Assembly (NCBI GenBank): GCA_948467495.1 | Contig: CAOKEO010000003.1 | Location: forward strand, 9,602 to 73,601 | Direction of reading: 5' to 3' | Source of the DNA: an uncultured Clostridium sp. | GTDB taxonomy: Bacteria > Bacillota > Clostridia > TANB77 > CAG-508 | Length of the DNA stretch: 64,000 nt | Shown: positions 1-64,000 of the stretch, one piece after another | Numbering within the stretch: position 1 is the stretch's first letter | Layout: each line of letters opens with the position of its first letter | Made by a program: the position numbers and the translations under genes | Notes under the pieces: generated by a model | Database searches by the model: none | Told to the model about the DNA's origin: nothing | What the model saw: the letters and a program-made list of their open reading frames with translations, nothing else

Positions 1-1631
1 TCATAATTTTCTTTGATAGCTAACACGATATTTGATTTATAATTTTGATACCTTCTTCCTGACCAATATACATCTCCATCTACTAGATAAACATAATCTT
101 TCAGTAAATCTAGTAAGTTTCCTTCCAAATTATATCTCTTTTTAAAATCATAATAATTTTGTGTAAACATATCCCATCCTCCCATCACTCTCAAATTGGA
201 AAATGCTGATTTGGGTGGCATTTGATATACAGAATAGGCTAAATATCTAAATTGTAAAGAAGGAACCGTATATAGGTACACATTTTCTTTATGATGATTG
301 GTATAATTGATTACCTTTTGACAACTCTCATAATCTTCTAACTGATAATCATAATTATAATGATTTCCTACTAACATGCACAACCATGTTATCATGAAAA
401 CAATAATCGTGCAATTTTTAATATTGTCTTTTATTTCATGATTATCTTTTATTTTTAAATGATACATAATGAGTGCTGTTCCTAATATATATTCAGGAAT
501 CACTACCCTTAACATACTTCTATTCATTACAATAAATAATACATTAATTGCCACAGTAGTAACAAATATTAATAGACTATACTTTGCTTTCCTTTCTTGA
601 AATAGACTTGTGATAAAGATAGCGGTAAATACAATGGTTATATACGTATTTTCATTCATGCATTGTGATAAAAAACTTTTCTTTATCTTGGAAAGATTCG
701 TACTAAAATAATTTTTACCATCTTTCTGAATTTTAGCATCTAAGATTTTTTCTAGATTTTCTTTGGAATATATATTCTCGTCACCAAAATTAAAGGTATA
801 AAACATATAATGGTCATTTTGAGACCATCCGACTTCATCGAAAATCTCTTTATTTTCTTCATAGTCTACATAGATTAAATCCTGTAAAGTAGTTCGAATC
901 TCATTGTATTCTATGTATTCTTTATACACAGAATCTGTCTGATATAGCATGCTATTGGATAGATATACTATGGTTGTAATGATAAGATATACGAAATAAT
1001 ATTGTAACATTTTTATTAGTTGAGTTTTTTCTAATTTCTTACGTTTATATCCTATCACAAATAAGATGAAATAGATTATCATAAATGGTACGATAATAAG
1101 TAGTGATTGCATTCTTGTCATAATTCCTAGAGTATATAATACAAATAGCAATACCTTCTCTTTTGTTTTTATCTGTTCTTTCTTTTCTAATTTATCTATA
1201 AGAACTATAAAAGATGTTAATATTAGTAAAGCTGCTACAGACGTGTATTGAATTAGCATTAATAAAGCTGTATAAAATACGCCTGCAAATATAGTGTACA
1301 GTATAACAGATATGCCATTGTTATGCTTTTTTAATATGGTATAGCCAATTACTGTAAAACAAATAAATTGCATACTTAATAGAAAAATACTGTGCCAATT
1401 TATCATTGGTACAATTCTAAATAATAGGCTAATGATAAAACATATAAGTGGATGTATATATATGCCATGTGGATTATAGGTTCCATCTAATCCAGAGTAT
1501 AAGTGATAGATGATGAAATCATCTACTTGTTCATATTTTATATCAAATAGGATATTGGTTATTCCAAATAGGATTAAGTTAATAAAAATTACCATTACTA
1601 ATTTACTAACTTTTTCTTTTTTTAATTTCAT
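1..1631 (-). CDS. polytopic membrane protein, 3' end cut by window edge (possibly a glycosyltransferase/polymerase-type envelope protein)
   Basis: Minus-strand frame open from ATG 1631..1629 (GGAG 8 nt upstream) to position 1. My translation MKLKKEKVSKLVMVIFINLILFG... is mostly hydrophobic helices. Absent from the ORF track because no stop lies in the window. Confidence 0.5.
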   Translation of the reverse strand, partial: MKLKKEKVSKLVMVIFINLILFGITNILFDIKYEQVDDFIIYHLYSGLDGTYNPHGIYIHPLICFIISLLFRIVPMINWHSIFLLSMQFICFTVIGYTILKKHNNGISVILYTIFAGVFYTALLMLIQYTSVAALLILTSFIVLIDKLEKKEQIKTKEKVLLFVLYTLGIMTRMQSLLIIVPFMIIYFILFVIGYKRKKLEKTQLIKMLQYYFVYLIITTIVYLSNSMLYQTDSVYKEYIEYNEIRTTLQDLIYVDYEENKEIFDEVGWSQNDHYMFYTFNFGDENIYSKENLEKILDAKIQKDGKNYFSTNLSKIKKSFLSQCMNENTYITIVFTAIFITSLFQERKAKYSLLIFVTTVAINVLFIVMNRSMLRVVIPEYILGTALIMYHLKIKDNHEIKDNIKNCTIIVFMITWLCMLVGNHYNYDYQLEDYESCQKVINYTNHHKENVYLYTVPSLQFRYLAYSVYQMPPKSAFSNLRVMGGWDMFTQNYYDFKKRYNLEGNLLDLLKDYVYLVDGDVYWSGRRYQNYKSNIVLAIKENY

Positions 1632-1648
1632 TCTTTACTCCTATCTTG

Positions 1649-2662
1649 CTATTTTTTATTTTCTTTTATATGTTTCAGAAATGCTTGCAAGCCTTCTACC
1701 ACATCATGATAAGTAGTATCAAAGTCACCTGTGTACCAGGGGTCTGCAATATTTCTTGGATTGGCAGAAAAATCTAAAAGTTTACAAACTTTATTTTTAC
1801 TATCTTTTCCTACTATTCTTTTTATATCTTCTATATTTCGTTCTTCCATACCAATGATATAATCAAATTTATCATAGTCTTGTTTCGTTATTCTTTTAGC
1901 TCTATGGTTTCCACATGGTATATTCATTTCTTCTAATTTATTTCTCGTACCACAATGAACAGGATTTCCTATTTCTTCACTACTGGTTGCTGCTGAGTCA
2001 ATGTAAAATTGTTCTTTTAACCCTTCCTTTTTTACCATGTCTTTGCATACATATTCTGCCATTGGTGACCTACATATATTCCCATAACATACAAATAATA
2101 TTTTTATCATGTTTCTCTCCTTTTTTATTTGATTGGCATATATATCCTCCTCCGAAAAAACACAGCCGCAATATTTCTGCCTATACAAACCTAACTCTCT
2201 CGCTTTTGCTTGTCCTTGACGAAAACCAATTCTAAAATCTCGGTACAAGAATTTTATGCCATACTTTTTCGCCATTTGTTCTGCCACTTGAATTAACATC
2301 TCATGCTTTTGATAAGGGCTAACCAACAATGTAGTCGAAAAGCTATCATATCCATTTTCTTTAGCATATTTGGCAGTCTGTTCTAAACGAACAGGATAGC
2401 AATACTCTTGGCATCGATTTTCCAAATTCTTTACTACATTTTTACAAAAATCTCTTAGTCCATAATTTTCTTCAAAAATAGCTTGAACTCCTATATTACT
2501 TGTATATTCTTTTAGGCAATCTCTTCTAGCTTTGTATTCCATGTATGGATGTATGTTGGGGTTAAACCAATAAACAGTTGGCTCAATTCCTTCTTCTCTC
2601 AAAGTATCAATACAATATACACTACAAGGTGCACAACATGTATGTAATAATAACTTCATCAT
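1649..2662 (-). CDS. queH: epoxyqueuosine reductase QueH (DUF208) fused in frame to a low-molecular-weight protein-tyrosine phosphatase
   Basis: N-terminal half has HTCCAPCS and YCGC motifs typical of QueH. C-terminal 153 aa begins MIKILFVCYGNICRSPMAE (CX5R P-loop of LMW-PTP). No stop separates the two parts. Confidence 0.75.
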   Translation of the reverse strand: MMKLLLHTCCAPCSVYCIDTLREEGIEPTVYWFNPNIHPYMEYKARRDCLKEYTSNIGVQAIFEENYGLRDFCKNVVKNLENRCQEYCYPVRLEQTAKYAKENGYDSFSTTLLVSPYQKHEMLIQVAEQMAKKYGIKFLYRDFRIGFRQGQAKARELGLYRQKYCGCVFSEEDIYANQIKKERNMIKILFVCYGNICRSPMAEYVCKDMVKKEGLKEQFYIDSAATSSEEIGNPVHCGTRNKLEEMNIPCGNHRAKRITKQDYDKFDYIIGMEERNIEDIKRIVGKDSKNKVCKLLDFSANPRNIADPWYTGDFDTTYHDVVEGLQAFLKHIKENKK

Positions 2663-2738
2663 TTTTTCCTCCGTCTCTAAAGGTATTACTTACCAGTAAA
2701 CTGGCTTAATGCTATCACAACTAAGGCATCCCCCAAAA

Positions 2739-3746
2739 TCATTCTTGTGGCATGTCATATCCCAAATGCTGATAAGCTGGTGGCAAAGCTTGTCTTCCTC
2801 GTAAAGTTCTTGCCATAAAACCAATTTGAATTAAGTAGGGTTCATACACATCTTCTATGGTATCCATTTCTTCTCCCACACTTACTGCTAAAGCTTCTAT
2901 TCCAACAGGTCTACCGCCATACTGAATAATTATCGTTTCTAGTATTTTTCTATCTATTTCATCTAAACCAAGTTCATCAATTTCCAATTGATTTAAAGCA
3001 TGCTTCGTGATTTTTAAAGTAATATCTCCATCTCCTAAAACAATAGCATAATCTCTTACTCTTTTTAATAATCGATTCGCGATTCTTGGTGTTCCTCTTG
3101 ACCTTCTAGCTATCTCTTTAGCTGCTTCTTCTTCGATTTTTACTTCTAAAATTTTGCTTGACCTTTTCACAATGGTTATTAAATCTTCTATCGAATACAA
3201 TTCTAAGCGATGAACAATACCAAAGCGGTCACGTAATGGCGTGGATAAAGCTCCTGCTTTTGTGGTTGCACCAATTAGAGTAAACTTTGGTAAATCTAAT
3301 CGAATTGACCTCGCACTTGGTCCTTTTCCAATCATAATGTCTAACGTATAATCCTCTAAAGCAGGATATAATATTTCCTCTACACTCTTGCTTAATCGAT
3401 GTATTTCATCAATAAATAATACATCAAATTCAGAAAGATTGGTTAGTAAAGAAGCTAAATCTCCTGGTTTTTCAATCGCTGGTCCAGAAGTGATTTTGAT
3501 GTTAGAATTCATTTCATTGGATATGATATTAGATAAAGTCGTTTTTCCTAGCCCTGGAGGTCCATATAGTAAAACATGATCTAATGGCTCCCCTCTTTTT
3601 TGGGCAGCTTCTATGTATATTTTCATATTTTCCTTGACTTTGTTTTGTCCAATATACTCATCTAATGTCTTGGGTCTTAAGGAATTTTCTAATCTTTCTT
3701 CTGCTTGTCCTTCCATTTCTGGACTTACAATTCTTTCTTCTTCCAT
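2739..3746 (-). CDS. ruvB: Holliday junction branch migration helicase RuvB
   Basis: 335 aa with [21 protein letters not shown] Walker A and DEIHRL Walker B. Confidence 0.97.
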
Positions 3747-3795
3747 GTAGGTTCATTCTCCTTTCATGAGACATTTCAGACCTGTCCCCCTTGTC

Positions 3796-5676
3796 TCATT
3801 TTAACAAGTTATGAATTGTAACGGAATTCGATATATCCAATTCCTTCTTCATATCTTGATAATACTCCTCTAACAATTTTTCAGTAGCTTTATCCAGTTC
3901 TTCCCCATTTAGCATTTCTCCTGTTTTCCTGTCATACCATTGCTCATCATAATAATAACGACTCGTTATTATTCTTTCATTATTTAAGCACACAAAATCT
4001 TTATTAGCAAAGAAGTTAGTACCTAATGAAAAAGTATCCTCTAAGTTGCACAAATAAGCTAAAGTTGGCTTAATATCCAATTTGTTGATTGGCTTTTCAA
4101 TTTTTATGTGCTTCATTTCTGGAATTTTAAAGCCACAAGCTACTCTGGTATAGTTTAATTTTAAATCTATATCTGTCATATTTGGATTTGTATAATTTAA
4201 AAAATCGATTAATTCTTCATTATACCTATTTAATCCATTATGGTCACCAAATACTAAAATAGCTGTATCATCATATAATCCCGCTTCTTTCAGTTCTTGT
4301 ATTAGAACGCCAAATGCATAATCTGCATAATTCATAGCTTCTAAATAATTTCCAAAATAGGTATCTTTATATTTTCCTACATCAATACTGACTTTACTTT
4401 TATCTTGCAAACCTTCTAAGGTATATGGTGTGTGGGACGATGCTGCTACAATATAGGATAGAAATGGACTATCATAGGTTTTACACTTTTGTACCGCTTG
4501 CCTGTATAGTAATTCATCTGATAAATCACCATTGATATTTTCTGATAAATCCTCAAACTGTTCTTTTAAAACTAATTCATTCAAATGGAATCGTCCATAT
4601 ACATTACCACGATTCCAAAAATAAGGATAATTTCCATGCATATAAGAAGTATGATAATTTTTCTGATTGAAAATTTTAAATAAATCATCATAAGTATTGG
4701 TATAATATTTGCTAAATGACATACCATTTTCCATCGGATAAATAGAAGTTATGGTAGAATGTTCGGAATCTGCTGTTGTAGAATAACTTTGCATATGCAT
4801 ATTGGTAAATTCAATATTTTCTCTTAAAAATTGATTTAAATTTGGCGTGATTTGTTTTCCATTAATTTCTTGATTAACAACAAATTCTTGCACTGATTCG
4901 AGCTGCACAATCATAACATTTTTGTTCTCTAACATGCCTTGTATGGGATACATCTTTTGGCCATATTTGGTATCATATTTTTCTTTTAGCTCATGATAAT
5001 CTTGCAACATACTATCCTGATTTTTGTATTTTGTTTGTTGTTTGATAGTAAGACTATTGGTAAAATCAGCTATATGATAACCAAAAATAGTTGCTTCACG
5101 AATTTGTAGGTCTTTATTATAAGATTTTAATTTTCCCTTTTCGATATAACTAATTCCAACCATTATCAAAATTCCTATGCCAACCATTCCTGTGATAGCT
5201 TTACCAATCACTTGTCTCTTTGTAGCCTTTTCTTTCTTTTCCCACTTTATGATTTTTCCAAGTCCCAAACCAATGAAAACAATGATATCTAAAAAATACA
5301 AAATCTGTTTAAATTGCATGACCATAGGCAAAGTATCGGCTATTTCTTCTCCATATTGAAGATTCGTAAACTGTGCAACAGAAATTACACTATTAGAAAA
5401 AACATAATATACATGGTCACCAAACAGTAAAAGACTAACCAAAAAATTTACCAAAATGGATAATGTAATTCTCATTCGATTTGGTAAAATGCTAAGGAAA
5501 CATACCATAACGAGAATAAAACAAACCGTTCCCACCATGGTTTCTATTTCTATTGGTTCATTAATCGCTATTGTATTATGATAAAATAAAAATGTCTTAC
5601 CTAGCAATAAACCTCCTATTAAAATGACAAACCATACAGAATTAAATACTTTATTGATAATTTCTTTATTTGCCAC
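3796..5676 (-). CDS. LTA synthase family protein (membrane-anchored sulfatase/phosphoglycerol transferase)
   Basis: 626 aa. N-terminal multi-TM region followed by an extracellular sulfatase-like domain (LESVQEF, HTPY, FGDH). Confidence 0.8.
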   Translation of the reverse strand: MANKEIINKVFNSVWFVILIGGLLLGKTFLFYHNTIAINEPIEIETMVGTVCFILVMVCFLSILPNRMRITLSILVNFLVSLLLFGDHVYYVFSNSVISVAQFTNLQYGEEIADTLPMVMQFKQILYFLDIIVFIGLGLGKIIKWEKKEKATKRQVIGKAITGMVGIGILIMVGISYIEKGKLKSYNKDLQIREATIFGYHIADFTNSLTIKQQTKYKNQDSMLQDYHELKEKYDTKYGQKMYPIQGMLENKNVMIVQLESVQEFVVNQEINGKQITPNLNQFLRENIEFTNMHMQSYSTTADSEHSTITSIYPMENGMSFSKYYTNTYDDLFKIFNQKNYHTSYMHGNYPYFWNRGNVYGRFHLNELVLKEQFEDLSENINGDLSDELLYRQAVQKCKTYDSPFLSYIVAASSHTPYTLEGLQDKSKVSIDVGKYKDTYFGNYLEAMNYADYAFGVLIQELKEAGLYDDTAILVFGDHNGLNRYNEELIDFLNYTNPNMTDIDLKLNYTRVACGFKIPEMKHIKIEKPINKLDIKPTLAYLCNLEDTFSLGTNFFANKDFVCLNNERIITSRYYYDEQWYDRKTGEMLNGEELDKATEKLLEEYYQDMKKELDISNSVTIHNLLK

Positions 5677-5846
5677 AACATTTGCTCCTTTTTAATTGAT
5701 AAAACTTACGATTGCCAATAGGGGCATACTTCTTTGGCAATTTCTAATTTTATAATTTTCTACTGATTATTTATATATTTAATAATTATTTTTACAATTT
5801 ATATAAATTGCCAAAAAAGTCTGACCCTATTGGCAATTTTAGAACC

Positions 5847-6326
5847 TCAACAATTTTCTATAAAATCTTCTATTATCTTCAACATTTTATCATGATTTTG
5901 TTCATACTTCTTTGGTTGAAAATCTTTTATTTGTCCTATTGCTTGTTCTAATCCTTCTACACCTTCCACGCCAATAATATAGCCCTTCTGATTAAACAGT
6001 TCTACAATTTCCTTTTGATGGTCATTTACATGCTCATTGTATTGATGTAAGCGAGGAACTGCTATCACTTTTTTATTTTTTGTAATGGATAATAAAATAG
6101 AACCTACTCCTCCATGTGTAATAATGAAATCCGCTTCGTTTTGTAACTTTTCTAATTCCTGTTTCGAAATCAATCCTAACATCTTCATATTGTTTGATGT
6201 ATATTGGGTATAGCCAGCTTGTACAATCACTTCTTCTTTGATGATTCCACTTTCTATGAATCGTTCGATTTCTTCTAATAAGCGGTGAAAACTATTATTT
6301 TGTGTACCTAATAATACTAAAATCAT
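5847..6326 (-). CDS. glycosyltransferase subunit, Alg13/PssE/Cps14G-like (GT28 C-terminal domain)
   Basis: MILVLLGTQNNSFHRLL... and THGGVGS motif. Start trimmed to ATG 6326, which overlaps the upstream stop as TAATG. Confidence 0.7.
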   Translation of the reverse strand: MILVLLGTQNNSFHRLLEEIERFIESGIIKEEVIVQAGYTQYTSNNMKMLGLISKQELEKLQNEADFIITHGGVGSILLSITKNKKVIAVPRLHQYNEHVNDHQKEIVELFNQKGYIIGVEGVEGLEQAIGQIKDFQPKKYEQNHDKMLKIIEDFIENC

Positions 6327-6799
6327 TAATAAATTGAACCTCCATATACTGCTTTTGGATATATTGCAAGCATTTCCTCCCATTGCACAATAAACAAATC
6401 AGCTATGGGATAAATCAGTCTTCCTGTTGCTGTTTTGCGATGGGTATTGGCAAATGTCTCAATATAAACTATTTTGCTTCCGAAAATTTTGCCTAAATAA
6501 CACATTGGTCCAGCTGTATGCGTTCCTGTGGTTACAATCACTTTTGGATGTATTTTAAAATAAAGGTAAACTGTTTTGAAACAAAGATACCAATATTTAA
6601 AAATATAGGTAAATAGCTTTGCCCTAGTTCCATACGGTAAAAAATACAGTCTATTTCCATACTTTTCTTTTAGGTTTTCATTTGCTTTGTCTTTTTCTGT
6701 TATAATATGATAATCATATTTTTCAAATAGCGATGATAATTGCATCAATTCATTTAAATGTCCACCTGTACTTGCTATAAATAACACTTTCTTTTTCAT
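6326..6799 (-). CDS. glycosyltransferase subunit, Alg14/PssD/Cps14F-like
   Basis: MKKKVLFIASTGGHLNELMQL is typical of Alg14-like partners. Translationally coupled to the Alg13-like gene. Confidence 0.7.
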   Translation of the reverse strand: MKKKVLFIASTGGHLNELMQLSSLFEKYDYHIITEKDKANENLKEKYGNRLYFLPYGTRAKLFTYIFKYWYLCFKTVYLYFKIHPKVIVTTGTHTAGPMCYLGKIFGSKIVYIETFANTHRKTATGRLIYPIADLFIVQWEEMLAIYPKAVYGGSIY

Positions 6800-6931
6800 T
6801 TTATTTTTCTTTCCTTTTTTGATAACTTAAAGTCTAATCTATTATTTTTGTAACACTGCGTAAGCGACCATTCACTGCATACTGCCACAGATTTATTATA
6901 TCTTTTTTTGGGCATCTTGTCTAGTAATTTT

Positions 6932-8455
6932 CTAAATCCCAACATATTCTTCTAAACAAAATCCAGTATTTTTAATCTCAGTTGCCACTTTATTTCCCAC
7001 ATATCGAATATGCCATGGCTCATAAACATATCCCGTCTTTTCTTCTTTATTTTCTGGATATCGGATAATAAATCCAAAATCGTAACAATTCTCTGCTAGC
7101 CATTTAGCTTCTGCTGTCTCTTTAAAATCCCATCTTGTGCTATTAACATCAAAAGCAAGTCCTGTTTGATGTTCTGATTGTCCTGGTTTAGCAGAAAAGG
7201 AATTAGCTACTTCCTCTCCATATAATCTTAAATTTCTTTGATAAATAGATTGTTGCGTTTGAAAAGATCGATATCCTGAAACTATTTTTAACGAAATTCC
7301 CTCTTGTCTTGCTTTTAATTTCATATTATCAAAAGCTTGTAAAGCTTCTGGACTAGTACCTGGGTCATAATGGCTTGGTAATGGATAATTCTTATTAACA
7401 ATTAGCACTCCATTTTTATAATTATCTAATATCGTTGCACTTACTTGACTTTCATCATTTTGAATTCGAACTGTATCTAAACCTATGACTTCTTTTTCTC
7501 CTTCTGACTGCGATTTTTCTTCTTCTGTTGGCATTTCTCCTACTTCTGTTTTTTCTTTTACTGTCACTTTCACTGTCTTTTTAACATTTCCTTGTTCAGC
7601 TTCTATTTCAAATTCTGTACTTCCTACTTCAATGGCATGTATTACTCCATTTTCCTTCACTTGAATAATACTTTCTCCTTTTAAATCTTCTATATGTATC
7701 ATTTTAGTAGTCGCATTGGTAGGTTTTATTTCTATTTGCATTTGATACAATTCATCTTTAAAAATTTCTATTTCCTCTTCCTCTACCTTTATTTCTTGAA
7801 TTGGTACATATACCAGAATATATTTTTCGTATTCTTCTCTTAAAACTAGTGTTATATTATCTTCATGAATTTCTTTTGTTTCTATGTATTCAATCTTCTT
7901 GTCTTCTGCTTTTATTCCATAGATATCAACTTTATTTAGGCCTTTTAATAATTCATTCGTATTCAATTCTATTTGTTCTAAAAGATGATATGGTTGTACT
8001 TTTGATACATCAATCTCTAAAATATCTTGGTTTTCCCATTCTTGATACTGACTTACTTTATTTTCAATTTGTATAGCAAACTTATTACTCGCCTCTAATT
8101 TTTCTGTGTCTAATTTTACTTTATATTTATCATAATTGACTTCTATGTATTTATTATTTTCTCTTAAATTTTCAATTGTTTCATTCCATAAATTCACTCT
8201 TTTTACTGGTTCCCATTCTATTTTGGGATTATTACTTTGTATTACTTTTTGATGATAACTCCATTTTCTATAATAGGAATAACCTAAAAATGCTATTATT
8301 ATGAATAAAATTAACATTATCATACAAGCAATTACTTTTATTCTTTTTTGGTTTTTAATCTTAGCCTTTTTGTTCTTTTTCATTTTTTTGGCTCTTTGTT
8401 GTCTTATTTCTTCTTCTATTTTTTTCATTTCTTCTATTTCTTCTTCAAATACCAT
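6932..8455 (-). CDS. membrane-anchored D-alanyl-D-alanine carboxypeptidase, VanY/peptidase M15B family, with Ig-like (Big_2-like) segment
   Basis: C-terminus has SGYRSFQTQ, SEHQTGLAFD and EPWHIRYVG (M15B zinc ligands). N-terminal TM helix. Confidence 0.8.
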   Translation of the reverse strand: MVFEEEIEEMKKIEEEIRQQRAKKMKKNKKAKIKNQKRIKVIACMIMLILFIIIAFLGYSYYRKWSYHQKVIQSNNPKIEWEPVKRVNLWNETIENLRENNKYIEVNYDKYKVKLDTEKLEASNKFAIQIENKVSQYQEWENQDILEIDVSKVQPYHLLEQIELNTNELLKGLNKVDIYGIKAEDKKIEYIETKEIHEDNITLVLREEYEKYILVYVPIQEIKVEEEEIEIFKDELYQMQIEIKPTNATTKMIHIEDLKGESIIQVKENGVIHAIEVGSTEFEIEAEQGNVKKTVKVTVKEKTEVGEMPTEEEKSQSEGEKEVIGLDTVRIQNDESQVSATILDNYKNGVLIVNKNYPLPSHYDPGTSPEALQAFDNMKLKARQEGISLKIVSGYRSFQTQQSIYQRNLRLYGEEVANSFSAKPGQSEHQTGLAFDVNSTRWDFKETAEAKWLAENCYDFGFIIRYPENKEEKTGYVYEPWHIRYVGNKVATEIKNTGFCLEEYVGI

Positions 8456-8621
8456 TTTTCTACCTCATTTCACTTATTATTTTAATATATATTTGATAAA
8501 AAAGAAATAGCCTTCCTAAACTTTTTACTATTTTTTGTAGTATTACTATTTTTCGAAAAAAAACAAAAAAGAACTATTATTTTTCATAAATAATAATTCT
8601 TCTCTTATTTATCTAAATCAA

Positions 8622-9503
8622 TTATGCTCTTGGATGAGCTTTTCTATAAACATTTTTCAAACCTTCATCTTGGAATTGCATATACACCTGTGTAGAAGAA
8701 ATATCAGAATGTCCCAACATATTTTGAATTGCCTTTAAATCTGCCCCATTTTGTAAAAGGTGAGTAGCAAAAGAATGTCTCAAAACATGAGGCGTAATAT
8801 CTTTTGTAATATGAGCTTGTTCTTTATAATATTTGATAATTTTCCAGAATCCTTGTCTTGTCAATCTACTACCATTAATATTAACAAACAAAGCTTCTTC
8901 TTCTGCTGTCTTTACTAAAATATCTCTTGCCTCATCCACATATTCTCTTAATGCTTTTAATGATAAATTACCCAATGGTATATTACGTTGTTTCGAACCA
9001 TGTTTACAAGTCACATATCCTTCTTCTAAGTTTACATCTTCCATATTTAATGAAACAATTTCTGTTACTCTCATACCAGTTGCATAAGCAAACTCAAGCA
9101 TAGCCTTATCACGAATTCCTTTTAAATCAATATCTTTTGGTTGATCTAATAATAATTCCACTTCCTTTGAAGTTAGTACACTTGGAACTCTTTTTTCAAT
9201 TTTTGGTGATTGAATATTTTGGGTTGGATCTACTTTTATTTTCTTATTTTTTAATATAAATTGATAAAATGAACGAATAGAAGCAATACACCTAGATATA
9301 CTAGATGGCTTTTTCCCCTCTTCTTGTAATTCCTTGATATAATCTCTAATATCTTCTTCCTTTACTCTATTGTAATGAAGCTCACATGCTTCAAGATATC
9401 TTTTGAATTGTTTCAAATCTCTTTTATAAGATTGCAATGTGTTTTCTGATAATTTTTTATCATTCTCTAAAAAATCAAAAAAGTATTTTAACTGTCTTTC
9501 CAT
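8622..9503 (-). CDS. xerD: site-specific tyrosine recombinase XerD/XerC
   Basis: 293 aa with ATGMRVTE, HVLRHSFATHLL and GHSDISSTQVY catalytic motifs. Adjacent to spoIIM, as is usual in Clostridia. Confidence 0.85.
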   Translation of the reverse strand: MERQLKYFFDFLENDKKLSENTLQSYKRDLKQFKRYLEACELHYNRVKEEDIRDYIKELQEEGKKPSSISRCIASIRSFYQFILKNKKIKVDPTQNIQSPKIEKRVPSVLTSKEVELLLDQPKDIDLKGIRDKAMLEFAYATGMRVTEIVSLNMEDVNLEEGYVTCKHGSKQRNIPLGNLSLKALREYVDEARDILVKTAEEEALFVNINGSRLTRQGFWKIIKYYKEQAHITKDITPHVLRHSFATHLLQNGADLKAIQNMLGHSDISSTQVYMQFQDEGLKNVYRKAHPRA

Positions 9504-9606
9504 TTATTTCCCCTACCCTTATTATAATTTAAAATAATCTATTAACATAAACTATACATAGTTATATCAAAGAATTTTAAAAATGTAAATAGGTTTTTCA
9601 ATATTT

Positions 9607-10245
9607 TTAAAAATATTTTACCAAAACCTTAAAAAGATTTGTTGATAAAAAGATTTCAATCACAGACGACAAAACCAAAAGCAATAACATAATAAAAGAA
9701 AAAATAGTATGCCTCACTACTTCTATTTTTACATTTTCCTTGTTTCTATCTTTTATAATAGATTTATATAGCTTGAATCCACTAACAGCTAATGCTAGAA
9801 CTGCTGGTATAAACAACAAGTTTTGCAATAAAAGTAAAATCATCACAAACCATATTCCCTGTGGTAATCCTACAACAGTAACACATACTGCAATCGTATA
9901 GCCTAAGCAGAAGCCTCGATATAACACCAATCCAAAAACAACTGGTATTCCTATTACAGTCGTCCCAAAAAACCATAAAATAACAGCTAATAAAATATTT
10001 TGTCCTATGCTATTTTTTAGTAACGCCATATGGTTTAAGCCTTCTGAACTTTTCATTTCCTCTATAAAGCGATTCAAGTAATCGGTAATCTCCAATTTGG
10101 GACTATCTTGCACATTATTCACAAAAAGTACCCCTAAAAATATTCCAATGATGAACAATAGTGACACCATCATATATTCTTTTTTGTTATTCATAACATG
10201 TTCTTTGATAATTTCTAATATCTTTATTGGCTTGCTTCTCTTCAT
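9607..10245 (-). CDS. spoIIM: stage II sporulation protein M
   Basis: Multi-TM protein with SpoIIM-like sequence. Start moved to ATG 10245 (AAGGAG 6 nt upstream). Confidence 0.8.
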   Translation of the reverse strand: MKRSKPIKILEIIKEHVMNNKKEYMMVSLLFIIGIFLGVLFVNNVQDSPKLEITDYLNRFIEEMKSSEGLNHMALLKNSIGQNILLAVILWFFGTTVIGIPVVFGLVLYRGFCLGYTIAVCVTVVGLPQGIWFVMILLLLQNLLFIPAVLALAVSGFKLYKSIIKDRNKENVKIEVVRHTIFSFIMLLLLVLSSVIEIFLSTNLFKVLVKYF

Positions 10246-10430
10246 AAAATTCTCCTTATCTTTATACATAATGTGTATTCGATAAGGAGCTTTTTAGAAC
10301 TCTTTTTTGTACAAGAAGAGTATCCCTTTTTTTCATATTCAGATAATTCATAAAAAACAAATTTTAAAAAAAGTTATTTTATACAAAATAACCTATGTGA
10401 CAAAAAGGGATGTCCCTCTTGTCAAAAAAA

Positions 10431-11621
10431 TCATTCTTTCACTTTGCCATAGTTTCCGCCACCACCAGAATGAATTTGCATTTTTCCTTCTCTGGCTTTT
10501 ACAATATAATTGGCAACTTTTTCTCCTACCACTGCTTCCATATCATCCTTAGACAATTTGTGTAAGATATTCATCTCTGTCTCAAAAGTATCTAGCAATT
10601 TATCTATTGTTTTTCCTCCAACACCTGGAATAAAGCCAAGTGGCACTTGATAAATATAAGGAGGTCTATGACAAGGACTTTTCGTTTCCTTTTTGTCTTT
10701 CAATAATTCAATTCTATCAAAAACGCCAAAAGTCACATTCTTTCCACCACATTTTGGACAAATTTCAACTGGTTGCTTTGTTTCAATAGAATCTTCACAA
10801 TCATCACAATAAGTTCTATGATATTTTCCAAGTTTAGGGTCTAATCCATAATTGGCAAGAACTTTTCTTCCCTTCTCATTTTTCAATGCCATCACAATTT
10901 CTTTAAAAGAAATATCTTCTACTTGCATCTTATTGTATTCTCTAGCAATTTTAGGTAAAGAATGAGCATCGGAATTAGTTACAAACGTCCTTGTCTCTAA
11001 TTCTGAAATCATATCGGCTAAATAAGTATCTGAACTCAAGCCCAATTCAATCGCAAATATCTTATCAAATTTCTCTTTGAATATATTTCCTAGTCGATTG
11101 GTACAGTTTCCGTAATAACTTTTATGTGGTGTAAAAACATGAGCTGGAATTAAAATCCCATTGTATTTCTCTACTATATCAATTAAATCATATCCTGATA
11201 AATCCGTTCTTTGTGTACTTAATGTAATATTTTTTAAATGATTACTTAGCTCATTCGAAAATTTCTTAATCTCTTTCAAATGTGGAAAAAAACATATATT
11301 ATGAGCACTTCCACACTTTCCATTTCTTCCTTTTTCGGAAGTTTCTACTTCACTTCCCAGTAAAATACAAACTTTATCTTTATAAATAATTCCACCATCT
11401 TCTAATTCATAGGCCTCTCCCGTTTTCAAGAAATTCTCAATATCCTCTATCACATAAGGAGAAGCACAATCTATAATTCCAACTACATGAATCCCCTTTC
11501 TGTCTGCACATTCCTTCGCAATATTAGCAAAATTCAAACTCCTTGCTGCCGTTATCTTAATTGGCTTTCCTGCCTCACTTCTTCCTATGTGTACATGTAA
11601 GTCTGCAAATATTTCATACAT
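10431..11621 (-). CDS. endonuclease Q family protein (PHP-like domain plus Zn finger)
   Basis: 396 aa. N-terminal ADLHVHIGRS, central CDDC...CPKCGG zinc finger, C-terminal helix-hairpin-helix-like tail. Confidence 0.7.
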   Translation of the reverse strand: MYEIFADLHVHIGRSEAGKPIKITAARSLNFANIAKECADRKGIHVVGIIDCASPYVIEDIENFLKTGEAYELEDGGIIYKDKVCILLGSEVETSEKGRNGKCGSAHNICFFPHLKEIKKFSNELSNHLKNITLSTQRTDLSGYDLIDIVEKYNGILIPAHVFTPHKSYYGNCTNRLGNIFKEKFDKIFAIELGLSSDTYLADMISELETRTFVTNSDAHSLPKIAREYNKMQVEDISFKEIVMALKNEKGRKVLANYGLDPKLGKYHRTYCDDCEDSIETKQPVEICPKCGGKNVTFGVFDRIELLKDKKETKSPCHRPPYIYQVPLGFIPGVGGKTIDKLLDTFETEMNILHKLSKDDMEAVVGEKVANYIVKAREGKMQIHSGGGGNYGKVKE

Positions 11622-11696
11622 CTTTCTTTTTTCCTTTCCTCTTAAAATTTTTTAAAAATTGCCAAAAAGGATTGTCCCTTTTGGCAACTTTTAAAT

Positions 11697-12503
11697 TTAT
11701 TCAATCTCATTGGCTCCTATTTTAGGATCATCATGTAAATGTGCCATGATTTTTCTAGTAGTTTCTTGACTAAACAATGGTCTATTTGAATTTTGTACCT
11801 TACCAAACATTTCTGTTGCCATTTCTTTATTCTGTTCTGCAATTAATTGATCAACCTTAGGTTCAAATTCGTAAACTACTTTTTGGATAAATTTCGTTAA
11901 TTCTTCTGTTTCATTATGTAATTTGACAAGTTTTCTTAGCACTGTCATAGAATGCGTTAAATCTTTCATTTGTATTTTCTCTAAAAAATTAACAAATTCA
12001 ATAAAAGTATTCATATAACGATTATATTCTGTTTTTAAATTTCTATGTTCTAGTAAGACAAGTGCTTCATCTGGCTTAAAACCAATTCTTTCTGGTCTAT
12101 CTAATAACATACCACCAAATTGATCTACTAATTCCAAAATATCACTTTCTCTTTCTCTTGGGTTACTCTTACTATATCGATTTACTTCTTTACATATTTT
12201 ACAAAATCTTTTACTAAATCCAATGCCACTTAAATAACTAGCTCCTTCTTTTGCAAAATCATGAATTTGGTTAATATCTTGCACATTTCCAACTTTTTTA
12301 CAATTACAAAGTAAACAAGCTGTCAAAACAAAATTTTTGTCTACTTCAATTTTAGAATAATTCAAAAAAAGTCTTGCCAGTTCTGTTTTAAATACAATTG
12401 ATTTGTCAAAAAATACTTTTGCTTTTTTCGACAAATAATAGGTTATTTCCATTTTTGAATCTAATTCTTCTTCTTCTAATATATAATCTGCAAAGGTATT
12501 CAT
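11697..12503 (-). CDS. hypothetical protein, possibly a degenerate HD-domain protein
   Basis: 268 aa ORF in an operon-like context. Weak HD-domain-like pattern (LLCNCKK, IHDFAKEGA) with catalytic residues substituted. Confidence 0.4.
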   Translation of the reverse strand: MNTFADYILEEEELDSKMEITYYLSKKAKVFFDKSIVFKTELARLFLNYSKIEVDKNFVLTACLLCNCKKVGNVQDINQIHDFAKEGASYLSGIGFSKRFCKICKEVNRYSKSNPRERESDILELVDQFGGMLLDRPERIGFKPDEALVLLEHRNLKTEYNRYMNTFIEFVNFLEKIQMKDLTHSMTVLRKLVKLHNETEELTKFIQKVVYEFEPKVDQLIAEQNKEMATEMFGKVQNSNRPLFSQETTRKIMAHLHDDPKIGANEIE

Positions 12504-12584
12504 GTGACTCCTCCCTATTTTCTATTATATCGGAATCTACAAAATATTTCAATATTTTTCCTTAATGTAACAGAAATGTAATAA

Positions 12585-13046
12585 TTATTTATTTTGGTCA
12601 TGGCCAGTTTGTGCCTGTTCCAAAGTCGCCATTCTTGCCAATTCATCACAACGATTATTATACTGGTTATCACTATGCCCCTTTACCTTATAAAATGTCA
12701 CTTTATGCGTTTTGGTCAAGGCATATAACTCCTGCCAAAGTTCTTGATTTTTAACAGGATCCTTTCCTGCTGTTTTCCAATTATTTTTCACCCAATTATA
12801 AATCCAGCCTTTTTCAAAAGCATTAACTACATAAGCACTATCACTATATAATTCCACTTCACAAGGAAACTTCAACGCTTTTAACCCTTCTATGACTGCT
12901 GTTAATTCCATTATATTATTGGTCGTATTTTTTTTTCCACCAGATATTTCTTTTTTATTCTCAAGGTGCATTAAAATTGCACCCCATCCCCCTGGTCCTG
13001 GGTTACCAGAGCAGGCACCATCTGTATAAATAATAACTTTTTCCAT
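12585..13046 (-). CDS. rnhA: ribonuclease HI
   Basis: [50 protein letters not shown]. Confidence 0.92.
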
Positions 13047-13131
13047 AAATTTGTCCTTTCTATTTGTCTTTTTTTGTTTTTTATGATACTATTATAGCAT
13101 AAATAAAAAAACGGGACAAGAAGGGGTTTTT

Positions 13132-14364
13132 ATGAGTAAAGTTTTAGGTATAGTTGCCGAATACAATCCTTTTCATAATGGACATTTATACCATTTAGAA
13201 AAATCAAAACAAGATACAGGTTCTAGTTATACAGTTGCCATTATGAGTGGGAACTTTACGCAGCGTGGAAGCACTTCTTTAATCGATAAATGGTCAAAAG
13301 CTGAATCAGCCATTCAATGTGGTATTGATTTAGTCATTGAATTACCTGTTTTATACTCTATATCAAGTGCTGAAAACTTTGCCGAAGGTAGCATTAAAAT
13401 TCTAGATTCTCTAAAGGTAGTAGACTACATTTCCTTTGGAGCAGAGACTGCTAACCTTGAAATTCTAGGCAAATGTGCCGATATTCTGTATCGTGAACCA
13501 AGAAGATATAAAACATTATTATCCCATGAATTAAAAAAGGGAGTTTCCTTCCCAAAAGCCCGAGAAAGTGCACTAATGATGTACCTTAGTGATATTAGAA
13601 CCTATGCTAATGTTCTCTCTTCTCCTAATAACATTTTAGGAATTGAATATTTAAAAGCTTTAAAAAAGTTTAAAAGTAACCTGCAACCTGTTAGCATTCC
13701 AAGATATGAAGCTGGCTATAACGATTTAACTTACACTGGCAATATCGCAAGTAGCACAGCCATTCGAAACATTATCAAAAACAATGGTTTTAAACCTTTA
13801 CAAAATCTTATGCCAGCTCCTAGTTACGCTACTTTAGTACAAAATATCAAAACTGGTCATATTGTCCCTGACATTTCTGTCTTTGAAAAGCAAATCATTT
13901 ATATTTTAAGAAAAATGGAAACGGCAGAAATTGCAGAACTACCAGATGTTTCTGAAGGCTTAGAATTTGCCATCAAAAATGCGGCTAATTCTTGTAATAC
14001 CATAATTGAATTTTTAAATATTATCAAATCCAAAAGATACACAACAACCCGTCTTCAAAGGATTTTACTATATGCCTTATTAGGCATTACCAAAAAAGAT
14101 ATGGAAGTTTGTAAAAAGACACAGCCTTATGTAAGAGTTTTAGGCTTGAACAAAAGAGGAAAATTTTTGATTGGTGAAATTGCCAAAGCCAATCCAAAAC
14201 TAGAAATCATAACTTCTGTAAAACGCTTTACTGATAAAAACACTAACAAAAATTTAATTACTATGTTAGAAAAAGATATTTGGGCAACTAATGTTTATAC
14301 GATTGGCTATGAAGACGATTCTTGGAATAATTTAGACTTTACTAAAAAAATTGTGACATTATAA
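13132..14364 (+). CDS. tmcAL: tRNA(Met) cytidine acetate ligase (YlbM/UPF0348 nucleotidyltransferase)
   Basis: 410 aa beginning GIVAEYNPFHNGHLYHL, the signature of TmcAL. Confidence 0.85.
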   Translation: MSKVLGIVAEYNPFHNGHLYHLEKSKQDTGSSYTVAIMSGNFTQRGSTSLIDKWSKAESAIQCGIDLVIELPVLYSISSAENFAEGSIKILDSLKVVDYISFGAETANLEILGKCADILYREPRRYKTLLSHELKKGVSFPKARESALMMYLSDIRTYANVLSSPNNILGIEYLKALKKFKSNLQPVSIPRYEAGYNDLTYTGNIASSTAIRNIIKNNGFKPLQNLMPAPSYATLVQNIKTGHIVPDISVFEKQIIYILRKMETAEIAELPDVSEGLEFAIKNAANSCNTIIEFLNIIKSKRYTTTRLQRILLYALLGITKKDMEVCKKTQPYVRVLGLNKRGKFLIGEIAKANPKLEIITSVKRFTDKNTNKNLITMLEKDIWATNVYTIGYEDDSWNNLDFTKKIVTL

Positions 14365-14365
14365 T

Positions 14366-14676
14366 AGGAGAAATTAAAATAGAAAATCGATTAAAAGAAA
14401 GACATTTAGGAATTTATGAAAAAGTCTCTTTTACTGATTTAGACTGGCAATTTTTCTGGATGGTATCAAAGTAATTTAAACTACCCAGAAGCAGAATCGA
14501 TGAAAAGTGTCTATCAGAGGGTATGTAATTTTATCCATAAACTAAAAACAAAAGAGACTGACAAAAACATTTTAGTTGTTACCATGGTAGAATCATTAGA
14601 GTCATTAATTGGTACTTTAATGGAATTAGTAATTCTTATTTTACCTGTGAAAATTGTAAAATATATAAATAGGTAA
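14366..14676 (+). pseudogene. relic of a histidine phosphatase (phosphoglycerate mutase/CobC family) gene
   Basis: Three frames together read RLKERHLGIYE.., ..SGWYQSNLNYPEAESMKSVYQRVCNFIHKL..KNILVVT and HGRIIRVINWYFNG... Two frameshifts are present and the N-terminal RHG region is missing. Confidence 0.6.
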
Positions 14677-15819
14677 TTACCTAGATTGTTTTATATTAAA
14701 GTTAATAGCAATGGTTGAAATAATAGATAACATAAATATGATATAAAACACACCCTCTCCCATAAAAGTTGCTAAAATAGCTAAAACTACAAATACCATG
14801 ACTTCTGTAAAACACAAACTCATTTGACCAACTGCTGATAAAAGTTCATTGTTTTCTTTTGATTCTTTTATAATATTTTGAATGGATGTTTGAATCGATG
14901 TTTCATATACTTTTTCAAAATTATCATTTAATGTCTTATTACATGATATTAGCATTTTATTTCTAGAAAATAGGAATATTGCTGTTATCATTGCTTTCAT
15001 AATGGTAACTAGATTATTTGCCTTTACTATATTTTTGTCGGAATATTTTCCTATAAATGCCACTGTAATAATTTGCAGTAATAAGGATACAATTATAACA
15101 GAAGAAAATAGTTGAAAATCTTTTAATACCAAATATAAATAAAGTGGTACAAATTGTCTTTCTATGATGTGATTCGTTCTTAATTCATATATCATTTTAT
15201 ATCTACTTTTACTTTTCCCTATATACTTCATAGATGCTTTAAAAGCACTTGTATCGTTTTCTACTTTATAATCTATCTTCTGAATGAAAATGTATTCTAA
15301 CAAAAAGAAAATTGCAATGATAGAAAACAAGGTAATATGATTTTGTGTTATCACCCCCCAAGCTACTAAAATGCTTGCCATTGCTGTTCCTACTATTTTA
15401 CTAATTCCTAAAAGACCATTAAACCTTCCCCTATGTTCTGTCTCTACATATTTACTGGATAAAGCGTCTGATAATGGATTTGATATTCCCTTCAGTCCCA
15501 TGGCTAAAATAAATACCATGATATTTTTGTAAATATCATTTCCATCTAGCATTATATAAGTACTCACAACGTTAAATATATTGGAAAGTAACACACATTT
15601 TGCTATCCCTATTTTAGAAGATATGGTCACAAATAATGGTGTACACAACCCTGTTATTCCAAATCTTAATCCATAAATTAATAAAATAAGCCATATGGGA
15701 ATTCCATTTTTGTAAAGCATTACTGTTCCAAATGTTTCCATTAAGGCATTACCAAAACTATAAGATATTTTGGCTAAGTACATGTATTTATATTCTTTTT
15801 TATAAAAATATTCTTTCAT
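14677..15819 (-). CDS. multi-pass membrane transporter, MFS-like
   Basis: 380 aa with about 10-12 hydrophobic helices. No specific motif recognised. Confidence 0.5.
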   Translation of the reverse strand: MKEYFYKKEYKYMYLAKISYSFGNALMETFGTVMLYKNGIPIWLILLIYGLRFGITGLCTPLFVTISSKIGIAKCVLLSNIFNVVSTYIMLDGNDIYKNIMVFILAMGLKGISNPLSDALSSKYVETEHRGRFNGLLGISKIVGTAMASILVAWGVITQNHITLFSIIAIFFLLEYIFIQKIDYKVENDTSAFKASMKYIGKSKSRYKMIYELRTNHIIERQFVPLYLYLVLKDFQLFSSVIIVSLLLQIITVAFIGKYSDKNIVKANNLVTIMKAMITAIFLFSRNKMLISCNKTLNDNFEKVYETSIQTSIQNIIKESKENNELLSAVGQMSLCFTEVMVFVVLAILATFMGEGVFYIIFMLSIISTIAINFNIKQSR

Positions 15820-15909
15820 TCATTGCTCCCAAATTACTACTATTTCTAAATAGTATCATATTCCCCTTTTCTTTTCAAGTTAATATATGTTAATTTTATG
15901 TATTTTTCA

Positions 15910-15985
15910 TTGGTAACTCCCAGCTGCGAACAGTCTGTAATCTTATAACAGACTGTAATCTTGCTGGTCCCCCCGAATTGTTACA
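15910..15985 (+). repeat. GTAACTCCC...CAGTCTGTAA-N-TTACAGACTG...GTTAC element, copy A
   Basis: About 76 bp with an internal 8-10 bp hairpin. Related copies at 28770..28845 (same orientation) and 30913..30992 (inverted). Confidence 0.8.
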
Positions 15986-15987
15986 TC

Positions 15988-16040
15988 ATAAAAAATATAG
16001 AAACTTTCTAATTGAAATATATCACCTGTGAATAGTCACC
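15988..16040 (+). promoter_or_regulatory. conserved upstream element with TAGAAA-C-TTTCTA palindrome (15998..16010)
   Basis: AAAAAATATAGAAACTTTCTAATTGAAATATATCACCTGTGAATAGTCAC. The palindrome ends exactly 58 nt before the -35 box. Copies at 27344..27394, 58691..58732 and 34463..34527. Confidence 0.6.
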
Positions 16041-16068
16041 TATAAATTGTCAAATTTAAAAAAAACTA

Positions 16069-16097
16069 TTGACTTTTATTTTAAAATAGTTTATACT
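16069..16097 (+). promoter_or_regulatory. sigma-A type promoter for the tRNA pair
   Basis: TTGACT (16069..16074), 17-nt spacer, TATACT (16092..16097), about 30 nt upstream of the first tRNA. Confidence 0.65.
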
Positions 16098-16126
16098 TTA
16101 ACTTGTGCTAGATGCTAATCGAGCAT

Positions 16127-16203
16127 GCTCCCTTAGCTCAGTTGGTCAGAGCAACCGGCTCATAACCGGTGGGTCCAAGGTTCGAATCCTTGAGGGAGCA
16201 CCA
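16127..16203 (+). tRNA. tRNA with CAT anticodon, non-initiator (elongator Met or lysidine-dependent Ile2)
   Basis: Cloverleaf with acceptor GCTCCCT/AGGGAGC, anticodon loop CTCATAA, TPsiC GGTTCGAATCC and encoded CCA. G1-C72 excludes an initiator. D-arm and anticodon loop resemble Ile2-type. Confidence 0.9.
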
Positions 16204-16219
16204 TATCAATTTTATATTT

Positions 16220-16305
16220 GGGTAGGTGGCCGAGTGGCTAAAGGCGGCAGACTGTAAATCTGTTCTCATTTGAGTACGAAGGTTCGAATCCTTCCCTGCC
16301 CACCA
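16220..16305 (+). tRNA. tRNA-Tyr (GTA)
   Basis: Acceptor GGGTAGG/CCTGCCC, anticodon loop ACTGTAAAT, long variable arm, GGTTCGAATCC, encoded CCA. Confidence 0.92.
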
Positions 16306-16380
16306 TTAGTATTATCAAGGCTTTCATCGTTTTGATAATATTTTTGTTTTTAAGATATATCTAACCAATTTATAAATTAT

Positions 16381-16540
16381 CTATCTTTCCTATATATACG
16401 CCAGAAATGTTTCTTATTACATAACTTCGTTCGCTTACCATTCTTCATAACACTATCATATACAACTATTAATTTTGGCTCTTCCATTCCACCTTTTTGC
16501 AAATGCACATAATCTTCGTCTGCTATACAATAAATGTTTC
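16381..16540 (-). mobile_element. short relic of an ISLre2/UPF0236-type transposase gene
   Basis: The reverse strand reads ..ADEDYVHLQKGGMEEPKLIVVYD... This matches the central part of the transposase wreck at 37379..38267 (..ADKNYVHLQKGGIEEPRL..). Confidence 0.55.
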
Positions 16541-17012
16541 AACTACTTTTTTACTAGAAATTTTCTTTTCTTTTAAATTTCTCCAAATATGGTTGCTATC
16601 TTTCATCATCTTTTTCTAATAATTCAAATTGCTCTTTTCTTTTATTTTAAAGACATATCTTCTGCATATTCTAATGAAAACTTAGTTAAATTTTTGATAG
16701 TAAATTTATCAAACAATATATTATTTTTGTTTAGCTAAAATTATAGAGATAGATTCGTCACAGCAAAATAAAATCTCATTATATCTTTTCAACAGTATAA
16801 ATTTTAAAACGAAAAGTTTTTAAAATATTTTGAAAAAAGCATTGCAATAAAAACGAACGTTTGATAAAATGTTTTTACATTAGCTTTTGAACCTGCACTT
16901 TATTTTTTAGCTAATCTATGATAAAATCTATAAAGATTAATGCAATAAGGGTATGAAAAGAAAAGTTGATATACTTTAAATTATAAATATTAAATGATAG
17001 AAAGAGGATAAG

Positions 17013-18092
17013 ATGAAAGAGATTGATAAATATATAAATAAAATAATAAAAGGTGATTGTATAGAAAACTTAAAAAAAATACCAAGTGAAAGTGTTGATT
17101 TAATATTTGCGGATCCGCCATATTTTATGCAAACAGAAGGCGAATTATTAAGAACAGACGGCACTAAATTTCAAGGAGTAGAAGACGTGTGGGATAAATT
17201 TGATGATTATAAACAATATGATGAATTTTGCACTAACTGGCTTAAAGAATGTAAAAGAATTATGAAGAAAAATGCAAGTATATGGGTTATTGGAGCATTT
17301 CAAAATATATATCGATTAGGATATATAATGCAAAATATGGGTTTTTGGATACTTAATGATGTTATATGGGCAAAGACTAATCCAGCACCTAATTTTTCTG
17401 GAACTAGATTTCAAAATGCACATGAAACAATGCTTTGGTGTACAAAAGATAGTAAGTCCAGATATACATTTAACTATAAAACCATGAAACACTTGAATAA
17501 TGACAAGCAAGAAAGAAGTATATGGAATATTGGATTATGTATAGGCAATGAAAGATTGAAAGATGAAAATGGAAAGAAAATTCATTCTACTCAAAAACCT
17601 GAAAAATTGTTATACAATGTAATTGTATCCTCATCCAAACCAGGAGATATCGTATTAGATCCATTTTTCGGTACTGGAACCACAGGAGCAATTGCAAAAA
17701 TGACAGGAAGAAATTATATTGGCCTAGAAAGAGAAGAAGAATATATTAATGCTGCACAAGAAAGAATAGATAAGATAAAAGTAATCCATAATGATATAAA
17801 TGATTTGAAACTAGAAGTAAAACCACCAAAAGTACCAATGGATAAACTAATAAAATTTGAATATTTACAACCTGGACAAGAAATTTATAACAAAGCAAAA
17901 GAAAAAATAGGAATTATTGAAAGCAATGGATATATAAATGATGGAGAAGATATTTTATCAATACATAAGATGTCTGCAAAGCATTTAGGATTAACTAATA
18001 ATAATGGATGGGATTATTTTTGGGTCAAAAGTAATAATAAATTTATTGAGTTGGATTCATTAAGATATGAATTTCAAAAAAACGAGTTATAG
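17013..18092 (+). CDS. beta-class N6-adenine DNA methyltransferase, CcrM/M.HinfI-like (probable GANTC specificity)
   Basis: IFADPPY (motif IV) precedes DPFFGTGTTG (motif I). Near-colinear similarity to my recollection of Caulobacter CcrM (GFWILNDVIW..NPAPNF.GTRF.NAHET, HSTQKPEKLL), including the C-terminal extension. Confidence 0.85.
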   Translation: MKEIDKYINKIIKGDCIENLKKIPSESVDLIFADPPYFMQTEGELLRTDGTKFQGVEDVWDKFDDYKQYDEFCTNWLKECKRIMKKNASIWVIGAFQNIYRLGYIMQNMGFWILNDVIWAKTNPAPNFSGTRFQNAHETMLWCTKDSKSRYTFNYKTMKHLNNDKQERSIWNIGLCIGNERLKDENGKKIHSTQKPEKLLYNVIVSSSKPGDIVLDPFFGTGTTGAIAKMTGRNYIGLEREEEYINAAQERIDKIKVIHNDINDLKLEVKPPKVPMDKLIKFEYLQPGQEIYNKAKEKIGIIESNGYINDGEDILSIHKMSAKHLGLTNNNGWDYFWVKSNNKFIELDSLRYEFQKNEL

Positions 18093-18101
18093 GAGAATAT
18101 T

Positions 18102-18968
18102 ATGGAAGAAAATGTTTTAGATCAAGTAATGAAAAAATCAATTGAAGTAATGATAGCAAATGCAGGAAATGATAATAAAATCAAAAAATTAAAAAAGAAG
18201 CATGAAAAGAAAATTCATTTTATTCCTATTAGGTATAGAGTGTTTGGCGGAATAATACAATCAATGAATATTCAATTTGGTAATTTTATTGAAGAAGCAA
18301 TTCATCAAATCTTATTAGTAAATAAAAATAATAAAATAATTGAAGATTATTCAGGCAAAAGATCTAATAGATTTTGCATAAGTAAAAAAACAGAAAGTCT
18401 AATAGACCAATATATTACTGATTGTGAAACACATACATATTCAGAAGAAGAACAAAAAGTAAATTACAATAAATTATTGGAAGATATTATTAAAAATGAA
18501 AAAAATGAAGAGCTAGAAACAATTAATTTTAAACATGATGTGGATGTATTATTTAAAGATACTATATGTGGAATTACATATTATGTAGAAATAAAATATA
18601 ATGATGACCACGATACTGGAAAATTTGTTGATATAAATAGAAAATTATTGAAAACTTATGCATATCTTGTTCGAGAATTAAAGATATATGATAAAGATAA
18701 ATTTAGACCAATGTTATTTTACTTTACGAATAAGAGAATGAAAGGAAATATTTATATACCAGAAAATGAGATATATAGGGGAACTAGATTTTTTGATAAA
18801 TATACAACTATAAAATATTCTGATTTAAAAGATTATATGTTGAATATTAGCGAAAATGAAGAAACTATCATGCAATTTAATGATATGTATAATAAAGTGA
18901 TAAATGAAAATGTTTATACATATAATGAAAACTTAGACATTACCTGTCTAAAAGAGGGTATGTATTAA
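18102..18968 (+). CDS. putative type II restriction endonuclease, cognate of the adjacent methyltransferase
   Basis: Starts 10 nt after the methyltransferase stop. Contains a PD-(D/E)XK-like signature DVDVLF...YYVEIKYN. No other family recognised. Confidence 0.55.
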   Translation: MEENVLDQVMKKSIEVMIANAGNDNKIKKLKKKHEKKIHFIPIRYRVFGGIIQSMNIQFGNFIEEAIHQILLVNKNNKIIEDYSGKRSNRFCISKKTESLIDQYITDCETHTYSEEEQKVNYNKLLEDIIKNEKNEELETINFKHDVDVLFKDTICGITYYVEIKYNDDHDTGKFVDINRKLLKTYAYLVRELKIYDKDKFRPMLFYFTNKRMKGNIYIPENEIYRGTRFFDKYTTIKYSDLKDYMLNISENEETIMQFNDMYNKVINENVYTYNENLDITCLKEGMY

Positions 18969-19083
18969 AAATCTACATACCCATCTTACTTTTTATAAAT
19001 TTTATTATATTTTTATTTTTAGAATACATCCAACTAATTTCAAAATCTAAATCCTCTTGAGTATAATATATCTTTTTAACTTT

Positions 19084-20052
19084 TCAAAAAATCTCACTAT
19101 AATGAGTAATCAATTTAGCTCCTTGCTGAATCAATCGATTGGTTCCAACAGAATGGTGTGAATTAATATTTCCTGGCACAACAAACACATCTCTCCCCTG
19201 TTCAAGAGCAAAATCCACTGTGATAAGTGTTCCACTTTTCTCCTTTGCCTCAACTACAAGAATTCCATTACTCATACCACTAATAATTCGATTTCTTGCT
19301 GGAAAATTTATCTTATCTGGTTTAGTACCAAGTGGATATTCTGATAAAATCACGCCACCCTTTTCAAGAATTTGTTTTGCCAAAAACTCATTCTCCCTCG
19401 GATATATTATATCCACCCCACTCCCAAGAACAGCAATTGTCTTTCCACAACTTTCAAAATTATCTCCCTGTGGACAAGTAGTATTTTGTGGATTATTTTC
19501 TTTTACTTGTGGACTATTATCTCTTTTTTGTAAATTACACTTTTCTATTTGTGCACAAATAGCCCCTATATGTGCATAACTATCCACACCTTTTGCTAAT
19601 CCACTCACAATATTAATATTTTGTTTTGCTAAATGATAACCAAAATATTTAGCAGCACTTTTTCCATATTTAGTAGCTTCTCTACATCCTACAACTCCTA
19701 TTGTCTTTTGATTTAAAATACTAGCATCCCCTTTACAATATAAACTAATGGGAGGATCATAAATTTCTTTTAAAATGTGTGGATATTCTTTATCCCTAAT
19801 AGAAATGATATCCACATTATTTTTCATCATATATTCCATATGTTTTTGCACACTCTCTCTAATATTTTCGCTCAAAATATCTTTAACAATTTTCTCCCCA
19901 ATTCCTTTTACTTCTAGTAATTCTTTTTCTTTCATATAATAAATTTTTTCTGGATTTTTATATTCATTCAACAACTTTTGCTTTTTTTTACTACCCAGGT
20001 TAGGAATTAACGAAAGCCAAATCCAATATTTTTTTTCTTTTAAACTTATCAT
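19084..20052 (-). CDS. dprA: DNA processing protein DprA
   Basis: GVVGCREAT, SGLAKGVDSYAH, TIAVLGSGVDIIYPREN, FPARNRIISG. Start set at ATG 20052 (AAAGGAG 4 nt upstream). Confidence 0.88.
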   Translation of the reverse strand: MISLKEKKYWIWLSLIPNLGSKKKQKLLNEYKNPEKIYYMKEKELLEVKGIGEKIVKDILSENIRESVQKHMEYMMKNNVDIISIRDKEYPHILKEIYDPPISLYCKGDASILNQKTIGVVGCREATKYGKSAAKYFGYHLAKQNINIVSGLAKGVDSYAHIGAICAQIEKCNLQKRDNSPQVKENNPQNTTCPQGDNFESCGKTIAVLGSGVDIIYPRENEFLAKQILEKGGVILSEYPLGTKPDKINFPARNRIISGMSNGILVVEAKEKSGTLITVDFALEQGRDVFVVPGNINSHHSVGTNRLIQQGAKLITHYSEIF

Positions 20053-20263
20053 TTTACTCCTTTCTTGAGACAAGAAAAACAGATTTCTAATTTGTCTTAC
20101 ATTTCTGTTATTTTTATTTACGCGTTGTTATTTTACTTTTTTGTTCTATTAATAACACAAATGAGACCTGCCCTTCTTGTCTCATTTCATAAAAAAAGAC
20201 ATTATGAATAATAATGCCCCAAAATTTATTTTATTTTTTCAAAAGTTTGTGTCCAACTCTTGT

Positions 20264-21127
20264 CTAAAACGTTGAATTCTCGTTACTTTGTTCTTTTGCT
20301 GCCTTGATTACATTATTCATCAACATAGCAATCGTCATTGGTCCTACTCCTCCTGGAACTGGTGTAATATGACTTGCTATTTTTGCTACGTTTTCGTAAT
20401 CTACGTCCCCCACCAATTTTCCTTCTTCATTTCGATTAATCCCAACATCAATCACAACTGCTCCTTCTTTTATCATATCTGCTGTCACAAACTTAGCTTT
20501 TCCAATAGCAGCAATAACAATATCTGCTCTTTTCGTATGGGTCTTTAAATCTTTTGTCCTAGAATGACAAATCGTAACAGTTGCATTTTGTGCTAAACAA
20601 CATTGTGCTAATGGTTTACCAACTATATTACTTCTTCCAATAATAACAACATCTTTTCCAGTCAAATCAACCCCATATTCCTCAAACATTCTCATAACCC
20701 CATAAGGTGTACAAGAAATAAAAGTATCGCCTCCCATAACTAGCTTTCCAACACTAGAAGGTGTAAATCCATCCACATCTTTTCGATACGAAATCGCTTT
20801 AAAAGCTTGATTAATATCTAAGTGCTTTGGTAATGGACTTTGTAATAAAATACCATTCACTTCTTTTGTATGATTTAAACTTTTAATTAACTCATTTAAC
20901 TCTTGTTGAGTTATCTTTTCCTCTAACAGATATTCTTCATATGCAATTCCTATTTCATTACATGCTTTACTTTTATTTTTAACATATACCTTTGAAGCAG
21001 GATTATTTCCTACCATAATTACTGCTAATTTAGGATAAATCCCCTGCTTTTTTAGTTCTTCACATTCTATTTTTAAATCTTCTCTTATGTTTTTTGCTAA
21101 ATCTTTTCCATTCATAATTGTTGCCAT
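20264..21127 (-). CDS. folD: bifunctional methylenetetrahydrofolate dehydrogenase/cyclohydrolase
   Basis: GKDLAKNIRE..., VGNNPASKVYVKNK, PGGVGPMTIAML. Start at ATG 21127 with GGAGG upstream. Confidence 0.93.
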   Translation of the reverse strand: MATIMNGKDLAKNIREDLKIECEELKKQGIYPKLAVIMVGNNPASKVYVKNKSKACNEIGIAYEEYLLEEKITQQELNELIKSLNHTKEVNGILLQSPLPKHLDINQAFKAISYRKDVDGFTPSSVGKLVMGGDTFISCTPYGVMRMFEEYGVDLTGKDVVIIGRSNIVGKPLAQCCLAQNATVTICHSRTKDLKTHTKRADIVIAAIGKAKFVTADMIKEGAVVIDVGINRNEEGKLVGDVDYENVAKIASHITPVPGGVGPMTIAMLMNNVIKAAKEQSNENSTF

Positions 21128-21158
21128 TACTATATCCTCCTTCTTTATCACAAGCTTG

Positions 21159-21569
21159 TTATTTTACTAAATTTAGATTTCCATTAATTACCGTTGGTGA
21201 AAAACCTGCTATTTCATCATATAGCATTCCTTTTGGAATATCATTATATAAATATATTTTTTTATTTTTCATAAATGCCTCATATATTTCAATAAATGTT
21301 GCTCCACCTATATAATTCTGTTTTCCATTTTTGTCAAAATTCAGTGTTAATACTGCATCCATTTTAGCTATTCTTTCTTCACTCATTTTAAACATTCTTG
21401 CCTTAAATTTAGCATGCTCTTTTTCTCCTAATTCCCAACTTTTCTTTTCCGCATCTGGTTCATAATATGAATTTGGTAATTCTACTATATGATTCATTTC
21501 TTCTAACTTTTCTTTTATTGGTGCTATATCTTTATAAAAAGCCTTACTACATATGATTAATATTTTCAT
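21159..21569 (-). CDS. hypothetical protein, nucleoside 2-deoxyribosyltransferase-like fold suspected
   Basis: 136 aa with MKILIICS... and GGATFIEIYEAF pattern. Assignment is weak. Confidence 0.35.
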   Translation of the reverse strand: MKILIICSKAFYKDIAPIKEKLEEMNHIVELPNSYYEPDAEKKSWELGEKEHAKFKARMFKMSEERIAKMDAVLTLNFDKNGKQNYIGGATFIEIYEAFMKNKKIYLYNDIPKGMLYDEIAGFSPTVINGNLNLVK

Positions 21570-21627
21570 TTTTAAAATCTCCTTCCTTTCAATTAACTTA
21601 TCTTAGTACTTGCAAATCTTATATTTT

Positions 21628-21885
21628 TCATATTCCTATCTTGTACTCTATATGTTCCATATCAGGAAACATCTCTTTCACCCTTTTCAAAGTAAGCATT
21701 AGCATTTTAGGTTGCGGATTTTTCTTATGGTCAGAAAGTAGCTTTTGCGTATAGCAATTCTCTGCTGTTTTAAAAAGTAAATAACGATTTCCTACATAAG
21801 TATAATAAATCTGATAACCATTTCTTAAATCCTCCCACATCTTTTCAAATGTATAATCCTCCATAATTTCCTCCATTTCATGCAT
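21628..21885 (-). CDS. hypothetical small protein
   Basis: 85-aa ORF with no recognisable motif. Confidence 0.35.
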   Translation of the reverse strand: MHEMEEIMEDYTFEKMWEDLRNGYQIYYTYVGNRYLLFKTAENCYTQKLLSDHKKNPQPKMLMLTLKRVKEMFPDMEHIEYKIGI

Positions 21886-21911
21886 AATATTTTGTACCTA
21901 TGACCAGTTGA

Positions 21912-22003
21912 GCCTGTCCCAAAAAACACCTACAGGGATAATTGGGGACTGTCCCAGAACATACCTAAAGGGATAATCGGTGCCTGTCCCAAAACGCACC
22001 CAA
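21912..22003. repeat. CCTGTCCCAAAA..AGGGATAAT tandem element (2.5 units of about 35 bp)
   Basis: Same unit at 38396..38496 (same orientation) and 36889..36946 (inverted). Confidence 0.8.
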
Positions 22004-22009
22004 AACATA

Positions 22010-24133
<2,124 letters not shown>

Positions 24134-24246
24134 TTATTGTAAAATGTTATTTTGTTTCTTAATTAGTCTGACCTGTAAAGAACGGAATTTTGTTATTTAT
24201 CTATTTAAGACTAAATGATAACTTTTCCTTATTATATACAATTTGT

Positions 24247-24279
24247 AAAAAAAAATAAAGGAATTTTGAAAATTCCTTT
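24247..24279 (-). terminator. intrinsic terminator downstream of the sortase gene
   Basis: Hairpin AAAGGAATTTT/AAAATTCCTTT followed, on the minus strand, by a run of 9 T. Confidence 0.65.
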
Positions 24280-24356
24280 AACTTTTCGTAGCTATTCAGT
24301 CGTCTTGTTTTCTAGGTATATCTTTGATACAAAATTTATAAAAACAATAATTCCTT

Positions 24357-25031
24357 CTATTCTGCCTTTGCGCATAAAATTAATCTTGCTTTACTATCAT
24401 CTGTACAAGTTGACAATGTAACTTCTGGCTTTCCTCCTGTATCTCTTTGATAGAAAGAGGTATCTTCTGGCGTTGTTTCAAATTTATTATAAATCGTATA
24501 AGTCAATTTGGTTCCTCCCACATCGGTAATATATATTTTATCGCCAATATTCAATTTCTTATTATTAGAAAAGAATAAACCATTTCTATAATTATGACCA
24601 ATAATTACGCTATTTCCTGGCTTGTTAATGCCTGTCCCATATAAAAATGCTACTGCTGTTTCAATTGATTTCTTGGTTACTTTTTCCAATACAGGATATT
24701 TAAAATTTGTAGCTGGTATTTCCATTGTTCCCAAAACACCAAAACCTTTATAAGTTTGCTTAACAGGTGAACCATTCGTTCCTGTCGTATCTGCATCTTT
24801 TATCTGATTAAATGCATCTGTCGTATTTAAATCATTTTCATTATTTTCTGTCGCTGTCTTATCTTCCTCCACTACATCTCCTTGAAAATTATCAACAAAT
24901 TCTGATGTCTCTTTTGTAACAACATATTTTTGATAATAATCATAAGCTAAAAATCCTATCAGTCCAATAATTGCAAGAATCACAATCACTAACATCACCG
25001 TTAGTACTTTACTATATTTACTTTCAAACAT
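24357..25031 (-). CDS. sortase family transpeptidase
   Basis: N-terminal TM anchor, IIGHNYRNG and TLSTCT catalytic motifs. Start at ATG 25031 (GGAGG 8 nt upstream). Confidence 0.85.
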   Translation of the reverse strand: MFESKYSKVLTVMLVIVILAIIGLIGFLAYDYYQKYVVTKETSEFVDNFQGDVVEEDKTATENNENDLNTTDAFNQIKDADTTGTNGSPVKQTYKGFGVLGTMEIPATNFKYPVLEKVTKKSIETAVAFLYGTGINKPGNSVIIGHNYRNGLFFSNNKKLNIGDKIYITDVGGTKLTYTIYNKFETTPEDTSFYQRDTGGKPEVTLSTCTDDSKARLILCAKAE

Positions 25032-25101
25032 TATCCTTACCTCCATACAATTTTACCACTATATCAATTATATCATATATATTGTTAAAAGTGTATAGTT
25101 T

Positions 25102-25446
25102 TTAGACAATTTTTTCTCCCAATTGTGTACCAGCTAAAACATGAAAATGTAAATGCATTACCTCTTGTCCTCCATTTTTACCACAATTTACAATCACACG
25201 ATAACCATCTTGTTTAAAAGCCTTTTCCTCTGCTATTTCATTTATCACACTATAGATTTTTCCTACAATTGCTTCATCTTCTTTCTCCAAATGTGCTAAA
25301 GAAGCAATATGTTTTTTGGGTATTACTAGAATATGAATAGGAGCTGCTGGATGAATATCATAAAAAGCTAAAATCTTTTCATCTTCATACACTTTTTTAC
25401 AAGGTATTTCACCTTTAATTATCTTACAAAATAAACAATCTTCCAT
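25102..25446 (-). CDS. HIT family (histidine triad) nucleotide hydrolase
   Basis: CLFCKIIKGEIP..., HLHFHVL triad. Confidence 0.9.
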   Translation of the reverse strand: MEDCLFCKIIKGEIPCKKVYEDEKILAFYDIHPAAPIHILVIPKKHIASLAHLEKEDEAIVGKIYSVINEIAEEKAFKQDGYRVIVNCGKNGGQEVMHLHFHVLAGTQLGEKIV

Positions 25447-25498
25447 TTCCTCTCCTTTTTCTGCCCAAAGGACAATCCTTTTAGGCAATCTTAAAAAT

Positions 25499-27253
25499 CT
25501 ATTTCATTAAAACTGCTTTAATTCTTCTCACACCAGAAGAACTAGATTCCTCTTTTTTTATTTTAAAAGTTCCCAATTCCTTAGTGTTTTTCACATGAGG
25601 ACCTCCACATAATTCTTTGGATACTTCCCCTATACTATATACGGTTACGATATCTGGATATCTTTCAATAAACATACATTCTGCACCAGATTGAATGGCT
25701 TCTTCTTTCTTCATTTCCTGTTTGGTTACTTCTAACCCTTCTTGTATCCATTGATTCACTAAATCTTCTATTTGTTTCTTTTCTCCCTCTGTTAATTTAT
25801 GGTCACAATTAAAATCAAATCTCATTCTATCAACTGTAATATTAGAACCTCTTTGATGAGCATCTTTTCCAATGACTTGTTTTAATGCAGCATTTAATAA
25901 ATGAGTCGCGGTATGATAAGCTACTGTTTCCTCTGTTTGCTCGGCTAATCCACCTTTAAACTTTTGTTCAGAACCTTGTCTTGATTTTTCTTGATGTTTT
26001 TTAAATAGTTCATCAAATTGGTCTAAGTCTACTTCATAACCATGTTCTGCTGCTAGTTCTTTGGTCACTTCTGGTGGGAAACCATAAGTATCATATAATC
26101 GGAAAACAATTTCTCCAGAAATCTTTTTATGACCTGTTCCTTGCATCTTTTTAATCTCTTTTTCAAATTCTCGTTCTCCATGTGCTAACGTCTTTACAAA
26201 CTTGTCTTTTTCTTCTATCATGACACTTTTTATCATTTCTTTCTTTTTTTCTAAATCTGGATACATTTCTTTTAGGTTATCCACATTCATATCTACGAAT
26301 GTGGATAATTCACTTAAATCAATCTGTAGTTTGTTTAAGTGTCTTATCATTCTTCTAATTAATCTTCTTAAAACATATCCTCTATCTAAATTACTTGGTT
26401 TTCCTCCATCTGCGATAATCATCATACTAGAACGTAAATGTTCTGCTACTATCCTTCTGCTTTCGATATAATCTACTTTTTGAAGCTGTTGTAATTTGTC
26501 CATTATTGGCTTGAATAATTCGGTATCAAAAGGTGTTTCTTTTCCTTGTAATAGCATTGCCATTCTTTCTAATCCTAAACCTGTATCCACATTCTTTTTT
26601 TCTAATTTGGAATAGCCATTTTTATCTTTGAAATATTCCATAAATACATTATTCCAAATTTCGACATATTTACCACAATCACAAGAAGGCTGACAATCTG
26701 GTCCACAGGCAGGTTTTCCTGTATCATAAAACATCTCTGTGTCTGGTCCACAAGGTCCTTCTTCTCCTGCAATCCACCAGTTATCTTCCTTTCCATAAAA
26801 ATAAATTCTTTCTTCTGGAATGCCAACCTTTTTCCAAGTATCTGCACAAACAGTATCTTTGGGGCAGTTTTCATCTCCCGCAAAACAGGTTACAGATAAT
26901 TTTTCTACTGGAATTCCTAATTCTTGTGTTAAAAAATCGAAACTCATGGCAATGGTTTCTTCTTTAAAATAGTCTCCTAATGACCAATTTCCAAGCATTT
27001 CAAAGAAGATTAAATGACGATTATCTCCTACTTCATCTATATCTATGGTTCTAACACATTTTTGATAATCCGTTAAACGCGTTCCAGATGGATGTTTTTG
27101 TCCTAATAAATAGGGTACTAATGGTTGCATACCAGCTATATTAAACAATACAGATGGGTCATTTTCTGGAATTAAAGGTGCTGATGGAATAACAACATGT
27201 CCATGTCTTTTGAAAAAGTCTAAATATCTATTTCTGATTTCAATTGCTTTCAT
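25499..27253 (-). CDS. alaS: alanine--tRNA ligase, short form (catalytic plus editing domains, no C-Ala domain)
   Basis: FFEMLGNWSLGDYFK, GPCGPDTEMFYD, VEIWNNVFMEY and DTGLGLERM (class II AlaRS core). HTATHLL...CGGPHV (editing Zn site). The ORF ends right after VRRIKAVL at 584 aa. Confidence 0.8.
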   Translation of the reverse strand: MKAIEIRNRYLDFFKRHGHVVIPSAPLIPENDPSVLFNIAGMQPLVPYLLGQKHPSGTRLTDYQKCVRTIDIDEVGDNRHLIFFEMLGNWSLGDYFKEETIAMSFDFLTQELGIPVEKLSVTCFAGDENCPKDTVCADTWKKVGIPEERIYFYGKEDNWWIAGEEGPCGPDTEMFYDTGKPACGPDCQPSCDCGKYVEIWNNVFMEYFKDKNGYSKLEKKNVDTGLGLERMAMLLQGKETPFDTELFKPIMDKLQQLQKVDYIESRRIVAEHLRSSMMIIADGGKPSNLDRGYVLRRLIRRMIRHLNKLQIDLSELSTFVDMNVDNLKEMYPDLEKKKEMIKSVMIEEKDKFVKTLAHGEREFEKEIKKMQGTGHKKISGEIVFRLYDTYGFPPEVTKELAAEHGYEVDLDQFDELFKKHQEKSRQGSEQKFKGGLAEQTEETVAYHTATHLLNAALKQVIGKDAHQRGSNITVDRMRFDFNCDHKLTEGEKKQIEDLVNQWIQEGLEVTKQEMKKEEAIQSGAECMFIERYPDIVTVYSIGEVSKELCGGPHVKNTKELGTFKIKKEESSSSGVRRIKAVLMK

Positions 27254-27285
27254 AAAATTTCTCCTTCTATTTGTTTTACTTTCAA

Positions 27286-27314
27286 ATTATACTCTAAAAT
27301 AGGAAAAAAATCAA
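27286..27314 (-). promoter_or_regulatory. sigma-A type promoter of the short alaS
   Basis: Minus strand TTGATT (27314..27309), 17 nt, TATAAT (27291..27286), about 30 nt upstream of the SD/ATG. Confidence 0.6.
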
Positions 27315-27343
27315 GGAATTTTGTTTTACTAATTTTCTAATTT

Positions 27344-27394
27344 GTAACGCTTCAGAGGTGATACATATCAATTAGAAAGTTTCTATATTTTTAT
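27344..27394 (-). promoter_or_regulatory. conserved upstream element with TAGAAA-N-TTTCTA palindrome (27373..27385)
   Basis: Minus-strand sequence ATAAAAATATAGAAACTTTCTAATTGATATGTATCACCTCTGAAGCGTTAC. The palindrome is 58 nt from the -35 box. Confidence 0.6.
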
Positions 27395-27434
27395 AACATA
27401 AAAATTCTCCTTATAGTCGATTTTTCCTACACAA

Positions 27435-27466
27435 TAAAAAATCGGCAGCCAGTTACTCTGCCAATT
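27435..27466 (-). terminator. intrinsic terminator after the 27491..27868 gene
   Basis: Minus strand TTGGCAG-N9-CTGCCGA followed by TTTTTT. Confidence 0.6.
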
Positions 27467-27490
27467 TTTGCTCTCTCTAAATTTTTTCAC

Positions 27491-27868
27491 TCAAACAGCT
27501 CTAACAATCTCTTCCATTGTACAATGGCATATGTCATATGGCATTATCAAGCAAGCAAGTAATTGTTGCCCTTCTTCCTGTAAAACATTTACAGGATACT
27601 CAGAATCTTTGAAGAATTTCCAATCTTCAATTCCTGAAATTTTGATATAACATATCAATTCCAGAATATAATCTCTTGGAATCTCCTCTTGCCTCTCATA
27701 AATCGCTTTTTTATATTCCATTATGGGATTATAATCGAGTTTCAATTCTGTTGCAATTCTTTCCAACTTTTGTGTCTCTTTGTTCCGCATCAAAGTCTTT
27801 ACATCTTTTTTTCTTAAAATCTTTAACTGTTCCATCAAAAAATTTTGCATAACTTCCTTCTCGTTCAT
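27491..27868 (-). CDS. hypothetical protein
   Basis: ORF with AAGGAG 10 nt upstream of ATG 27868. No family recognised. Confidence 0.4.
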   Translation of the reverse strand: MNEKEVMQNFLMEQLKILRKKDVKTLMRNKETQKLERIATELKLDYNPIMEYKKAIYERQEEIPRDYILELICYIKISGIEDWKFFKDSEYPVNVLQEEGQQLLACLIMPYDICHCTMEEIVRAV

Positions 27869-28105
27869 ATAGCTCATTCTCCTTAACAATTTTTATTAGT
27901 TGTCCAAACGAGAGAGCATACAACTAATATATATAAATATTATATACTAGTTTGTTATTTATGTCAATTTTAAAATTCAAAGCTTATAGAACAACGTAAC
28001 TACTACCAAATTTTTTTATGGAATGTATTTATTATTCTAGAAAATTCAGAGGACTTTCCTAGAATAAAACAAAAAGAGGAACGTTGTTACATTCCTCTGC
28101 ACCAC

Positions 28106-28660
28106 TTATATATCCATTTGACTACCCAAAAATGTTGCTGCTGATTGAGCCACCTTTTTTTCTACATCATTCATTTTACCATTTGGTTCTTTTGACATTA
28201 AAATAACAGTACCAATAGTATCACCATTTGAAACAATTGGATAAACTATTTGTGCATTATTCTTTCTTTCTTGATTATCATTTTTGGTAATTGGCATAGC
28301 CACATCACTATTTTCTTTACTCGTATAAATTTCTTTATCTTCCATCAATTGTTCCAATTCATTACTAATATCTTGCTCTAGAAACTCCTTCTTAGAACCA
28401 CCTGAAACAGCAATAATAGTATCTTTATCCGTAATACAAGCAATATGCCCTGTTGTTTTTGACAATGTCTCTGCATAGCCAGCTGCAAATTCTGAAAGCT
28501 CACCAATGGGAGAATATTTCTTTAATATAACTTGCCCTTCTCTATCTGTAAATATCTCTAATGGATCTCCTTCTTTAATTCTCAATGTTTTTCTTATTTC
28601 CTTTGGGATAACGACTCTTCCCAAATCATCTATTCTTCTTACAACTCCAGTTGCTTTCAT
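28106..28660 (-). CDS. spoVT: stage V sporulation protein T (AbrB-family regulator)
   Basis: MKATGVVRRIDDLGRVVIPKEIRKTLRIKEGDPLEIF (SpoVT/AbrB swapped-hairpin domain) plus a GAF-like C-terminus. GAGGAGG lies 6 nt upstream of ATG 28660. Confidence 0.92.
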   Translation of the reverse strand: MKATGVVRRIDDLGRVVIPKEIRKTLRIKEGDPLEIFTDREGQVILKKYSPIGELSEFAAGYAETLSKTTGHIACITDKDTIIAVSGGSKKEFLEQDISNELEQLMEDKEIYTSKENSDVAMPITKNDNQERKNNAQIVYPIVSNGDTIGTVILMSKEPNGKMNDVEKKVAQSAATFLGSQMDI

Positions 28661-28769
28661 AATTTTCCTCCTCGTAAATTTTTTGTTTATATTCTTATTA
28701 TGACAAATAAGGAAAAAATTATGCATTGAAAAATAAAAAAATGATTTTAAAAGTTAATTCTATTTTTTA

Positions 28770-28845
28770 TTGGTAACTCCCAACTATCTGCCAGTCTGTA
28801 ATTACATAACAGACTGTAATCTTGCTGGTCCCCCAAAATTGTTAC
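28770..28845 (+). repeat. GTAACTCCC...hairpin...GTTAC element, copy B
   Basis: TTGGTAACTCCCAACTATCTGCCAGTCTGTAATTACATAACAGACTGTAATCTTGCTGGTCCCCCAAAATTGTTAC. Inverted partner at 30913..30992. Confidence 0.8.
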
Positions 28846-28879
28846 TGCATAAAAAATAGAATAACTTTAAAAAACATTT

Positions 28880-30845
28880 TTAATTAACTTGCTTCAATTT
28901 TCCAGATTCATAGAATTGCAACAATTCTGATAAATCTTGTATTTCTTGTTTTAATCTTTTGCCAATATCCGTATCTCCCACTGTTTTTCTTACGATACCA
29001 GTTTTTTTAACCACAATCTCAGAAATAATATCTTTCTCTTCTTTAATGGCTTTTTCCACTGATTCAAATGGCTTATTTTGGCTTAATAACAATCCATTTG
29101 AATTATAACTTAATATGTAACCTGCATTTCCTGTTGCCACTTGATAACTTTTAGCAAATCCACCATCAATTACTAGCAATTTCCCATTGGCATGAAGTGG
29201 ACTTTCTCCATTTTTAGCTTTAACTGGCACATGCCCATTCACAATATGAGCTTCTTTTCCTTCTAATCCAAATTCTTTTAAGATTTTATCACATATTTCC
29301 TCTTGATTAGAAAAATGATAATATGGATTTTTTGCTTCTTTATGGGTTTCTTTATCGTTTATAAAATAACTCTCAAAAGTTGCCATTTTATCCTTACCAA
29401 AAAACGGAGAAACTGGTGAAATCCACAAAAACCACATAATATCTAATAAATCTTCATCTTGTTCTTCTTTATTCACATACACTTTTCGAATGGTTTCATT
29501 CACTAAATCAAAATATTTTTTTCCGCTTACTTTATTTCCTAAAAATTCAACTGTTTGGAAATTTCCCTTTTCGTCCATTGGCATACAAGCATGGAATAAT
29601 AAATTGGAATTAAATATCGTATATAATTCTCCCTTTTGATAAATAAATTCGATATGTTCATTTAATCTCTGACTGTGTTTAAAGGATTCACAAAGTCTCT
29701 CTACCACTTCCTCCTCTTCATCACTCAATTGATAAGCATCGGTTGGATTTAAGGTTGGGAAATTCGTATCATTTAATTCATACTGTTTACCATCTAGTAC
29801 CACATAGCCTTTTTCTAAATTCATCTTATCCAGCAAAAGACGATTGTCTAGATGATATTCTGGATGTCTTTTAATCAATTGCCCCTCTAACTTAAATTGG
29901 ATAACAGTAATGGCTTTGTGAATTTTAGCAATGGTCACTTTATCACTACTATCATATTTGTTATCATCATAAACTTTTGGCATAAAATTTGAACATTCAT
30001 CATCTCGGTAAGTTTCCATGGCAAAAGTAGAAAGAGGCCTAATATTAATACCATAACCATCTTCTAAAATTGCAATATTATTATATCTAGCACAATTTCT
30101 AATAACAGTGGCAATACAAGCTTTATTACCGCAGACTTGCTCCCATCCAATAAATATCATGGTTTCCCCATTGCATATCCAAACTATGAAATTTCTTTAA
30201 TTTTTCAATTACCAAGTCTGGTGATTGTCCCCTATCAAAGATATCCCCTAAAATATGCAAATGATCAATTGCCATTCTTTTGATTAAATCTGATATAGCA
30301 ATAATAAAATTTTCCGCCTGCTCTAAATCAATAATCGTTTTTATGATGGCTGTATAATATTTTTCTTTATCTTTTTCATTTCCTGCTTGGGAATGCAATA
30401 ACTCATCAATAACATATTCAAATCCACTGTTAATCGCTTTTCTTACTTTTGACCTTGTATATTTAGAACTAATTTTTTTAGCCACTTCAATTAAACGATA
30501 TAAAGTAATCGTGTACCACTCATCTAAATTTCGATTTTTCTGTTTGACTAACTTTAATTTTTCCTCTGGATAGTAAATCAAAGTAGCTAGTGTTGCTCTT
30601 TCTTTTTCTGTGGTAGTATTTCCAAAAATAGAATCAATTTTACTTTTAATGATTCCTCCCCCATTGTTCAAAATATGGACAAATGGCTCATATTCTCCGT
30701 GGATATCACTTAAAAACATTTCGGTTCCTTTGGGCAAGTTGATAATCGCTTGTAAATTGATAATTTCTTCTGTTACTTCATTAATATTTCGATATTCTTT
30801 ACTTAATAATTCTAAATACTTTTGTTTATTATACTTATTTTCCAT
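28880..30845 (-). pseudogene. fbp: class 3 fructose-1,6-bisphosphatase, split by a single-base frameshift near 30134
   Basis: ORFs 30126..30845 (..[10 protein letters not shown].., ..[14 protein letters not shown]) and 28880..30160 (..[34 protein letters not shown]..) are the N- and C-terminal parts of one Fbp. Removing the C in AGT-C-TGC restores WMGASCGNKAC. Confidence 0.85.
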
Positions 30846-30912
30846 TTTACTTCCCCTTTTTTATATTTTACTTTAAAAATTTATTATATTTTTTATACGG
30901 TAAGAATTTTCT

Positions 30913-30992
30913 CCCTGTGGGAGATTTGGGGGAACCAACGAGCTTACAGTCTGTCATGCAGTTACAGACTCGCAGATAGTTGGGAGTTACAA
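30913..30992 (-). repeat. GTAACTCCC...hairpin element, copy C (inverted relative to copy B)
   Basis: The reverse complement reads TTTGTAACTCCCAACTATCTGCGAGTCTGTAACTGCATGACAGACTGTAAGCTCGTTGGTTCCCCCAAATC. Confidence 0.8.
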
Positions 30993-31034
30993 ATAAAAAA
31001 TATAAAAAACTTTTTAGAAAAAATCAGTACTACT

Positions 31035-33026
31035 TTATTCTTCTTCCGCTTCTACTACTCTATCTTCCTTCTTTGGTAAAAAACTCATCTTATACTTATC
31101 CAAAATGTAGCCCATATCTTTTGAAAACTCTTTCAGCATAACAATTTTGATTGTTGGGTCTTTTCCTTTAAGGTAATCATCAATGACTTGTTTTAGTTGC
31201 TTAATATTTTTCATCTCTGGTTCAATTTGTTTGGTATAGCGATTAGCTCTATCAGTTAATTTTTCTTTAATTAAGACAATATCCTCATTACTTGCACAAG
31301 AAATTCTTTGAAATAATTGGAATGGGTCGTAATATTTAAAAATAGGAACTTCCATACATTCTTGGTCAAATTTTTCATAGAATTGCTCCATTTTCATTGG
31401 AATACATTTCATAACCTCCTCTGCTTTTTCTTTATACATTTTATCTAGTAACTGGTCATTTAAGGCATTGAAATGTTTTAAAATGTCTTCCATGTCCTCT
31501 TCTACTTCTTCTATCGCAATCTTTCCCAATTCTTCTTTTGGATCTGGACAATATTCGGAAGATAAAGAGGCTATATTCATACCATTAAAAAATACACTTC
31601 TCAAAGTTTTTAAATCGTATTCAATCAATCCTTTTCTAGAAAAATAGCTAAAATACGCAAATAATTTTACCGTATCAATTAAATTCAAATTTCCTTCTTT
31701 CACATCATGAATGACTTCGCGAATAACAGTATCAAATTGGTCATCTGAAATCTTCCAATACTCTTCTGTTAATAATCTTTTATAGCCAGGTAAATTTTCG
31801 GTATCCACTGTATTTCTAATGGTTTCCATGTTTTCTTTAAATAATTTCATATCAAAAATACGAGTTCTGATATAATATTCAATAAATTTAAAGAAACGAT
31901 ATTCGGATTTGAAATTATAATAATAATTGTTATCAAATTCTTTAATATAAAATTGTCTGTTATCCATTAATATTCTAGAAGACACTAAAATAGACTTATA
32001 TTCTTCATTATCTTGAATATTAACAAATTTATCTTTGGTAATCTTACCTGCTTTGATTTCAAATGAAATCGCTATGGTAAATATCAACATCGTTTGCATA
32101 ACTCTATGATTGGTATTCGGATAGGATTTGTTGACCATTTCATAGATTTTCTTAAAGTCATTTAAAGCATGCTTCAAAATTCTTAAGTTTCTCGTTCCAC
32201 TCTTGTTAAAAGTGGATATAATAAGCCCTGTATTTTCTCTTAGAAATCGAATTAAGTCTGGGTTATTTTCATATCTCATCAAAATTCCATTGATAATATA
32301 ATCAAATTTTGGTGCATATTCAAAGGTTTCACCAATTAATTTTTCTTTGATTCTTTCATAATCATTGGCTTTATCAAAAACATGCTCGATTTTATCTTGA
32401 ATTTTCTCCACCATTGGTTTATCTGATTTATTTAACTCGTCTTGTTTGTCTAAAAGATAGGTCGCAATAAAAGTTTTCATTTCAAGGTTTGAGCTTTTTA
32501 ATTTAGTAGAAAGTTCTTTTTCGTTACAAATAATAATGGTTTTGATATGGTCATGTTCTACGAAATTGTTGATATATCCTAAAATATCAATAACATCTAC
32601 ATTAGCTCTTTCCAAGTCATCAAAACATAAAACCTTGTCATCTGTTGAGAAGAACTCGCCATAGTCTACTCTGTCTCCATTTTGAGTAACCCCAAAAAAG
32701 TTAGCCATGTCTATTCCTGTTTTCGCATACTCTGGAATAGTAGTTTGCCCATTGTCATCCATAAATCTTCTTAAGTTTTTATCCATTAATTGGGTCGTTT
32801 CAATGAATATCTTCTTACTAATTTCCTCTAAATTAGAAATTCCATATAAAGACATGTAAATGGTTGTATATCTTTTTCCATTTAACTGCAAAGACTCAAT
32901 CTTTTTTCTGATTTTGTTGTTCCAAAAATGTGTCTTTCCAGACCCCCACTCTCCATTAATCATAATGGCATAGTCTGTGTAATCTGACCTTACATAGTCT
33001 AATATGCTTTCAACTAAATCTTCCAT
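31035..33026 (-). CDS. KAP family P-loop NTPase, stand-alone
   Basis: 663 aa. INGEWGSGKTHFW (Walker A in KAP context) and VLCFDDLERA (KAP-type Walker B DDL[DE]R), followed by a long alpha-helical C-terminal region. No TM insert seen. Confidence 0.7.
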   Translation of the reverse strand: MEDLVESILDYVRSDYTDYAIMINGEWGSGKTHFWNNKIRKKIESLQLNGKRYTTIYMSLYGISNLEEISKKIFIETTQLMDKNLRRFMDDNGQTTIPEYAKTGIDMANFFGVTQNGDRVDYGEFFSTDDKVLCFDDLERANVDVIDILGYINNFVEHDHIKTIIICNEKELSTKLKSSNLEMKTFIATYLLDKQDELNKSDKPMVEKIQDKIEHVFDKANDYERIKEKLIGETFEYAPKFDYIINGILMRYENNPDLIRFLRENTGLIISTFNKSGTRNLRILKHALNDFKKIYEMVNKSYPNTNHRVMQTMLIFTIAISFEIKAGKITKDKFVNIQDNEEYKSILVSSRILMDNRQFYIKEFDNNYYYNFKSEYRFFKFIEYYIRTRIFDMKLFKENMETIRNTVDTENLPGYKRLLTEEYWKISDDQFDTVIREVIHDVKEGNLNLIDTVKLFAYFSYFSRKGLIEYDLKTLRSVFFNGMNIASLSSEYCPDPKEELGKIAIEEVEEDMEDILKHFNALNDQLLDKMYKEKAEEVMKCIPMKMEQFYEKFDQECMEVPIFKYYDPFQLFQRISCASNEDIVLIKEKLTDRANRYTKQIEPEMKNIKQLKQVIDDYLKGKDPTIKIVMLKEFSKDMGYILDKYKMSFLPKKEDRVVEAEEE

Positions 33027-33138
33027 TTCAAACTTTCCTCCCTAATTTGAGACAAGATGGATGGTCTCATTTGTCTCATTTCTTTGAAAATAAGGACATA
33101 GAGACATAAATAATATTCCTAAATATTCAAAATTTCCA

Positions 33139-33284
33139 ACTTAATGTGTTATTTATTATTTTTGCAACACTGCGTAAGCACTAAACGAGCAGAGCAAGTA
33201 GCATTGGAGCAACCTATCATGTTTAAAATCTGAAGGTTGCGACACACAAAGTGTAAAAAAATAATAAATAACACATTAAGTTGA
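33139..33284. repeat. large palindromic element (perfect 26-bp inverted arms around an 80-bp structured core)
   Basis: AACTTAATGTGTTATTTATTATTTTT ... AAAAATAATAAATAACACATTAAGTT. The core contains ACTGCGTAAGC and a GCAACCT/AGGTTGC hairpin. Confidence 0.85.
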
Positions 33285-33341
33285 TAGCATTGTTTATTGC
33301 ATAGGGACATTATCTATGTCCCCATGTCCCTTGTCCACAAT

Positions 33342-33989
33342 TTAATCCTTTGCCAATGTAAACACACCAATAAATTTAGGTTTTGCTTGTTCTAACATTC
33401 TAGCACATTCATTGACAGTACTTCCTGTTGTATAAATATCATCAATCAGTAATATTTTTTTATCTTGTAACAATTTTTCATGGCGTAATTCATACACACC
33501 TTGTATATTTTTTTGTCTTTCTTCTTTGTTTAGTTTACTTTGTTCTATAATATTCCTTGTCTTAAAAAGGCATTGATTATCATAATGGTTTCCGATTGCT
33601 TTGGTTATTTCTTTCGCTATTAATTCACTTTGATTATAGCCTCTTTCTTTTCTTCTTTTTTGACTGATTGGAACTGGTATCATTGTATCATAAGATTGTA
33701 AAATTTCAAAGAATTTTTCATTTTTTAACAAAAAATTTACAAAAGTTTTATATAAATAGGATTTGTCATTGAATTTATAATTTAAGATAATCTTTCTTAT
33801 CATTCCCTGATATTCAAAGATATATAAATGTTCTTGAAAATAATAACTGATATTTTGGTTTTTTTCGATTTGAAATTTAGCTTGGATTTCTAATTGTTTT
33901 TGACATTTGTTGCATAAAAAATTTGGATTTAGTTTTCCACAAATTCCACATGTTGGTGGATAAATTAGATTTAATATTTGATTTAAAAT
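33342..33989 (-). CDS. comFC: ComF family protein (ComFC; phosphoribosyltransferase domain with N-terminal Zn finger), apparent ATT start
   Basis: PRT motif ILLIDDIYTTGST. The Zn finger PPTCGICG...CNKC lies in frame upstream of the track's first ATG. The only SD-spaced candidate start is ATT 33989 (AAAGGAG 7 nt upstream). Confidence 0.7.
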   Translation of the reverse strand: MLNQILNLIYPPTCGICGKLNPNFLCNKCQKQLEIQAKFQIEKNQNISYYFQEHLYIFEYQGMIRKIILNYKFNDKSYLYKTFVNFLLKNEKFFEILQSYDTMIPVPISQKRRKERGYNQSELIAKEITKAIGNHYDNQCLFKTRNIIEQSKLNKEERQKNIQGVYELRHEKLLQDKKILLIDDIYTTGSTVNECARMLEQAKPKFIGVFTLAKD

Positions 33990-34240
33990 TTGATTTCTCC
34001 TTTTGATTAAATTTTTATAAATTAAATGAGTTTTAAATAATTTCTCTTGGAATAAAAAATAGGTAAGATATAAACTTTTTTGATTTTAATAGCAATTTAT
34101 AATCTTTCATTTCTTTTATTGCTTCCTCTATCAGTGTTACTTTCCCTTTTCTAATATTATCTTGTGCCTTTTTTATTTTATTTAAAAATTGTTGTCTATA
34201 AATTTCATTTTTTCATACCTTGGTGTCACAACCCTCTGAT

Positions 34241-34290
34241 ATTTAAATTATATAAAATTATTTTAACCAATAATTTTATATAATTTAAAT
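34241..34290. repeat. perfect 22-bp-arm palindrome
   Basis: ATTTAAATTATATAAAATTATT-TTAACC-AATAATTTTATATAATTTAAAT. Confidence 0.85.
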
Positions 34291-34462
34291 GATGTAGGTT
34301 GTTCCAATTCGCACTCGCTTTGCTCGTTTTGCTGTCCACTGTTAAAGCTTTGCTTGTTACAGTGGCAGTATGCAGTAGCTGGTCGCTTACGCGGTATTTC
34401 AAAAATAATATATTAAACTTTCACTGTAAAAAGGAATATTAATAATGCTGAACAGTAACACA

Positions 34463-34527
34463 ATTCAGAAGTTTTGTTTTTTGCAATAAAAAATATAGAA
34501 ACTTTCTAATTGGAATATATCACTTCT
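34463..34527 (+). repeat. orphan copy of the TAGAAACTTTCTA upstream element
   Basis: CAGAAGTTTTGTTTTTTGCAATAAAAAATATAGAAACTTTCTAATTGGAATATATCACTTCTGATAGTTAC. No promoter hexamers at the +58 position. Confidence 0.6.
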
Positions 34528-34584
34528 GATAGTTACAAAAAAATTTCGACATATGTTAATATAGGTTCACTTCACAACAATTGA

Positions 34585-36823
34585 CTATTTTTCCTCTTTT
34601 ATCATTGTCATTTTATACCCTAAACCTGTATTTCTCTTTTTGACTTCCACATTTTGAATCATAAAATCCACTACATTTTCCATACCAACAATCACTAGAA
34701 GCTTTTTTGCTCTCGTAATACCTGTATAAAGTAAATTCCTAGTAATCAGCATTGGCGAAGTTGGTGGAACTACCATAATAACTACATCAAACTCGCTTCC
34801 GTTGAGATTTATGTATGGTAATCGCATAACTATGTTCAATTTGGTCTAAATTCGAAAATTCATACCAAGCCACTTTTTCATCATCAAATCGAATTTCCAC
34901 CTGTTTTTCCTTTTCGTTAATTTCTGTAATTGTTCCTATTTCTCCATTAAAAACGCCACTTCCCATTTCTTTTTTACCGAGAACTTTCCTTTCCCAGTAG
35001 ATGTCATAATTATTTTTAATTTGCATCACTCGGTCACCAGCTCGATAAACAGCTCCCATACTCGCCTTTTCTGGCAAATTATCGATATTAGGATTCAACT
35101 GTTGTTGTAAAGCCTTATTCAATTCCTTTGTTCCAAGCATTCCTTTTTTGGTGGGAGATAAAACTTGTATATTTTGAAAAAAATCATAATCTCCGTAATT
35201 TTGTAATCTCCCTGTACATAAAGAAATTACCTCTACCAACATCTTTTCTTGACTCATTCCCTTAATAAAAAAGAAATCCTCTAGCATTTCTTCTAAAATC
35301 TCGTCTTCTCCCTTTTTCAAAAAGCCTTCTCCTTGATTCACTCTATGGGCATTTAAGACAATTTTACTCTTGGCTGCTTGTCTAAAAATTTTATCTAAAT
35401 GAATGGTTGCAATTTGTTCTGAATGAATTAAATCTTTTAAAACACAACCTGGTCCCACAGATGCCAGCTGGTCTTCATCTCCAACCAATACTAATTTTGT
35501 GCCTTGATAAATGCATTTTAGTAAATAATTCATCAAAAACATGTCCACCATTGACATTTCATCTACCACAATTAAATCACCATCAATGGGTGCCCCTTCA
35601 TAATCTGACGTATTTTTATACAGACTATCTTCGTCAATTTTTCCAATTTCTAATAAGCGATGTAAAGTAGAAGCCTCTTTTCCTGTTGTCTCAGTCATTC
35701 TTTTGGCTGCTCTCCCCGTTGGTGCACAAAGAACCACTTTCTTTCCTTTTTCTTCATAAATATCAATCATTGTTTTTATAATGGTAGTTTTTCCTGTACC
35801 TGGTCCACCAGTAATAATAGCTACATTATTATCATTGATTAATTTGATAGCTTCTTTTTGTTTTTCTGATAATTCAATCTTTGACTTTGCCTCCACTTTT
35901 TTTAGTTCTGATTCCATATGAGCTACTTTTTTAACATTTTTGGCATTTTGCAATCTGTTAATTCGAATCGCAATTTCTGCTTCTGTGTTGAAAAAGACTT
36001 GCAAATAAACATATTCTTCGCCTTCTCTTTCTTCAGTTACAATTTCATCTTTTACCTTTAAGCGAATTATCCCATCTTCTACATTTTCCGTTGACACATC
36101 TAAAAGGTCAATCACAAATTCAATCAAATTACTTTTTAATACACAAGCATGTCCATTATAAGTACTTCTGATGAGTCCATATTTAATCCCACTCATCACT
36201 CTCTTTTCATTATCATAATTAATCCCTAAATCAAGAGCCATTTTATCAATCTGCTTGAAATCTACGCCTCTTGCTATATCAATTAAAATATACGGATTTG
36301 CCTCAATTTGTTCAATCGCATTAGCTCCCAATAAATCGAATACTTTTTTCGCATGCTCTGCACCGATTCCAAATCTCTCTAGAAATCCTACAATCTGCCA
36401 CACTTCCCAATTTTGTATAAAATCTTCTGACATCTGGATGGCCTTACTTTCCGAAATACCTTTTATCTCTGCCAATCTCTTTGGTTCATACTTAAAAATG
36501 GAAATCGTTTCCTCACCAAATCTCTTTACAATCCTTTTGGCTAAAGCTTCACCAATTCCTTTAATATTTCCATTCGCCAAATATCTCTCTAATGCTCCTA
36601 ATGTTTGTGGCATCAACTTTTCAAAAGTATCTATCTTAAATTGTCTTCCATATTCTTTATGTTCTACAAACTTTCCTATCACCTTCAATGTATCACCACT
36701 ATTAATAAACGGCAAATATCCCACCACTGTAGTAGTTTCATCTTCCATCTCAAATTCAGCTATCGTATAACTATTAATTTCATTTTTATAGATAATATCT
36801 TGTATTTCTCCTGTAATTTCCAT
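34585..36823 (-). pseudogene. recD2: ATP-dependent RecD2-like DNA helicase, split by a single-base frameshift near 34801
   Basis: ORF 34787..36823 (GGPGTGKTT, VVDEMSMVD, ...YAITIHKSQ) plus ORF 34585..34839 (GSEFDVVIM..LLYTGITRAKKLLVIVG). Removing the C in CAA-C-GGA restores HKSQGSEFD. Confidence 0.85.
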
Positions 36824-36888
36824 TTAACTCTCCTTTTTGTAAATACAAGTCTATCATAAATCATTTTCCTTTTCAAGTGGTATTTTTT

Positions 36889-36946
36889 TTGGGTGTCTTC
36901 TGGGACAGGCACCAATTATCCCTAACGGTGTTTTTTGGGACAGGTC
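36889..36946. repeat. GGGACAGG..ATTATCCCT element (inverted relative to 38396..38496)
   Basis: TTGGGTGTCTTCTGGGACAGGCACCAATTATCCCTAACGGTGTTTTTTGGGACAGGTC. Confidence 0.8.
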
Positions 36947-36965
36947 TTATTTTTATCCCTTTATT

Positions 36966-37319
36966 TCAGCTTTCGTCCACATTGTCAATCATATCTTTAC
37001 ATTCCTTCCAACTAGTTACCTTCAGACAATCATATTCTAACTCTAATTTCTGTGCTATTTCTTTTGTTTTATCAATTGATTTTAAATCTGCTACAATAAT
37101 ATTTTTTAAGTATTCTTCTTTGCCATATAGTATCTTAAATAAACTTGAGCGTAAAAAGCCTTCAATTTTCTCCTCTTGATTTTTCACAGCTATAATCAAA
37201 TAAATTCCATCCGATTGGAATTTTGTGTATGTAAATATGTCTACTATATTTTTTATAATTTCGAAAAAACCATAAATGGCAAGTGTCCAAAAAATGGTAT
37301 TTAAAATAAACTCCATCAT
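36966..37319 (-). CDS. hypothetical membrane-anchored protein
   Basis: 117 aa with an N-terminal hydrophobic helix. No family recognised. Confidence 0.4.
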   Translation of the reverse strand: MMEFILNTIFWTLAIYGFFEIIKNIVDIFTYTKFQSDGIYLIIAVKNQEEKIEGFLRSSLFKILYGKEEYLKNIIVADLKSIDKTKEIAQKLELEYDCLKVTSWKECKDMIDNVDES

Positions 37320-37378
37320 TTCTTAGCCTCCTGGTTCTATTATATGTGTTAGTGTTTCAATTGGTGCTTTTATATTAT

Positions 37379-38267
37379 CTAATCTACCTTTATTTCTTTT
37401 CTTCTTACGATTTCATTTGCTGCTTTCTTCCTATGAAATTCATCTAATACATACACTCTTTTTATAATCCATTCTAATCCTGTTTTTATCCAATTTGCTC
37501 CATGGCCGGAAATATATACTCTTTCTAAATAATCTGTATCATAGTTGTTTTCTAAATAAGTCATAACTTCTTGCCATAAATCATCTATTTTCTTTGTGTA
37601 AATTCCTCCAAAATGTTTTTTATTTTTTAGCTCAAATTTTTTACTTTTGCTACTATACTATCTATACAATGATTAGTCTTGGTTCTTCTATTCCTCCTTT
37701 TTGTAAATGCACATAATTTTTATCTGCCATGATATATATTCTTTTTACTTTCTTTTTGCTCTTTTTTCTTCTGACATTTCTGACTTAAAATCTAATTTAT
37801 TAATTTGATTTTTATGGTTTGTTTTGATATTTCTGTCTCGTATGATGCTTTCTGTCTAGCCTTTTTATAGGACATTTCTCTTGCTTCTTCTATTAATTTT
37901 TCTTTTACATTTGGTAACATTCTTTCTCTTTTTTCTAGTTTTAAAAATTGGTCTAACTGATAAATTCTTTCTTTAGTCTCCTTATCTTGATAATATCTTC
38001 TTTTAAAATTTACTTCTCCAAAGATTGATATGATTGTTCTATCATCTTTTTCTAAGTATTCAAATTTTTCTTTTCTGTCTTTTAATTCTAAAATTATATT
38101 TTCTGCACATTCTACTAAAAATTGTGTTACTTGGTTTCCGAACACTATCATTTTGCTTTCTAAATCATTTGTAAAATCTGATATCCTTTTTCTGTTATTG
38201 AATTTTTTAAACAATTTGCTACTAAAGTAATGACTTTTTCATTAAAATCGTGTAAAATATTTTCCAT
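37379..38267 (-). mobile_element. degraded ISLre2/UPF0236-family transposase gene (multiple frameshifts, internally deleted)
   Basis: Fragments MENILHDFNEKV.., ..RTIISIFGEVNFKRRYYQDKETKERIYQLDQFL.., ..ADKNYVHLQKGG.. and ..YISGHGANWIK.. lie in different frames. Total length is far below that of an intact transposase. Confidence 0.7.
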
Positions 38268-38395
38268 AAGATACCCCTTTCAATTGGTTAAAAATCTTTC
38301 TGTTTTATTTATTTTAACACAATTTTGATTTAGATATCTTTGTTTTTATTTAATTAAATTTCCCGAATTTATTTTACACTAACTTTATTTTTTAA

Positions 38396-38496
38396 CCTGT
38401 CCCAAAAAACACCTATAGGGATAATCAGTGCCTGTCCCAAAAGTAACCAAAAGGGATAGTCGGTGCCTGTCCCAAAACACACCCACAACGCACCAC
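38396..38496. repeat. CCTGTCCCAAAA..AGGGATAAT tandem element (about 2.7 units)
   Basis: CCTGTCCCAAAAAACACCTATAGGGATAATCAGTG / CCTGTCCCAAAAGTAACCAAAAGGGATAGTCGGTG / CCTGTCCCAAAACAC... Confidence 0.8.
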
Positions 38497-38520
38497 AAAA
38501 AAAGCCACCATATTGGTGGA
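38497..38520 (-). terminator. intrinsic terminator of the ribosomal alpha operon
   Basis: Minus strand CCACCA-ATA-TGGTGG followed by CTTTTTTT, 18 nt after the rplQ stop. Confidence 0.7.
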
Positions 38521-38537
38521 TTTTCTTTTTTTAATAA

Positions 38538-39065
38538 TTATATAAGTTGTAATATAGCAACTTCTGCTCCGTCACCTCTTCTAGGTCCTGCTTTGATAAT
38601 ACGTGTATATCCTCCCACATTTTTACCAGCATATTTTGGAGCGATTTCATTGAATAATTTTGATGGTAAATCAATATTATTTCCTTTGTTGTCTTTTACT
38701 TTGTTTAATTTTCTCATCATTTTTCTTCTAGCATTTAATCTAGTTGGCATATCTTTTTGTCTTTGCTCTGTTGTTTCTTCTTTTACTACTTTTAGATATT
38801 CTTTACCATTTTTGCTTTTTACTAATTCTGTTTCTTTATTACCTTTTTCATCTAATTTAGCTTTTACAACTTTAACATCTACCATTTCAAAGTTATCTTT
38901 TTCTTTGATAGCAAGTGATATTATGCTGTCAACAATGGATTTTACTTCTTTTGCTCTAGCTAATGTTGTTTCAACTTTTCCATACATGATTAAATCTGTT
39001 GTTAAGTTTTTTAACATTGCCATTCTGATGTCTGTTGTTCTACCTAATTTTCTATTTGTAGCCAA
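38538..39065 (-). CDS. rplQ: 50S ribosomal protein L17 (with a large internal insertion)
   Basis: (M)ATNRKLGRTTDIRMAMLKNLTTDL...GGYTRIIKAGPRRGDGAEVAILQL. TTG start 39065 with GGAAGGTG upstream. Confidence 0.9.
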   Translation of the reverse strand: MATNRKLGRTTDIRMAMLKNLTTDLIMYGKVETTLARAKEVKSIVDSIISLAIKEKDNFEMVDVKVVKAKLDEKGNKETELVKSKNGKEYLKVVKEETTEQRQKDMPTRLNARRKMMRKLNKVKDNKGNNIDLPSKLFNEIAPKYAGKNVGGYTRIIKAGPRRGDGAEVAILQLI

Positions 39066-39189
39066 TTTTTTCACCTTCCTTTTTCTAATGACAAGGGACA
39101 CTCTTTTCTATTGGTTTATCCACTTGAGTTAAGGAATGTCCCTTTCCCCTAGTGAATTAGTGCTTACCCTATTTTATAAATTTTTCTTA

Positions 39190-40137
39190 CTATTCATCCT
39201 CTGAGGCAAAATCTAATCCCAATGAATGCAATTTTGCTGTTACTTCATCAAATGACTTTTTACCTAAATTTCTTACTTTCATCATATCCGTTTCAGATTT
39301 ATTGGTTAAATCTTCAACGGTAGCAATTCCTGCTCTTTTTAGACAGTTGAATGATCTAACAGATAATTCTAATTCTTCAATTGACATTTCTAATACTTTT
39401 TCTTTTTTAGATTCTTCTTTTTCAATCATAACTTGTGTATTTTTGGTTGCTTCTGATAAATCAATAAATAATTCTAGATGTCCTGTCATTACTTTAGCTG
39501 CTAAGCTTAAAGCTTCATGTGCTTTTAGGCTTCCATCTGTCCATACTTCAATCACTAATTTATCATAATCCACCATTTGACCAACTCTAGTATTTTCTAC
39601 TTGATAGTTGACTTTTTTAACTGGTGTATAAATAGAGTCAATTGGAAGCACAGATATATCCTGATTTGCTTTTTTATTTTTATCAGCAGAATTATATCCT
39701 CTACCTTTATCTGCTGTCATTTCCATTTTTAAACTTCCACCTTCAGAAATAGTAGCAATATGTAACTCTGGATTTAAGATTTCAACAGTTCCATCTGTAA
39801 TGATATCTCCTGCCTTAACTTCTCCTTGACCTTTCATATCAATTCTTAAAATTTTATCTTCATTGTCATCAAATTTTAATCTAACATTTTTCAAATTGAT
39901 AATAATTTCTGGCACATCTTCTACTATATTGGGAATGGTAGAAAATTCATGTAATACTCCATCTATTTTCACACTTGTTATAGCACATCCTGGAAGTGAT
40001 GAAAGTAAAATTCTTCTCAAAGAATTTCCTATTGTTACTCCATAACCTCTTTCTAATGGCTCACATACAAATTTTGCATAATTATTTGTATCATCAACCT
40101 CTAGACATTCAATATTTGGCTTTTCAAATTCTATCAT
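39190..40137 (-). CDS. rpoA: DNA-directed RNA polymerase subunit alpha
   Basis: 315 aa: [15 protein letters not shown]-terminal domain [16 protein letters not shown]. Confidence 0.97.
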
Positions 40138-40165
40138 TTTTACCTCCTAATATTTTAAAAAATTA

Positions 40166-40792
40166 TTATTTTGAGTAAAGCTCTACTATTAAATGTTCTT
40201 CAATTGGAATATCTATATCTTCTCTAGATGCTAATCTGATGACTTTACCGCTTACGTTTGCATTGTCTTTTTCTAGCCATTCTGGAACTGGTCTTTTACT
40301 TGATTCTTCTACATTTATTTTGATAGTAGCATTATCTTTTTTACTTTCTCTTACTGTAATAACATCTCCTGCTTTTACTAGATAAGATGGAATATCTACT
40401 TTTTTACCATTTACTTCAAATTGAGCATGATTTACGAATTGTCTTGCTTGTGCTCTCGATGTTCCAAATCCTAATCGATACACTACATTATCTAATCTAC
40501 TTTCTAATATTTGTAATAAATTTTCACCAGTTACACCTTTTTTATTAGAAGCCATTTCGAAGTATTTTCTAAATTGTTTTTCTCCTACCCCATAATATGC
40601 TTTTGTTTTTTGTTTTTCTCTTAATTGCATTCCGTATTCAGAAAGTTTTGCTCTTTTTTGTCCATGTTGACCTGGTGCATAGTTTCTTCTAGAAATACTA
40701 CATTTATCGGTATAACATCTTTCACCTTTTAAGAACAATTTTTGTCCTTCTCTACGACATCTACGACATTGTTCGTCTTTATATCTTGCCAT
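40166..40792 (-). CDS. rpsD: 30S ribosomal protein S4
   Basis: [26 protein letters not shown]... Start ATG 40792 with AAAGGAG upstream. Confidence 0.96.
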
Positions 40793-40864
40793 TTTCTTAC
40801 TCCTTTCTTCTAATGACAAGGGATACACTAATGTGTTGACCCTTACTTAATTTTTCTATCCATT

Positions 40865-41260
40865 TTATACTCTTCTTCTTTTTGGTGGTCTACAACCATT
40901 GTGTGGTATTGGTGTCACATCTTTAATGCTACTTAATTCAAGACCTGCTGTTTGAAGAGCACGAATTGCTGCTTCTCTACCTGAACCAGGCCCTTTTACA
41001 AATACTTCTACTGATTTTAATCCATGTTCCATAGCAGCTTTAGCAGCTGTTTCTGCAACTTGACCTGCTGCATATGGTGTACTTTTTCTTGAACCTTTAA
41101 ATCCTAATTCTCCAGCACTTCCCCATGCGATTGCATTTCCTTGTGTATCTGTAATAGTAACGATTGTATTATTAAAACTAGAATGAATATGTGCAGCTCC
41201 TTTTTCAATGTTTTTCCTATTTCTTCTAGCTACTTTTTTCGTTGTTACATTTTTAGCCAT
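40865..41260 (-). CDS. rpsK: 30S ribosomal protein S11
   Basis: [18 protein letters not shown]...[16 protein letters not shown]. Confidence 0.97.
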
Positions 41261-41396
41261 TTTGCTTTTTCCTCCTTATTCAAAAATTTCATTCTGAATT
41301 TCTATCTTTCTTTTAAGAAAATTTTTCACTGATTCTATAAAATTGATTAAAAATTATTTTACAATTAGCAAATTTAACCTTTTATCAATTGCTATG

Positions 41397-41583
41397 AAAT
41401 TGATTAAAAATAGTAAGATGTGCAATTTTCACATTCATTTTAATCCGAAGGTGTACATTGGTACATCGAGGTTATGATGATTACAATCTCACTTAGTTCA
41501 ATTGCATAAGTTATCTGTAGTCTGCTTTGCTTCACACAGCTAACTCAAAATTGTGCAGATTGCTGCTTTCAATCGATTTCACT
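41397..41583. repeat. composite repeat: long imperfect palindrome (core GAAGGTGTAC-ATTG-GTACATCGAGG) with a 68-bp CACAATCTCAC..CACACAGC module (41479..41546) inserted in its right arm
   Basis: The arms GAAATTGATTAAAAA.. and ..CTTTCAATCGATTTC are complementary. The inserted module recurs at six other sites. Confidence 0.75.
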
Positions 41584-41952
41584 CTATTTTTTGCTTTTGC
41601 TAACCAACTTCCTAGGACCCTTTCTAGTTCTAGCATTCGTTTTAGTTCTTTGTCCTCTAACAGGAAGACCTCTTCTATGTCTTAGTCCTCTGTAGCATCC
41701 TATTTCAGTAAGTCTTTTGATATTAAGAGCAACTTCTCTTCTCAAGTCTCCCTCTACTGTATATGATTCGTCAATTACTTTTCTAATATCATTTACTTGA
41801 TCATCTGTTAAATCTTTAATTCTAGTATCTGGATTTATACCAGCTTTTTCAAGAATTTTTCTAGAACTTGATACGCCTATACCATAAATGTAGGTAAGTC
41901 CTATTTCCACTCTTTTTTCCTTTGGTAAATCTACTCCTGCTATACGAGCCAT
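41584..41952 (-). CDS. rpsM: 30S ribosomal protein S13
   Basis: [26 protein letters not shown]... GGAGGTG 9 nt upstream of ATG 41952. Confidence 0.97.
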
Positions 41953-42177
41953 ATTTTTTTGCACCTCCAAATTTTTTAATACTTACAAATTCGCTTTGCT
42001 CATCTGTATCAATTTTTTATTTGTCCTAAAAACATTTAAAGGTGAAATGCTACTGGTGTTTACCCCAGTCTCTTTAACGTTTTAAGACATATATATAAAC
42101 ACAAATTTGATATGTAACCCCTATTTTACAAAGGCTCACAGCCGCTACCTAATTTGTGTTATGAACAAATATAAGGA

Positions 42178-42291
42178 TTAACCTTGTCTTTGTTTGTGTT
42201 TAGGGTTTTCACAAATAACTCTAATCACACCTTTTCTTTTTATAATTTTGCATTTATCACATATTTTCTTTACTGATGGTCTTACTTTCAT
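42178..42291 (-). CDS. rpmJ: 50S ribosomal protein L36
   Basis: My translation is [37 protein letters not shown]. It is below the ORF-track size cut-off. GAGGAGGTG upstream. Confidence 0.93.
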
Positions 42292-42511
42292 TTCTGCACC
42301 TCCTCTTTCTTGACAGGGGACACACCTTACTGTGTTGTTTTTTACTTAGGTTAAGGAATGTCTCCTCCCCTTAGATTAAGTGTCTCTACTTTTTAGTCCT
42401 CTGTTTTGTAGTTTCTATATTGGGTTAATTTTTAACTTTTTTACTATCCATACCAAAACAAATAAAATTATTGTTGTTCATTCCTGATTGCTCAAGCAAC
42501 AAGGTAATCAT

Positions 42512-42730
42512 TTACTTTGCTCTCCAAGTAATTCTTCCTCTTGTTAAGTCATAAGGTGACAACTCTACTTTCACCTTATCTCCTGGTAAAATTTTAATAT
42601 AGTTCATTCTCAATTTTCCAGAAATATGAGCTAATATCTGATGTCCATTTTCAAGTTCCACTTTGAAATTAGTATTTGGTAAAGATTCTACTACTTTTCC
42701 CTCTACCTCAATCACATCTTCTTTCGCCAA
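42512..42730 (-). CDS. infA: translation initiation factor IF-1
   Basis: (M)[52 protein letters not shown]... TTG start 42730 with AAGGAGGG 7 nt upstream. Confidence 0.95.
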
Positions 42731-42819
42731 TTTTTTTCCCTCCTTAAAGAGCACTTTTCCTTGATTATTATGCAAAATATGGCTATTTTGCATAATAACT
42801 ATTAGATTATATACTATTT

Positions 42820-43590
42820 TTAAAGTATTGTCAATATTTCCGGCTCTTTTTCTGTAATTAAAATGGTATTTTCATAGTGAGCTGCCAAACTCCCATCTTC
42901 TGTCATAATCGTCCACCCATCATCTAATTCTAAAATATTAGGCTTTCCTGCTATTACCATGGGTTCTATCGCCAATGTCATACCTGGTTCCAATCGAATT
43001 CCCCTTCCTGCTTTTCCATAATTAGGAATCCCTGGATCTTCATGCATTTCTTTTCCAATGCCGTGTCCTTGAAACTCTCTTATAACAGAATATCCTTGTG
43101 AACGTACATACTCTCCAATCGCATGACATACATCACCAATTCGATTTCCTACTTTAGCATATTGAATGCCTTCAAAAAATGCTTGTTTGGTCACTTGCAC
43201 TAGTCTTTCCGCCTCTTTTGATGCTTTCCCAACAAGAAAGGTTCTAGCAGCATCGCCATGATAGCCATTTTTTAAAGCAACTGTATCAATACTTACCACA
43301 TCGCCCTCTTTTATAATTCTATCTTTAGAAGGAATTCCATGAATTACCTCATCATTAATAGAAACACAAAGGGAAGCTGGAAAAGGTGGTACTCCTTTGA
43401 TTCCAATATCATATCCTTTTTCTGCTGGAATCGCCCCCAAACTTCTCATTTTTCGTTCTGCTATTTGGTCTAATTCCCATGTTGACATCCCTGGCTTGAT
43501 ATGTTGTTCTAGTTCCTGATATGTTAATGCAACAACTTTACATACCTCTTGCATTAAAGTAATCTCTTTTTTTGACTTAATGGTTACCAA
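42820..43590 (-). CDS. map: type I methionine aminopeptidase
   Basis: 256 aa with metal ligands in ..[14 protein letters not shown].., ..GHGIG.. and ..AIEPM... TTG start. Confidence 0.93.
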
Positions 43591-43671
43591 CTTAACTCGT
43601 CCTCTCTCTTTTCTAGTTAATGCTATTTATCTACCTAAGGTGTATCTATTATTTTTTACACCTTAAATAGA

Positions 43672-44331
43672 TTACACTGATTTTATGATATCTTCTGCTA
43701 CATCTTTTCCCATCCTATTAATAGAAGTACTTACTGTCTCTGTTCTTAAAACTCCTTTGTTTTCGTAGTATTCTACTAATGGGCTGGTTTGTTCTTCGTA
43801 AATTTGTAATCTCTTATGAATTGCCCCTGAATTACAATCATCTTCTCTTTGTTTCAAAGAAGAACCACATTTATCGCAAATCCCATCTACTTTTGGTGGA
43901 TTTAATTTAATATTATAAGTTGCTTTACAATCTTGATTCGTACATACTCTTCTTGTTAGCATTCTATCAATCAACTCTTCTTTTGGTGTTTGTAAATTAA
44001 TGACTAAATCTACTTTTTTTCCAAACTCTTGTAAAATTTCATCTAATTTTTCAGCTTGTTGTATGGTTCTTGGAAAACCATCTAAAATAGCACCATTTTG
44101 TGCATCCTCTTCTTTTAAACGATTGATTACCATAGGAACCGTTATCTCATCTGGTACCAATTCTCCTTTTGCCATATATTCATTTGCTTTCATTCCTAAT
44201 TCTGTTTTTTCACTAAGATTTTTTCTGAAAATATCCCCTGTTGATATCTGTGGCCACCCCTTTTGTTGGCTAATTAGTCCTGCTACTGTTCCCTTTCCTG
44301 TCCCTTGTGCTCCTAACATGATAATTACCAT
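43672..44331 (-). CDS. adk: adenylate kinase (Cys4 zinc lid)
   Basis: MVIIMLGAQGTGKGT P-loop, lid CTNQDCKATYN...CDKCGSSL. Confidence 0.93.
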   Translation of the reverse strand: MVIIMLGAQGTGKGTVAGLISQQKGWPQISTGDIFRKNLSEKTELGMKANEYMAKGELVPDEITVPMVINRLKEEDAQNGAILDGFPRTIQQAEKLDEILQEFGKKVDLVINLQTPKEELIDRMLTRRVCTNQDCKATYNIKLNPPKVDGICDKCGSSLKQREDDCNSGAIHKRLQIYEEQTSPLVEYYENKGVLRTETVSTSINRMGKDVAEDIIKSV

Positions 44332-44608
44332 ATAAATCCCTCTTTTCATCTTATAAAAATTAGATTATTATATAAATTGTCTAAAACGCAATTAATAATC
44401 TTTATCATATCTATTCTTTTCCTATTCATAAACATGATAAAAATTATTAAATAGAACAACAGTGGCATGTTAAAATTTCTTCACCTTTTAGATTAGTTTT
44501 CATGCCACACCCGTTGTTCGTTCGCCAAAATTGCAAGCAATTTTCTGTAAAATGCTTTCTATTATAGGAAATTCAGAGAATTTTCCTATAATAGAACAAA
44601 ACTAAGAT

Positions 44609-45928
44609 TTATTCTAAGAAACCTTTATAGTGTCTCATCGCTAATTGAGATTCTAGTTGTTGTACCGTTTCTAAAGCAACTCCCACAACAATTAAGATAG
44701 ATGTCCCACCAAATGCAATATTTAGATTGGTAAATCTCAATAACATTGGCAAGATAGCTATTACTGCTAAGAATAATCCTCCAAATACCGTTAATTTAGA
44801 TATAATAGATGATAAATATTCAGTGGTTGGTTTACCAGCTCTAATTCCTGGTATAAATCCGCCATTTTTCTTAATATTATTGGATACTTCTGCTGGATTA
44901 AAAGTAGCATACGTATAGAAAAAAGTAAATCCAACAATTAATAGTAAATAAACAAGAGCATTTGCTATCGAATAGCTAATTCCTACATCAGATGTAGAAG
45001 TAGCAATTGAAAAATTATATAATCCTGCTAAAAATCCCGTATGACTTGCTATATCTGGTACAAAAATTTGAATAATCATAGCTGGAAATGTCATAAAAGA
45101 AGAAGCAAAAATAACTGGCATAACTCCTGCCATAGCAAGTTTTAATGGAATATGTGTACTTTGTGCACCTACCATTTTTCTTCCCACTACTTTTTTAGAA
45201 TATTGTACTGGTACTCTTCTTTCTGCTTGTTGAACAAATACTACTCCTGCTACTAATACTAAAGCACCTATAACAATTCCAATTGCTGTCAATAATCCTG
45301 TTGTGCTAAAGCCTTGTTCTGTCATTATTTGATTCCATAAAGTTGGCAGACCACTTGGTAATCTTGAAATAATACCAATAAAGATTAATAAAGAAATTCC
45401 ATTTCCAATTCCTTTATTGGTAATTTGGTCTCCTAACCACATAAGAACAGATGTACCTGCTACTAGTCCAACCACTACTAATGAACCTGTTAGGAAACTT
45501 TGATTCACAAATATACCAGAAGATTTATAAGATAAATAAACTCCAATTGCTTCTACTAACGCTAAAATAATAGTTAATATTTTGGTATATCTATTTATTT
45601 TTTGTCTTCCTTCTTCTCCGCCTTCTTTGGTCAATTTTTCTAAAGCTGGTATAATCATAGCCAATAGTTGAATCACAATAGAGGCTGTTATGTATGGACT
45701 AATTGACATAGCAAAAACAGAAAATCTAGAAAATGCCCCTCCTGAAATCATATCAATTAATCCTGCAAATCCATTCGTATTTCCCATTGCTTCATTTAGT
45801 GCTACACTATTTACACCTGGTACTGTAATAAAGCACCCAAGCCTAAATACAACAATTAGCACTAATGTGTATAATAGTCTTTTTCTTACATCTGGCGTCT
45901 TTATTGCATTTTTGATTGTTTTAAACAA
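44609..45928 (-). CDS. secY: preprotein translocase subunit SecY
   Basis: 439 aa, 10 TM helices, typical SecY sequence. TTG start directly after the rplO stop with GAGGTGG upstream. Confidence 0.96.
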   Translation of the reverse strand: MFKTIKNAIKTPDVRKRLLYTLVLIVVFRLGCFITVPGVNSVALNEAMGNTNGFAGLIDMISGGAFSRFSVFAMSISPYITASIVIQLLAMIIPALEKLTKEGGEEGRQKINRYTKILTIILALVEAIGVYLSYKSSGIFVNQSFLTGSLVVVGLVAGTSVLMWLGDQITNKGIGNGISLLIFIGIISRLPSGLPTLWNQIMTEQGFSTTGLLTAIGIVIGALVLVAGVVFVQQAERRVPVQYSKKVVGRKMVGAQSTHIPLKLAMAGVMPVIFASSFMTFPAMIIQIFVPDIASHTGFLAGLYNFSIATSTSDVGISYSIANALVYLLLIVGFTFFYTYATFNPAEVSNNIKKNGGFIPGIRAGKPTTEYLSSIISKLTVFGGLFLAVIAILPMLLRFTNLNIAFGGTSILIVVGVALETVQQLESQLAMRHYKGFLE

Positions 45929-46363
45929 TTAAACCACCTCAGCCTTTCCGCCTAAAGCTTCAATTGCTTCTTTGGCTTTTGCTGTAAATCTTTTTGCTTT
46001 AATATTTAACTTCTTGTCTAATTTTCCTGTTGCTAACACTACGATTCCATCATTAACTTTTCCGATAATTCCTTCTGCCAATAAGGTTTCTGCTGTTACT
46101 TCGGTAGCTTTTGATAGATTTAACATTTTTAATGTTACCTCTGTATAAGTTTTGGCATGAATATTGGTGAAACCTCTTTTTGGTAATCTTCTATATAATG
46201 GTGTTTGACCACCTTCAAAACCTCTTCTTACGCCTCCACCACTTCTTGCTTTTTGTCCTTTATGTCCTCTTCCAGATGTCTTTCCATTTCCAGAAGCCAT
46301 TCCACGACCTACTCTATTTCTCTTTACTTTACCTACAGTTGGTTTTAACTCATTTATTTTCAT
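45929..46363 (-). CDS. rplO: 50S ribosomal protein L15
   Basis: [53 protein letters not shown] upstream of ATG 46363. Confidence 0.95.
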
Positions 46364-46419
46364 TTGGTATTTTGCACCTCCTCTTTCTAAGTTAGCCGTT
46401 AGCGACAAAGGAGCTTTAC

Positions 46420-46636
46420 GGATAACTTATGCAAAATGCGTAAGCATTTTGTAATCCTTAATTTCCTTCTTTTGCCTTTCTCTACCTATGATGAATTATG
46501 GATAACATGCACAAAATGCGCAAGCATTTTGTAATCCTTAATTTCCTTCTTCTGCCTTTCTCTACCTATGATGAATTATGGATAACATGCAAAATGCGTA
46601 AGCATTTTGTAATCCTTAATTCTCTTCTTTGCCTCT
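46420..46636. repeat. tandem repeat, 80-bp period, 2.7 copies, occupying the position where rpmD (L30) normally lies
   Basis: Units start at 46420, 46500 and 46580. Each has an 8-bp hairpin CAAAATGC-GTAA/GCAA-GCATTTTG. Confidence 0.9.
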
Positions 46637-46650
46637 TAGCTATATTCACA

Positions 46651-47136
46651 TTATAAAATATCTTCTACTTTTTTACCTCTCTTTTTAGCCACTTGTTCTA
46701 CTGTTTGCATAGCCTTTAATCCTTCAATTGTAGCATAAACAACATTTCTTGGATTATTGGTTCCAATAACTTTTGTTCTAATATTTCTATAACCAGCTAG
46801 TTCCATAACTGGTCTTACGCTTCCACCTGCTATGATACCAGTACCAACTGCTGCTGGTTTTAGCATAACTTTAGCACTACCAAAAGTCCCAACATATTCA
46901 TGAGGTACAGTTGTTTCAACGATTGGCACTTCCACTAAGTTCTTTTTCGCTTCTTGGATTGCTTTTTTGATAGCATCTGGAACTTCTGCTGCTTTACCAT
47001 TTCCTACACCTACATGACCATTTTCGTCTCCTACTACTACGACAGCACTAAATCTAAAAGTTCTACCACCTTTAACAACTTTAGCAACTCTATTAATAGC
47101 TACAACCTTTTCTTTTAATTCATTTTTCTCTTCCAT
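46651..47136 (-). CDS. rpsE: 30S ribosomal protein S5
   Basis: [26 protein letters not shown].... Confidence 0.97.
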
Positions 47137-47229
47137 AGGTTTTTGTTAATCCTCCTTTTCTTGTTTTTGTCAAGGGACACTTTATTTATCCATAAGTGTT
47201 TACCCTATCTTAATTTCTGATATTTATTT

Positions 47230-47589
47230 TTAGAACTTAAGTCCACCTTCTCTTGCTGCTTCTGCTAGTTCTTTAACAACACCATGATAAATATATCCAC
47301 CACGGTCAAAAACAACGGTTTCAATCTTTTTATCAGCTGCTTTTTTAGCAATTAAAGTACCTAATTCTTTAGCGGCTTCTTTATTAGCATGTTTTGTTTT
47401 GATTTCCTTATCTAATGTTGAAGCTGATACTAATGTATTTCCTGCAACATCATCGATAATTTGTACATATAAATTTGTATTACTTCTATATATACATAAT
47501 CTTGGTCTTTCTAGTGTTCCAGATATCTTTCTTCTTACACGAATGTGTCTTCTCGTTCTTTCCATTTTTCTATCTGTCTTTTTAACCAT
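47230..47589 (-). CDS. rplR: 50S ribosomal protein L18
   Basis: [25 protein letters not shown]...[27 protein letters not shown]. Confidence 0.97.
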
Positions 47590-47632
47590 TTCCTTACTCC
47601 TTTCTAAAAATTGAGTTTTTACTATTCATTCA

Positions 47633-47759
47633 TAATTCAAATCAAATTTGATATATTGTGCATTTTTCAGATTGATTACAAGCCGAAGGTGTACGTTGGT
47701 ACATCGAGGTTTGAAATCAATATGGAAAATGTACAAAATGTTAATTTTCATTTGAATTA
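47633..47759. repeat. 127-nt imperfect palindrome filling the rplF-rplR spacer
   Basis: Pairing partners sum to 95392 (e.g. 47681:47711). Inner hairpin GGTGTAC-GTTG-GTACATC. 5 G:T pairs and no A:C pairs on the plus strand. Confidence 0.85.
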
Positions 47760-47761
47760 GT

Positions 47762-48298
47762 TTATTTTCCAGTCTTACCTTCCTTACGTCTAATAACCTC
47801 ATCAGCGTATTTAATCCCTTTTCCTCTATACACTTCTGGTGGTCTTTTCATTCTAATAACTGCTGCTGTTTGACCAACTAATTCTTTATCAATTCCATTT
47901 ACAATAATCGTATTAGCATTTGGAACATCAAAAGTAATTCCATCTGGTGCTTCAAAAATAACTGGATGTGAATAACCTAAAGTTAAATTTAAGTTATTTC
48001 CTTGTTTTGCTACTCTATATCCAACACCATTAATTTGTAATTCTTTACTATAGCTACTGGTTACACCAATAATCATATTATTGATTAATGTCCTAGTTAA
48101 GCCATGTAAGCTTCTGTTAGCTGGTTCATCATCTTTTCTAGTAACTGTAATGATATTATCTTCCATTTTAACAGAAATATTTTTATGTATTTCTCTTGCT
48201 AATGTACCTTTTGGTCCTGTTACAGTAATATTTTGTCCTTCTATTTTCACTTGTACTTCTGATGGTACTGTGATAGGTTTATTTCCTATTCTTGACAT
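47762..48298 (-). CDS. rplF: 50S ribosomal protein L6
   Basis: MSRIGNKPITVPSEVQVKIEGQNITVTGPKG.... Confidence 0.97.
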   Translation of the reverse strand: MSRIGNKPITVPSEVQVKIEGQNITVTGPKGTLAREIHKNISVKMEDNIITVTRKDDEPANRSLHGLTRTLINNMIIGVTSSYSKELQINGVGYRVAKQGNNLNLTLGYSHPVIFEAPDGITFDVPNANTIIVNGIDKELVGQTAAVIRMKRPPEVYRGKGIKYADEVIRRKEGKTGK

Positions 48299-48380
48299 TA
48301 TTTTCCCTCCTTTTTTAATGATTACAATCTCACTTTGCTCGATTGCATAAATTATTTGTAGTTCGCTTCACACAACTAAC

Positions 48381-48779
48381 TTACCATACATAGGCTAATA
48401 CTTCTCCACCAACACCTAATTCTCTAGCTTCTTTATCTGTTTTTAGTCCTTTTGATGTAGAAATGATAGCAATTCCTAATCCATTTAATACCTTTGGTAA
48501 TTCTTCTTTGGATGCGTACACTCTTAATCCTGGTTTACTAATTCTTTTTAAACCATCAATTACTCTGGTTCCTTTTTCATCATATTTTAGTGTAATTCTT
48601 ATGATTCCTTGTGTATCATCTTTGATTTCTTCAAAAGATTTTATATATCCTTCTTTGAATAGAATTTCAGCAATTCCTCGTTTCATATTGGAAGCTGGAA
48701 CATCTACTGTTTTATGCTTTGAACTATTTGCATTTCTAATTCTTGTTAACATATCTGCAATTGGATCTGTAATGTTCAT
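48381..48779 (-). CDS. rpsH: 30S ribosomal protein S8
   Basis: [18 protein letters not shown]...GGEVLAYVW. Confidence 0.97.
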
Positions 48780-48866
48780 GAATTACTTACCTCCTTTTCT
48801 TCTTTCTTAGCAAGGGGCTTATTTCCCCTTCTTATCTTTATTTTAGCATTTATTTATTTGTTAAAA

Positions 48867-48981
48867 AAATCAAAATTAGTATATTGTGCATTTTTGTTAA
48901 GTTTTTCAAGATGAAGGCGTACACGAGTACGTCGAAATTTGAAAAACTTACTGAAAATGTGCAAGATGCTGATTTTCATTT
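48867..48981. repeat. 115-nt imperfect palindrome in the rpsN-rpsH spacer
   Basis: Pairing partners sum to 97848. Inner hairpin GGCGTAC-ACGA-GTACGTC. 7 G:T pairs and no A:C pairs on the plus strand. Confidence 0.85.
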
Positions 48982-48987
48982 ATTTTA

Positions 48988-49173
48988 TTACCAGCTGGCT
49001 TTTTTTACACCTGGAATCTCTCCCTTATGTGCTAACTCTCTAAAACATACACGGCATATACCATATTTTCTGATATAGCTATGTGGTCTTCCACATAATT
49101 TACATCTGTTGTATTCTCTTGTTTTATATTTTTGTGGTCTAGCTTGTTTTATTTTCATTGACTTTTTAGCCAT
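48988..49173 (-). CDS. rpsN: 30S ribosomal protein S14, zinc-binding type Z
   Basis: 61 aa, [23 protein letters not shown]. Confidence 0.96.
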
Positions 49174-49194
49174 AATTTTACTCCTTTCTTACAG

Positions 49195-49477
49195 TTCACA
49201 ATCTCACTTTGTTCGATTGCGTAAGTCATCTGTAATTCGCTTAGCTTCACACAGCCTACTACTGAATGTTCACAATCTCACTCGTTCGATTGCGTAAGTC
49301 ATCCGTAATTCGCTTCGCTTCACACAGCCTACTACTGAATGTTCACAATCTCACTTCGTTCGATTGCGTAAGTCATCTGTAGTTCGCTTCGCTTCACACA
49401 GCCTACTACTGAATGTTCACAATCTCACTCGTTCGATTGCGTAAGTCATCTGTAGTTCGCTTCGCTTCACACAGCTG
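49195..49477. repeat. tandem array (3.8 copies, 73-74 bp) of the CACAATCTCAC..GATTGCGTAAGTCATCTGTA..CACACAGC module
   Basis: Units start at about 49195, 49269, 49342 and 49416. The last unit overlaps the final codons and stop of rplE. Confidence 0.92.
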
Positions 49478-50012
49478 ACTTAAATGGCATTCCTAATGCT
49501 TGTAATAATTCTTTTGATTCTTCGTCTGTTTTGGCTGTTGTTACAAATATGATGTCCATTCCTCTTAATTTATCAACTTTGTCATATTCAATTTCAGGGA
49601 ATATTAATTGTTCTTTTACTCCCATAGAGTAATTTCCTCTACCATCAAAAGAGTTTGTTGATACTCCTCTAAAATCTCTTACTCTTGGAAGGGCTACATT
49701 GAATAATTTGTAAGCAAAGTCATACATTTTGTCTGCTCTTAATGTTACTTTACATCCTATGTTCACACCTTCTCTTAATTTAAATGCTGCAATTGATTTT
49801 TTTGCTTTTGTAATAACTGGTTTTTGTCCTGTTATTTGCATTAAATCATTCATCGCATTTTCCAATGCTTTTGGATTTTCTTTTAAATCTCCTAATCCTA
49901 TATTAATTACTATCTTATCAAGTTTTGGTACTTGCATCACTGATTTATATTCAAATTTTTTCATTAATGCTGGGATTACTTCCTTTTCATATTGTTCTCT
50001 TAATTTTTCCAT
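49467..50012 (-). CDS. rplE: 50S ribosomal protein L5
   Basis: [20 protein letters not shown]...[15 protein letters not shown]. Start ATG 50012. Confidence 0.95.
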
Positions 50013-50038
50013 AATCAACGAATCCTCCTTTCTTTCTT

Positions 50039-50347
50039 CTATTTTATGGTCGCACCGCATTTTTTACAAACACGTACTTTTTGGTCTTTTTCTATTTGAT
50101 ATCCAATTTTTGTAGCTTTACCACATTTTGAACATACTACATTTACTTTTGAACTTGGTATAGCACATTCAATTGCTATGATTCCGCTTTCTTCTCCTTG
50201 TTTTCTGGCTTTTACATGTTTTTTTCTAACATTTACACCTTTTACAATGATTTTATCAGTCTTTGGATTGATTTGTAACACTTCTCCTGTTTTACCTTTG
50301 TCATTTCCTGATAAAACTTGAACGTTATCACCTTTTTTGATTCTCAT
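50039..50347 (-). CDS. rplX: 50S ribosomal protein L24
   Basis: [23 protein letters not shown] (KOW motif). Confidence 0.96.
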
Positions 50348-50400
50348 TTAGGAATTTCCTCCTTTTCTTAGTTTTTATTTTTATTCTCTGTTGTAAAACG

Positions 50401-50640
50401 AATTAGAATTAGTATATTGTGCATTTTGCTGATACTGTTAAGCTTTAGCTGTTACAGTATCAGTATGCAAATGAATTTTATATTCATTTGCCCTCATTTC
50501 ACTAACTTCAAGCTGAAGGCGTACTCTTGTATGTCGAAATTATAATGACTACAATCTCACTTCGTTCGATTACATAAGTTATCTGTAGTTCGCTTTGCTT
50601 CACACAGCTAACTCAAAAATGCACAAGATGCTGATTATAA
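50401..50640. repeat. composite repeat: outer palindrome carrying two different inserted modules
   Basis: Left arm 50401..50430, double-hairpin module 50431..50512, core hairpin GAAGGCGTAC-TCTT-GTATGTCGAAA, CACAATCTCAC module 50547..50614, right arm AAAAATGCACAAGATGCTGATT. Confidence 0.75.
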
Positions 50641-50646
50641 TTTGTT

Positions 50647-51015
50647 TTATAGAACTTCTGGAGCTAATGAAAGAATTTTCATATACTCCTTCTCTCTTAA
50701 CTCTCTTGCAACTGGTCCAAAGATACGAGTTCCCTTTGGCGTTCCATCTTCTTTAATAATAACAGCTGCATTTTCATCAAATTTTATATATGAACCATCT
50801 GCTCTTCTTAATCCACTCTTAGATCTAACAATAACAGCTTTTACAACATCACCTTTTTTAACAACGCCACCTGGTGTTGCTGATTTAACAGAAGCAACTA
50901 TAACATCTCCTATATTAGATGTTTTTCTAAATGATCCTCCTAAACATCTGATACACATGATTTCTTTCGCCCCTGTGTTGTCTGCTACTTTTAATCTTGA
51001 TTGTTGTTGTATCAT
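50647..51015 (-). CDS. rplN: 50S ribosomal protein L14
   Basis: [23 protein letters not shown].... Confidence 0.98.
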
Positions 51016-51031
51016 TTTGGTTCCTCCTTTC

Positions 51032-51295
51032 CTACTTTATATCTGCTTTTTCTACAACTTCAACTACTCTCCATCTTTTATCTTTAGAAAGTGGTCTTGT
51101 TTCCATTACTTTTACTTTATCACCCATTTGGCAAACATTTTCTTCATCATGTGCTTTTAATTTGTAAGTTCTTTTTACTGTTTTACCATATACTTTATGA
51201 CTAACACTAGTTTGAACAGCTACTACTACTGTTTTATCCATCTTATTAGATGTTACTGTACCAATCATAACTTTACGAAGATTTCTTTCTTCCAT
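51032..51295 (-). CDS. rpsQ: 30S ribosomal protein S17
   Basis: [16 protein letters not shown]...[23 protein letters not shown]. Confidence 0.97.
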
Positions 51296-51421
51296 TTAGA
51301 TTTCTCCTTTCTAATAATGTCAGGGGACACACCTCTTCCCCTTAGGTATTCCACTTAAGTTTGGGAAATAGCCCCTCTCCTTGCTTTTAAGTGTTTACCT
51401 TTTTGCTAACATATTTCATTT

Positions 51422-51628
51422 TTATGCTTTAGCATCTAGCATTTTTCTTTCTGTCAATACGGTATTTATTTTAGCTATATCTTTTTTTACCTCTTTTATT
51501 TTCATAGGATTATCTAATCCGTTGGTAGCTAAACTAAATTTTAATTTGAACAATTCTGTTTTTAGTTCACCTAATTCTTTCTCTAAATCTGGTGAAGACA
51601 TTTCTCTTATTTTATTTATCTTCATCAT
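51422..51628 (-). CDS. rpmC: 50S ribosomal protein L29
   Basis: [34 protein letters not shown] 51628 is preferred over the track's GTG at 51634. Confidence 0.93.
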
Positions 51629-52055
51629 TTTCACCTACCTTTTCTGTTTCTCTTGCTACAAATTTTGTTTTGTTAGGTAGTTTGTTCATAGCAAGTCTTA
51701 AGGCTTCTTTTGCAGTTTCTTCTGATACTCCAGAAATCTCAAACATTACTCTTCCTGGTTTTACAACTGCAACCCAATATTCTGGCGCACCTTTACCTTT
51801 ACCCATACGAGTTCCAATAGGTTTTGCTGTAATTGGTTTGTCTGGAAAGATTTTAATCCAAACTTTTCCACCTCTTTTTATATAACGAGTCATAGCAATT
51901 CTGGCTGCTTCAATTTGATTTCCTGTAATTAAAGCACCTGTTACTGCTTGGATTCCATATTCTCCATCTGTAACTTTATTTCCTCTTGTTGCCTTTCCTC
52001 TCATTCTACCTTTTTGTACTTTTCTATGTTTTGTTCTTTTTGGCATTAATGGCAT
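51612..52055 (-). CDS. rplP: 50S ribosomal protein L16
   Basis: [22 protein letters not shown].... Confidence 0.97.
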
Positions 52056-52711
52056 TATTGGTCTCCTCCTTCCATTTTCTTCTCTGGAAGAACTTCTCCT
52101 TTATAAATCCAAACTTTTACACCGATTTTACCATAGGTTGTATCTGCTTCTGCAAATCCATAATCAATATCAGCTCTTAAAGTTTGTAGTGGAATATTTC
52201 CTTCTTTATAGAATTCAGTTCTAGCCATGTCAGCTCCACCTAATCTTCCAGATACAGCAGTTTTAATTCCTAAAGCACCTGCTTTCATAGATTTTTGCAT
52301 ACATTGTTTCATGGCTCTTCTGAATGAAATTCTTCTTTCTAATTGTCCTGCAATATTTTCTGCTACTAATTGAGCATCTGTATCCATATTTTTAACTTCT
52401 ACGATGTTTAAATTAACATCTTTACCAATTAATTTTGTTAATTCTGCTTTTACACTTTCTACACCTGCTCCACCTTTTCCAATAACAATTCCTGGTTTTG
52501 CCGTGTGTAAATTAACCTTGATTGCTTTTGCTGTTCTTTCAATTTCAATTTTAGAAATACCAGCAAGATATAATTTTTTCTTTAAAAATTTACGAATCTT
52601 TTGATCTTCTACTAAATAATTTGCAAAGTTTCTTGAATCTGCATACCATTTAGAATTCCAATCTTTTATGATTCCAACTCTTACTCCTGTTGGATGTACT
52701 TTTTGTCCCAT
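52055..52711 (-). CDS. rpsC: 30S ribosomal protein S3
   Basis: [24 protein letters not shown].... Confidence 0.98.
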
Positions 52712-52718
52712 ATTATTC

Positions 52719-53084
52719 CTAGTCCTCCTTTTCTTTCAAAACTATTGTAATGTGACTTGTTCTTTTTCTAATTCTTACTGCTGAACCTTTTGCAGCTGGA
52801 CGTATTCTTTTTAAAGTTGGTCCTTGATTGCTATAGATTTCAGCAACATATAATTTCTCATGTCTCATGTCATGATTATTTTCAGCATTTGCGATAGCTG
52901 ATTTTAATAATTTCTCTATGATTTCTGATGATGCTTTTGGTGTGAATTTTACGATAGCTAAAGCTTCATCTACATCTTTTCCTCGAATTAAATCTGCTAC
53001 GATTTTAACTTTTCTAGCTGAAATCCTTGCATATTTCAAGGTTGCTTTTGCTTCGTTTCTAACTAATGTTTCTTGCTCTTGCAC
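52719..53084 (-). CDS. rplV: 50S ribosomal protein L22
   Basis: [25 protein letters not shown]... GTG start with AAGGAGG upstream. Confidence 0.95.
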
Positions 53085-53156
53085 TTTTCTTACCTCCTTA
53101 GATTAGTGTCTAGGGGCTACTTATCCATTTAAGTTTTTCCCCTTCTATTTGTCTCT

Positions 53157-53432
53157 CTATTTATTTGTTTTCTTATCTCCTGCATGACCTTTGAAGGTTC
53201 TTGTAGGAGCAAATTCACCTAATTTATGACCAATCATTTCTTCTGCTATATAAATTGGAACATGTTTTCTTCCATCATGTACAGCAATTGTATGACCAAC
53301 CATTTGTGGATATATTGTTGAAGCTCTAGACCATGTCTTTAAAACTTCTTTATTTCCAGATTCATTCATAGCTTCTACTCTTTTTAGTAGTTCTGGTGCT
53401 ACATATGGTTTTTTCTTGCTTGATCTTGACAT
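53157..53432 (-). CDS. rpsS: 30S ribosomal protein S19
   Basis: [30 protein letters not shown].... Confidence 0.97.
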
Positions 53433-53460
53433 ATTATAAATGTCCTCCCTTCTTTTTTTA

Positions 53461-53576
53461 GTAAGTTATCCGTAAAACTCACTTCGTTCGCTAACGGCTT
53501 TTCTATTGTTCACAATCTCCCTTTGGTCGATTGCGTAAGTTATCCGTAGAGCTCGCTTTGCTCGCTAACGGCTAAC
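53461..53576. repeat. 1.6 copies of the CACAATCTC..GATTGCGTAAGTTATCCGTAG..GCTAACGGCTAAC module variant
   Basis: Begins immediately after the rplB stop (TGA-GTTAGCCGTTAGCG in mRNA sense). An inverted fragment lies at 46391..46432. Confidence 0.8.
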
Positions 53577-54404
53577 TCACTTTCTTCTCTTTACAATAAA
53601 TTTATTAGATTGTTTCTTTTTATTTCTTGTTTTATATCCAAGAGCTGGTTTACCCCAAGGTGTCATTGGTCCAGCGTGTCCTACTGGTGCTCTACCTTCA
53701 CCACCACCATGAGGGTGATCTACTGGGTTCATTACAGAACCTCTAACAGTTGGTCTAATTCCCATATGTCTTTTTCTACCAGCTTTACCAATTTTAACAT
53801 TCTCATGATCACTATTTCCGATTACTCCGATAGTAGCTCTACAGGTTGCTAAAATTAATCTCATTTCTCCTGATGGAAGTCTTACATGGGCATATTTTCC
53901 TTCTTTTGCCATTAATTGTGCACTTTGTCCTGCTGCTTTTACTAATTTTCCACCTTGTTTTGGATTTAACTCAATGTTATGAATTAAAGTACCTACTGGA
54001 ATTGAACTAATTGGCATACAGTTTCCTGGTTTGATATCAGCTGTTTCTCCAGATATCACTTTATCTCCATCTTTTAATCCTTGTGGAGCTAAGATATATG
54101 CTTTTTCTCCATCTTCGTATTCCACTAATGCAATATTAGCACTTCTGTTTGGATCATATTCAATTCCTATTACAGTTGCTGCCATATCGTCTTTTCTTCT
54201 TTTAAAATCTACTATTCTATATTTTTGTCTATTTCCACCACCTTGATGTCTTACTGTGATTCTTCCATAGGAGTTTCTTCCTGCATTTTTCTTTTTCTTT
54301 GCTAATAAAGATTTCTCAGGAGTTTTCTTTGTAATTTCTCCAAAGTCTGAAACTGTCATATTTCTTCTAGATGGTGTATAGGGTTTGAAGTGTTTCATTC
54401 CCAT
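53577..54404 (-). CDS. rplB: 50S ribosomal protein L2
   Basis: [14 protein letters not shown]...[15 protein letters not shown]. Start ATG 54404 (AAAGGAG upstream). Confidence 0.96.
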
Positions 54405-54675
54405 TTTTTTCTCCTTTCTCGAATTCATGAAAAACTTCGTTTTACGTCGTTACTGATGCTATTAAAGCTTTGCTTGTTACTGCATTAGTATGCAGTTTGC
54501 GTAGCAAACTGACTTCATTAAGTTTTCCTAGTAATACTCGTTTTTGTTGAATTCTCTACTCTACTGATTGGTTTTCGAGAGTAGTTGCGGACTTTTTCCT
54601 GCTCCGCATAACAGATATTCTTTATTTTCCTGGTATTTTCCAGCTAATTTTTTTATCTAATTTCCATTTGTGTAC

Positions 54676-54868
54676 GAAATTGATTAAAAGTGATATATTG
54701 TGCATTTTGCTGATATTGTTAAGCTTCAGCTGTTACAATATCAGTATGCAAATGAATTTTATATTCATTTGCCTCCATTTTCTTAATCTTAAACTGAAGG
54801 CGTACGTTGGTACGTCGAAATTTGTAATCAATAGCGAAAATGTGCAAGATGTTGCTTTTAATCGATTT
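54676..54868. repeat. composite repeat: outer palindrome with inserted double-hairpin module
   Basis: Arms GAAATTGATTAAAAG.. and ..CTTTTAATCGATTTC. Inserted module 54711..54796. Core GAAGGCGTAC-GTTG-GTACGTCGAAA. Ends at the rplW stop codon. Confidence 0.8.
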
Positions 54869-55216
54869 CTAGGCACCCATGAATTCGTCAATACTATCTT
54901 TGTATTTTTTCGTAACTTTTGTTGCTTTTCCACCTTTTGCTAAATAAGAGGTATCTTCTGGATTAGTATCAATTGTAACAATTGCTTTCTTCCAATCTGA
55001 AGTCTTACCAATGTGGTAACCAACTCTTTTCTTCTTACCATTTACATTCATGGTATTCACTTTTAAAACTTTTACCTCAAAAAGTTTTTCAACAGCTTTT
55101 GCTATTTCCACTTTTGTTGCTTTTTTATTTACTTTGAAAGTGTATTTTCCTTCTTGCAATTGATCATTACTTTTTTCTGTAACAATTGGTGCTACAATAA
55201 TCTCTTCTGGTTTCAT
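54869..55216 (-). CDS. rplW: 50S ribosomal protein L23
   Basis: IVAPIVTEKSNDQLQEGKYTFKVNKKATKVEIAKAVEKLFEVKV.... Confidence 0.95.
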   Translation of the reverse strand: MKPEEIIVAPIVTEKSNDQLQEGKYTFKVNKKATKVEIAKAVEKLFEVKVLKVNTMNVNGKKKRVGYHIGKTSDWKKAIVTIDTNPEDTSYLAKGGKATKVTKKYKDSIDEFMGA

Positions 55217-55840
55217 TTAAGCGTACACCTCCTCTAATTTTTTAACAGTATCTACTGGTAAAATTAGATTTGTATATTTTAATAAATCAAATACATTAAT
55301 ATTATTGGCAGTAATTGTTTTAACTCCTTCAATATTTCTAGATGACATAAAAACATTTTTATTGTTTTCTGGAAGAACGATTAATGTTTTTCCTTCTACT
55401 TTTAAATCTGTTAAAGCCTTTACCATTGTCTTTGTTTTGATTTCTTTTACTTCTAATTTATCTACTACTGTTAATTCTTTTTCTAACACTTTAGAACTTA
55501 AGATTGATTTAATTGCCAATCTTCTTTCTTTTTTATTAACGGTATATTTGTAAGAACGAGGTTTTGGTCCTAATGCGATACCACCTTTAATCCATTGTGG
55601 GCTTCTTGTAGAACCTTGTCTTGCTCTACCTGTTCCTTTTTGTCTCCATGGTTTTTTACCACCACCAGAAACTTCTGCTCTTGTTTTAGTACTTCCAGTA
55701 CCTTGTCTTTGATTAGCTAAATAGTTTACTAACACACTATGTACAATGTTTTCATTTGGTTCAATTCCAAATACAGTGTCAGCTAATTCTATATCACTTA
55801 CTTTTTTACCTTTTAAATCATATACATCTACTTTTGGCAT
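55217..55840 (-). CDS. rplD: 50S ribosomal protein L4
   Basis: RQGTGSTKTRAEVSGGGKKPWRQKGTGRARQGSTRSPQW. Confidence 0.97.
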   Translation of the reverse strand: MPKVDVYDLKGKKVSDIELADTVFGIEPNENIVHSVLVNYLANQRQGTGSTKTRAEVSGGGKKPWRQKGTGRARQGSTRSPQWIKGGIALGPKPRSYKYTVNKKERRLAIKSILSSKVLEKELTVVDKLEVKEIKTKTMVKALTDLKVEGKTLIVLPENNKNVFMSSRNIEGVKTITANNINVFDLLKYTNLILPVDTVKKLEEVYA

Positions 55841-55858
55841 TATCTTTTCCTCCTTCCT

Positions 55859-56491
55859 CTATTTACTAGCCTTTACAGCTGATTTTACTTTTAGGATAGC
55901 TCCTTTTGCTCCTGGAACGCTTCCTTTTACTAAAATTACATTTTTATCCATATCTACTCTTACAACATCTAAGTTTTGAATTGTAATAGTAACTCTTCCC
56001 ATATGTCCTGGTAATTTCTTACCTTTAAATACTCTACCTGGTGTTGAAGTAGATCCCATTGAACCTGGTCTTCTATGATACATAGAACCATGTCCCATTG
56101 GTCCTCTGTGTTGACCATGTCTTTTGATAACACCTTGGAACCCTTTTCCTTTTGATATTCCTTGTACATCTACTTTTTCTCCTGCTTCGAAAATGTCTGC
56201 TTTGATTTCATCTCCTACTTTGTAGCCTGCTACATCTTCTACTCTGAATTCTCTTAGATGTTTTTTATTAGCAAGTTTTGCTTTTGCAAAATGTCCTGCT
56301 TCTGGTTTGTTTATATGTTTATCTTTGATTTCTCCGTATCCTAATTGAATGGCATCATATCCATCTGTTTCTACTGTTTTTACTTGTGCTACAATATTTC
56401 CTGCTGTTTCGATAACAGTAACTGGAATGACGTTTCCTTTTTCATCGAAGATTTGTGTCATACCGATTTTTTTTCCGATAATTCCTTTCAT
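55859..56491 (-). CDS. rplC: 50S ribosomal protein L3
   Basis: [28 protein letters not shown].... Confidence 0.98.
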
Positions 56492-56728
56492 TTTCTTTCC
56501 TCCTAACTATTGGCTGAAAATAATAATTCTAAACTTCGTCTCACTTCGTTAAATTTCGTTCTAAAATCCCCGACCTACACAAGTACGCCTCCGGTTTTAT
56601 CACTTATTTGCCTTGTGATACTCGTTTTAAATTCTTATTTAGATTTCGGCTTGGTTTTGCTGAGGCTGTTAAATTTGTTTGTCACAGCATCAGTATGCAA
56701 ATACATTAAGCATTTGTTTTGCTTAATC

Positions 56729-57052
56729 TTACAATTTTATCTCTATGTCAACACCAGCTGGTAACTCTAATTTCATTAGACTGTCCACTGTTTTTTGTGT
56801 TGGATAAAGTATATCGATTACTCTTTTATGGGTTCTCATTTCAAATTGTTCTCTTGAATCTTTGTATTTGTGTGGAGAACGTAAAATTGTTACGATTTCT
56901 TTTTGTGTTGGTAATGGAATAGGACCTGAAACCTTTGCTCCTGTTTTTTTAGCAGTATCTACTATCTTTTCAGCAGACTGATCTAAAACTACATGGTCAT
57001 ACGCTTTCAATCTTATTCTAATTTTCTCACTTGTTGCTATTGTGTTTGCCAT
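56729..57052 (-). CDS. rpsJ: 30S ribosomal protein S10
   Basis: [40 protein letters not shown]. Confidence 0.98.
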
Positions 57053-57067
57053 TGTAATTTTCCCTCC

Positions 57068-57203
57068 TTCTTTTTATGTTCACAATCTCATTTTATTCGA
57101 TTGCGTAAGTTATCTGTAACTCGCTTCGCTTCGCACAGCTACTACTGTTCACAATCTCATTTTATTCGATTGCGTAAGTTATCTGTAGCTTGCTTCGCTT
57201 CGC
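57068..57203. repeat. two tandem 69-bp copies of the CACAATCTCA..GATTGCGTAAGTTATCTGTA..CGCACAGC module inside the S10 leader
   Basis: Units start at 57068 and 57137. The array ends 15 nt upstream of the rpsJ start codon region (SD GAAGGAGGG). Confidence 0.9.
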
Positions 57204-57265
57204 ACAGCTAACTTAATTACCTTGGCAAGTTAAAACGCACTCTGGTGTTTCGAATATCACCTATA

Positions 57266-57297
57266 GAAAAACCCAAAATGTGCATGATAATTTTGGG
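57266..57297 (-). terminator. terminator-like hairpin inside the S10 leader (possible attenuator)
   Basis: Minus strand CCCAAAAT-N10-ATTTTGGG followed by TTTTTC, about 125 nt downstream of the promoter -10 and 210 nt upstream of rpsJ. Confidence 0.45.
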
Positions 57298-57420
57298 ATA
57301 AGTACATTTCTTACCGCCTGGTCTTTGCCATAACATACTCCACCAAAGTTCCCTCCATTCCATATTTCCGTAGGAATGTAGCCACATTTGGCTTCAACGC
57401 TTATTCATTCATGCTTATCT

Positions 57421-57449
57421 ATTATACAACCCTTATTTCCGTATGTCAA
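57421..57449 (-). promoter_or_regulatory. consensus sigma-A promoter of the S10 operon
   Basis: Minus strand TTGACA (57449..57444), 17 nt, TATAAT (57426..57421). Confidence 0.75.
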
Positions 57450-57563
57450 CACCTTTTTACAAATTTGTAACATTTCTGGTAACTATACAGACGTTTTGTT
57501 TTTTGCCATAAAAGTTTCTATATTTTTTATGTATGGGTAACTCTCCGATTTTTCCCATACCAT

Positions 57564-57598
57564 AAAAAATGTTGCTATCTATTGTAGCAACATTTTTT
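57564..57598 (-). terminator. intrinsic (bidirectional-looking) terminator after ldh
   Basis: AAAAAATGTTGCTA-N7-TAGCAACATTTTTT, 8 nt after the ldh stop. Confidence 0.7.
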
Positions 57599-57605
57599 AT
57601 TCTTT

Positions 57606-58562
57606 CTATTCTTCCTCAATTATTTTTTCAATTGATTTTTCTCTCATCTCTTTTATTAATTGACAACTGTTATTTAACTTTTCTTGTTCTGCATTATCCA
57701 AATCTATTTTAAGAAGCTCTCTCACACCGTTTCGACCAATAATAGCAGGCACACCAATATAAATATCATCTTGACCATACTCATTTTTCAAATAGGTAGA
57801 AACCGTTAAAATAGAATTTTCATCATCAAGAATTGCTCTAACCAATCGATTTAACGCCATTCCAATTCCATAATAGGTAGCCTTTTTCTTTTCAATAATC
57901 TCATAAGCTGCATTTACTACTCCTTCATGTATCTTCTTTAAATCTTCCATCGGATGTTGACCATCTTTCATAATATCTTTTACTCTCTTGCAGCCAACAT
58001 AAGCATGGTTCCAAGGGACAAATGAAGAATCTCCATGTTCTCCCATAATATAAGCATGAACATTTTTACTAGATACCTTTAAATAATCTGCCATCAAATA
58101 GCGAAGTCTAGCCGTATCTAAAACTGTCCCTGACCCAATTACTTTATTTTTTGGCAACCCTGAAACTCTCCAAACAACATAAGTCATTAAATCTACTGGA
58201 TTACTTGCCACAACAATAATGCCATCAAACCCACTTTCCATGATTGACTTTGTAATTTGCTTTATAATTTTAGTATTCACTTCCGCCAATTCTAACCTTG
58301 TTTGCCCTGGTTTTTGTGCCACACCTGCTGTTATTACAACTACCTCTGCCTCTTTACATTCACTATAATCACCAGCTTTGATAATCATTTTTTGAGGAGC
58401 ATATGGTAACCCATGCGATAAATCCATCTCCTCACCTACTGTTTTTTCTTTATCAATATCAATTAAAATGAGTTCTTCTATTCCTCCTCTATTCAACATA
58501 GAATACGCCATACTCATTCCAACAAACCCTGTTCCTACTAGAACTACTTTTCCTTTTTTCAC
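57606..58562 (-). CDS. ldh: L-lactate dehydrogenase
   Basis: VVLVGTGFVGMSMAYSM, catalytic GEHGDS, 318 aa. Confidence 0.93.
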   Translation of the reverse strand: MKKGKVVLVGTGFVGMSMAYSMLNRGGIEELILIDIDKEKTVGEEMDLSHGLPYAPQKMIIKAGDYSECKEAEVVVITAGVAQKPGQTRLELAEVNTKIIKQITKSIMESGFDGIIVVASNPVDLMTYVVWRVSGLPKNKVIGSGTVLDTARLRYLMADYLKVSSKNVHAYIMGEHGDSSFVPWNHAYVGCKRVKDIMKDGQHPMEDLKKIHEGVVNAAYEIIEKKKATYYGIGMALNRLVRAILDDENSILTVSTYLKNEYGQDDIYIGVPAIIGRNGVRELLKIDLDNAEQEKLNNSCQLIKEMREKSIEKIIEEE

Positions 58563-58690
58563 ACAAATCCTCCTTTACTTACTAGAGACTACTGCTTTCT
58601 AAGCTTCCTCTCATAAATTATACCCTAATTCTAACATAATTTTACCATGTTTACAAATAAAACGTAACAATTCAGATGTCTTGTTTTTGG

Positions 58691-58732
58691 AATAAAGTTT
58701 CTAATTGAAATATATCACCTCTAAATCGTTAC
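58691..58732 (+). promoter_or_regulatory. conserved upstream element (partial palindrome AAAGTTTCTA)
   Basis: AATAAAGTTTCTAATTGAAATATATCACCTCTAAATCGTTAC. The end of TTTCTA (58703) is 58 nt from the -35 box. Confidence 0.55.
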
Positions 58733-58761
58733 AATAAAATCAGTAATTATGCTATTTTCAT

Positions 58762-58790
58762 TTTACTTTTCTACTAAACTATGATATAAT
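58762..58790 (+). promoter_or_regulatory. sigma-A type promoter with extended -10
   Basis: TTTACT (58762..58767), 17 nt, TGATATAAT (-10 at 58785..58790), upstream of the DUF4364 gene. Confidence 0.55.
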
Positions 58791-58822
58791 CACAAAAAAC
58801 AAAGTAAGGAGTGCTATTGAAA

Positions 58823-59368
58823 ATGAGTCAAAATTCAGATAATGCTACTACTTTGGCTGAAAATAAGGTATTAATCTTATATCTATTAAGTCTTATTGAT
58901 GGAGAAATCAGACAAGATGCTTTATTTAAAATCACTTCTTCTATAAATGATATTAATTATTTTTACTTTAAGCAGATACTAACAGATTTAATAGATTCCA
59001 ATTTAGTAGGTACTTATACAAAAGAAGATGAACCAGTTGTAAAAATCACTTCCAAAGGAAAAAATGCATATACTCTTACCAAAGATGTATTACCAGGAAT
59101 TACAAAATTGAAAGCAGACAACATCTTTGCAAAAGAATTTTCTACCATAGAAGAAGAAGCATCTGTCATTGCAGAATTTATTCCTAAAAGTGAAAATGAA
59201 TATATGATAAAATGTAAAATTGTTGAAAACAACGAGACCCTATTTGAAGTAAAAACTTATGCTGGCTCCAGAGACAGAGCAAAACGAATTGTAAGTCATT
59301 GGAAACAAAACGCCACAACAATTTATCCCCAAATTTTAAATTTATTACTACAAGATAATGAAGATTAA
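58823..59368 (+). CDS. DUF4364 family protein (PadR-like winged-helix)
   Basis: LAENKVLILYLLSLIDGEIRQDALFKITSS is typical of DUF4364. ATG 58823 is preferred to the track's GTG 58811. Confidence 0.65.
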   Translation: MSQNSDNATTLAENKVLILYLLSLIDGEIRQDALFKITSSINDINYFYFKQILTDLIDSNLVGTYTKEDEPVVKITSKGKNAYTLTKDVLPGITKLKADNIFAKEFSTIEEEASVIAEFIPKSENEYMIKCKIVENNETLFEVKTYAGSRDRAKRIVSHWKQNATTIYPQILNLLLQDNED

Positions 59369-59420
59369 TCTAAAAAAATAGAATTACTAAAAAAGTAATT
59401 CTATTTTTTTATGAATGTCA

Positions 59421-60110
59421 CTAACATATAAAACCTAATATTGTTATGATAAGAACTTTCAGCATTATTTGCACAAAAAAATGATAATTTATGCATTTAA
59501 TCCCAACTGTATTAATCTTATCAAATCCATCTAATAATTTTTCTATTTCCTCTGGTAAAGAAATTTTCTTTTCCTGCATATATTCTTTCGCCAAATATCT
59601 CGCTTTTATCATCGCATCATTTTCAAGAAAAACCCTTACTACATAATAAATCATACTTAATATGAGAAAAATAACTAAAAACATCATCTTAAATGGTAAT
59701 ATTTTAAAGATAATAAAAGCACAAATTGTTACAAAATACACCAAATAAATATTAGAAAACCAAAAATGAAACATTAAAAGTTTTCTATTTTGAATAGAAT
59801 GTAAGCATTCATGTGCAATTGTCTGAATTCTTGTGTAACTTTTTTGAATATTACCAATTAAAATTTTATCTGTTAAAGCCACATATAGACTTGATTCTAT
59901 ATTCTCGCTTTCTTCTACTCTAACCTTTTCATTCTTTACTATTTTAAGATATTCTTTGCACATCTCCATATTACTTGGATATGCTTTTGCCAGGTTATCT
60001 AATTGTTCATCTTCACCAATATGTTTTAATTTTTTTATACTATAATCAAAAATATAAGCCAAAACTACGATAGAAATTACAGTCATAATAGCTATTATAA
60101 GGAATTCCAT
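59421..60110 (-). CDS. membrane protein with HExxH motif (putative zinc metallopeptidase)
   Basis: TM helices at both ends and centrally, with IAHECLHSIQ between them. Confidence 0.5.
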   Translation of the reverse strand: MEFLIIAIMTVISIVVLAYIFDYSIKKLKHIGEDEQLDNLAKAYPSNMEMCKEYLKIVKNEKVRVEESENIESSLYVALTDKILIGNIQKSYTRIQTIAHECLHSIQNRKLLMFHFWFSNIYLVYFVTICAFIIFKILPFKMMFLVIFLILSMIYYVVRVFLENDAMIKARYLAKEYMQEKKISLPEEIEKLLDGFDKINTVGIKCINYHFFVQIMLKVLIITILGFIC

Positions 60111-60138
60111 TTGTATTACCTCTATTTACTAATCCTTT

Positions 60139-60474
60139 TTATTGTATTACATCTCGAATGGCTTCACCAATTATTTTATTGACATCAGCAATCACAATAT
60201 TAAACTTTGTTTCTGCTTCAAAAAATTTCTTTGCCTCATCAATTTCTATCAATTCAGCATACAAATCTTGCATTTCTTTATATTTCATTTCATCTTGTTT
60301 CCCTGTTTGCATAACTGCCAATTGTGTCTCATATCTTTTTTGTTCAAATTGAGCCATCTTTTCTTTTAACTCCATATTCAGATTTAATGCCTGTTTTGCC
60401 ATCTTATAATTTATATATTCCTCTGATTGCTTAATTTCTTGTGCTAATTGATTAGCTGTATCATAAATATTCAT
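60139..60474 (-). CDS. YlbF/YmcA family regulatory protein
   Basis: MNIYDTANQLAQEIKQSEEYINYK..., 111 aa helical protein typical of UPF0342/YlbF. Confidence 0.75.
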   Translation of the reverse strand: MNIYDTANQLAQEIKQSEEYINYKMAKQALNLNMELKEKMAQFEQKRYETQLAVMQTGKQDEMKYKEMQDLYAELIEIDEAKKFFEAETKFNIVIADVNKIIGEAIRDVIQ

Positions 60475-60524
60475 TTCTACCTTCCCTTCTTATCACCTTA
60501 AAGCTTATACGAGAAAAATTAAAA

Positions 60525-61595
60525 TCACGAATCACTGCCTAAACCTTCTTCAAAAATAACTTTTGCATCAGTTGGACAAATAGAAACAAAAGTATTTCCG
60601 TCATTTACCTCAATTTCATTTCCTTCTAAATCTTGATATTTTGTTTGTTCATCTCTAGCATTTTTTATACATTTTATTTTAATCGCTTTTCCATTTGTAA
60701 TATAATAGCCATCAAAAGTACCTATATTTTTCAATCCTTGTCTTCCTTTATCTTCTTTATCGGCTAAATCATAATTATCACAGAAAGTTATTATAATATT
60801 TTTTGTTGTTATCACTTTCTTTGTATCCCAATCTGCTTGTTCTTTACCTCTTGCATATCTTTCATATACTTTATTTTCTTCGTCATATTCATATTTTACA
60901 GTTTGAAGTTGAGAATGTGGAATCGTTACACTAACTGCTCCTTGTCCTTCTTCCAAATTCACTTCATCTGTTACATAATTTAACACACTTTCTTCTCTTG
61001 AAGTTAATCTATATTTCTTATTTTTAGCTGATTCTAAAAGCTTAGCTGTACTAGTTACTGCATTATGAGGTGAAACTTTATCCTTTGCTCTCCAAAAAGT
61101 AGTTCCATCTTCTGCAATTCCATCAATTTCACTCATGCCATATTTTTTGATATCACTATCTGCTTGTGGACTTTCCCCAAAATGAGCATAAATAGCATCA
61201 TTTTCCATCGCATAATCAAGGAAATAATGTCTAGCACTTCTTACTGGTCCTATTTTTTCTAAATCTGCTCCTTTAAATAATGCCATTAATCTAGTTTCTC
61301 CGCCTTCTACTATCACTTCATATACCATATAAGCTTCTTGCAATCCAGCTTGTGGCCAAGCTTCATTATGATTATCAATCATAACTGCAATTGGTCGATT
61401 ACTTCCCTGAAAGATTTGTATGTTCTTGTCTTCTTTTCCTGAATTTAATGTATTATCCTCTCCCGCCACAGCTGTTTCCTCATTTTGTTTTTCTTTCATA
61501 ATTTTAGAACCTAATATCCAACCCGCAGCAACAATCAAAATAACCAAAATAACAATTAATATCTTAGTTCCAATCTGTCCTCTTTGACTTCTCAT
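60525..61595 (-). CDS. DUF3048 domain protein (YerB-like, membrane anchored)
   Basis: RPIAVMIDNHNEAWPQAGLQEAYMVYEVIVEGGETRLMALF. Confidence 0.75.
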   Translation of the reverse strand: MRSQRGQIGTKILIVILVILIVAAGWILGSKIMKEKQNEETAVAGEDNTLNSGKEDKNIQIFQGSNRPIAVMIDNHNEAWPQAGLQEAYMVYEVIVEGGETRLMALFKGADLEKIGPVRSARHYFLDYAMENDAIYAHFGESPQADSDIKKYGMSEIDGIAEDGTTFWRAKDKVSPHNAVTSTAKLLESAKNKKYRLTSREESVLNYVTDEVNLEEGQGAVSVTIPHSQLQTVKYEYDEENKVYERYARGKEQADWDTKKVITTKNIIITFCDNYDLADKEDKGRQGLKNIGTFDGYYITNGKAIKIKCIKNARDEQTKYQDLEGNEIEVNDGNTFVSICPTDAKVIFEEGLGSDS

Positions 61596-61610
61596 ACCTA
61601 TTTCTCCCTT

Positions 61611-62084
61611 CTAATCTCTATCTATCTTAAGCTCTTTTAATATCTTCTCTTCTTTTGGTCTCATCATTTTCTTGTCTTCTGCTTGTATATGATCATATCC
61701 CATCAAATGATAAAATCCATGAACTAACATATAACTTAATTCTCTTTCAAAACTGTGTTCATATTCTTTTGCTTGTTCTTGCACTTTTTCTATCGAAATA
61801 ATAATATCACCCAAAATGTCTTCATACTGAAAATCATTTTCTTCTAATTTTTGGTTTAGCTCGTCCTTCTCAAATATAGGAAAAGAAAGTACATCAGTTG
61901 CTTTATCGATATCTCTATACTCTTTATTTATTTTTTGTATATTTTCTGGCGTTGTTAATAAAACCGTAATCGATAATTTTGTAGTTTCTAAACGCTCCTC
62001 TTTAAAACACTGTGTTAGCACTTTCCTTATAATTTCTTCATATTCTTTTTTTTCTTCTATTCCTTGATATAGTACTTCATACAT
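61611..62084 (-). CDS. ybeY: rRNA maturation endoribonuclease YbeY
   Basis: LVHGFYHLMGYDH zinc motif, 157 aa. Confidence 0.92.
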   Translation of the reverse strand: MYEVLYQGIEEKKEYEEIIRKVLTQCFKEERLETTKLSITVLLTTPENIQKINKEYRDIDKATDVLSFPIFEKDELNQKLEENDFQYEDILGDIIISIEKVQEQAKEYEHSFERELSYMLVHGFYHLMGYDHIQAEDKKMMRPKEEKILKELKIDRD

Positions 62085-62086
62085 AT

Positions 62087-63292
62087 TTATGCGACTTCCT
62101 TAACTTTTATGTATTTTCCTTGTGATTGATAAGAATCTTTTATTTGTCTCATCGCTCCATAATCAACTAATTTTCTTCTATAGTAATTCATAATTTTAGA
62201 ATAATCGGTCTTTCCTTCTCTTAGCTTTTTCATATCATTTTTAATAAATAATATCTCTTTTTGTTTAATATACTCAATAAAATTAGTCTCTTTTAGCTTT
62301 GTAATTTCTTGATAGCGATTCCAAAATTCCTTATATTCATCTCTAACTTTAGGTGAATCCCAATATACTTTTGTCGATAATAATTTTATATTGTAATCTT
62401 CTATTAAGTTAATCAACATAGAATAGGCTTTTTCTCTTCTTGTTGCAATTTTAGTATCTTGCACTAATATCCTAGCATCTTTTAGTAGTTTTTCATAACA
62501 TTGTTCTGCCACAATTAATGGCAAACTATGCGTAAATAGTTTTCTACTAATACCCAGTAAAATCATATTTTTCTCTATGGTATCTTTGGTATCCAATTTT
62601 CCTACTGCATAAGTTTCGTATTTTTCATACTCTGAAACAACATTTTTTACACTTTCTTCATAATTCATTTCTATTTTCAAAGATAAAATATTTTGAATGT
62701 ATTCCTCTAATGTATGAAATATTTTTGTATAAATCCATTCTTTGGTTGTATCATAAGCATTGGTATTATCAGCTACCTTAATCGAATAATTTTTTAAAAT
62801 AGATTTGTACAAAGTATCCATTTTAGATAAATAAAATTTATTATATTTCTCCTTCAATTTTTCTTTGCCATCTACTTTAATTCCTTGATAATCTAGTTCA
62901 ATCAAGTACTTTTGTTTTCTATATTTATATTCTATATATTCACTTTCTTTTAAGCTAGTCACTTCATAATATCTAGATAATGCATCTTTTTCATAATCAG
63001 AAGCTGTATTATTCTTAACTTTCTTATAAACAGAATCCATGACATATTTATCAAGAGCACCTAAATAAGCTTCATAAGCTAAATCATATTTTTTTTCCAT
63101 TTCATCATTATTATAATTCTCATTTTCTTGTGTAAAGTTTTCAAAGGTTTTGATAACATGATTTCTTTTTCTTGAAATTAACATACCATTAATTCCTATT
63201 CTAGTAGGTATTAGCATTCTTGTTAATGTACTTGTTATTTTATTAAAAAATGTTTTATCTGCACCAGTAATTCTAAGACTTCTTTCTTCCAT
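62087..63292 (-). CDS. hypothetical protein (K/E/Y-rich, helical), no recognisable family
   Basis: 401-aa ORF tightly packed between yqfD and ybeY. No P-loop or HD motifs. Confidence 0.4.
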   Translation of the reverse strand: MEERSLRITGADKTFFNKITSTLTRMLIPTRIGINGMLISRKRNHVIKTFENFTQENENYNNDEMEKKYDLAYEAYLGALDKYVMDSVYKKVKNNTASDYEKDALSRYYEVTSLKESEYIEYKYRKQKYLIELDYQGIKVDGKEKLKEKYNKFYLSKMDTLYKSILKNYSIKVADNTNAYDTTKEWIYTKIFHTLEEYIQNILSLKIEMNYEESVKNVVSEYEKYETYAVGKLDTKDTIEKNMILLGISRKLFTHSLPLIVAEQCYEKLLKDARILVQDTKIATRREKAYSMLINLIEDYNIKLLSTKVYWDSPKVRDEYKEFWNRYQEITKLKETNFIEYIKQKEILFIKNDMKKLREGKTDYSKIMNYYRRKLVDYGAMRQIKDSYQSQGKYIKVKEVA

Positions 63293-63314
63293 TTATCCTT
63301 TCATTCCCTTCCTA

Positions 63315-64000
63315 TCAGAATACAATTTTCTCGTTTGTCCCTATATTTTCTAAAACTTCATATGTAACATAAACATCAATACTATCCCCTTTATCATAAG
63401 TATTAATATTTTGACCTACAATGGATTCCTTGTCTTCAATTTCTTTGTCCAATTCCTCCTGTAATTGTTCTACCCCTACATTTTTAGCCTCTTCCTTCTC
63501 ATACGTTTTTTGTCTTTCTTCTATCTGTTTATTTGTTGTTTTTATAATAGAAATTGGCAAATAAAAGTCAGAAAATAATTTCATTTTGTTTTCCGTTTCT
63601 ATTGTATCATAAATTTCAAATTTTGAAACCCCTTTGTGCAAATTTATTTTAAAATTATTAAATTTTATGGCATATTGACTTTCAACATTTCCTGTTTCGC
63701 TTCTTTCCGTAGCATGATACGGTATATTCTTATATTTCGTATGCCATACTTTTGCCTCTATTTCCCCTTTAGCATGAACATAACGAATTCCTGTGTACTT
63801 ACCTTCCATCCAACCATTAATCAAGGTTTCTCCCACATTAACTGTATCTCCTACTTTCACATTAGCAGTTCCTGTTTGTGCATTCATTTTAGTAATGACT
63901 CCCACTTTATCAGAAATAATACTGCAATATTCCTCATCATCTACAATTTCTGGCTTTTCATCTGCCTTTACAATTTTCACAATTGCATTAGTACCCTTCA
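63315..64000 (-). CDS. yqfD: sporulation protein YqfD, 5' end beyond window
   Basis: ..GVITKMNAQTGTANVKVGDTV..GETLINGWMEG..GIRYVHAKGEIEAKVW.. is typical of the YqfD C-terminal half. The frame is open to position 64000. Confidence 0.75.
   Translation of the reverse strand, partial: KGTNAIVKIVKADEKPEIVDDEEYCSIISDKVGVITKMNAQTGTANVKVGDTVNVGETLINGWMEGKYTGIRYVHAKGEIEAKVWHTKYKNIPYHATERSETGNVESQYAIKFNNFKINLHKGVSKFEIYDTIETENKMKLFSDFYLPISIIKTTNKQIEERQKTYEKEEAKNVGVEQLQEELDKEIEDKESIVGQNINTYDKGDSIDVYVTYEVLENIGTNEKIVF

Follow-up and report, generated by a model that had tools for sequence, protein, structure and literature searches.

Structured repeat families in the long intercistronic spacers of an S10-spc-alpha operon from an uncultured Clostridium

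The S10-spc-alpha super-operon, whose cistrons are closely packed in distant Clostridia, contains long spacers in a 64,000-nt stretch of DNA from an uncultured Clostridium sp. (the window). What are these spacers made of, and why have they been retained between genes of this kind?

Spacer lengths and content in the operon and its relatives

The operon lies on the minus strand of the window, with the rpsJ start at 57052 and the rplQ stop at 38538. With cistron starts chosen by Shine–Dalgarno (SD) sequence, 18 of the 29 gaps between rpsJ and rplQ were 80 nt or longer, and together these accounted for 3,983 of 18,515 nt, in agreement with the 4.0 of 18.5 kb estimated in the original prediction. 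All of the individual gap lengths given there were also reproduced (e.g. rplW–rplB, 464; rpsM–rpsK, 323; rplN–rplX, 299; rplE–rpsN, 293; rpsE–rplO, 287; secY–adk, 277; rpsJ–rplC, 237). The four module types that it named are real and correspond to the families designated A, B, C and D here (Table 1). Its description of the gaps as filled by repeats and not by unique sequence held for 59% of the spacer DNA (2,339 of 3,983 nt, in six repeat families). The other 41% or so lies outside all six, and includes the rpmJ–rpsM and map–infA spacers, conserved at the orthologous position only, as well as secY–adk, adk–map and an internal consensus promoter.

Table 1. Features of the operon and its spacers, with positions in the window
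Feature	Location	Coordinates	Strand	Evidence or remark
S10-spc-alpha super-operon, 30 genes	rpsJ to rplQ	38538..57052	-	ORFs and SD-anchored starts
Perfect sigma-70 consensus, TTGACA-17-TATAAT		57421..57449	-	pattern match only
Perfect consensus promoter-like site	end of map, upstream of infA	42806..42834	-	pattern match
Terminator-like hairpin, then T run	after rplQ	38505..38519	-	
A, two tandem units	rpsJ leader	57078..57214	-	nhmmer E 1e-19 to 7e-19
A, unit and half unit (first hairpin only)	rplB–rpsS	53440..53578	-	
A, four tandem units	rplE–rpsN	49194..49481	-	
A, unit	rpsH–rplF	48320..48381	-	
A, unit nested in B	rplN–rplX	50548..50614	-	
A, unit nested in B	rpsM–rpsK	41479..41546	-	
B with nested C	rplW–rplB	54677..54868	+	fold -68.1 vs -46.1 kcal/mol
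B with nested A and C	rplN–rplX	50396..50647	+	
B	rpsN–rpsH	48864..48985	+	-46.8 vs -28.2
B	rplF–rplR	47638..47754	+	-56.8 vs -31.4; z -11.9
B with nested A	rpsM–rpsK	41395..41579	+	right arm degenerate, low boundary approximate
C, double hairpin	rpsJ–rplC	56659..56719	-	
C, further copies	operon	54709-54771, 54453-54507, 50428-50489		
C, copy	outside operon	34338-34375		
D, full length	upstream of rpsQ	51301..51410	-	covariance model 79.9 bits, E 1e-16
D, full length	upstream of rpmJ	42294..42397	-	covariance model 69.6 bits
D, full length	upstream of rplQ	39072..39179	-	covariance model 92.7 bits
D, internally deleted	upstream of rpsE	47151..47215	-	covariance model E 9e-5
D, weaker remnant	before rpsD	40797-40869	-	covariance model E 0.033
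D, weaker remnant	before rplV	53090-53152	-	covariance model E 0.12
D, weaker remnant	before rpsH	48798-48858	-	covariance model E 0.46
E, three tandem ~80-nt units	rpsE–rplO	46416..46644	-	
F, 113 nt		56525..56637	-	
Unique non-repeat spacer	rpmJ–rpsM	41953..42177	-	-50.5 sense vs -29.7 antisense

Over 26 comparable gaps, the proportion of 80 nt or more was 58% in the window, against a median of 27% in its own clade and 8% in distant Clostridia, where the corresponding gaps are 10–40 nt. The contrast drawn originally with compact loci elsewhere was thus confirmed. The operon is not exceptional within its own genome: the median co-directional gap is 103 nt elsewhere in the window and 93 nt in the operon, the spacing of which is ordinary and merely not exempt.

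The same repeat families were found in independent MAGs from one clade of gut Clostridia of approximately 30% GC; no Rfam match was obtained for any of the families, and none of A, B and D was phage-borne. It is apparent from the orthologous S10-spc-alpha loci that gain and loss are lineage-specific, with different gaps filled in each species, even where RplE is 97% identical. The rplE–rpsN gap, for example, holds four A units in the window, one in relative L121 and none in L122, and the presence of B at rplF–rplR and rplN–rplX varies among clade members. The spacer modules are lineage-specific insertions, not artefacts.

Several features are tied to particular positions. The gene rpmD (L30) is missing from the window and from 26 clade loci, as compared with its presence in 48 of 54 distant loci, and family E, seen only at this orthologous position, sits where rpmD would be. 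Family F was found in relatives only in ribosomal-protein gaps. At least 10 relatives have the rpmJ–rpsM spacer conserved in the same place; it is more strongly structured in the sense direction, and is thus a candidate alpha-operon leader. The sigma-70 consensus upstream of rpsJ is likely, from its sequence, to be the operon promoter, and would give a leader of approximately 365 nt.

Folding and orientation of families A, B and D

Family A is a dispersed unit of approximately 70 nt with two covarying hairpins and conserved G.U pairing. Ten copies of the ~70-nt unit were present in the operon region, where none was expected from shuffles. In all, 137 matches were found, spread over 81 stretches of MAGs carrying the label uncultured Clostridium or Clostridia. 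This count, like those for the other families, includes orthologous positions in related species and so does not represent independent events. Pairing was observed in 92% of cells (24–40% in slid controls), double changes in 239 (73 in shuffles); a single G.U pair was retained in 102 of 106 copies, and the sense-strand fold was the better one in 104 of 106. Between co-directional genes, 59 arrays were sense and 2 antisense; since most genes point the way the replication fork moves, a bias relative to transcription is not fully separable here from one relative to replication. The upstream stop codon coincides with the first bases of A (offset -1 or -2) in 18 cases, 16 of them TAA, and in 10 more the upstream called ORF enters A and stops at offset 12 (nine TGA, one TAA). 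The rplE frame enters the first unit of the rplE–rpsN array and stops at the TGA of that unit. The rpsH–rplF site is occupied in eight related genomes too.

Family B is a palindromic hairpin of 117–252 nt, present five times in the operon, in which A and C are nested at fixed sites. The stable fold of the rplW–rplB element is on the plus strand, i.e. antisense to the operon, and the antisense fold was the better one in every B copy compared (15 of 15; -58.8 vs -38.0 kcal/mol). All B copies in ribosomal-protein gaps share one orientation, and among copies from low-GC metagenomes 23 were antisense to both neighbours and none was sense. The mRNA of the operon, or its antisense strand, must carry the recurring modules, as had been reasoned originally. 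Among the unusual features of B is an apex of 25 nt that is conserved across phyla, recurring on strand-specific hairpins in metagenome contigs of 25–73% GC. No ORF is conserved inside B.

Family D, of approximately 105 nt, has a 13-bp helix and ends some 10 nt before the SD. The helix covaries (GC 23/AU 13; CG 25/UA 9; UA 14/AU 7) and includes G.U pairs on the sense strand; the support for a proposed pseudoknot is weak. The deleted copy upstream of rpsE is one of the SD-proximal hairpins noted originally, and the rplR–rpsE gap yielded a full D in 10 matches among relatives. There were 223 matches to D, of which 179 were sense to both neighbours and 3 antisense; a search with the covariance model gave 194. 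In approximately 85% of 202 copies the next gene is a ribosomal or translation gene. The downstream gene belongs to S10-spc-alpha in 142 of the 202, whereas D outside the cluster precedes L19 (11), L20 (5), L11 (3), S7 (3), RpoB (3), EF-G (2), L35 and RF1; some 15% of copies lie before unrelated genes (BacA/UppP, 9; FabG, 3). At least 17 different cluster cistrons and 8 other translation or transcription genes are preceded by D, with up to 11 copies per operon. Given this gene-class bias, D may represent a control element of a new, shared type. At any single position it is dispensable. The strand-specific folding (A and D sense, B antisense), the orientation biases of 59:2 and 179:3, the near-restriction of D to ribosomal and translation genes and the cross-phylum apex of B all go beyond what was noted originally.

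Explanations for the retention of the elements

We consider it probable, on balance, that several families of structured repeats have filled transcribed spacers under selection acting at the RNA level, with D acting in cis on translation genes. To the observed insertions, folds, orientation biases and gene-class bias, this reading adds co-transcription, RNA-level selection and a stabiliser or insulator role for D, all of which we infer. Small non-coding repeat families, restricted to a single clade of AT-rich, uncultured gut Clostridia whose genomes measure about 1.5 Mb, would have arrived by insertion or duplication of DNA in the interval from a stop codon to the SD of the following cistron. 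They would then be co-transcribed with the operon, and the survival of each copy would be set by selection on the transcript. A, which often supplies the stop codon of the upstream gene, would fold as a double hairpin in the mRNA and be retained only in the sense direction. B, an ERIC/BOX-like long hairpin hosting A and C as nested modules, would be tolerated only with its stem of ~50 bp on the non-mRNA strand, the mRNA version being weakened by C.A mismatches. D, a folded domain different in kind from A and B, has multiplied almost exclusively before genes for ribosomal proteins, translation factors and RNA polymerase. It may act in cis as a self-contained structure at the 5' side of the downstream cistron, shielding the processed mRNA from 5'–3' decay and insulating the ribosome-binding site, and would not be an SD-sequestering switch.

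The alternative that retains most weight, though we regard it as doubtful, is that all of the families are purely selfish or neutral MITE/REP-like parasites, the biases reflecting removal of harmful orientations, and that D is confined to translation genes because gene conversion or recombination copies it among highly expressed cistrons, whose stop-spacer-AAAGGAGG contexts are very similar. Presence and absence differ between near-identical species. Within one operon, in relatives L124 and L125, the D copies of separate gaps are near-identical, indicating recent spread inside the genome. Many copies are located at contig ends, as expected for multi-copy repeats; AATT borders the rplN–rplX B element on both sides but occurs just once in the empty site of L122; and F occurs in both orientations. 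D-bearing cistrons differ between close species and the window holds four decayed copies, so for D a selfish element fits as well as a useful one. Against this, the compensatory changes and conserved G.U pairs in A and D show strand-specific maintenance of structure. Furthermore, D precedes the unlinked rplS, rplT, rplK, rpsG, fusA, rpoB and prfA at orthologous positions in several species, whereas A, in the same genomes, is less restricted (approximately 36% of its flanking genes belong to the cluster).

D might instead be the operator through which one trans-acting factor, whether a ribosomal protein, a different RNA-binding protein or a small ligand, controls many ribosomal and translation genes together, making it a regulon-wide cis element that coordinates their translation. 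Its gene-class bias, its fixed position relative to the SD, its complex fold with a possible pseudoknot and its long invariant stretches, GGGGAGGGGACA and GUGUCCCCUGACA, which exceed what pairing needs, are consistent with such a role. The variable occupancy of cistrons among close species speaks against it, as do the lack of a candidate regulator or an Rfam relative and the predicted accessibility of the SD, which is mostly unpaired beside D and nearly independent of it (0.67, vs 0.77 without D). We consider an operator unlikely.

Slightly less likely still is that replication sets orientation, A and perhaps B having been moved as single-stranded DNA by an HUH enzyme (IS200/IS605- or RAYT-type) with strand-specific insertion at the fork. 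The sense bias would then follow from most genes running with replication; approximately 85–90% of window genes are on one strand. Folding is strand-specific, and DNA can accommodate G.T pairs too. A has a constant 5' junction, TTAAG|TYAGC, at or on the stop codon, and its apical GCGAAGC, which we take to be a hyperstable DNA mini-hairpin, hints at a single-stranded DNA role. With ~10–12% lagging-strand genes, however, about 7 of 61 arrays of A should be antisense and only 2 were; no transposase adjoining any copy was found on casual inspection; the stable strand of B is presumably the one least exposed as single-stranded DNA in replication and transcription; and the gene-class bias of D is left unexplained.

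It is improbable that B represents antisense RNA genes, i.e. long plus-strand hairpin RNAs acting on ribosomal-protein mRNA. The stable antisense fold with its many G.U pairs would suit them, and a weak plus-strand promoter-like match recurs in B (47629, 48858, 50391, 54710), but such matches number 64 in the region against 79 expected from shuffles, a plus-strand terminator is absent, and the apex hairpin takes all orientations with respect to genes in higher-GC organisms. Finally, although MAG contigs are often broken by repeats, assembly or binning artefacts are scarcely credible, given that numerous assemblies, made independently in separate studies and from different hosts, have the same families in the same gaps, and that the flanking genes are intact and collinear.

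Comparison with known systems

The original statement that no described system matches this arrangement was too strong. MIRU are structured repeats co-transcribed within operons, and the same is known of REP/BIME, BOX, ERIC and Correia elements (PMC3049150, PMC2229807, PMC3733652). The best reading of the present elements, under the explanation favoured above, is as BOX/ERIC/MIRU-like structured repeats, and of D as a putative cis element specific to translation genes.

The operator of the Escherichia coli alpha operon is a pseudoknot. Autogenous ribosomal-protein leaders (S8/spc, L4/S10, S4/alpha, L20, S15 and others) are structured RNAs upstream of or over the ribosome-binding site (PMC3616713, PMC3849166). 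D shares their position, and perhaps their fold; however, each of the known leaders serves one protein at one cistron and is present in single copy, whereas D is repeated before many cistrons. Gram-positive mRNAs have 5' stabiliser hairpins, and chloroplast operons have intercistronic sites guarded by proteins; in both, a 5' barrier stops 5'–3' exonucleases after endonucleolytic cleavage and also keeps the ribosome-binding site open. This likeness concerns the possible working of D and is an analogy only, D being an RNA structure, unlike the protein-binding site of chloroplasts.

REP elements are 20–40 nt long, carry GTAG or CGTC as a terminal tag, have stems of 8–9 bp and commonly form inverted dimers; a survey of RAYTs reported none in Firmicutes (PMC3733652). 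The present families resemble RAYT-mobilised REP/BIME as short structured extragenic repeats between co-directional or convergent genes that are probably transcribed and may be mobilised as single-stranded DNA. A differs in its 70-nt length, two hairpins and head-to-tail arrays, and the CGTC in the B apex has no following stem. MIRU (Supply et al. 1997) are reportedly units of 40–100 nt, often tandem, intercistronic in operons, in a single orientation to transcription, and are said to overlap the stop or start codon of the gene on either side. A is likewise intercistronic, forms tandem arrays, keeps to a single orientation and overlaps stop codons; MIRU, however, are read as small coupled ORFs, whereas A is a covarying double hairpin without a conserved ORF.

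Longer ERIC variants arise through insertions at fixed internal sites. ERIC (IRU) elements of enterobacteria are imperfect palindromes of ~127 nt with a highly conserved central core, located in transcribed intergenic regions, and their effects on mRNA are orientation-dependent (PMC2229807, PMC3049150). B matches this layout, but its core sequence differs and recurs across contigs of widely varying GC content, whereas ERIC is confined to one family.

BOX elements, which occur in Firmicutes (Streptococcus pneumoniae, S. suis), have end modules that form a stem around a variable number of self-folding modules of ~45–70 nt, and are transcribed together with operons, which they extend at the 5' or 3' end (PMC3049150). 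No sequence similarity to the present families was seen, and these differ from BOX in the antisense stable fold of B, in the almost uniformly sense A abutting stop codons, in lying inside the S10-spc-alpha operon and in having no known partner IS. The modular logic is nevertheless the same, with B carrying nested A (0–1 units) and C, and A also occurring as free tandem arrays.

Spacer length and repeat content of the S10–spc–alpha operon

Start codons in the operon (38538–57052, minus strand) were chosen by means of the Shine–Dalgarno (SD) sequence of each gene. The gene order is rpsJ, rplC, rplD, rplW, rplB, rpsS, rplV, rpsC, rplP, rpmC, rpsQ, rplN, rplX, rplE, rpsN, rpsH, rplF, rplR, rpsE, rplO, secY, adk, map, infA, rpmJ, rpsM, rpsK, rpsD, rpoA, rplQ. 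With these SD-anchored starts, the gap lengths listed in the original prediction were reproduced exactly. It is apparent that 18 of the 29 intercistronic gaps are 80 nt or longer, and that the gaps sum to 3,983 of 18,515 nt, in agreement with the earlier figure of about 4.0 of 18.5 kb.

Repeat detection, together with profile and covariance-model searches, defined six families of spacer repeats (A–F). Together they account for 2,339 nt (59%) of the spacer DNA, and to that extent the repeat origin claimed for it stands; the other 41% is not repeat-derived. The SD-proximal hairpins that had been noted earlier proved to be decayed copies of family D. When the whole window was compared with Rfam 15 at the gathering score, two tRNAs were the only matches, and positions 38000–57800 yielded none at E ≤ 1.

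Repeat families and other features of the operon and its surroundings (window coordinates)
Feature	Form	Position	Strand	Copies and remarks
Family A	~70-nt double hairpin			10 full and one half copy; 4 in tandem at rplE–rpsN, 2 in the rpsJ leader, 2 nested in B
Family B	long hairpin, 117–252 nt			5 copies
Family B, 25-nt centres		47679–47712, 48907–48940, 50509–50541, 54791–54823, 41442–41473	antisense-strand apex	
Family C	~60-nt double hairpin	34338 (copy outside operon)		4 in operon (two nested in B), 1 outside
Family D	~105 nt			3 full (before rpsQ, rpmJ and rplQ), 4 decayed
Family E	~80-nt units			three in tandem, rpsE–rplO
Family F	113 nt			one copy, rpsJ–rplC
Perfect sigma-70 consensus	TTGACA-17-TATAAT	57449–57421	minus	~365 nt 5′ of rpsJ; pattern match
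Second perfect sigma-70 consensus		42834–42806	minus	before infA; pattern match
Terminator-like hairpin		38519–38505	minus	after rplQ; pattern match
AT-rich sequence, ~45–70 nt	…TTTTGTTTTTTGCAATAAAAAATATAGAAACTTTCTAATTGAAATATATCAC…	15988–16031, 34460–34529, 57482–57513, 58667–58724		5′ of several units
Small repeats outside operon		5791–5840/11642–11691, 15931–16007/28792–28868, 6824–6865/33138–33179		
Direct-repeat pairs	79–84% identity	16459–16647 with 37663–38083; 21908–22013 with 38391–38496		

The non-repeat portion includes spacers that are conserved in relatives at the orthologous position only. One of these, the rpmJ–rpsM spacer (41953–42177), is a unique sequence of 225 nt in the window and of 181–249 nt across most of the clade, i.e. 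the uncultured gut Clostridia of about 30% G+C that carry these families; it is conserved at that position only. Its predicted fold is –50.5 kcal/mol on the sense strand (that of the flanking transcripts) versus –29.7 kcal/mol on the antisense strand, it has no match in Rfam, and it may be the leader of the rpsM–rpsK–rpsD–rpoA–rplQ unit. Other non-repeat spacer is situated in the map–infA promoter region and at secY–adk and adk–map.

If the consensus match upstream of rpsJ represents a promoter, the S10 leader would be unusually long, with two family A units inside it. A flanking sequence of this region (57053–57449), TTGCCAAGGTAATTAAGTTAGC, recurs in L221, L266 and L270, three loci from the database scans. 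One copy of the AT-rich sequence listed in the table lies just 5′ of the putative S10 promoter, and that sequence may be a shared promoter-region element. When intrinsic terminators (GC-rich hairpins that precede a run of U in the transcript) were sought, only the site downstream of rplQ qualified at the operon end, and two minus-strand candidates inside B centres were without a proper T run. The elements, which sit inside the operon and carry no terminator themselves, would be co-transcribed with it.

The G+C content of the window is about 30%, and its strand skews are strong, consistent with leading-strand genes. Co-directional gaps in the window outside the operon have a median of 103 nt, versus 93 nt within it, and 18 of those 33 gaps are 80 nt or longer. 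Long spacers are, then, genome-wide in the window, and the operon is merely not spared. Families A, B, D and F are found in none of the co-directional gaps outside the operon (window positions 1–38500 and 57600–64000). Other small repeats are carried there. Both of the longer direct-repeat pairs overlap broken ORFs just 3′ of rplQ and near a tRNA-Met/tRNA-Tyr pair, and they resemble the remains of a mobile element that has decayed.

Gain and loss of elements among relatives

A search with RplE, restricted to one genome per species, yielded 80 loci, and all 30 operon proteins were mapped onto each of the loci. Those with RplE identity of at least 80% derive from MAGs of the gut or rumen that bear the label uncultured Clostridium or Clostridia; one of them is named Clostridium sp. 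27_14. The scan for family A added loci from Clostridium sp. CAG:343 and CAG:354_28_25, and one clade member is represented by a closed chromosome of 1.55 Mb (OV788638.1).

As originally predicted, the cluster is compact elsewhere: in the other Clostridia (termed distant here) the gaps are 10–40 nt, and a median of 8% of comparable gaps reach 80 nt. The corresponding median in the clade is 27% (range 12–72%), and the enlarged gaps differ by species. The window (58%) and locus L124 (72%) are extremes of the clade; L122 has just 12% of such gaps, despite an RplE that is 97% identical to that of the window.

Alignment of orthologous loci from related Clostridia revealed clean presence or absence of elements between filled and empty sites. 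At rplE–rpsN, L122 is without an A unit, L121 has a single one and the window has four. At rplF–rplR, family B is present in the window, L127 and L129, the site is empty in L123 and L126, and a left-arm remnant is kept in L121 and L122. Assembly artefact, which had been named at the outset as a ground for rejecting the long spacers, is ruled out, because many independent assemblies share the same families at the same gaps.

Of the 54 distant loci, 48 carry rpmD (L30) between rpsE and rplO; the gene is absent from the window and from each of the 26 clade loci (L121–L146). Its position in the window (46364–46650) holds the three tandem 80-nt units of family E. These units were considered as rpmD remnants, a possibility that was rejected: L30 queries find nothing in the window. 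Most distant Clostridia have a map–infA gap of about 300 nt, presumably an extra gene, that is absent from the clade.

Sense-strand folds of families A and D and the other-strand fold of family B

The 3′ end of family D, GUGUCCCYUGWCA, is situated approximately 10 nt before the SD sequence of the next cistron. Its 13-bp helix S2 (GGGGACAUUCCUU / AAGGUGUGUCCCC) shows compensatory changes at five positions and sense-strand G.U pairs. A pseudoknot, S1, is retained as tentative only: 70–96% of alignment cells pair, and covariation is slight, in part owing to poor alignment. A TTGACA at the 3′ end was considered as a –35 box and discarded, with no –10 sequence at the right spacing by inspection.

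The D pattern was found in at least 119 stretches, and among the matches listed a profile search yielded 223 copies and the covariance model 194. All but about ten of the hosts among those matches are labelled Clostridia, Clostridium, Clostridiaceae, Eubacteriales or Bacillota. The pattern was also seen in Desulfocucumis and Candidatus Formimonas contigs, from Peptococcaceae-type Firmicutes (L290, L295, L331, L350, L362, L379, L384, L392 and L394); these may be either relatives of D or chance matches. Among the matches listed, D is sense to both neighbours in 179 cases and antisense to both in 3. In 142 of 202 of them the downstream gene belongs to S10–spc–alpha, over 17 different cistrons, and the other Pfam-confirmed downstream genes in this set encode L19 (11), L20 (5), L11 (3), S7 (3), RpoB (3), EF-G (2), L35 and RF1. 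Translation or transcription machinery thus lies downstream of about 85% of the D copies listed, the main exceptions being BacA/UppP (9) and FabG (3). Simple ORF calling extends many of the downstream genes (L278–L394) from a GTG inside D, with prefixes of the type VCPLT… or VSPD…, and the same error is likely in the automatic annotation of these MAGs.

The predicted probability that the SD sequence is unpaired is 0.67 with D, 0.52 with only its 3′ strand and 0.77 without D. Accessibility is therefore similar with and without D (0.67 versus 0.77), and D is not an SD-sequestering switch of the riboswitch or thermosensor type. Within L124, where one operon contains 11 D copies, and likewise within L125, copies at different gaps are near-identical, so D has spread recently within genomes; given the four truncated copies in the window, it also decays. 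The families might all be purely selfish, D moving by recombination between similar SD contexts, a possible but doubtful account. D might alternatively be an operator for a shared regulator, which we consider unlikely. Preferred to both is a benefit of D to the downstream cistron: most economically, D would be a self-contained 5′ structure that blocks 5′–3′ decay after endonucleolytic processing, and it would also insulate the ribosome-binding site.

For family A, a pattern of about 50 bits was used; an earlier, degenerate pattern had given mostly chance matches in unrelated phyla. The 50-bit pattern was found in 81 stretches, every one from MAGs labelled Clostridium or Clostridia, and a profile search identified 137 units in 103 arrays. 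In the same group of MAGs, A is without the gene-class restriction of D: S10–spc–alpha genes make up about 36% of A-flanking genes, and other neighbours, by inspection, include rplL, rplA, rpsP, rbfA, thrS, gatB, pyk, pyrG and a recurrent ABC ATPase.

Two adjacent hairpins are supported by aligning 106 distinct copies. An outer helix of 10 pairs and a small C-GAA-G hairpin at its tip make up the first, and the second consists of seven pairs followed by a tandem G.A/A.G internal loop and two further pairs. Of the alignment cells, 92% are paired, with changes on both sides in 239 cells versus 73 in shuffles, and pairing falls to 24–40% when partners are slid by 1–3 columns. One G.U pair is kept in 102 of the 106 copies, and the sense strand is the more stable in 104 (–17.1 versus –10.3 kcal/mol). 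Both A and helix S2 of D therefore covary on the transcribed strand with sense G.U pairs, as sought for a structured cis-acting RNA.

Between co-directional genes, 59 A arrays are sense and 2 antisense. Transposition of single-stranded DNA at the fork of replication might have set the orientation, as is hinted at by the apex of A, GCGAAGC, which in DNA forms a hyperstable mini-hairpin; however, roughly 7 antisense arrays would be expected versus the 2 of 61 found, and this explanation is improbable. Selection at the level of the transcript would instead filter the orientation of the elements.

The 5′ end of A is (T)TAAGTYAGC, and many copies start with (T)TAAG and end with …TTAA. In 18 arrays the upstream stop codon coincides with the first bases of A (offset –1 or –2), being TAA in 16; in 10 others the called upstream ORF enters A and stops at offset 12 (TGA in nine, TAA in one). 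The rplE frame of the window (49467–49490) enters the first A unit and ends at its TGA (…MPFKSAV*), versus …MPFK(N)* in relatives without the unit; the repeat has thus altered the C-terminal end of an essential gene together with its stop codon. Terminal inverted repeats were not found in A, D or E.

Family B has arms of 33–52 nt that are 79–85% complementary, i.e. terminal inverted repeats of the kind that define a MITE. At rplN–rplX it is bounded by AATT at both ends, versus one AATT in the empty site of L122, as might result from target-site duplication, although the AATT is possibly part of the inverted repeat. No transposase was noticed next to the element copies on casual inspection. Relatives carry B in these five gaps too, without exception in the orientation of the window copies. 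Two of the five window copies contain A at one fixed internal site, and two contain C at another; A also forms free arrays of 2–4 units. A 41-codon ORF just after the upstream stop in two window copies was considered as a small protein gene and rejected, its start and frame not being conserved in 25 others.

Two copies of B fold on the plus strand, antisense to the operon, at –56.8 versus –31.4 and –46.8 versus –28.2 kcal/mol on the minus strand. The antisense strand is the more stable in 15 of 15 copies from the window and relatives (means –58.8 versus –38.0 kcal/mol), and the mismatches on the sense strand are C.A, corresponding to G.U on the antisense strand. That B encodes antisense RNAs from this strand is highly improbable. 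In our reading, rather, the only orientation tolerated in the operon is that which spares the mRNA a duplex of about 50 bp.

The apex strand of B reads GAAGGYGUAC-N4-GUAYRUCGARR, with an invariant GAAGGCGUAC-N4-GUACGUCGAG and a fixed G.U pair. A metagenome scan for the 25-nt centre yielded at least 120 stretches (L395–L514), of which chance matches are roughly estimated at a few tens. Among the matches listed, 108 of 110 testable apexes cap a long hairpin of far greater stability on the GAAGGYGUAC strand; their contigs range from 25 to 73% G+C, and arm sequences from different G+C classes are unrelated, though complementarity is kept. On the low-G+C contigs listed, 23 of 28 apexes are antisense to the genes on either side and no apex is sense, and on the others every arrangement occurs. 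Rfam gave no match at twenty apex-hairpin loci, ARAGORN detected no tRNA or tmRNA at such loci, and a literature search with apex sequence strings returned unrelated primers only. The apex was also considered as a CGTC-tagged REP and rejected: CGTC is not at the start of an 8–9-bp stem as defined in PMC3733652. A phage origin was likewise discarded, the A and D patterns being absent from 2.9 million viral contigs, in which the B apex occurs once.

Significance and comparison with known systems

The S10–spc–alpha cluster is the textbook compact operon, with tight cistron spacing and stoichiometrically matched output. Here, a whole lineage tolerates, and keeps reshuffling, structured inserts of 60–460 nt between most of its cistrons; therefore, balanced ribosomal-protein synthesis needs no tight spacing. 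The gap-by-gap differences of close species constitute a natural experiment on intercistronic structure versus processing, stability and translation. Should D act in cis, it would provide the first case of a single RNA element common to most of the ribosomal-protein cistrons, and would represent a regulon assembled by a mobile element. The cross-phylum, strand-specific B apex is a separate lead to a hairpin class, in RNA or in single-stranded DNA, that would be new. In practical terms, the repeats break MAG assemblies and mislead gene callers (GTG extensions into D; rplE into A).

A more ambitious, and rather unlikely, proposal is that D is a regulon-wide cis element whose outputs are set by a single trans-acting factor or nuclease, and that the B apex marks an undescribed pan-bacterial class of strand-specific hairpins to which a conserved protein, of the host or of a mobile element, binds. 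Were it true, the D domain would have been copied before dozens of ribosomal-protein, translation-factor and RNA-polymerase cistrons, as a bacterial counterpart of eukaryotic 5′TOP logic built by a mobile element.

MIRU are co-transcribed structured repeats inside operons. The same is known of REP/BIME, BOX, ERIC and Correia elements (PMC3049150, PMC2229807, PMC3733652, PMC3184786). The opinion expressed in the original prediction, that no described system matches, is thus too strong. REP sequences (REP/RAYT) are palindromes of 20–40 nt with a terminal GTAG/CGTC tag, whereas A is 70 nt long, has two hairpins and contains GTAG at tandem junctions only. The BOX layout of paired end modules and an internal module in variable number is found in B, in which the arms pair and A or C is nested; with ERIC, B has in common a modular layout with nested modules at fixed sites. 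Like MIRU, A is intercistronic, in one orientation (59 sense versus 2) and overlaps stop codons, but MIRU encodes a small coupled ORF, whereas A is without a conserved ORF and the 41-codon ORF of B is not conserved in relatives. Each of the known ribosomal-protein leaders is an operator at one site for one protein (PMC3616713, PMC3849166), whereas D is repeated before most cistrons.

Families A, B, C and F are new members or variants among the known co-transcribed repeats, in a lineage without previously described ones. What goes beyond the known kinds is the wholesale colonisation of the most conserved compact bacterial operon, the opposite strand-specific folds among families in the same spacers, and the tie of one family to translation-machinery genes.

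Follow-up and report, generated by a model that had tools for sequence, protein, structure and literature searches.

A repeated ~88-nt hairpin element adjoining the Shine-Dalgarno sequences of ribosomal protein genes in uncultured gut Clostridia

In the 64 kb stretch of DNA analyzed here (the window), seven ribosomal protein (r-protein) genes have a hairpin before their Shine-Dalgarno (SD) sequence. All of these hairpins represent a single ~88-nt structured RNA element, which within the sampled data occurs only in a clade of uncultured low-GC gut Clostridia. Its copies form a repeat-like family, with presence/absence variation between species, tandem arrays, near-identical intragenomic copies, and decay to mini-hairpins. 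With a probability of about 0.5, we read the element as an intercistronic mRNA cassette that acts in cis in mRNA processing, mRNA stability, or insulation of the ribosome binding site (RBS).

Seven copies of one element in the window

A preliminary description had reported a recurrent hairpin upstream of the SDs of ribosomal genes, and reading all seven sites on the minus strand bore this out. A search of the 64 kb for GTGTCCCYTGWCA, allowing up to one mismatch, returned five matches compared to 0.08 expected from shuffles, and 0 of 100 shuffles reached that number. All five were on the minus (mRNA) strand, with the matches ending 21–31 nt before the start codons of rplQ, rpsD, rpmJ, rpsE, and rpsQ. 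The 3′ arm that was said to precede seven genes, in this form or as a variant, is present at these five; at rpsH and rplV, the hairpins are degenerate relatives. By class, the window contains three full-length, two internally deleted, and two degenerate copies.

39085..39171, minus strand: full-length ~88-nt copy directly upstream of the rplQ SD (TTG start 39065), covariance model R1; GTGTCCCYTGWCA match at 39089-39101, minus strand (pattern search)
40814..40844, minus strand: short form upstream of the rpsD SD (ATG 40792), 3′-arm match with one mismatch; GTGTCCCYTGWCA match at 40814-40826, minus strand (pattern search, one mismatch)
42307..42391, minus strand: full-length copy upstream of the rpmJ SD (ATG 42291), R1 59.4 bits, E = 3e-11; GTGTCCCYTGWCA match at 42311-42323, minus strand (pattern search)
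47168..47206, minus strand: internally deleted short form upstream of the rpsE SD (ATG 47136), exact 3′-arm match; GTGTCCCYTGWCA match at 47168-47180, minus strand (pattern search, exact)
48808..48830, minus strand: mini-hairpin upstream of the rpsH SD (ATG 48779), from reading of the sequence
51314..51402, minus strand: full-length diverged copy upstream of the rpsQ SD (ATG 51295), R1 59.9 bits, E = 3e-11; GTGTCCCYTGWCA match at 51318-51330, minus strand (pattern search)
53107..53144, minus strand: short form upstream of the rplV SD (GTG 53084), from reading of the sequence

Rather than seven simple hairpins, these are copies of one ~88-nt element with a 14-bp core stem. The remark that the loop changes in size over a constant G/C stem base was correct, but it mixed two different pairings: in full-length copies, the partner of the 3′ arm is an internal GGGGACA block, and in deleted ones it is the element's 5′ end (AGGG..ACAC). 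The ~88-nt clade-wide repeat family, its mobile-like dynamics, the copies beyond the operon, and the need to weigh a selfish-repeat reading were all missing from that description.

The rplQ copy matched R1 over model positions 1–88 (75.6 bits, E = 9e-15); its long-stem arms, at 39131-39144 (AAGGGACAUUCCUU) and 39093-39106, are followed by the tail UGUCA and then UUAGAAAAAGGAAGGUG, and the long stem is present in the centroid fold. In the rpmJ copy, the arms lie at 42353-42366 (AGGAGACAUUCCUU) and 42315-42328 (AAGGUGUGUCCCCU), and the long stem is present in the minimum free energy (MFE) fold (z = -2.05). The rpsQ copy has its internal GGGGACA block mutated to GAGGGGCUAUUUCCC and therefore folds into a 5′ hairpin (GGUAAACACUUAA/UUAAGUGGAAUACC) and a 3′ hairpin (GGGGAA...UCCCCU); an orthologue with an intact block was found in L002. 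The element's 5′ end pairs directly with the 3′ arm in the rpsE short form (AGGGUAAACACUU-AUGGAUAAAUA-AAGUGUCCCUUGACA; R1 17.4 bits, E = 0.06), which is also found at this site in L001 and L007, with full-length copies there in other species. The rpsD short form (AAGGGUCAACAC-AUUA-GUGUAUCCCUUGUCA) folds at -10.2 kcal/mol. The rpsH hairpin (AAGGGGAAAUAAGCCCCUUGCUA), AAGGGG-AAAUAAG-CCCCUU with the degenerate tail GCUA, folds at -9.4 kcal/mol and was not significantly detected by R1 (E = 9); its slot holds full-length copies in L030, L031, and L042. The rplV short form (AAGGGGAAAAACUUAAAUGGAUAAGUAGCCCCUAGACA, ending ...GCCCCUAGACA; -12 kcal/mol) also has a degenerate tail and gave no match to the R1 family model, but it shares the loop CUUAAAUGGAUAAGUA with the rpsE short form, the two loops being homologous, and full-length copies occupy the rplV slot in eight species.

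SD-proximal hairpins built on other words, which had been noted as well, were confirmed by reading. TGAGACAA..TTGTCTCA adjoins the SD at 3756-3790 and 33044-33076; TTGCCAA..TTGGCAA has three occurrences in the window, of which the copy at 11659-11690, followed by UUUUUAAAAAAUUUU, looks like a terminator. Other sense-only hairpin repeat families fill slots equivalent to those of the element, and one of them, family A, takes its place before the rpsJ SD in the window, where relatives carry the element.

Structure and covariation

The core is a 14-bp stem, AGGGGACAUUCCUU/AAGGUGUGUCCCCU, followed on the 3′ arm by GACA or GUCA; the stability of the long stem in typical copies is about -30 kcal/mol. 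Across 145 distinct sequences, the long stem was 93.8% paired, and 7 of its 14 pairs had changes in both partners. None of 500 shuffles matched these values, and slid controls were 41–51% paired; a second such analysis gave similar figures. In 143 of 228 copies, the MFE fold included 10 or more of the 14 stem pairs. The strongest covariation, at 37:70 (CG 128 / UA 79) and 38:69, falls outside the alignment model's pairs. The 26-nt 5′ tail can also pair with the apical loop, with that pairing only 73–80% paired. Conservation peaks in the 3′ arm plus GWCA tail, with identity above 90% at model positions 72–79, and G>A changes in the 5′ G-run are tolerated more than changes in the 3′ C-run.

In the stem, A·C mismatches are no less frequent than G·U pairs, which leaves selection for RNA pairing incompletely separated from DNA-level hairpin conservation. 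RNAalifold, applied to the alignment, missed the long stem, and the window copies have only a modest folding advantage over shuffles (z = -0.4 to -2.05). A search of 4227 Rfam models gave no match in the window region at E up to 5 and none in a locus containing about 15 model matches when E was allowed to reach 1.

Distribution, strand, and position in related genomes

About 300 copies, virtually all in sense orientation, were found in related gut Clostridia metagenome-assembled genomes. In 81 related operons (1.29 Mb), CCCYTGWCA occurred 123 times in sense and three times in antisense orientation, and 122 of the 123 sense occurrences had an SD and start codon within 45 nt; all 129 anchor matches in these operons were sense and located 16–33 nt before a start codon. 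Model matches in L001-L080 were likewise sense (150 of 151). The distance from stem end to SD core was 11–18 nt in 208 of 230 copies, and on the mRNA strand the element almost always lies between co-directional cistrons.

About 81% of copies precede r-protein genes (104/132 and 20/21 in two genome-wide pattern samples, with Pfam checks). The occupied set includes at least 17 different r-protein genes as well as tsf, fusA, prfA, tig, ffh, dnaK, rpoB, and uppP, and the non-ribosomal copies are likewise intercistronic (grpE-dnaK, rpsB-tsf, rbfA-nrnA, accD-accA, and rsmH-ftsL-like). Twelve genes were occupied and 17 never were (31–79 species). The most widely occupied slot is that of rpsD, where the core is present in 23 to 26 of 62 species (strict or loose match), in 15 of them, the window counted, as a short or mini form. 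The spacers before rplB, rpsS, rpsN, rplR, rpsK, and rpsM, which are variable and often long, never carried the element in 46–71 species.

Turnover and decay

No copy was present in the ribosomal operon of 35 of 81 species, and each slot is empty in most species; empty ancestral spacers are merely 15–50 nt. Copies per locus range from 0 to 17, with tandem arrays of up to five (L073), and copies at different genes within one genome are 84–97% identical. Orthologous-slot copies were no more similar to each other (identity 0.70) than non-orthologous ones (0.675), and between close genomes their identity was 0.76 vs. 0.90 at 4-fold degenerate sites, a pattern that indicates turnover rather than strict conservation. 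Mini-hairpins of the form AAGGGA-loop-UCCCUUGUCA, with unrelated loops, precede rpsD in 15 species (the window counted), including species without full-length copies. In tandem arrays, the full CCCCUGACA tail is kept only in the SD-proximal copy. In type I copies, the 5′ end is extended by an SD-like sequence (AAAAGGAGAUAACUUUAGC); type II copies show length changes and an in-frame UAG (GGGUAGGGG).

DISCUSSION

An SD-proximal stem serving as a processing site, nuclease barrier, or translational coupler had been suggested in the preliminary description. Of this, an RNA-level, SD-linked role in cis would fit, given sense-only occurrence between co-directional cistrons, the 11–18 nt stem-SD spacing, the concentration of conservation in the 3′ arm and GWCA tail, and the retention of the stem base by deletion derivatives. 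Our reading of the element as a cassette draws on its non-random sense-only occurrence, paired and covarying stem, fixed SD distance, and r-protein gene set, on retention of the core in mini-hairpins, and on the restriction of the intact tail to the SD-proximal array copy; precedents are mRNA processing close to RBSs in r-protein operons and the other sense-only repeat families in equivalent slots. It is weakened by the dispensability of the element, slot turnover, the A·C mismatches, the RNAalifold failure, the incomplete 5′-tail/loop pairing, and the modest z values in the window.

As an intercistronic cassette, the element would act in cis on polycistronic mRNA, with the hairpin marking or protecting a processing point. 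Endonucleolytic cleavage may occur near UG↓ACA, after which the hairpin could act as a 3′ stabilizer for the upstream segment, and the hairpin and strong SD as a 5′ cap for the downstream cistron. The RBS may also be insulated from upstream structure and upstream-terminating ribosomes, which would make each cistron an independent initiation unit. The element probably spread by duplication or recombination, as tandem arrays and near-identical intragenomic copies suggest, and decayed by internal deletion to mini-hairpins that retain a putative functional core of stem base and GWCA tail.

A selfish or neutral DNA repeat with functionless RNA, REP/MITE-like or mobilized by an IS200/IS605-type transposase, is a possible but doubtful alternative. 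The hairpin and short 3′ flank would then be single-strand DNA transposase signals, or copies would have spread via microhomology at SDs; sense bias and enrichment in highly transcribed operons would stem from strand-specific insertion, with exposed non-template or lagging-template DNA as the target, and the pre-SD position from purifying selection in very short intercistronic spacers. Variable copy number, arrays, high intragenomic identity, turnover at orthologous slots, and A·C mismatches no rarer than G·U pairs all suit such a repeat, and a hairpin with a short conserved 3′ motif is reminiscent of IS200/IS605 ends and REPs. With ancestral spacers so short, tolerated insertions are necessarily close to the SD; the type I extension looks like a fossil of an SD and start duplicated with the element, and all of the window genes concerned are on the G-rich (leading) strand. 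However, the element still adjoins the SD in the roomy 5′ region before tig (about 740 nt), six variable, often long spacers never hold it, only the SD-proximal copy of arrays has an intact tail, and diverged-loop mini-hairpins keep the stem base and tail across species. Unsystematic inspection revealed neither terminal inverted repeats nor target-site duplications nor an associated transposase, and the element was not found in viral contigs. Typical MITE/REP families avoid essential operons, leaving "repeat deserts" (PMC3184786), unlike an element found mostly before r-protein genes.

We think it unlikely that the stem base and GWCA tail beside the SD are the binding site of one trans-acting factor, whether S4 or some other ribosomal protein, a different RNA-binding protein, or a small ligand recognized by a pseudoknotted full-length form. 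Such an operator would jointly repress or activate many r-protein cistrons and translation genes, replacing classical operon-specific autogenous control and translational coupling. It would account for conservation of sequence, not pairing alone, at positions 72–79, for stem-SD spacing fixed within about 4 nt either way, for strong slot specificity, and for a regulon-like set of 17 r-protein genes plus tsf, fusA, prfA, tig, ffh, dnaK, and rpoB. The high occupancy of the rpsD slot, with the core there even without full-length copies, is expected if an S4-type operator is ancestral, and the 5′-tail/loop pairing, with some covariation, gives a pseudoknot-like fold comparable to known r-protein operators. 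Yet the SD is not sequestered in the consensus fold, a complex ligand pocket is hard to reconcile with mini-forms reduced to about 5 bp and the tail, the unrelated family A can fill the same slot (rpsJ in the window), presence/absence between close species argues against an essential regulon, and no Rfam r-protein leader is similar. Highly improbable is a known signal in disguise: a sigma-70 promoter, intrinsic terminator/attenuator, small upstream ORF, or described self-cleaving ribozyme or riboswitch. The tail reads TTGACA, TTGTCA, or CTGACA, the tail CCCTTGACA contains the canonical -35 hexamer, and two tails score 9/12 in a promoter scan, but the paired "-10" hexamers coincide in part with the start codon, and the resulting transcripts would lack the SD; promoter-like sites are not enriched (51 vs. 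60.6 expected). No U-run follows the stem, and there is no sense-strand terminator call at any copy. The consensus frame is open from position 2 to a UGA inside CUGACA, with an AUG there in some type I copies, but this AUG lacks conservation, and in type II copies the frame is interrupted and altered in length. The Rfam search argues against a described ribozyme or riboswitch.

Among known systems, REP/BIME, ERIC/IRU, BOX, RUP, and Correia sequences resemble the element as multi-copy, 30–150 nt imperfect palindromes that are intergenic or intercistronic, co-transcribed, variable between strains or species, and sometimes tandem. REP acts as a 3′ mRNA stabilizer. ERIC creates an RNase E site, and some such repeats alter the mRNA stability of neighboring cistrons (PMC3184786). 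These families occur genome-wide in both orientations and tend to avoid essential operons, whereas the element is sense only, adjoins the SD, and mostly precedes r-protein genes. Autogenous r-protein leaders (the Escherichia coli alpha-operon S4 pseudoknot, the rpsO S15 pseudoknot, the spc S8 site, and Rfam S4, S15, L10, L20, and other leaders) are likewise lineage-restricted structured RNAs, possibly pseudoknotted, immediately 5′ of an r-protein RBS. Each, however, is tied to a single operon position, where it mimics the rRNA site of a single downstream-encoded protein, unlike an element with variable presence and copy number at both r-protein and non-ribosomal genes and no Rfam match. Firmicutes processing stem-loops (Bacillus subtilis cggR-gapA RNase Y cleavage, 5′ stem-loop/Stab-SD stabilizers, and the Staphylococcus aureus sae operon) also place a hairpin by a strong SD, between cistrons needing different or robust expression, and the G↓A/U dinucleotide in UG↓ACA agrees with the preference reported for RNase Y; each of those structures belongs to one locus and was established by RNA-end mapping, whereas the element is one family at many cistrons, known from sequence. 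The plastid intercistronic expression element (IEE) differs in its bound PPR-type protein, single natural locus, and lack of sequence or structure similarity, but it too is a short intercistronic RNA proposed or shown to give stable, translatable monocistronic units (PMC2230500). In methanogenic archaea, where the signal is a uridine-rich ruler and not a repeated hairpin family, processing sites in r-protein mRNAs are over-represented, mostly just upstream of and proximal to RBSs; this processing tunes r-protein stoichiometry, and the processed transcripts are stabler and better translated (Qi et al. 2017, PMC5499594).

The hairpins adjoin the Shine-Dalgarno sequences of ribosomal protein genes

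The S10-spc-alpha cluster occupies the minus strand of the window from rpsJ (56729-57052) to rplQ (38538-39065), in a host genome of about 30% G+C. The preliminary description held that one hairpin 3′ arm recurs just before the Shine-Dalgarno (SD) sequences of ribosomal protein (r-protein) genes, and this proved correct: GTGTCCCYTGWCA, with no more than one mismatch, occurs five times in the window against an expectation of 0.08, and all five matches are on the mRNA strand, before rplQ, rpsD, rpmJ, rpsE, and rpsQ. Each of the seven ribosomal hairpins originally listed is present, although the tails of the rpsH and rplV copies, that is, the GACA/GUCA (GWCA) extension of the 3′ arm, are degenerate. 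For comparison with relatives, we used a SecY-based search limited to one genome per GTDB species; the 80 loci obtained have SecY proteins of 84-97% identity and belong without exception to metagenome-assembled genomes (MAGs) of uncultured gut “Clostridium sp./Clostridia bacterium” (e.g., Clostridium sp. CAG:343). In 81 related operons, GTGTCCCYTGWCA was found 129 times, invariably in the sense orientation and 16-33 nt before a start codon; these matches precede 12 different r-protein genes, except for two that precede rpsJ. The 9-mer CCCYTGWCA occurs 123 times in sense and three times in antisense in the same operons, and 122 of the 123 sense occurrences are followed by an SD and a start codon within 45 nt. 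Taken together, the anchor and 9-mer counts show that the original observation is real and far from chance. Hairpins built on other words had also been noted and are real as well, with TGAGACAA..TTGTCTCA adjoining the SD in both of its copies; the three TTGCCAA..TTGGCAA hairpins all exist, and a U-run like that of a terminator follows one of them.

Alignment of the upstream regions extended the hairpin to an element of ~88 nt, aAgGGUaAuCAcuaAUUCAcAAGGGgAGGGGACAUuCCUUaaCCcAAGUGGAAaUGACCaAaaGGuAAGgUGUGUCCCCUGACA. A covariance model of this element, R1, detected three full-length copies in the window, before rplQ (75.6 bits), rpsQ (59.9 bits), and rpmJ (59.4 bits), and gave only weak partial matches to the rpsE and rpsD hairpins. 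R1 matched 151 times in loci L001-L080, with 150 matches in sense, and 215 times in 100 further loci, corresponding to ~300 distinct copies (308 distinct HMM hits). The short forms in the window are internal deletions of the 88-nt element. Those before rpsE and rplV retain its 5′ end, a remnant of the loop segment (GUGGAUAA), and the 3′ arm, which pairs with the 5′ end of the element and not with the internal GGGGACA block.

A covarying 14-bp stem

The structure was derived from an unbiased mutual-information scan and explicit pair counts, along with minimum free energy (MFE) folding of each sequence. The pairs with the highest mutual information, 37:70 (CG 128/UA 79), 28:79 (GC 169/AU 32/GU 11), and 38:69, define a 14-bp stem joining model positions 27-40 to 67-80. 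Across 145 distinct sequences this stem is 93.8% paired, and 7 of its 14 pairs have changed on both sides; none of 500 shuffles scored as high, slid controls were 41-51% paired, and a second sequence set behaved similarly. Five of the stem pairs, the best-covarying ones among them, lie outside the model structure and thus did not guide the alignment. The MFE structures of 143 of 228 copies contain 10 or more of the 14 pairs, the folding energy of a typical copy being -32 kcal/mol; the window copies are only modestly more stable than shuffled sequences. RNAalifold, run on MAFFT and covariance-model alignments, returned a trivial local hairpin and did not recover the long stem, in which A.C mismatches are at least as frequent as G.U pairs. 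Conservation is concentrated in the stem and 3′ tail, with the 3′ arm and tail the most conserved part. A putative pseudoknot between the 5′ tail and the apical loop (4-8:55-59 and 16-20:48-52) is moderately supported by 73-80% pairing and some covariation. In type II copies the GGGGACA block has an alternative partner in a local UGUCCC segment, and the element may adopt alternative conformers. Inspection of the element by eye for K-turn and CsrA-type motifs revealed nothing convincing.

Position and downstream genes

A gap of 11-18 nt separates the stem from the SD core in 208 of 230 copies, and an extended SD, UUAGAAAGGAGG, typically follows the GACA/GUCA tail. An exact-pattern scan across whole genomes found at least 120 stretches, nearly all from the same MAG clade, plus a handful of chance matches in other phyla. 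Among the matches listed, 132 clade copies had a downstream ORF, whose identity was checked by Pfam: 104 precede r-protein genes, with rpsJ, rplK, rpsG, and rplS as targets outside the spc/alpha part, another 10 lie before tig, dnaK, prfA, ffh, tsf, or rpoB, and 18 precede other genes, including uppP in at least nine species. In a second scan, which was complete, the CCCUU haplotype matched 21 clade copies, 20 of them before r-protein genes including rplT, and eight chance sites elsewhere. When both scans are pooled, 124 of 153 copies among the matches listed precede r-protein genes. These genes make up some 3-4% of all genes, an estimate from which we calculate that they are about 20-fold or more enriched as targets. 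The slots (spacers before a given gene) used within the cluster are those of rplV, rpsC, rpsQ, rplN, rplX, rpsH, rplF, rpsE, rplO, rpmJ, rpsD, and rplQ; rpsJ, rplK, rpsG, rplS, and rplT are the further r-protein genes with the element 5′ to them. Seventeen other cluster genes are never preceded by it, six of which have variable, often long spacers. The non-ribosomal copies are mostly intercistronic as well (grpE-dnaK, rpsB-tsf, rbfA-nrnA, and accD-accA).

Two observations concern the downstream products themselves. In two species (loci L115 and L218), the gene preceded by the element encodes a membrane protein of 430 aa that matches no Pfam family. Ribosomal protein L19 of the clade (rplS; loci L093, L095, L177, L185, and others) is 189-217 aa long and extends past its Pfam L19 domain (residues 2-112) in a long C-terminal tail rich in acidic residues and lysine.

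Turnover, arrays, and mini-hairpins

Spacers range from 6 to >300 nt among species according to the presence of the element, and each locus holds 0-17 copies. Tandem arrays reach five copies, in locus L073 (period ~98-110 nt):

2302-2780, five copies before rpsC
7027-7406, four copies before rplF
8641-8947, three copies before rpsE

Only the SD-proximal copy of a tandem array has an intact CCCCUGACA tail. The nearest relative of a copy was in the same slot of another genome in 52 cases, in another slot of another genome in 41, and in another slot of the same genome in 18 (84-97% identity). Copies in orthologous slots are 0.70 identical, barely above the 0.675 of non-orthologous copies; in close genomes orthologous-slot identity is 0.76 vs. 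0.90 at 4-fold sites, which are a limited neutral yardstick because codon bias holds their identity high. This low orthologous-slot identity indicates replacement or turnover. In a non-systematic comparison of filled and empty sites, insertions follow the stop codon and precede the SD, the 5′ flank is AT-rich, and no clear target-site duplication is seen; the element forms a single long hairpin and is not bounded by terminal inverted repeats.

Mini-hairpins of the form AAGGG(A)-loop-(U)CCCUUGWCA, which keep the stem base only, persist with unrelated loops, above all before rpsD, where they occur in 15 species (the window included), some of which have no full-length copy at all. A conserved SD-like extension, AAAAGGAGAUAACUUUAGC, lies 20 nt 5′ of the element in type I copies (e.g., in L029, L026, and L031) and in a subset is followed by AUGG at the element start; it looks like a fossil SD and start codon rather than a conserved upstream ORF.

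Words of the stem were also seen in other arrangements. In Bacillota bacterium isolate Ch29, its two halves form nested arrays, (AAAGGGGACAUUCCUAAGUC) repeated two to three times and then (AAGGUGUGUCCCCUGUCAUCU) repeated two to four times, with other short repeats around them and no gene start after them, that is, the same stem sequence differently arranged in another genome. In the window, one hairpin built on core words of the element stem lies just past a stop codon, far from the r-protein cluster. These sites are as follows:

L087, 1-150, nested stem-half array
L118, ~4900-5020, minus strand, nested stem-half array
L154, ~1930-2030, minus strand, nested stem-half array
Window 33294-33350, minus strand, hairpin GGGGACAU-AGAUA-AUGUCCC (R1 11.8 bits, E = 1.1)

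Comparison with known classes

At gathering thresholds, cmscan of the whole window against Rfam 15 reported two tRNAs only. Relaxing the E-value to 5 for window 38000-57000 yielded chance-level matches, and in L029, which has ~15 R1 matches, no hit with E up to 1 overlapped an element copy; no Rfam 15 family, be it an r-protein leader, riboswitch, ribozyme, or known repeat, thus matches the window or L029 copies. An autogenous r-protein leader would occupy a single conserved position, and the element precedes 17 r-protein genes as well as non-ribosomal ones. Such a leader would also mimic the rRNA site of its protein; the ~2 Mb of loci examined contain no rRNA gene of the clade. A riboswitch does not fit an SD that lies 11-18 nt outside the stem, the lack of a U-run, conservation in the stem and 3′ tail, and mini-forms reduced to the stem base. 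Nor is the element an intrinsic terminator or attenuator: the stem is followed by GACAUUAGAAAGGAGG with no U-run, and no window copy received a sense-strand terminator call. UUCCUU could sequester the SD in type I copies only, since type II copies have AUCUU, and such pairing is thus not a family feature. The TTGACA-like tail could suggest a σ70 promoter, but only two tails pair with weak “-10” sequences, which overlap the start codon, and promoter-like sites are not enriched. The consensus of the element has an open frame that starts at position 2 and closes at the UGA of CUGACA (26 codons); as a conserved upstream ORF it fails, because conservation does not extend to the AUG and an in-frame UAG and indels occur in type II copies. 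Viral contigs contained no match to the element that would point to a phage origin. Like REP and other dispersed repeats, the element has many dispersed, hairpin-capable copies whose number varies among genomes, but it does not share the indifference of REP-type sequences to orientation and neighboring gene function, being in sense in 150 of 151 matches and biased to r-protein genes.

Other repeats and features in the window

Several further repeat families, distinct from the 88-nt element, lie in or near the cluster, together with two perfect promoters and a direct repeat:

41478-57210, mRNA strand, family A (e.g., 49193-49477, four in tandem; 57077-57210, two; 48319-48383; 53507-53571)
47623-47753, 48851-48981, 54734-54864, 50402-50541, and 41432-41573, families B and B2
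46416-46653, family C, three tandem 80-nt units filling the rpsE-rplO spacer
42806-42834, minus strand, perfect TTGACA-17-TATAAT promoter between map and infA (scan 12/12)
~57420-57449, minus strand, perfect TTGACA-17-TATAAT promoter ~330 nt upstream of rpsJ
38391-38496 and 21908-22013, 106-nt direct repeat (83% identity, units TTTTGGGACAGGCACYGAYTATCCCT)

Family A units are ~65-73 nt long, form two small hairpins, and end in ...GAGAUUGUGAACA. All 10 window copies are on the mRNA strand within the r-protein cluster; several terminate right at an SD (rpsJ, rpsN, rplF, and rpsS), and the first unit contains the stop codon of rplE. Nine genomes, counting the window, hold the family, with 25 sense and no antisense copies in relatives. 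Two units precede the rpsJ SD in the window, at the end of the long S10 leader left by the upstream promoter, and relatives carry the 88-nt element in that slot. Families B and B2 are long imperfect hairpins (~130 nt, -31.4 kcal/mol, z = -4.6) in the rplF-rplR, rpsN-rpsH, rplW-rplB, rplN-rplX, and rpsM-rpsK spacers, found 82 times in sense and once in antisense in related operons of 41 species, with no Rfam match. The gene for L30, rpmD, is usually located between rpsE and rplO. This spacer has no L30 ORF in the window and can shrink to 17 nt in relatives; the whole clade therefore lacks L30 at this location. One copy of the direct repeat (38391-38496) lies just downstream of rplQ, beside a transposase-like ORF (~37.5-38.3 kb) that is the only one in the window and is unrelated to the element.

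DISCUSSION

The 88-nt element is a structured, strand-specific, SD-adjacent, and mostly intercistronic repeat family. We propose, with a probability of about 0.5, that it would act in cis on the mRNA as a processing or stability cassette that also insulates the ribosome-binding site (RBS). RNase-Y-type processing beside stem-loops and Stab-SD protection are precedents in Firmicutes. In archaeal r-protein operons, processing sites just upstream of the RBS raise stability and translation (PMC5499594). The occupation of one slot by unrelated families favors a generic role for, or tolerance of, structure before the SD over a specific ligand pocket.

Turnover, tandem arrays, and the dispensability of the element would all be natural for a selfish DNA repeat whose orientation and position stem from its insertion mechanism and from selection in short spacers. 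We think this explanation possible though unlikely, because the element adjoins the SD even where space is available, old mini-forms keep the core, and it prefers an operon of a kind that such repeats normally avoid (PMC3184786). Conservation of the tail at the sequence level, slot specificity, and the widely held rpsD site would instead suit a clade-specific operator of a translation-apparatus regulon, by which one factor or signal sets the translation or processing of each cistron. Its module would be the stem base and GWCA beside the SD, possibly derived from an S4-type operator at rpsD and copied to sites before 17 or more r-protein cistrons as well as other translation genes; we judge such a shared operator improbable. 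If true, it would take the place of the classical combination of translational coupling with a separate autogenous operator for each operon.

A processing and insulating cassette, if functional, would offer a new, experimentally tractable RNA motif with ~300 natural variants and covariation, a natural model for splitting polycistronic r-protein mRNAs into independently expressed units, and, for low-GC Firmicutes, a possible genetic part serving as an RBS insulator or a processing site. If selfish, the element would be an unusual repeat that targets, rather than avoids, the most essential and most transcribed operon.

Our literature searches found no description of the 88-nt element. R-protein operons usually belong to the most compact, repeat-free regions of bacterial genomes, and the balance of r-proteins is generally attributed to translational coupling together with a small number of autogenous operators, each specific to its operon. 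In this widespread uncultured gut lineage, coupling distances are broken, and structured, strand-specific cassettes have been inserted exactly at individual RBSs. The element is best classed with transcribed hairpin repeats and r-protein cis-elements, both known kinds; what makes it unusual is the reuse of one family at the RBSs of many translation-apparatus cistrons, 17 or more r-protein genes among them.

What the first reader, a model, noticed from the sequence alone, without database searches (positions are those of the whole stretch)
47633..47759. 127-nt hairpin fills the rplF-rplR spacer; all transition mismatches are G:T on the plus (antisense) strand
Positions i and j pair when i+j=95392, with the inner stem offset by one. 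I counted 5 wobble pairs on the plus strand: 47689:47704, 47667:47725, 47660:47732, 47652:47740 and 47650:47742. Five further non-pairing mismatches are A:A (47678:47714, 47655:47737), G:A (47670:47722), T:T (47647:47745) and C:C (47643:47749), and there are no A:C or C:A pairs. On the minus strand, which is the mRNA sense of the operon, each G:T becomes a disruptive C:A. This pattern is expected if the plus-strand form is the selected structure, either as RNA antisense to the ribosomal mRNA or as single-stranded DNA. It is not expected for a neutral DNA palindrome.
Basis: seen in the sequence. Interest (0 to 1): 0.8.

Follow-up and report, generated by a model that had tools for sequence, protein, structure and literature searches.

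The report
Strand-specific hairpin repeat behind stop codons
The 127-base hairpin between the ribosomal protein genes L6 and L18 is one copy of a widespread, uncatalogued repeat that folds well only on the strand opposite the messenger RNA and sits right after the stop codons of highly expressed genes, which points to a single-stranded form that nobody has yet characterised.

Summary
All ten cited pairs are as stated, and there is a sixth G:T. The plus strand folds at -56.8 kcal/mol and the mRNA-sense strand at -31.4.

The hairpin is one of five same-orientation copies in this ribosomal-protein cluster, and one of about 180 copies in some 110 loci from low-GC uncultured gut Clostridia. Across 61 distinct copies a strand-neutral tally gives 438 G:T against 22 A:C. 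On the CM-fitted alignment, 33 of 45 pairs show compensatory changes.

Every recognisable flanking gene lies on the opposite strand. These are ribosomal proteins, EF-G, RpoB, NusG, DnaK, tRNA synthetases and Pta-AckA. The element's 3' end abuts the upstream gene's stop codon in 92 of 114 labelled copies.

The boxes TGTGCATTTT...AAAATGTGCA and a similar apical hairpin recur in Desulfovibrionaceae and Saccharimonadales; Sterolibacterium/Collimonas share the boxes only. In Desulfovibrionaceae the element is again antisense and next to a stop codon.

There is no Rfam family, no convincing viral match, and no BLAST hit for the two high-GC relatives tried against plasmids or E. coli.

My best reading is a non-autonomous, REPIN-like mobile palindrome. 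Its propagating form would be a single strand with the polarity of the transcription template. I consider ssDNA more likely than antisense RNA, but the mechanism is unproven.

The parts
47633..47759 (+). Compact copy of the hairpin repeat ('H element'). This is the finding itself, in the L6-L18 spacer.
   Evidence: Fold -56.8 against -31.4 kcal/mol. CM score 129.5 bits on + against 62.5 on -. Pairs verified.
47657..47666 (+). 5' box TGTGCATTTT. It pairs with the 3' box through U:G/G:U wobbles.
   Evidence: Invariant in the cross-phylum alignment A3, though it was part of the search pattern. T:G and G:T are kept in 55-58 of 61 Clostridia copies.
47685..47709 (+). Apical core hairpin GAAGGTGTAC-GTTG-GTACATCGAGG. 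It has a 7-bp stem with a conserved G:U, a variable tetraloop, and a GAA/GAA-type purine internal loop below the stem.
   Evidence: Core columns are invariant or nearly so in A1. A similar G(C/T)GTA(C/G) NNNN (G/C)TACG hairpin occurs in Desulfovibrionaceae and Saccharimonadales copies, although it was not in the search pattern.
47726..47735 (+). 3' box AAAATGTACA, a variant of AAAATGTGCA.
47762..47764 (-). Stop codon (TAA) of rplF, 2 nt from the element's 3' end.
   Evidence: Family-wide, 92 of 114 labelled copies end within -5..+8 nt of the last sense codon.
48863..48985 (+). Second compact copy, in the S14-S8 spacer.
   Evidence: CM 120 bits on +. Fold -46.5 against -26.8.
50394..50649 (+). 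Long composite copy in the L14-L24 spacer: 5' arm, hairpins A and B, core, module C, 3' arm.
54676..54869 (+). Long composite copy in the L23-L2 spacer: 5' arm, hairpins A and B, core, 3' arm.
41392..41586 (+). Composite copy in the S13-S11 spacer: core plus module C plus 3' arm.
   Evidence: CM 50 bits on +. BLAST.
49190..49515 (-). Four tandem copies of a different repeat ('module C'), which folds better in the mRNA-sense orientation. It is not part of the H element but shares spacers with it. Further copies lie at 48313-48381, 53461-53612, 57071-57216, 50551-50616 and 41478-41548.
   Evidence: The S14-L5 spacer folds at -46.0 on + and -82.9 on -. 24 of 24 distinct copies fold better in the sense orientation.

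Best explanation
The hairpin is a member of a family of about 125-nt, non-autonomous palindromic repeats found across phyla. They resemble REPINs and PATEs in shape.

Two short boxes, TGTGCATTTT and AAAATGTGCA, and an apical hairpin are conserved in sequence. The stems between them keep their pairing through compensatory changes.

Shown here:
- The pairing is selected on one strand only, the strand complementary to the host mRNA.
- Copies lie in transcribed spacers of highly expressed genes, always in that orientation, with their 3' end against the upstream stop codon.
- Copies come and go between close relatives, swap internal modules and form tandem arrays.
- In tandem arrays the copy next to the stop codon is always the best-folding one.

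Inferred:
- The element spreads by copying, through a single-stranded intermediate with the polarity of the transcription template strand. A structure-specific protein encoded elsewhere would recognise the boxes and apical hairpin in that intermediate.
- I consider ssDNA more likely than antisense RNA.
- New copies enter just downstream of stop codons of heavily transcribed genes. Older copies are pushed away and decay.
- In the mRNA the complement forms only a weakened hairpin, with C:A and pyrimidine mismatches. That may be why the host tolerates it inside essential operons.
For: Strand-specific selection:
- 438 G:T against 22 A:C, and mean fold -57.2 against -30.1 kcal/mol, in 61 copies.
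- 33 of 45 pairs with double changes and 0 of 500 shuffles as good (on a CM-fitted alignment).
- A:C occurs only in 1-3 sequences per column, while G:U reaches intermediate frequencies.

Internal control: a second repeat in the same spacers (module C) prefers the sense strand in 24 of 24 copies.

Orientation and position:
- All five window copies are on + and none lies outside the ribosomal-protein cluster.
- All recognisable flanking genes in the Clostridia loci are antisense.
- 92 of 114 copies abut the stop codon.
- In Desulfovibrionaceae, 11 of 11 copies with a close gene are antisense and 0-84 nt from its stop codon, 9 of them within 18 nt. One contig carries two copies in opposite orientations, each antisense to its own neighbour, so orientation follows transcription rather than replication.

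Mobility:
- There is an empty 28-nt L6-L18 spacer in L006.
- In L018 and L022, whose proteins are 97-100% identical to the window's, different modules follow the same 5' arm at this spacer.
- In 10 of 10 tandem arrays the stop-proximal copy folds best.

Against an internal promoter: the -10-like hexamer lies inside helices that covary, and its A2 position is not conserved.

Against read-through antisense RNA: the copies sit inside unidirectional operons.
Against: - No partner protein (HUH transposase, recombinase or reverse transcriptase) was found or could be searched for in whole genomes.
- No target-site duplication is visible, and no ORF-carrying parent element was found.
- The strand that is single-stranded during transcription (non-template) and during replication of co-directional genes (lagging-strand template) is the sense strand. 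That is the opposite of what known ssDNA transposons (IS200/IS605) would use.
- The conserved tandem 5'-UG-3'/3'-GU-5' and the sheared G:A motifs look RNA-like.
- In Saccharimonadales and Sterolibacterium the orientation rule is not clear, and at least two copies look sense-oriented. My gene calls there are crude.
- Only the first 120 stretches of the box-pair scan were returned, so the census is incomplete.
Confidence: 0.5

Rival explanations
1. Cis-antisense small RNA genes. Each copy would be transcribed from the plus strand. The folded RNA would act on the ribosomal-protein mRNA, for example through RNase III processing, or would bind a protein.
For: - G:U wobbles, the favourable tandem UG/GU arrangement and the purine internal loops are classic RNA features.
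- Three window copies have a weak sigma-70-like match (9 of 12) ending in TATATT in the 5' arm.
- Hairpin B of the long forms looks like a plus-strand terminator.
- L018 and L022 carry a '5' arm - hairpin A - hairpin B - T-run' unit at this very spacer.
Against: - The covarying helices P1 and P2 include, and extend upstream of, the -10-like hexamer. A transcript starting there would lack half of the selected structure.
- The hexamer's key A2 is G in several copies.
- Promoter-like matches in the region are fewer than in shuffles, 48 against 66.
- The high-GC relatives have no promoter-like sequence at that position.
- The copies lie inside unidirectional, very highly expressed operons, where antisense transcription would be head-on.
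Confidence: 0.2
2. A retro-type cycle. The host mRNA, which carries the complement, would be reverse transcribed, and the cDNA (the G:T strand) would be the folded, active intermediate. Alternatively, an element RNA would be copied by target-primed reverse transcription from a nick in the exposed non-template strand.
For: This is the only simple route to a full-length single strand of template polarity. It would also explain three features together: antisense orientation, preference for abundant mRNAs, and a boundary at the end of the translated region. In Desulfovibrionaceae the unit lies between the stop codon and a terminator-like hairpin, so it is inside the 3' UTR.
Against: No reverse transcriptase was seen near any copy. 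No poly-A or priming signature was recognised. How new stop codons would be targeted is unexplained. The idea is pure inference.
Confidence: 0.1
3. A host-beneficial mRNA element acting in the sense orientation. It could be an intercistronic stabiliser, a device that keeps the stop codon and the next ribosome-binding site close, or a REP-like regulator of translation termination. The plus-strand bias would then be incidental.
For: - The sense RNA still folds at about -30 kcal/mol.
- The position right after the stop codon recalls E. coli REPs within 15 nt of stop codons, which stall ribosomes (PMC12306157, citing Liang et al. 2015).
- The stop-proximal copy is the best preserved.
Against: An RNA selected in the sense orientation should tolerate G:U, which reads as A:C on the plus strand, at least as well as C:A. 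The data show the reverse, 16-22 against 430-438. Mismatches on the sense strand are of the most destabilising kinds. Module C shows what a sense-selected structure looks like in the same spacers.
Confidence: 0.1
4. A neutral DNA palindrome whose G:T excess comes from strand-biased mutation.
For: The window has strong strand composition skew. Several wobble positions are inherited rather than independent.
Against: Replication-linked and transcription-linked deamination both act on the sense (leading, non-template) strand. They would create G:T on that strand, the opposite of what is seen. Compensatory double changes in 33 of 45 pairs cannot arise neutrally. The bias holds in genomes of 27-67% GC.
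Confidence: 0.03

Closest known systems
REPINs / REP-BIME elements mobilised by RAYT (HUH Y1) transposases
   Same: Both are about 100-nt non-autonomous hairpins built from two conserved short sequences in inverted orientation. The spacer between them differs in sequence in every copy yet always pairs. REPINs are thought to fold as ssDNA or RNA (PMC3337134). Both are multi-copy, intergenic and often close to stop codons (PMC12306157).
   Different: The boxes here are not themselves GTAG- or CGTC-tagged palindromes. Orientation is fixed relative to the neighbouring gene. Copies are confined to highly expressed genes rather than spread over the genome. The same boxes occur in four distant lineages. 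No RAYT was identified.
Integron attC sites
   Same: Both are imperfect palindromes of 57-141 nt immediately downstream of an ORF. In both, the folded, selected strand is the bottom (template) strand. In both, structure is conserved more than sequence (my own knowledge of the integron literature).
   Different: There are no R''/R' (RYYYAAC/GTTRRRY) boxes at the base. The neighbours are core housekeeping genes, not cassettes. No integrase or attI context is present.
IS200/IS605-derived palindrome-associated transposable elements (PATEs)
   Same: Both show no target-site duplication and no terminal inverted repeats of the classical kind, depend on hairpins, and insert in one orientation.
   Different: Those elements place their active strand on the lagging-strand template, which is the sense strand of co-directional genes. 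Here the folded strand is the opposite one. No conserved tetra- or pentanucleotide target exists beyond the stop codon. No TnpA or TnpB was seen.
Transcribed MITE-like repeats (ERIC/IRU, Correia/NEMIS, RUP, BOX, Bacillus cereus bcr1)
   Same: Both are 100-170-nt imperfect palindromes in transcribed intergenic regions. They are modular, and in some families the RNA structure is supported by compensatory changes (my own knowledge).
   Different: Those families occur in both orientations. When they are structured, it is in the transcribed sense. Most have TA or similar duplications and conserved termini. Here the termini vary, the interior is conserved and the orientation is strictly antisense.

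Membership tests
REPIN / REP-RAYT system | Two REP units in inverted orientation forming one long hairpin, with a variable but pairing spacer | tested here: met
   The conserved boxes are 57-79 nt apart. 33 of 45 pairs covary.
REPIN / REP-RAYT system | Each REP is a short imperfect palindrome carrying a GTAG (or CGTC) tag at one end | tested here: not met
   The boxes TGTGCATTTT and AAAATGTGCA are not stem-loops on their own and carry no conserved GTAG tag. GTAG-like strings appear only in some lineages: within the apical stem in Desulfovibrionaceae and in the flanks in Sterolibacterium.
REPIN / REP-RAYT system | A cognate RAYT gene in the same genome, usually flanked by REPs | not testable with these tools
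   Only 64 kb of this genome and 8-kb loci of the others are available. I saw no HUH-type ORF when reading the window's ORF translations, but I ran no profile search for one. The few ORFs checked against Pfam were a UPF0236 fragment, a XerC/D-type recombinase and housekeeping proteins.
Integron attC | R''/R' core boxes (RYYYAAC ... GTTRRRY) pairing at the base of the hairpin | tested here: not met
   In gene orientation the elements begin with a sequence such as AAATCGATTAAAAG and end with one such as CTTTAAATCAATTT. There is no AAC/GTT pair.
Integron attC | The folded strand is the bottom strand and the site lies directly 3' of the ORF | tested here: met
IS200/IS605 PATE | Active strand on the lagging-strand template, inserted 3' of a fixed 4-5-nt target | tested here: not met
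   The plus strand has negative GC skew, so it is the leading-strand template. Orientation follows the gene, not the replichore. Apart from the stop codon, the flanks are not conserved.
Classical TIR-MITE (ERIC, Correia, RUP) | Conserved terminal inverted repeats and a target-site duplication | tested here: not met
   The outermost helix is the most variable, with 9 of 9 pairs covarying. No duplication is seen at ten filled sites.
Any curated RNA family (Rfam 15) | Match to a covariance model at or near its gathering score | tested here: not met
   The whole window yields only two tRNAs. Permissive scans of the element and of a Desulfovibrio copy give only low-scoring matches to eukaryotic microRNA-precursor and other unrelated models, far below their gathering scores. 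Nine loci from other phyla give nothing at the elements.
Intrinsic terminator | G+C-rich stem directly followed by a U-tract on the transcribed strand | tested here: not met
   The scan reports no terminator at 47633-47759 on either strand. The element lies between co-transcribed essential cistrons.
Ribosomal-protein autoregulatory leader | Structure selected on the mRNA-sense strand upstream of the regulated cistron | tested here: not met
   The selected strand is antisense. The same element also follows non-ribosomal genes.

The most novel reading that the evidence does not exclude
These hairpins may represent an undescribed class of bacterial mobile element that is tied to transcription or translation rather than to replication. 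Its active form would be a single strand complementary to host mRNA, either cDNA or template-polarity ssDNA. It would enter the first untranslated bases after the stop codon of heavily expressed genes. It would be recognised through boxes conserved from gut Clostridia to Desulfovibrionaceae and Saccharimonadales, by a partner enzyme not yet identified.
Probability: 0.15. Interest if true: 0.9.

Novelty: new variant of a known kind. Interest (0 to 1): 0.72.

Why it matters
Ribosomal-protein operons are among the most compact and conserved stretches of bacterial genomes. Here most spacers are swollen to 80-550 nt by oriented repeats.

This repeat breaks three rules seen in known repeat families. 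It is selected on the non-mRNA strand, it always lies antisense, and it always sits against a stop codon of a highly expressed gene. Yet it shares 10-nt boxes across at least three phyla.

Such a repeat implies a strand-specific process that is not accounted for by known REP/RAYT, IS200/IS605, integron or MITE biology.

Two of the carriers are cultured Desulfovibrionaceae, so the question can be tested directly. On the practical side, the covariance model built here can annotate these elements in gut metagenome-assembled genomes, where they inflate 'intergenic' regions.

Tried and rejected
- Rfam at gathering and at permissive thresholds gave nothing real.
- The core pattern had 0 hits in viral contigs. 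The box pattern had 9 hits, none of which folds into the box-to-box hairpin, so I judged them chance matches.
- BLAST of the Desulfovibrio and Sterolibacterium copies against plasmids, and of the Collimonas copy against E. coli genomes, found no match. The window element itself was not searched there.
- Full-text searches for the box sequences and for related concepts found no description of this family.
- An internal promoter was rejected, because the -10-like hexamer lies inside covarying helices and is not conserved at A2.
- A target-site duplication was looked for at ten filled and four empty S14-S8 sites and at the L6-L18 sites. None is consistent.
- An ORF-carrying parent element was looked for. 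No arm pair is more than 177 nt apart.
- The three core-motif hits in unrelated taxa (L005, L011, L012) have inconsistent gene contexts. I left them as possible chance hairpins.
- A K-turn reading of the core was rejected by inspection. The GAA/GAA loop is symmetric, not a 3-nt bulge.
- Resemblances to group II intron domain V, to dif/Xer sites and to CRP half-sites were considered from memory. None fitted beyond a few bases.

Full report
**1. The observation**

The sequence at 47633-47759 is a long imperfect hairpin. It fills 127 of the 172 bases between rplF (L6, 47762-48298) and rplR (L18, 47230-47589). Both genes are on the minus strand and both were confirmed with Pfam.

There is one further wobble at 47682:47710, which gives six G:T and no A:C within the helices.

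Folded as RNA, the plus strand gives -56.8 kcal/mol (z = -10.3). The mRNA-sense strand gives -31.4 (z = -4.5).

**2. It is one copy of a repeat family**

A covariance model (R1) was built from 41 copies. In the window it finds five copies, all on the plus strand and all inside the ribosomal-protein cluster: 41392-41586, 47630-47764, 48858-48992, 50391-50654 and 54745-54875. It finds none in the other roughly 47 kb.

A context-blind scan of one genome per species, using the apical core GAAGGCGTAC-N4-GTACGTCGAAA, returned 39 loci. Thirty-six come from low-GC uncultured gut Clostridia. Together these loci hold about 180 copies.

**3. Which strand is structured**

- I aligned each copy's 5' arm with the reverse complement of its 3' arm, using scores that cannot favour a strand. 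The 61 distinct copies give 2823 Watson-Crick pairs, 438 G:T, 22 A:C and 442 other mismatches.
- Every copy has more G:T than A:C. The mean fold energy is -57.2 on the G:T strand and -30.1 kcal/mol on its complement.
- The other mismatches are skewed the same way, with 354 purine-purine against 88 pyrimidine-pyrimidine.
- On the 62-copy CM-fitted alignment, 96.6% of cells pair, against 31-45% when partners are slid. 33 of 45 pairs show changes on both sides, and no shuffle out of 500 does as well. This alignment was fitted to the model, so it leans towards the structure; the strand-neutral tally above does not.
- In columns whose commonest pair is Watson-Crick, G:U occurs in 72 cells and reaches up to 19 sequences. 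A:C occurs in 16 cells and is never in more than 3 sequences. Both kinds of mutation arise, but only one kind persists.
- The usual mutation biases predict the opposite. The plus strand has GC skew of -0.2 to -0.36, so it is the lagging strand in sequence. Deamination of the exposed sense strand would place G:T on the sense strand.
- A different repeat in the same spacers, module C, folds better in the sense orientation in 24 of 24 copies. The method can therefore report either strand.

**4. Orientation and position**

Every recognisable flanking gene lies on the strand opposite the G:T strand. Only low-complexity shadow ORFs lie on the same strand. The genes are:

- ribosomal proteins S7, S12, S8, S14, S13, S11, L6, L18, L14, L24, L5, L11, L1, L10 and L7/L12;
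- EF-G, RpoB, NusG and GrpE/DnaK;
- Frr/PyrH, GlyRS and IleRS;
- Pta/AckA, pyruvate:ferredoxin oxidoreductase and FabG/FabF.

In 92 of 114 labelled copies, the element's 3' end lies within -5 to +8 nt of the last sense codon. The distance to the next start codon ranges from 13 to more than 300 nt.

**5. Signs of mobility**

- L006 has an empty 28-nt L6-L18 spacer.
- L018 and L022 have proteins 97-100% identical to the window's. At this spacer they keep the same 5' arm, but it is followed by different modules, with no core and no 3' arm.
- Ten tandem arrays exist. In all ten, the copy next to the stop codon has the most negative fold energy. In seven it also has the highest family score. This fits new copies entering at the stop codon while older ones decay.
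- No target-site duplication is visible, and no ORF-carrying long form was found.

**6. A wider family**

The box-pair scan also recovered multi-copy hairpins in three other groups:

- Desulfovibrio caledoniensis and Pseudodesulfovibrio karagichevae (61-67% GC);
- Sterolibacterium and Collimonas;
- several Saccharimonadales.

The shared design is outer stems, TGTGCATTTT, a stem, an apical part, a stem, AAAATGTGCA and outer stems. In the Desulfovibrionaceae and Saccharimonadales the apical part is a hairpin of the form G(C/T)GTA(C/G) NNNN (G/C)TACG. This hairpin was not part of the search pattern, so its recurrence at the same spacing supports homology. The Sterolibacterium and Collimonas copies share the boxes but have a larger, branched interior without that hairpin.

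These copies also fold better on the G:T strand.

In Desulfovibrionaceae, 11 of 11 copies with a nearby gene are antisense to it. Nine lie 0-18 nt from its stop codon and the other two 69-84 nt. One contig carries two copies in opposite orientations, each antisense to its own neighbour. Orientation therefore follows transcription, not replication.

Those copies carry a second conserved module 5' of the hairpin. The whole unit lies between the stop codon and a terminator-like hairpin.

In Saccharimonadales and Sterolibacterium my gene calls are too crude to judge, and at least two copies look sense-oriented.

**7. What it is not**

- No Rfam family matches.
- There is no convincing viral match.
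- BLAST of the Desulfovibrio and Sterolibacterium copies against plasmids, and of the Collimonas copy against E. coli genomes, found nothing.
- It fails the defining features of attC sites, IS200/IS605 PATEs, classical TIR-MITEs, intrinsic terminators and ribosomal-protein leaders. Details are in the membership table.

**8. How it most likely works**

The closest concept is the REPIN. A REPIN has two conserved sequences in inverted orientation, a spacer that differs in every copy yet always pairs, and folding in ssDNA or RNA (PMC3337134). REPs close to stop codons are also known in E. coli (PMC12306157).

My best reading has three parts:

- It is a non-autonomous mobile palindrome.
- Its propagating form is a single strand with the polarity of the transcription template.
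- A structure-specific protein encoded elsewhere recognises it.

I favour ssDNA over antisense RNA for three reasons. The covarying outer helices include the only promoter-like hexamer. That hexamer is not conserved where a promoter needs it to be. And the copies sit inside unidirectional, heavily transcribed operons with no source of antisense transcription.

The weak point is that no known process exposes the template strand in a way linked to transcription. A reverse-transcription route would explain the polarity, the preference for abundant mRNAs and the boundary at the stop codon. It has no direct support.

The mechanism therefore remains inferred. The facts about strand, orientation and position are shown.

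Noticed in passing
window 48313-48381, 49190-49515 (four in tandem), 50551-50616, 53461-53612, 57071-57216, 41478-41548: A second repeat ('module C', cacaatctca...cacagctaact) fills other ribosomal-protein spacers in the same fixed orientation. It folds better in the mRNA-sense orientation in 24 of 24 copies (mean -18.4 against -11.2 kcal/mol). It forms two hairpins, one of them with a G:U. It also occurs in related MAGs.
   Followed up: partly
window 46416-46634: Three tandem copies of a 77-nt unit, containing the hairpin ACAAAATGC-GCAA-GCATTTTGT, occupy the S5-L15 spacer, where rpmD (L30) normally lies. No L30 ORF is present here, and relatives with short S5-L15 spacers also lack room for one.
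   Followed up: partly
window 39102-57605: Many spacers in the S10-spc-alpha cluster are unusually long, for example 172, 208, 242, 293, 299, 323, 440, 541 and 553 nt. Most of the long ones examined are filled by oriented repeat modules.
   Followed up: partly
L018 1497-1659 and L022 5853-6015: In near-identical relatives, the L6-L18 spacer keeps the same 5' arm as the window. It then continues into hairpin A (CTGATACTGT...ACAGTATCAG) and hairpin B (GCAAATGAAT...ATTCATTTGC plus a T-run) instead of the core and 3' arm. This suggests recent modular exchange.
   Followed up: partly
L050, L052, L090, L124, L144, L153, L060, L070, L074, L104 (about 60-130 nt 5' of the hairpin on the G:T strand): Desulfovibrionaceae copies carry a conserved extra module, GGAGCGATTCGGGTGC-loop-GCACCCGACAGCGGCTC. 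Its inner stem covaries and it shows no strand asymmetry. It is preceded by a pyrimidine-rich run and a terminator-like hairpin.
   Followed up: partly
L005 5606-5630, L011 32-56, L012 3650-3674: The exact 21-base core motif, with its own flanking stems, occurs once each in a Ruminococcus MAG, an unclassified MAG and a Helicobacteraceae MAG. The gene contexts are inconsistent. These may be chance hairpins or distant relatives.
   Followed up: partly
window 37792-38214 (-): A 140-aa fragment of a UPF0236 (ISLre2-type) transposase lies just beyond rplQ (L17).
   Followed up: partly
window 5711-5837, 10296-10437, 33122-33298: Three other long inverted repeats (36-43-nt arms, 74-89% complementary) lie in intergenic regions outside the ribosomal cluster. 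They are unrelated in sequence to the H element.
   Followed up: no
window 17013-18968 (+): Two adjacent plus-strand ORFs sit among otherwise minus-strand genes, next to two tRNA genes at 16127-16302. From reading the translations, the first looks like a DNA methyltransferase. This may be a restriction-modification island, but neither ORF was checked against a profile library.
   Followed up: no

What the first reader, a model, noticed from the sequence alone, without database searches (positions are those of the whole stretch)
48867..48981. Second long hairpin (rpsN-rpsH spacer) with the same strand-biased wobble pattern
Partners sum to 97848. Plus-strand wobble pairs are 48896:48952, 48895:48953, 48888:48960, 48887:48961, 48880:48968, 48877:48971 and, in the inner stem, 48917:48932. 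That is 7 G:T and no A:C. The inner hairpin GGCGTAC-ACGA-GTACGTC differs from GGTGTAC-GTTG-GTACATC in the 47633 copy by a compensatory C:G to T:A change. The G:T pair next to it is conserved. The same core also occurs at 41447-41470, 50513-50540 and 54804-54829.
Basis: seen in the sequence. Interest (0 to 1): 0.7.

Follow-up and report, generated by a model that had tools for sequence, protein, structure and literature searches.

The report
Strand-specific hairpin repeat abutting stop codons
The hairpin is one copy of a small non-coding palindromic repeat that sits right after stop codons inside ribosomal-protein operons, always with its well-folding strand antisense to the genes; hairpins with the same tip, placed the same way, occur in several bacterial phyla, and no described family matched.

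Summary
Window 48862-48987 (+) folds into a roughly 55-pair hairpin (-47.4 kcal/mol, z -8.5). The complementary strand folds at -28.2. The plus strand has 8 G:T wobbles and no A:C.

It is one of five same-oriented copies in the S10/spc/alpha ribosomal-protein cluster. All are antisense to the mRNA. Each begins 0-3 nt after the stop codon of the preceding cistron.

In 14 copies from related gut Clostridia, 31 of 53 pairs covary. Paired cells show 108 G:T against 2 A:C, so pairing is selected on the plus ('top') strand.

Relatives about 91% identical in flanking genes have empty spacers. Others carry a different subfamily at the same site. The element therefore behaves as a mobile MITE/REP-like insertion.

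The apical hairpin GAA-GGYGTAC-N4-GTACRTC-GA tops long hairpins in Clostridia, Bifidobacterium, Coriobacteriia, Campylobacterota, Myxococcota, Acidobacteria, Gammaproteobacteria and Bacteroidales. The top strand is the more stable in 108 of 115 instances. The 3' end again abuts the stop codon of an opposite-strand gene.

I found no Rfam family, plasmid or phage copy, nearby transposase, or published description. The mechanism is unresolved. My best reading is a REPIN/MITE-like element whose single-stranded top strand is the form under selection.

The parts
48862..48987 (+). Hairpin element, copy B (the finding): 5' arm 48862-48910, internal loop, apical hairpin, 3' arm 48938-48987
   Evidence: RNA fold -47.4 kcal/mol, z -8.5; inverted repeat I2; covariance model R1 gives 123.3 bits on + and 58.6 bits on -
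48916..48933 (+). Apical hairpin GGCGTAC-ACGA-GTACGTC with the invariant G48917.T48932 wobble
   Evidence: Read directly; 7 pairs, 100% paired in 14 copies, 2 pairs covary; the same hairpin tops elements in other phyla
48911..48915 (+). 5' side of the asymmetric internal loop (ATGAA; the GAA at 48913-48915 is conserved). Its partner is GAAA at 48934-48937 (GA conserved)
   Evidence: A57 A58 G59 G60 and A78 are invariant columns and G56 and G77 nearly invariant (90% or more) in A1, covering the GAA, the first two stem bases and the GA; L123 carries AAA and AA instead; by inference, possible tandem sheared G.A pairs plus one extra A
48988..48990 (-). Stop codon (TAA) of rpsN, directly abutted by the 3' end of the element's plus strand
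   Evidence: ORF 48988-49173; mRNA-sense view AGC TGG TAA|TAAAATAAATG...
48381..48779 (-). rpsH (S8), the cistron downstream in the mRNA; its start is 82 nt from the element
47633..47759 (+). Copy A, in the rplF-rplR spacer, 2 nt after the rplF stop codon
   Evidence: (123.8 bits)
50394..50649 (+). Copy C, in the rplN-rplX spacer, carrying extra left and right modules; its last 3 nt are the rplN stop codon
54676..54869 (+). Copy D, in the rplW-rplB spacer, carrying the left module; it overlaps the rplW stop codon (TAG) by 1 nt
41397..41580 (+). Copy E, in the rpsM-rpsK spacer, carrying the right module and belonging to the other arm subfamily (AAGATGTGCA / TGTGCAGATTG); it lies 3 nt after the rpsM stop codon

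Best explanation
The hairpin is a non-coding, non-autonomous palindromic repeat of the MITE / REP-REPIN kind that has colonised the intercistronic spacers of translation operons in this Clostridium-like lineage.

Shown:
- It is a dispersed, modular, multi-copy insertion.
- It is present or absent between close relatives.
- Its pairing is maintained by compensatory change.
- The pairing is maintained specifically on the strand carrying GAAGGYGTAC (window + strand, 'top'). Transitions that give G.T there are tolerated. Those that would give A.C are not.
- Every copy in an operon has the top strand antisense to the genes, so the mRNA carries the mismatched, weaker hairpin.
- The top-strand 3' end abuts the stop codon of the preceding cistron.

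Inferred:
- The top strand folds as a single strand, either ssDNA or RNA, during propagation.
- A trans-acting protein encoded elsewhere recognises it through the conserved tip (GAA / 7-bp stem with G.U / GA).
- The fixed orientation and stop-codon position come either from that insertion mechanism or from purifying selection. Selection would remove copies that put the very stable strand into an essential polycistronic mRNA, where it could cause termination, RNase III cleavage or polarity.
For: Structure and strand:
- Folding energies on the two strands.
- 31 of 53 pairs covary and 95.4% of cells are paired.
- 108 G:T against 2 A:C in paired cells.
- The covariance model favours the top strand by about 60 bits.
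- Across 115 instances from many phyla the top strand is more stable in 108. Mean energies are -55.6 and -42.8 kcal/mol. Wobble pairs number 577 and 287.
- An energy-free count of the arms gives 238 G:T-type against 84 A:C-type transitions.

Mobility:
- L121, L122 and L124 encode the identical S14 protein and are 91% identical in rpsH. Their spacers are empty: 76 nt for rpsN-rpsH, 24 nt for rplN-rplX and 31 nt for rplF-rplR.
- L070, L111 and L123 carry the other arm subfamily at the same rpsN-rpsH site.
- There are tandem copies (L053), a 68-nt copy lacking the tip (L111) and a solo end near copy E.
- Optional modules are present in copies C, D and E.
- Elements sit at contig ends of MAG assemblies.

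Orientation and position:
- 27 window-type copies in 17 loci include about 23 antisense between co-directional genes and none in sense. The other three lie after a T-box terminator, antisense to glyQS.
- The 3' end abuts an opposite-strand stop codon in 14 of 23 copies. The 5' end abuts a same-strand stop codon in 0 of 23.
- Across all clades the gene downstream of the top strand is on the opposite strand 73 times and on the same strand 27 times.

Mutational bias cannot explain the wobbles. The + strand is the leading-strand and transcription template (GC skew -0.15 to -0.30). C-to-T deamination of the exposed minus strand would create plus-strand A.C, not G.T (inference).
Against: - No transposase, Y1/HUH enzyme or other recurrent protein lies near any of about 125 copies.
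- No unambiguous target-site duplication was found. The termini read TA...TA, but comparisons of filled and empty sites are not clean.
- No copies turned up in the searches of plasmid and viral collections: the window, Bifidobacterium and Campylobacterota types found nothing in plasmids, and the core pattern gave only a chance hit in viral contigs. That is unusual for ordinary MITEs, although it fits REPINs.
- A tip conserved across phyla is not expected of a MITE derived from a lineage-specific IS.
- Placement within 0-5 nt of in-frame stop codons, even where more than 100 nt of spacer is free (Bifidobacterium), is hard to obtain from a DNA-level target alone. It hints at a host function or an unknown targeting principle.
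- If the model were IS200/IS605-like ssDNA transposition, the active strand should lie on the lagging-strand template. Here it lies on the leading-strand template.
Confidence: 0.5

Rival explanations
1. The element is a host cis-element that acts in the mRNA, that is, on the minus or 'bottom' strand. It would be an intercistronic or 3'-UTR hairpin whose base contains the stop codon. It could hold the stop codon and the next ribosome-binding site together, block 3'-exonucleases or Rho, or tune termination and translational coupling in translation operons.
For: The element begins at the stop codon in many phyla. In this lineage it is strongly enriched in ribosomal-protein, EF-G and GlyRS transcription units. 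The bottom strand is the one that is certainly transcribed, and it still folds (-28 kcal/mol, z -4.6).
Against: Pairing is not maintained on this strand. 108 top-strand G.T cells are A.C or C.A here, and one-sided substitutions switch bottom-strand pairs on and off. Species equally close to the window lack the element at the same spacers. Several subfamilies and truncated copies coexist.
Confidence: 0.15
2. The plus-strand RNA is the functional product. It could be a one-way barrier that stops antisense or convergent transcription just before it enters the coding region. Alternatively it could be an antisense small RNA, or a scaffold whose 3' flank pairs with the end of the gene.
For: The structure is specific to the top strand. 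The top strand is almost never followed by a co-oriented gene. The element faces incoming antisense polymerases at the very end of the ORF. In AT-rich copies an A-rich 5' arm and a U-rich 3' arm resemble bidirectional terminators. Promoter-like TTGnnA-16/17-TATATT sites sit at the left end of copies A, B and C.
Against: The promoter-like sites are absent from copies D and E, and such sites are not enriched overall (55 found against 67 expected). There is no U-tract in the GC-rich clades. The terminator scan does not call the elements. Nothing shows that the plus strand is transcribed.
Confidence: 0.15
3. The element is an attC-like single-stranded recombination site. It would be a folded-strand substrate of a tyrosine recombinase, comparable to ORF-less integron cassettes that have been inserted behind genes.
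For: From knowledge of integrons, attC sites are 57-141-nt imperfect palindromes that start at or overlap the cassette's stop codon. They fold on only one strand, the one antisense to the ORF. In chromosomal arrays that strand lies on the leading-strand template. All four properties match here.
Against: The R-box consensus RYYYAAC...GTTRRRY is absent from most copies, for example GAAATTGATT...AATCGATTTC. A conserved tip is the opposite of the variable terminal structure of attC. No integrase lies nearby. To my recollection integrons are rare in Firmicutes and Actinobacteria.
Confidence: 0.05
4. The element is a chance or inert inverted repeat in AT-rich spacer DNA.
For: The spacers are AT-rich, and such DNA is rich in low-complexity self-complementarity.
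Against: z = -8.5 with 0 of 200 shuffles as good. There are five homologous copies in the window and dozens elsewhere. Covariation beats 500 of 500 shuffles and all slid controls.
Confidence: 0.01

Closest known systems
REP elements / REPINs mobilised by RAYT (TnpA-REP, Y1 HUH transposases)
   Same: Both are extragenic imperfect palindromes forming hairpins of about 100 nt, present in many chromosomal copies. Both occur inside operons and close to stop codons. Both appear chromosome-bound: REPINs are described as mostly vertically inherited (abstracts listed), and no plasmid or viral copy of this element was found. A conserved short motif sits at the foot of a GC-rich hairpin (GAAG-GCGTAC here, GT[AG]G-stem in REPs; PMC6006769). 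Recognition of the folded single strand is strand-specific.
   Different: The GT[AG]G tetranucleotide is absent. There is a single long hairpin with one conserved tip rather than two inverted REPs. No RAYT was seen. According to PMC6006769, Actinobacteridae carry only IS200-type TnpA, yet Bifidobacterium has these elements. The tip is conserved across phyla, whereas REPs are lineage-specific.
Bacterial MITEs that fold as RNA hairpins (Neisseria Correia/NEMIS, enterobacterial ERIC, pneumococcal RUP)
   Same: Size is 100-260 nt, with terminal inverted repeats ending in TA. None of them code for protein. They insert into transcribed spacers. Effects that depend on orientation are expected. Presence or absence varies between relatives.
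   Different: No parent IS with matching ends was found. No clear TA duplication was found. The wobble asymmetry is extreme. The orientation is uniform and antisense. The element abuts stop codons. The tip is shared between phyla.
Pneumococcal BOX elements
   Same: Both have a modular build, with optional internal modules between conserved ends (copies C, D and E against A and B). Both are Firmicute intergenic repeats.
   Different: I did not test for sequence similarity. BOX is a boxA-boxBn-boxC mosaic, not a single hairpin with a fixed tip.
Integron attC sites
   Same: Both abut the stop codon, fold on the strand antisense to the ORF, place that strand on the leading-strand template, and conserve structure more than sequence.
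   Different: There are no R/L boxes and no integrase. The tip is conserved rather than variable. The 'cassettes' between sites would be essential ribosomal-protein genes.

Membership tests
REP / REPIN-RAYT | Conserved 5' GT[AG]G tetranucleotide at the foot of the REP hairpin | tested here: not met
   The foot of the apical hairpin reads GAAG (G-A-A-G-GCGTAC). No GT[AG]G lies at a fixed position in the arms. The criterion is taken from PMC6006769.
REP / REPIN-RAYT | A cognate single-copy RAYT gene flanked by REPs (a REPtron) | not testable with these tools
   Whole genomes are not available. A tblastn search with Y1 probes recalled from memory found nothing next to any element in the roughly 1.9 Mb of DNA held, of which about 1 Mb flanks element copies. 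A single-copy gene elsewhere would be missed.
REP / REPIN-RAYT | Many extragenic chromosomal copies forming hairpins; absent from plasmids | tested here: met
MITE (IS-derived) | Terminal inverted repeats, small size and no coding capacity | tested here: met
   Ends read GAAATTGATTAAAAG...CTTTTAATCGATTTC or TAAAAC...GTTTTA. Size is 125-256 nt. No conserved reading frame.
MITE (IS-derived) | Target-site duplication flanking the element | tested here: inconclusive
   The termini begin and end with TA, which is compatible with a TA duplication. Comparisons of empty and filled sites do not reconstruct a simple duplication.
MITE (IS-derived) | A full-length IS with the same ends encoding a transposase | tested here: not met
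   No arm pair encloses a gene. No recurrent protein family lies in the flanks. The window has only a 140-aa ORF (37792-38214) that looks by eye like a transposase fragment and was not tested; it has no evident link to the elements. The genomes are incomplete, so absence is not proven.
Integron attC | R''/R' core sites RYYYAAC ... GTTRRRY with extrahelical bases, and an intI gene nearby | tested here: not met
   The termini of most copies do not fit the consensus. No integrase lies in the window or the flanks.
Intrinsic (Rho-independent) terminator | A short GC-rich stem directly followed by a U-tract | tested here: not met
   The scan calls only the 5-bp tip on the minus strand, a weak pattern match, and never the element itself. 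GC-rich clades lack a U-tract.
Any curated RNA family (Rfam 15) | A covariance-model match at or near the gathering score | tested here: not met
   No hit at gathering score over the whole window. No hit at E <= 10 over 41300-55000. No hit at E <= 1 on 8 loci from several phyla; only chance miRNA-precursor hits to the long hairpins.
Hammerhead ribozyme / kink-turn / bacterial SECIS (resemblances considered by eye) | CUGANGA...GAAA core; 3-nt bulge followed by tandem G.A; SelB-binding loop 11 nt after UGA | tested here: not met
   The core reads C[CU]GAA-stem-GA(A), which lacks G8/A9. The extra A lies on the wrong side for a kink-turn. The elements follow TAA and TAG as well as TGA. All of this was read from sequence only.

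The most novel reading that the evidence does not exclude
The window copy belongs to an undescribed family of strand-specific hairpin elements found in several phyla. The family has a conserved protein-recognition tip: GAA / GGCGUAC-N4-GUACGUC with an obligatory G.U / GA. Its members come to lie within a few nucleotides of in-frame stop codons, in one fixed orientation with the folding strand antisense to the gene.

That would imply one of two things. One is a new class of ssDNA- or RNA-mediated mobile element with an unknown, widely conserved enzyme and an unprecedented way of finding gene ends. The other is a widespread host system that marks the 3' ends of genes.
Probability: 0.3. Interest if true: 0.8.

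Novelty: new variant of a known kind. Interest (0 to 1): 0.66.

Why it matters
If this holds, three things follow.

1. It adds a Gram-positive and multi-phylum counterpart to the REP/REPIN world, which so far has been mostly proteobacterial.
2. It gives a clean natural case in which G.U against A.C asymmetry makes a palindrome strong on one strand and weak on the other. The host tolerates only the weak strand inside essential, highly expressed operons. This is directly testable with two-orientation reporters.
3. The stop-codon rule, seen from Clostridia to Bifidobacterium and Campylobacterota, asks how a DNA element can find the end of an open reading frame. It also points to an unidentified conserved protein partner that phylogenetic profiling could reveal.

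On the practical side, these elements break MAG assemblies and inflate ribosomal-protein spacers, which are widely used as phylogenetic markers.

Tried and rejected
- **Rfam.** Scans at gathering and permissive thresholds, on the window and on 8 loci from other phyla, found no family.
- **Literature.** Searches by sequence words and by concept (MITE, REPIN, stop codon, ribosomal-protein operon, Bifidobacterium) found nothing describing the element. Two candidate papers were opened and proved irrelevant.
- **Viral contigs.** One hit was found, and it is a chance match inside a high-GC coding region.
- **Plasmid collection.** Queries with the window, Bifidobacterium and Campylobacterota types found nothing.
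- **Metagenome scan.** The arm pattern AAAATGTGCARRWTGCTG gave 117 chance matches out of 120 loci. Only L132, L214 and L230 were real. That scan was poorly spent.
- **Associated genes.** Clustering of immediate neighbours and of all ORFs in 123 loci, plus a tblastn search with IS200 TnpA and RAYT probes, found no recurrent partner.
- **Cargo-carrying (autonomous) versions.** Pairing each left arm with distant right arms gave only noise.
- **Motif resemblances.** Hammerhead, kink-turn, sarcin-ricin, SECIS, LexA-box and dif resemblances were examined by eye and dropped.
- **Mutational bias.** Deamination of the exposed strand predicts the opposite asymmetry (plus inference).
- **Terminator or promoter function.** Simple scans were uninformative.
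- **Caveat on my own result.** The invariance of the core among L001-L120 follows from the search pattern I used. Copies found through their arms show variants such as AAATTGTAC..GTACATTGA and GGAATCATAC..GTATGTGACC. Only GTAC-loop-GTAC and the flanking GA(A)/GA are truly constant.

Full report
**What is at the coordinates**

Window 48862-48987 on the + strand is a near-perfect long hairpin. A 49-nt 5' arm pairs with a 50-nt 3' arm. An asymmetric internal loop (ATGAA against GAAA) follows. The tip is a 7-bp hairpin, GGCGTAC-ACGA-GTACGTC.

There is an eighth, G48910:T48938. There is no A:C.

As RNA the + strand folds at -47.4 kcal/mol (z = -8.5, 0 of 200 shuffles as good). The complementary strand folds at -28.2 (z = -4.6). 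With DNA parameters the values are -26.2 and -19.8.

The element lies between rpsN (S14, 48988-49173) and rpsH (S8, 48381-48779). Both genes are on the minus strand. The well-folding strand is therefore antisense to the operon, and the mRNA contains the mismatched strand.

**Copies in the window**

Five copies exist, all on the + strand. All lie in spacers of the S10/spc/alpha ribosomal-protein cluster.

| Copy | Coordinates | Spacer |
|---|---|---|
| E | 41397-41580 | rpsM-rpsK |
| A | 47633-47759 | rplF-rplR |
| B | 48862-48987 | rpsN-rpsH |
| C | 50394-50649 | rplN-rplX |
| D | 54676-54869 | rplW-rplB |

None lies in the other roughly 47 kb of the window.

The copies are modular. A and B are plain hairpins. 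C and D carry a double-hairpin module before the tip. C and E carry a roughly 70-nt module after it.

There are two arm subfamilies. A to D read TATATTGTGCA...TGTGCAAGATG. E reads AAGATGTGCA...TGTGCAGATTG.

**Structure is selected, and on one strand**

I aligned 14 plain copies from the window and from related gut Clostridia MAGs and metagenomes (A1).

- RNAalifold predicts 53 pairs, and 31 of them show compensatory double changes.
- 95.4% of cells are paired, against 37-45% when partners are slid by 1-3 columns.
- No shuffle out of 500 reaches the observed values on any measure.
- Paired cells comprise 597 Watson-Crick, 108 G:T and 2 A:C. 21 pair columns contain some G:T and 2 contain some A:C.

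One-sided substitutions are therefore accepted only when they keep the + strand paired.

A covariance model built from A1 scores the top strand at 105-134 bits. It scores the reverse strand of the same loci at 42-70 bits.

The asymmetry is not a mutational by-product. The + strand is the template for both leading-strand synthesis and transcription (GC skew -0.15 to -0.30). Deamination of the exposed minus strand would give plus-strand A.C, not G.T (inference).

**It is an insertion**

I looked up the window's S14 protein in public assemblies. This returned species whose r-protein genes are 87-92% identical to the window's at the nucleotide level.

- L121, L122 and L124 have a 76-nt rpsN-rpsH spacer, a 24-nt rplN-rplX spacer and a 31-nt rplF-rplR spacer. 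None contains an element.
- L123 and L125 have a 168-nt rpsN-rpsH spacer with an element of the other arm subfamily and a mutated tip.
- L070, L073, L111 and L214 also have an element at that site.

Other signs of turnover are tandem pairs (L053), a 68-nt copy lacking the tip (L111:7190-7257) and a solo left end beside copy E. Frequent location at contig ends in MAG assemblies fits a multi-copy element that turns over.

**Orientation and position**

I found 27 window-type copies in 17 loci.

- About 23 lie between co-directional genes, always antisense and never sense.
- Three lie just after a T-box terminator, antisense to glyQS.
- The flanking genes are overwhelmingly from the translation apparatus: the spc, alpha and S10 clusters, rpsG-fusA (L031, L132) and nusG-rplK-rplA-rplJ-rplL (L107).

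Read in the mRNA sense, each element starts 0-3 nt after the stop codon of the preceding cistron, or its first three bases are that codon. Examples are TGG TAA|TAAAATAAATG for B, GCC TAG|AAATCG for D and CTA TAA|AACAAATT for C. The C-termini are unchanged relative to the empty sites.

The other end leaves 26-250 nt before the next start codon.

**The family reaches far beyond this lineage**

I scanned one genome per species for GAAGGYGTAC-N4-GTACRTCGA. The scan hit its 120-locus limit.

In almost every hit the motif is the tip of a hairpin of about 100 nt. The hosts are:

- Oscillospirales and other Clostridia
- Bifidobacterium
- Coriobacteriia
- Campylobacterota (Sulfurimonadaceae, Helicobacteraceae)
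- Polyangiales and other 'delta' lineages
- Vicinamibacteraceae
- a gammaproteobacterium
- a Bacteroidales MAG

Arm composition follows the GC content of the host.

The top strand is the more stable in 108 of 115 instances. Mean energies are -55.6 and -42.8 kcal/mol. In the arms, G:T-type transitions outnumber A:C-type by 238 to 84.

The Clostridium-trained model finds the Campylobacterota elements over their full length at 45-55 bits. Words such as ATTGTGC and GTGCAAGRTGC are shared in the arms.

One caveat applies. The invariance of the core in this set was imposed by the search pattern. Copies found through their arms show variants. GTAC-loop-GTAC with GA(A)/GA on either side is the constant part.

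**The position rule generalises**

The 3' end of the top strand abuts the in-frame stop codon of a substantial ORF on the opposite strand in the following cases.

- Campylobacterota, 4 of 5. One follows infA in the spc cluster of a Sulfurimonadaceae MAG.
- Most Bifidobacterium and Coriobacteriia copies. There the termini read TGATG...CATCA, so the first three bases are the TGA stop codon.
- Polyangiales, gammaproteobacterial and deltaproteobacterial copies.

In Oscillospirales the hairpin is part of a roughly 330-nt unit bounded by inverted GGGGAT..AAAAAAAG / CTTTTTTTACATCCCC ends. The far end of that unit abuts the stop codon, and the core-to-stop distance is tightly 130-170 nt.

The opposite end of the element does not abut same-strand genes. 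The counts are 14 of 23 against 0 of 23 in the window-type and Campylobacterota sets.

Across all clades the gene downstream of the top strand is on the opposite strand 73 times and on the same strand 27 times.

**What it is not**

- No Rfam family matches.
- No copies were found on plasmids with three element types as queries, or in viral contigs with the core pattern.
- No recurrent neighbouring protein, Y1 transposase or integrase was found.
- No version carrying cargo was found.
- It lacks the GT[AG]G foot that defines REPs (PMC6006769).
- It lacks attC R-boxes.
- It is not called as an intrinsic terminator.
- Full-text searches found no description.

**Interpretation**

Four points are established. 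This is a MITE/REP-like palindromic insertion. Its pairing is selected on one strand. Its orientation is uniformly antisense in operons. It sits at stop codons.

Two points are inferred.

- The top strand folds as a single strand (ssDNA or RNA) when the element propagates. A conserved trans-acting protein reads its tip.
- Copies that would place the very stable strand into essential polycistronic mRNAs are either never made or are eliminated.

The lifestyle resembles that of REPINs with RAYTs: chromosomal, many copies, and no plasmid copies found. The defining sequence features of that family are not met.

Two facts do not fit an ordinary MITE. The tip is shared between phyla. The placement is exact at in-frame stop codons even where ample spacer is free. 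These facts keep three alternatives open: a host function at gene 3' ends, a one-way barrier to antisense transcription, or an attC-like single-strand recombination site. They are also the reason for the relatively high interest score.

Noticed in passing
window 49194-49475; also 48313-48381, 53512-53579, 57077-57210, and inside 50551-50617 and 41477-41549: A second repeat family of about 70 nt (CACAATCTCACTTCGTTCGATTGCGTAAGT...CACACAGC), all in one orientation within ribosomal-protein spacers. It forms a 73-nt x 3.8 tandem array between rplE and rpsN. The first unit supplies the last codons and the stop of rplE (..MPFK|SAV* against ..MPFK|N* in the empty relative L121). It folds only weakly, slightly better on the mRNA strand.
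   Followed up: partly
window 46416-46634: An 80-nt x 2.8 tandem repeat fills the rplO-rpsE spacer. This is where rpmD (L30) lies in Bacillus subtilis (from memory). No L30 gene is present here or in relative L121.
   Followed up: no
window 50427-50492 and 54709-54775; fragment at 56655-56702: The 'left module' carried by copies C and D consists of two perfect Watson-Crick hairpins (-30.6 kcal/mol, z -7.8, about equal on both strands). A fragment stands alone in the rplC-rpsJ spacer.
   Followed up: partly
window 48812-48830 (+): A short GC hairpin plus T-run (AAGGGGCTTATTTCCCCTT CTTATCTTTA) reads as a terminator only in the antisense (+) direction. It lies inside the rpsN-rpsH spacer, next to the element.
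   Followed up: no
window 21914-21994 and 38396-38483; ORF 37792-38214 (-): A 35-nt tandem repeat (CCTGTCCCAAAAAACACC[AT]AAAGGGATAATC, about 2.4 copies) occurs at two distant places. The second lies beside a 140-aa ORF that looks like a truncated transposase fragment.
   Followed up: no
window 57449-57421 (-) and 42834-42806 (-): Two perfect TTGACA-17-TATAAT promoter matches on the gene strand. One is upstream of the S10 leader and one upstream of infA. They probably mark the real operon promoters.
   Followed up: no
L004, L014, L047, L078 and many other Oscillospirales loci: Here the hairpin is embedded in a roughly 330-nt composite unit. The unit contains an internal hairpin of variable sequence that resembles a bidirectional terminator. 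It is bounded by inverted GGGGAT(A/G)..AAAAAAAG ends. Short palindromes made of just those ends (GGGCTGTAAAAAAAC...GTTTTTTTACAGCCC) sit immediately upstream.
   Followed up: partly
L123 2343-2500 and its other spacers: In this relative almost every spc-operon spacer is expanded to 127-169 nt. The rplE-rpsN spacer holds a diverged family member with a different internal loop (TAACTAGGCAG / CTAACGACGTTAG) and the tip GGAATCGTAC..GTACGATGAGG. The covariance model missed it.
   Followed up: partly
L056 4546-4666 (-): In the Bacteroidales copy the two conserved arm words appear in swapped order relative to the tip: GCGTGCAAGATGC on the 5' side and GTAGATTGTGTG on the 3' side. It looks as if the outer helix were flipped.
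   Followed up: no
window 17013-18968 (+), 16127-16302 (+): A 359-aa ORF with a DPPY motif that looks like a DNA methyltransferase is followed by a 288-aa ORF of unknown function, possibly a restriction-modification pair (by eye only, no family search). It lies on the strand opposite to almost all other genes, next to two tRNA genes.
   Followed up: no
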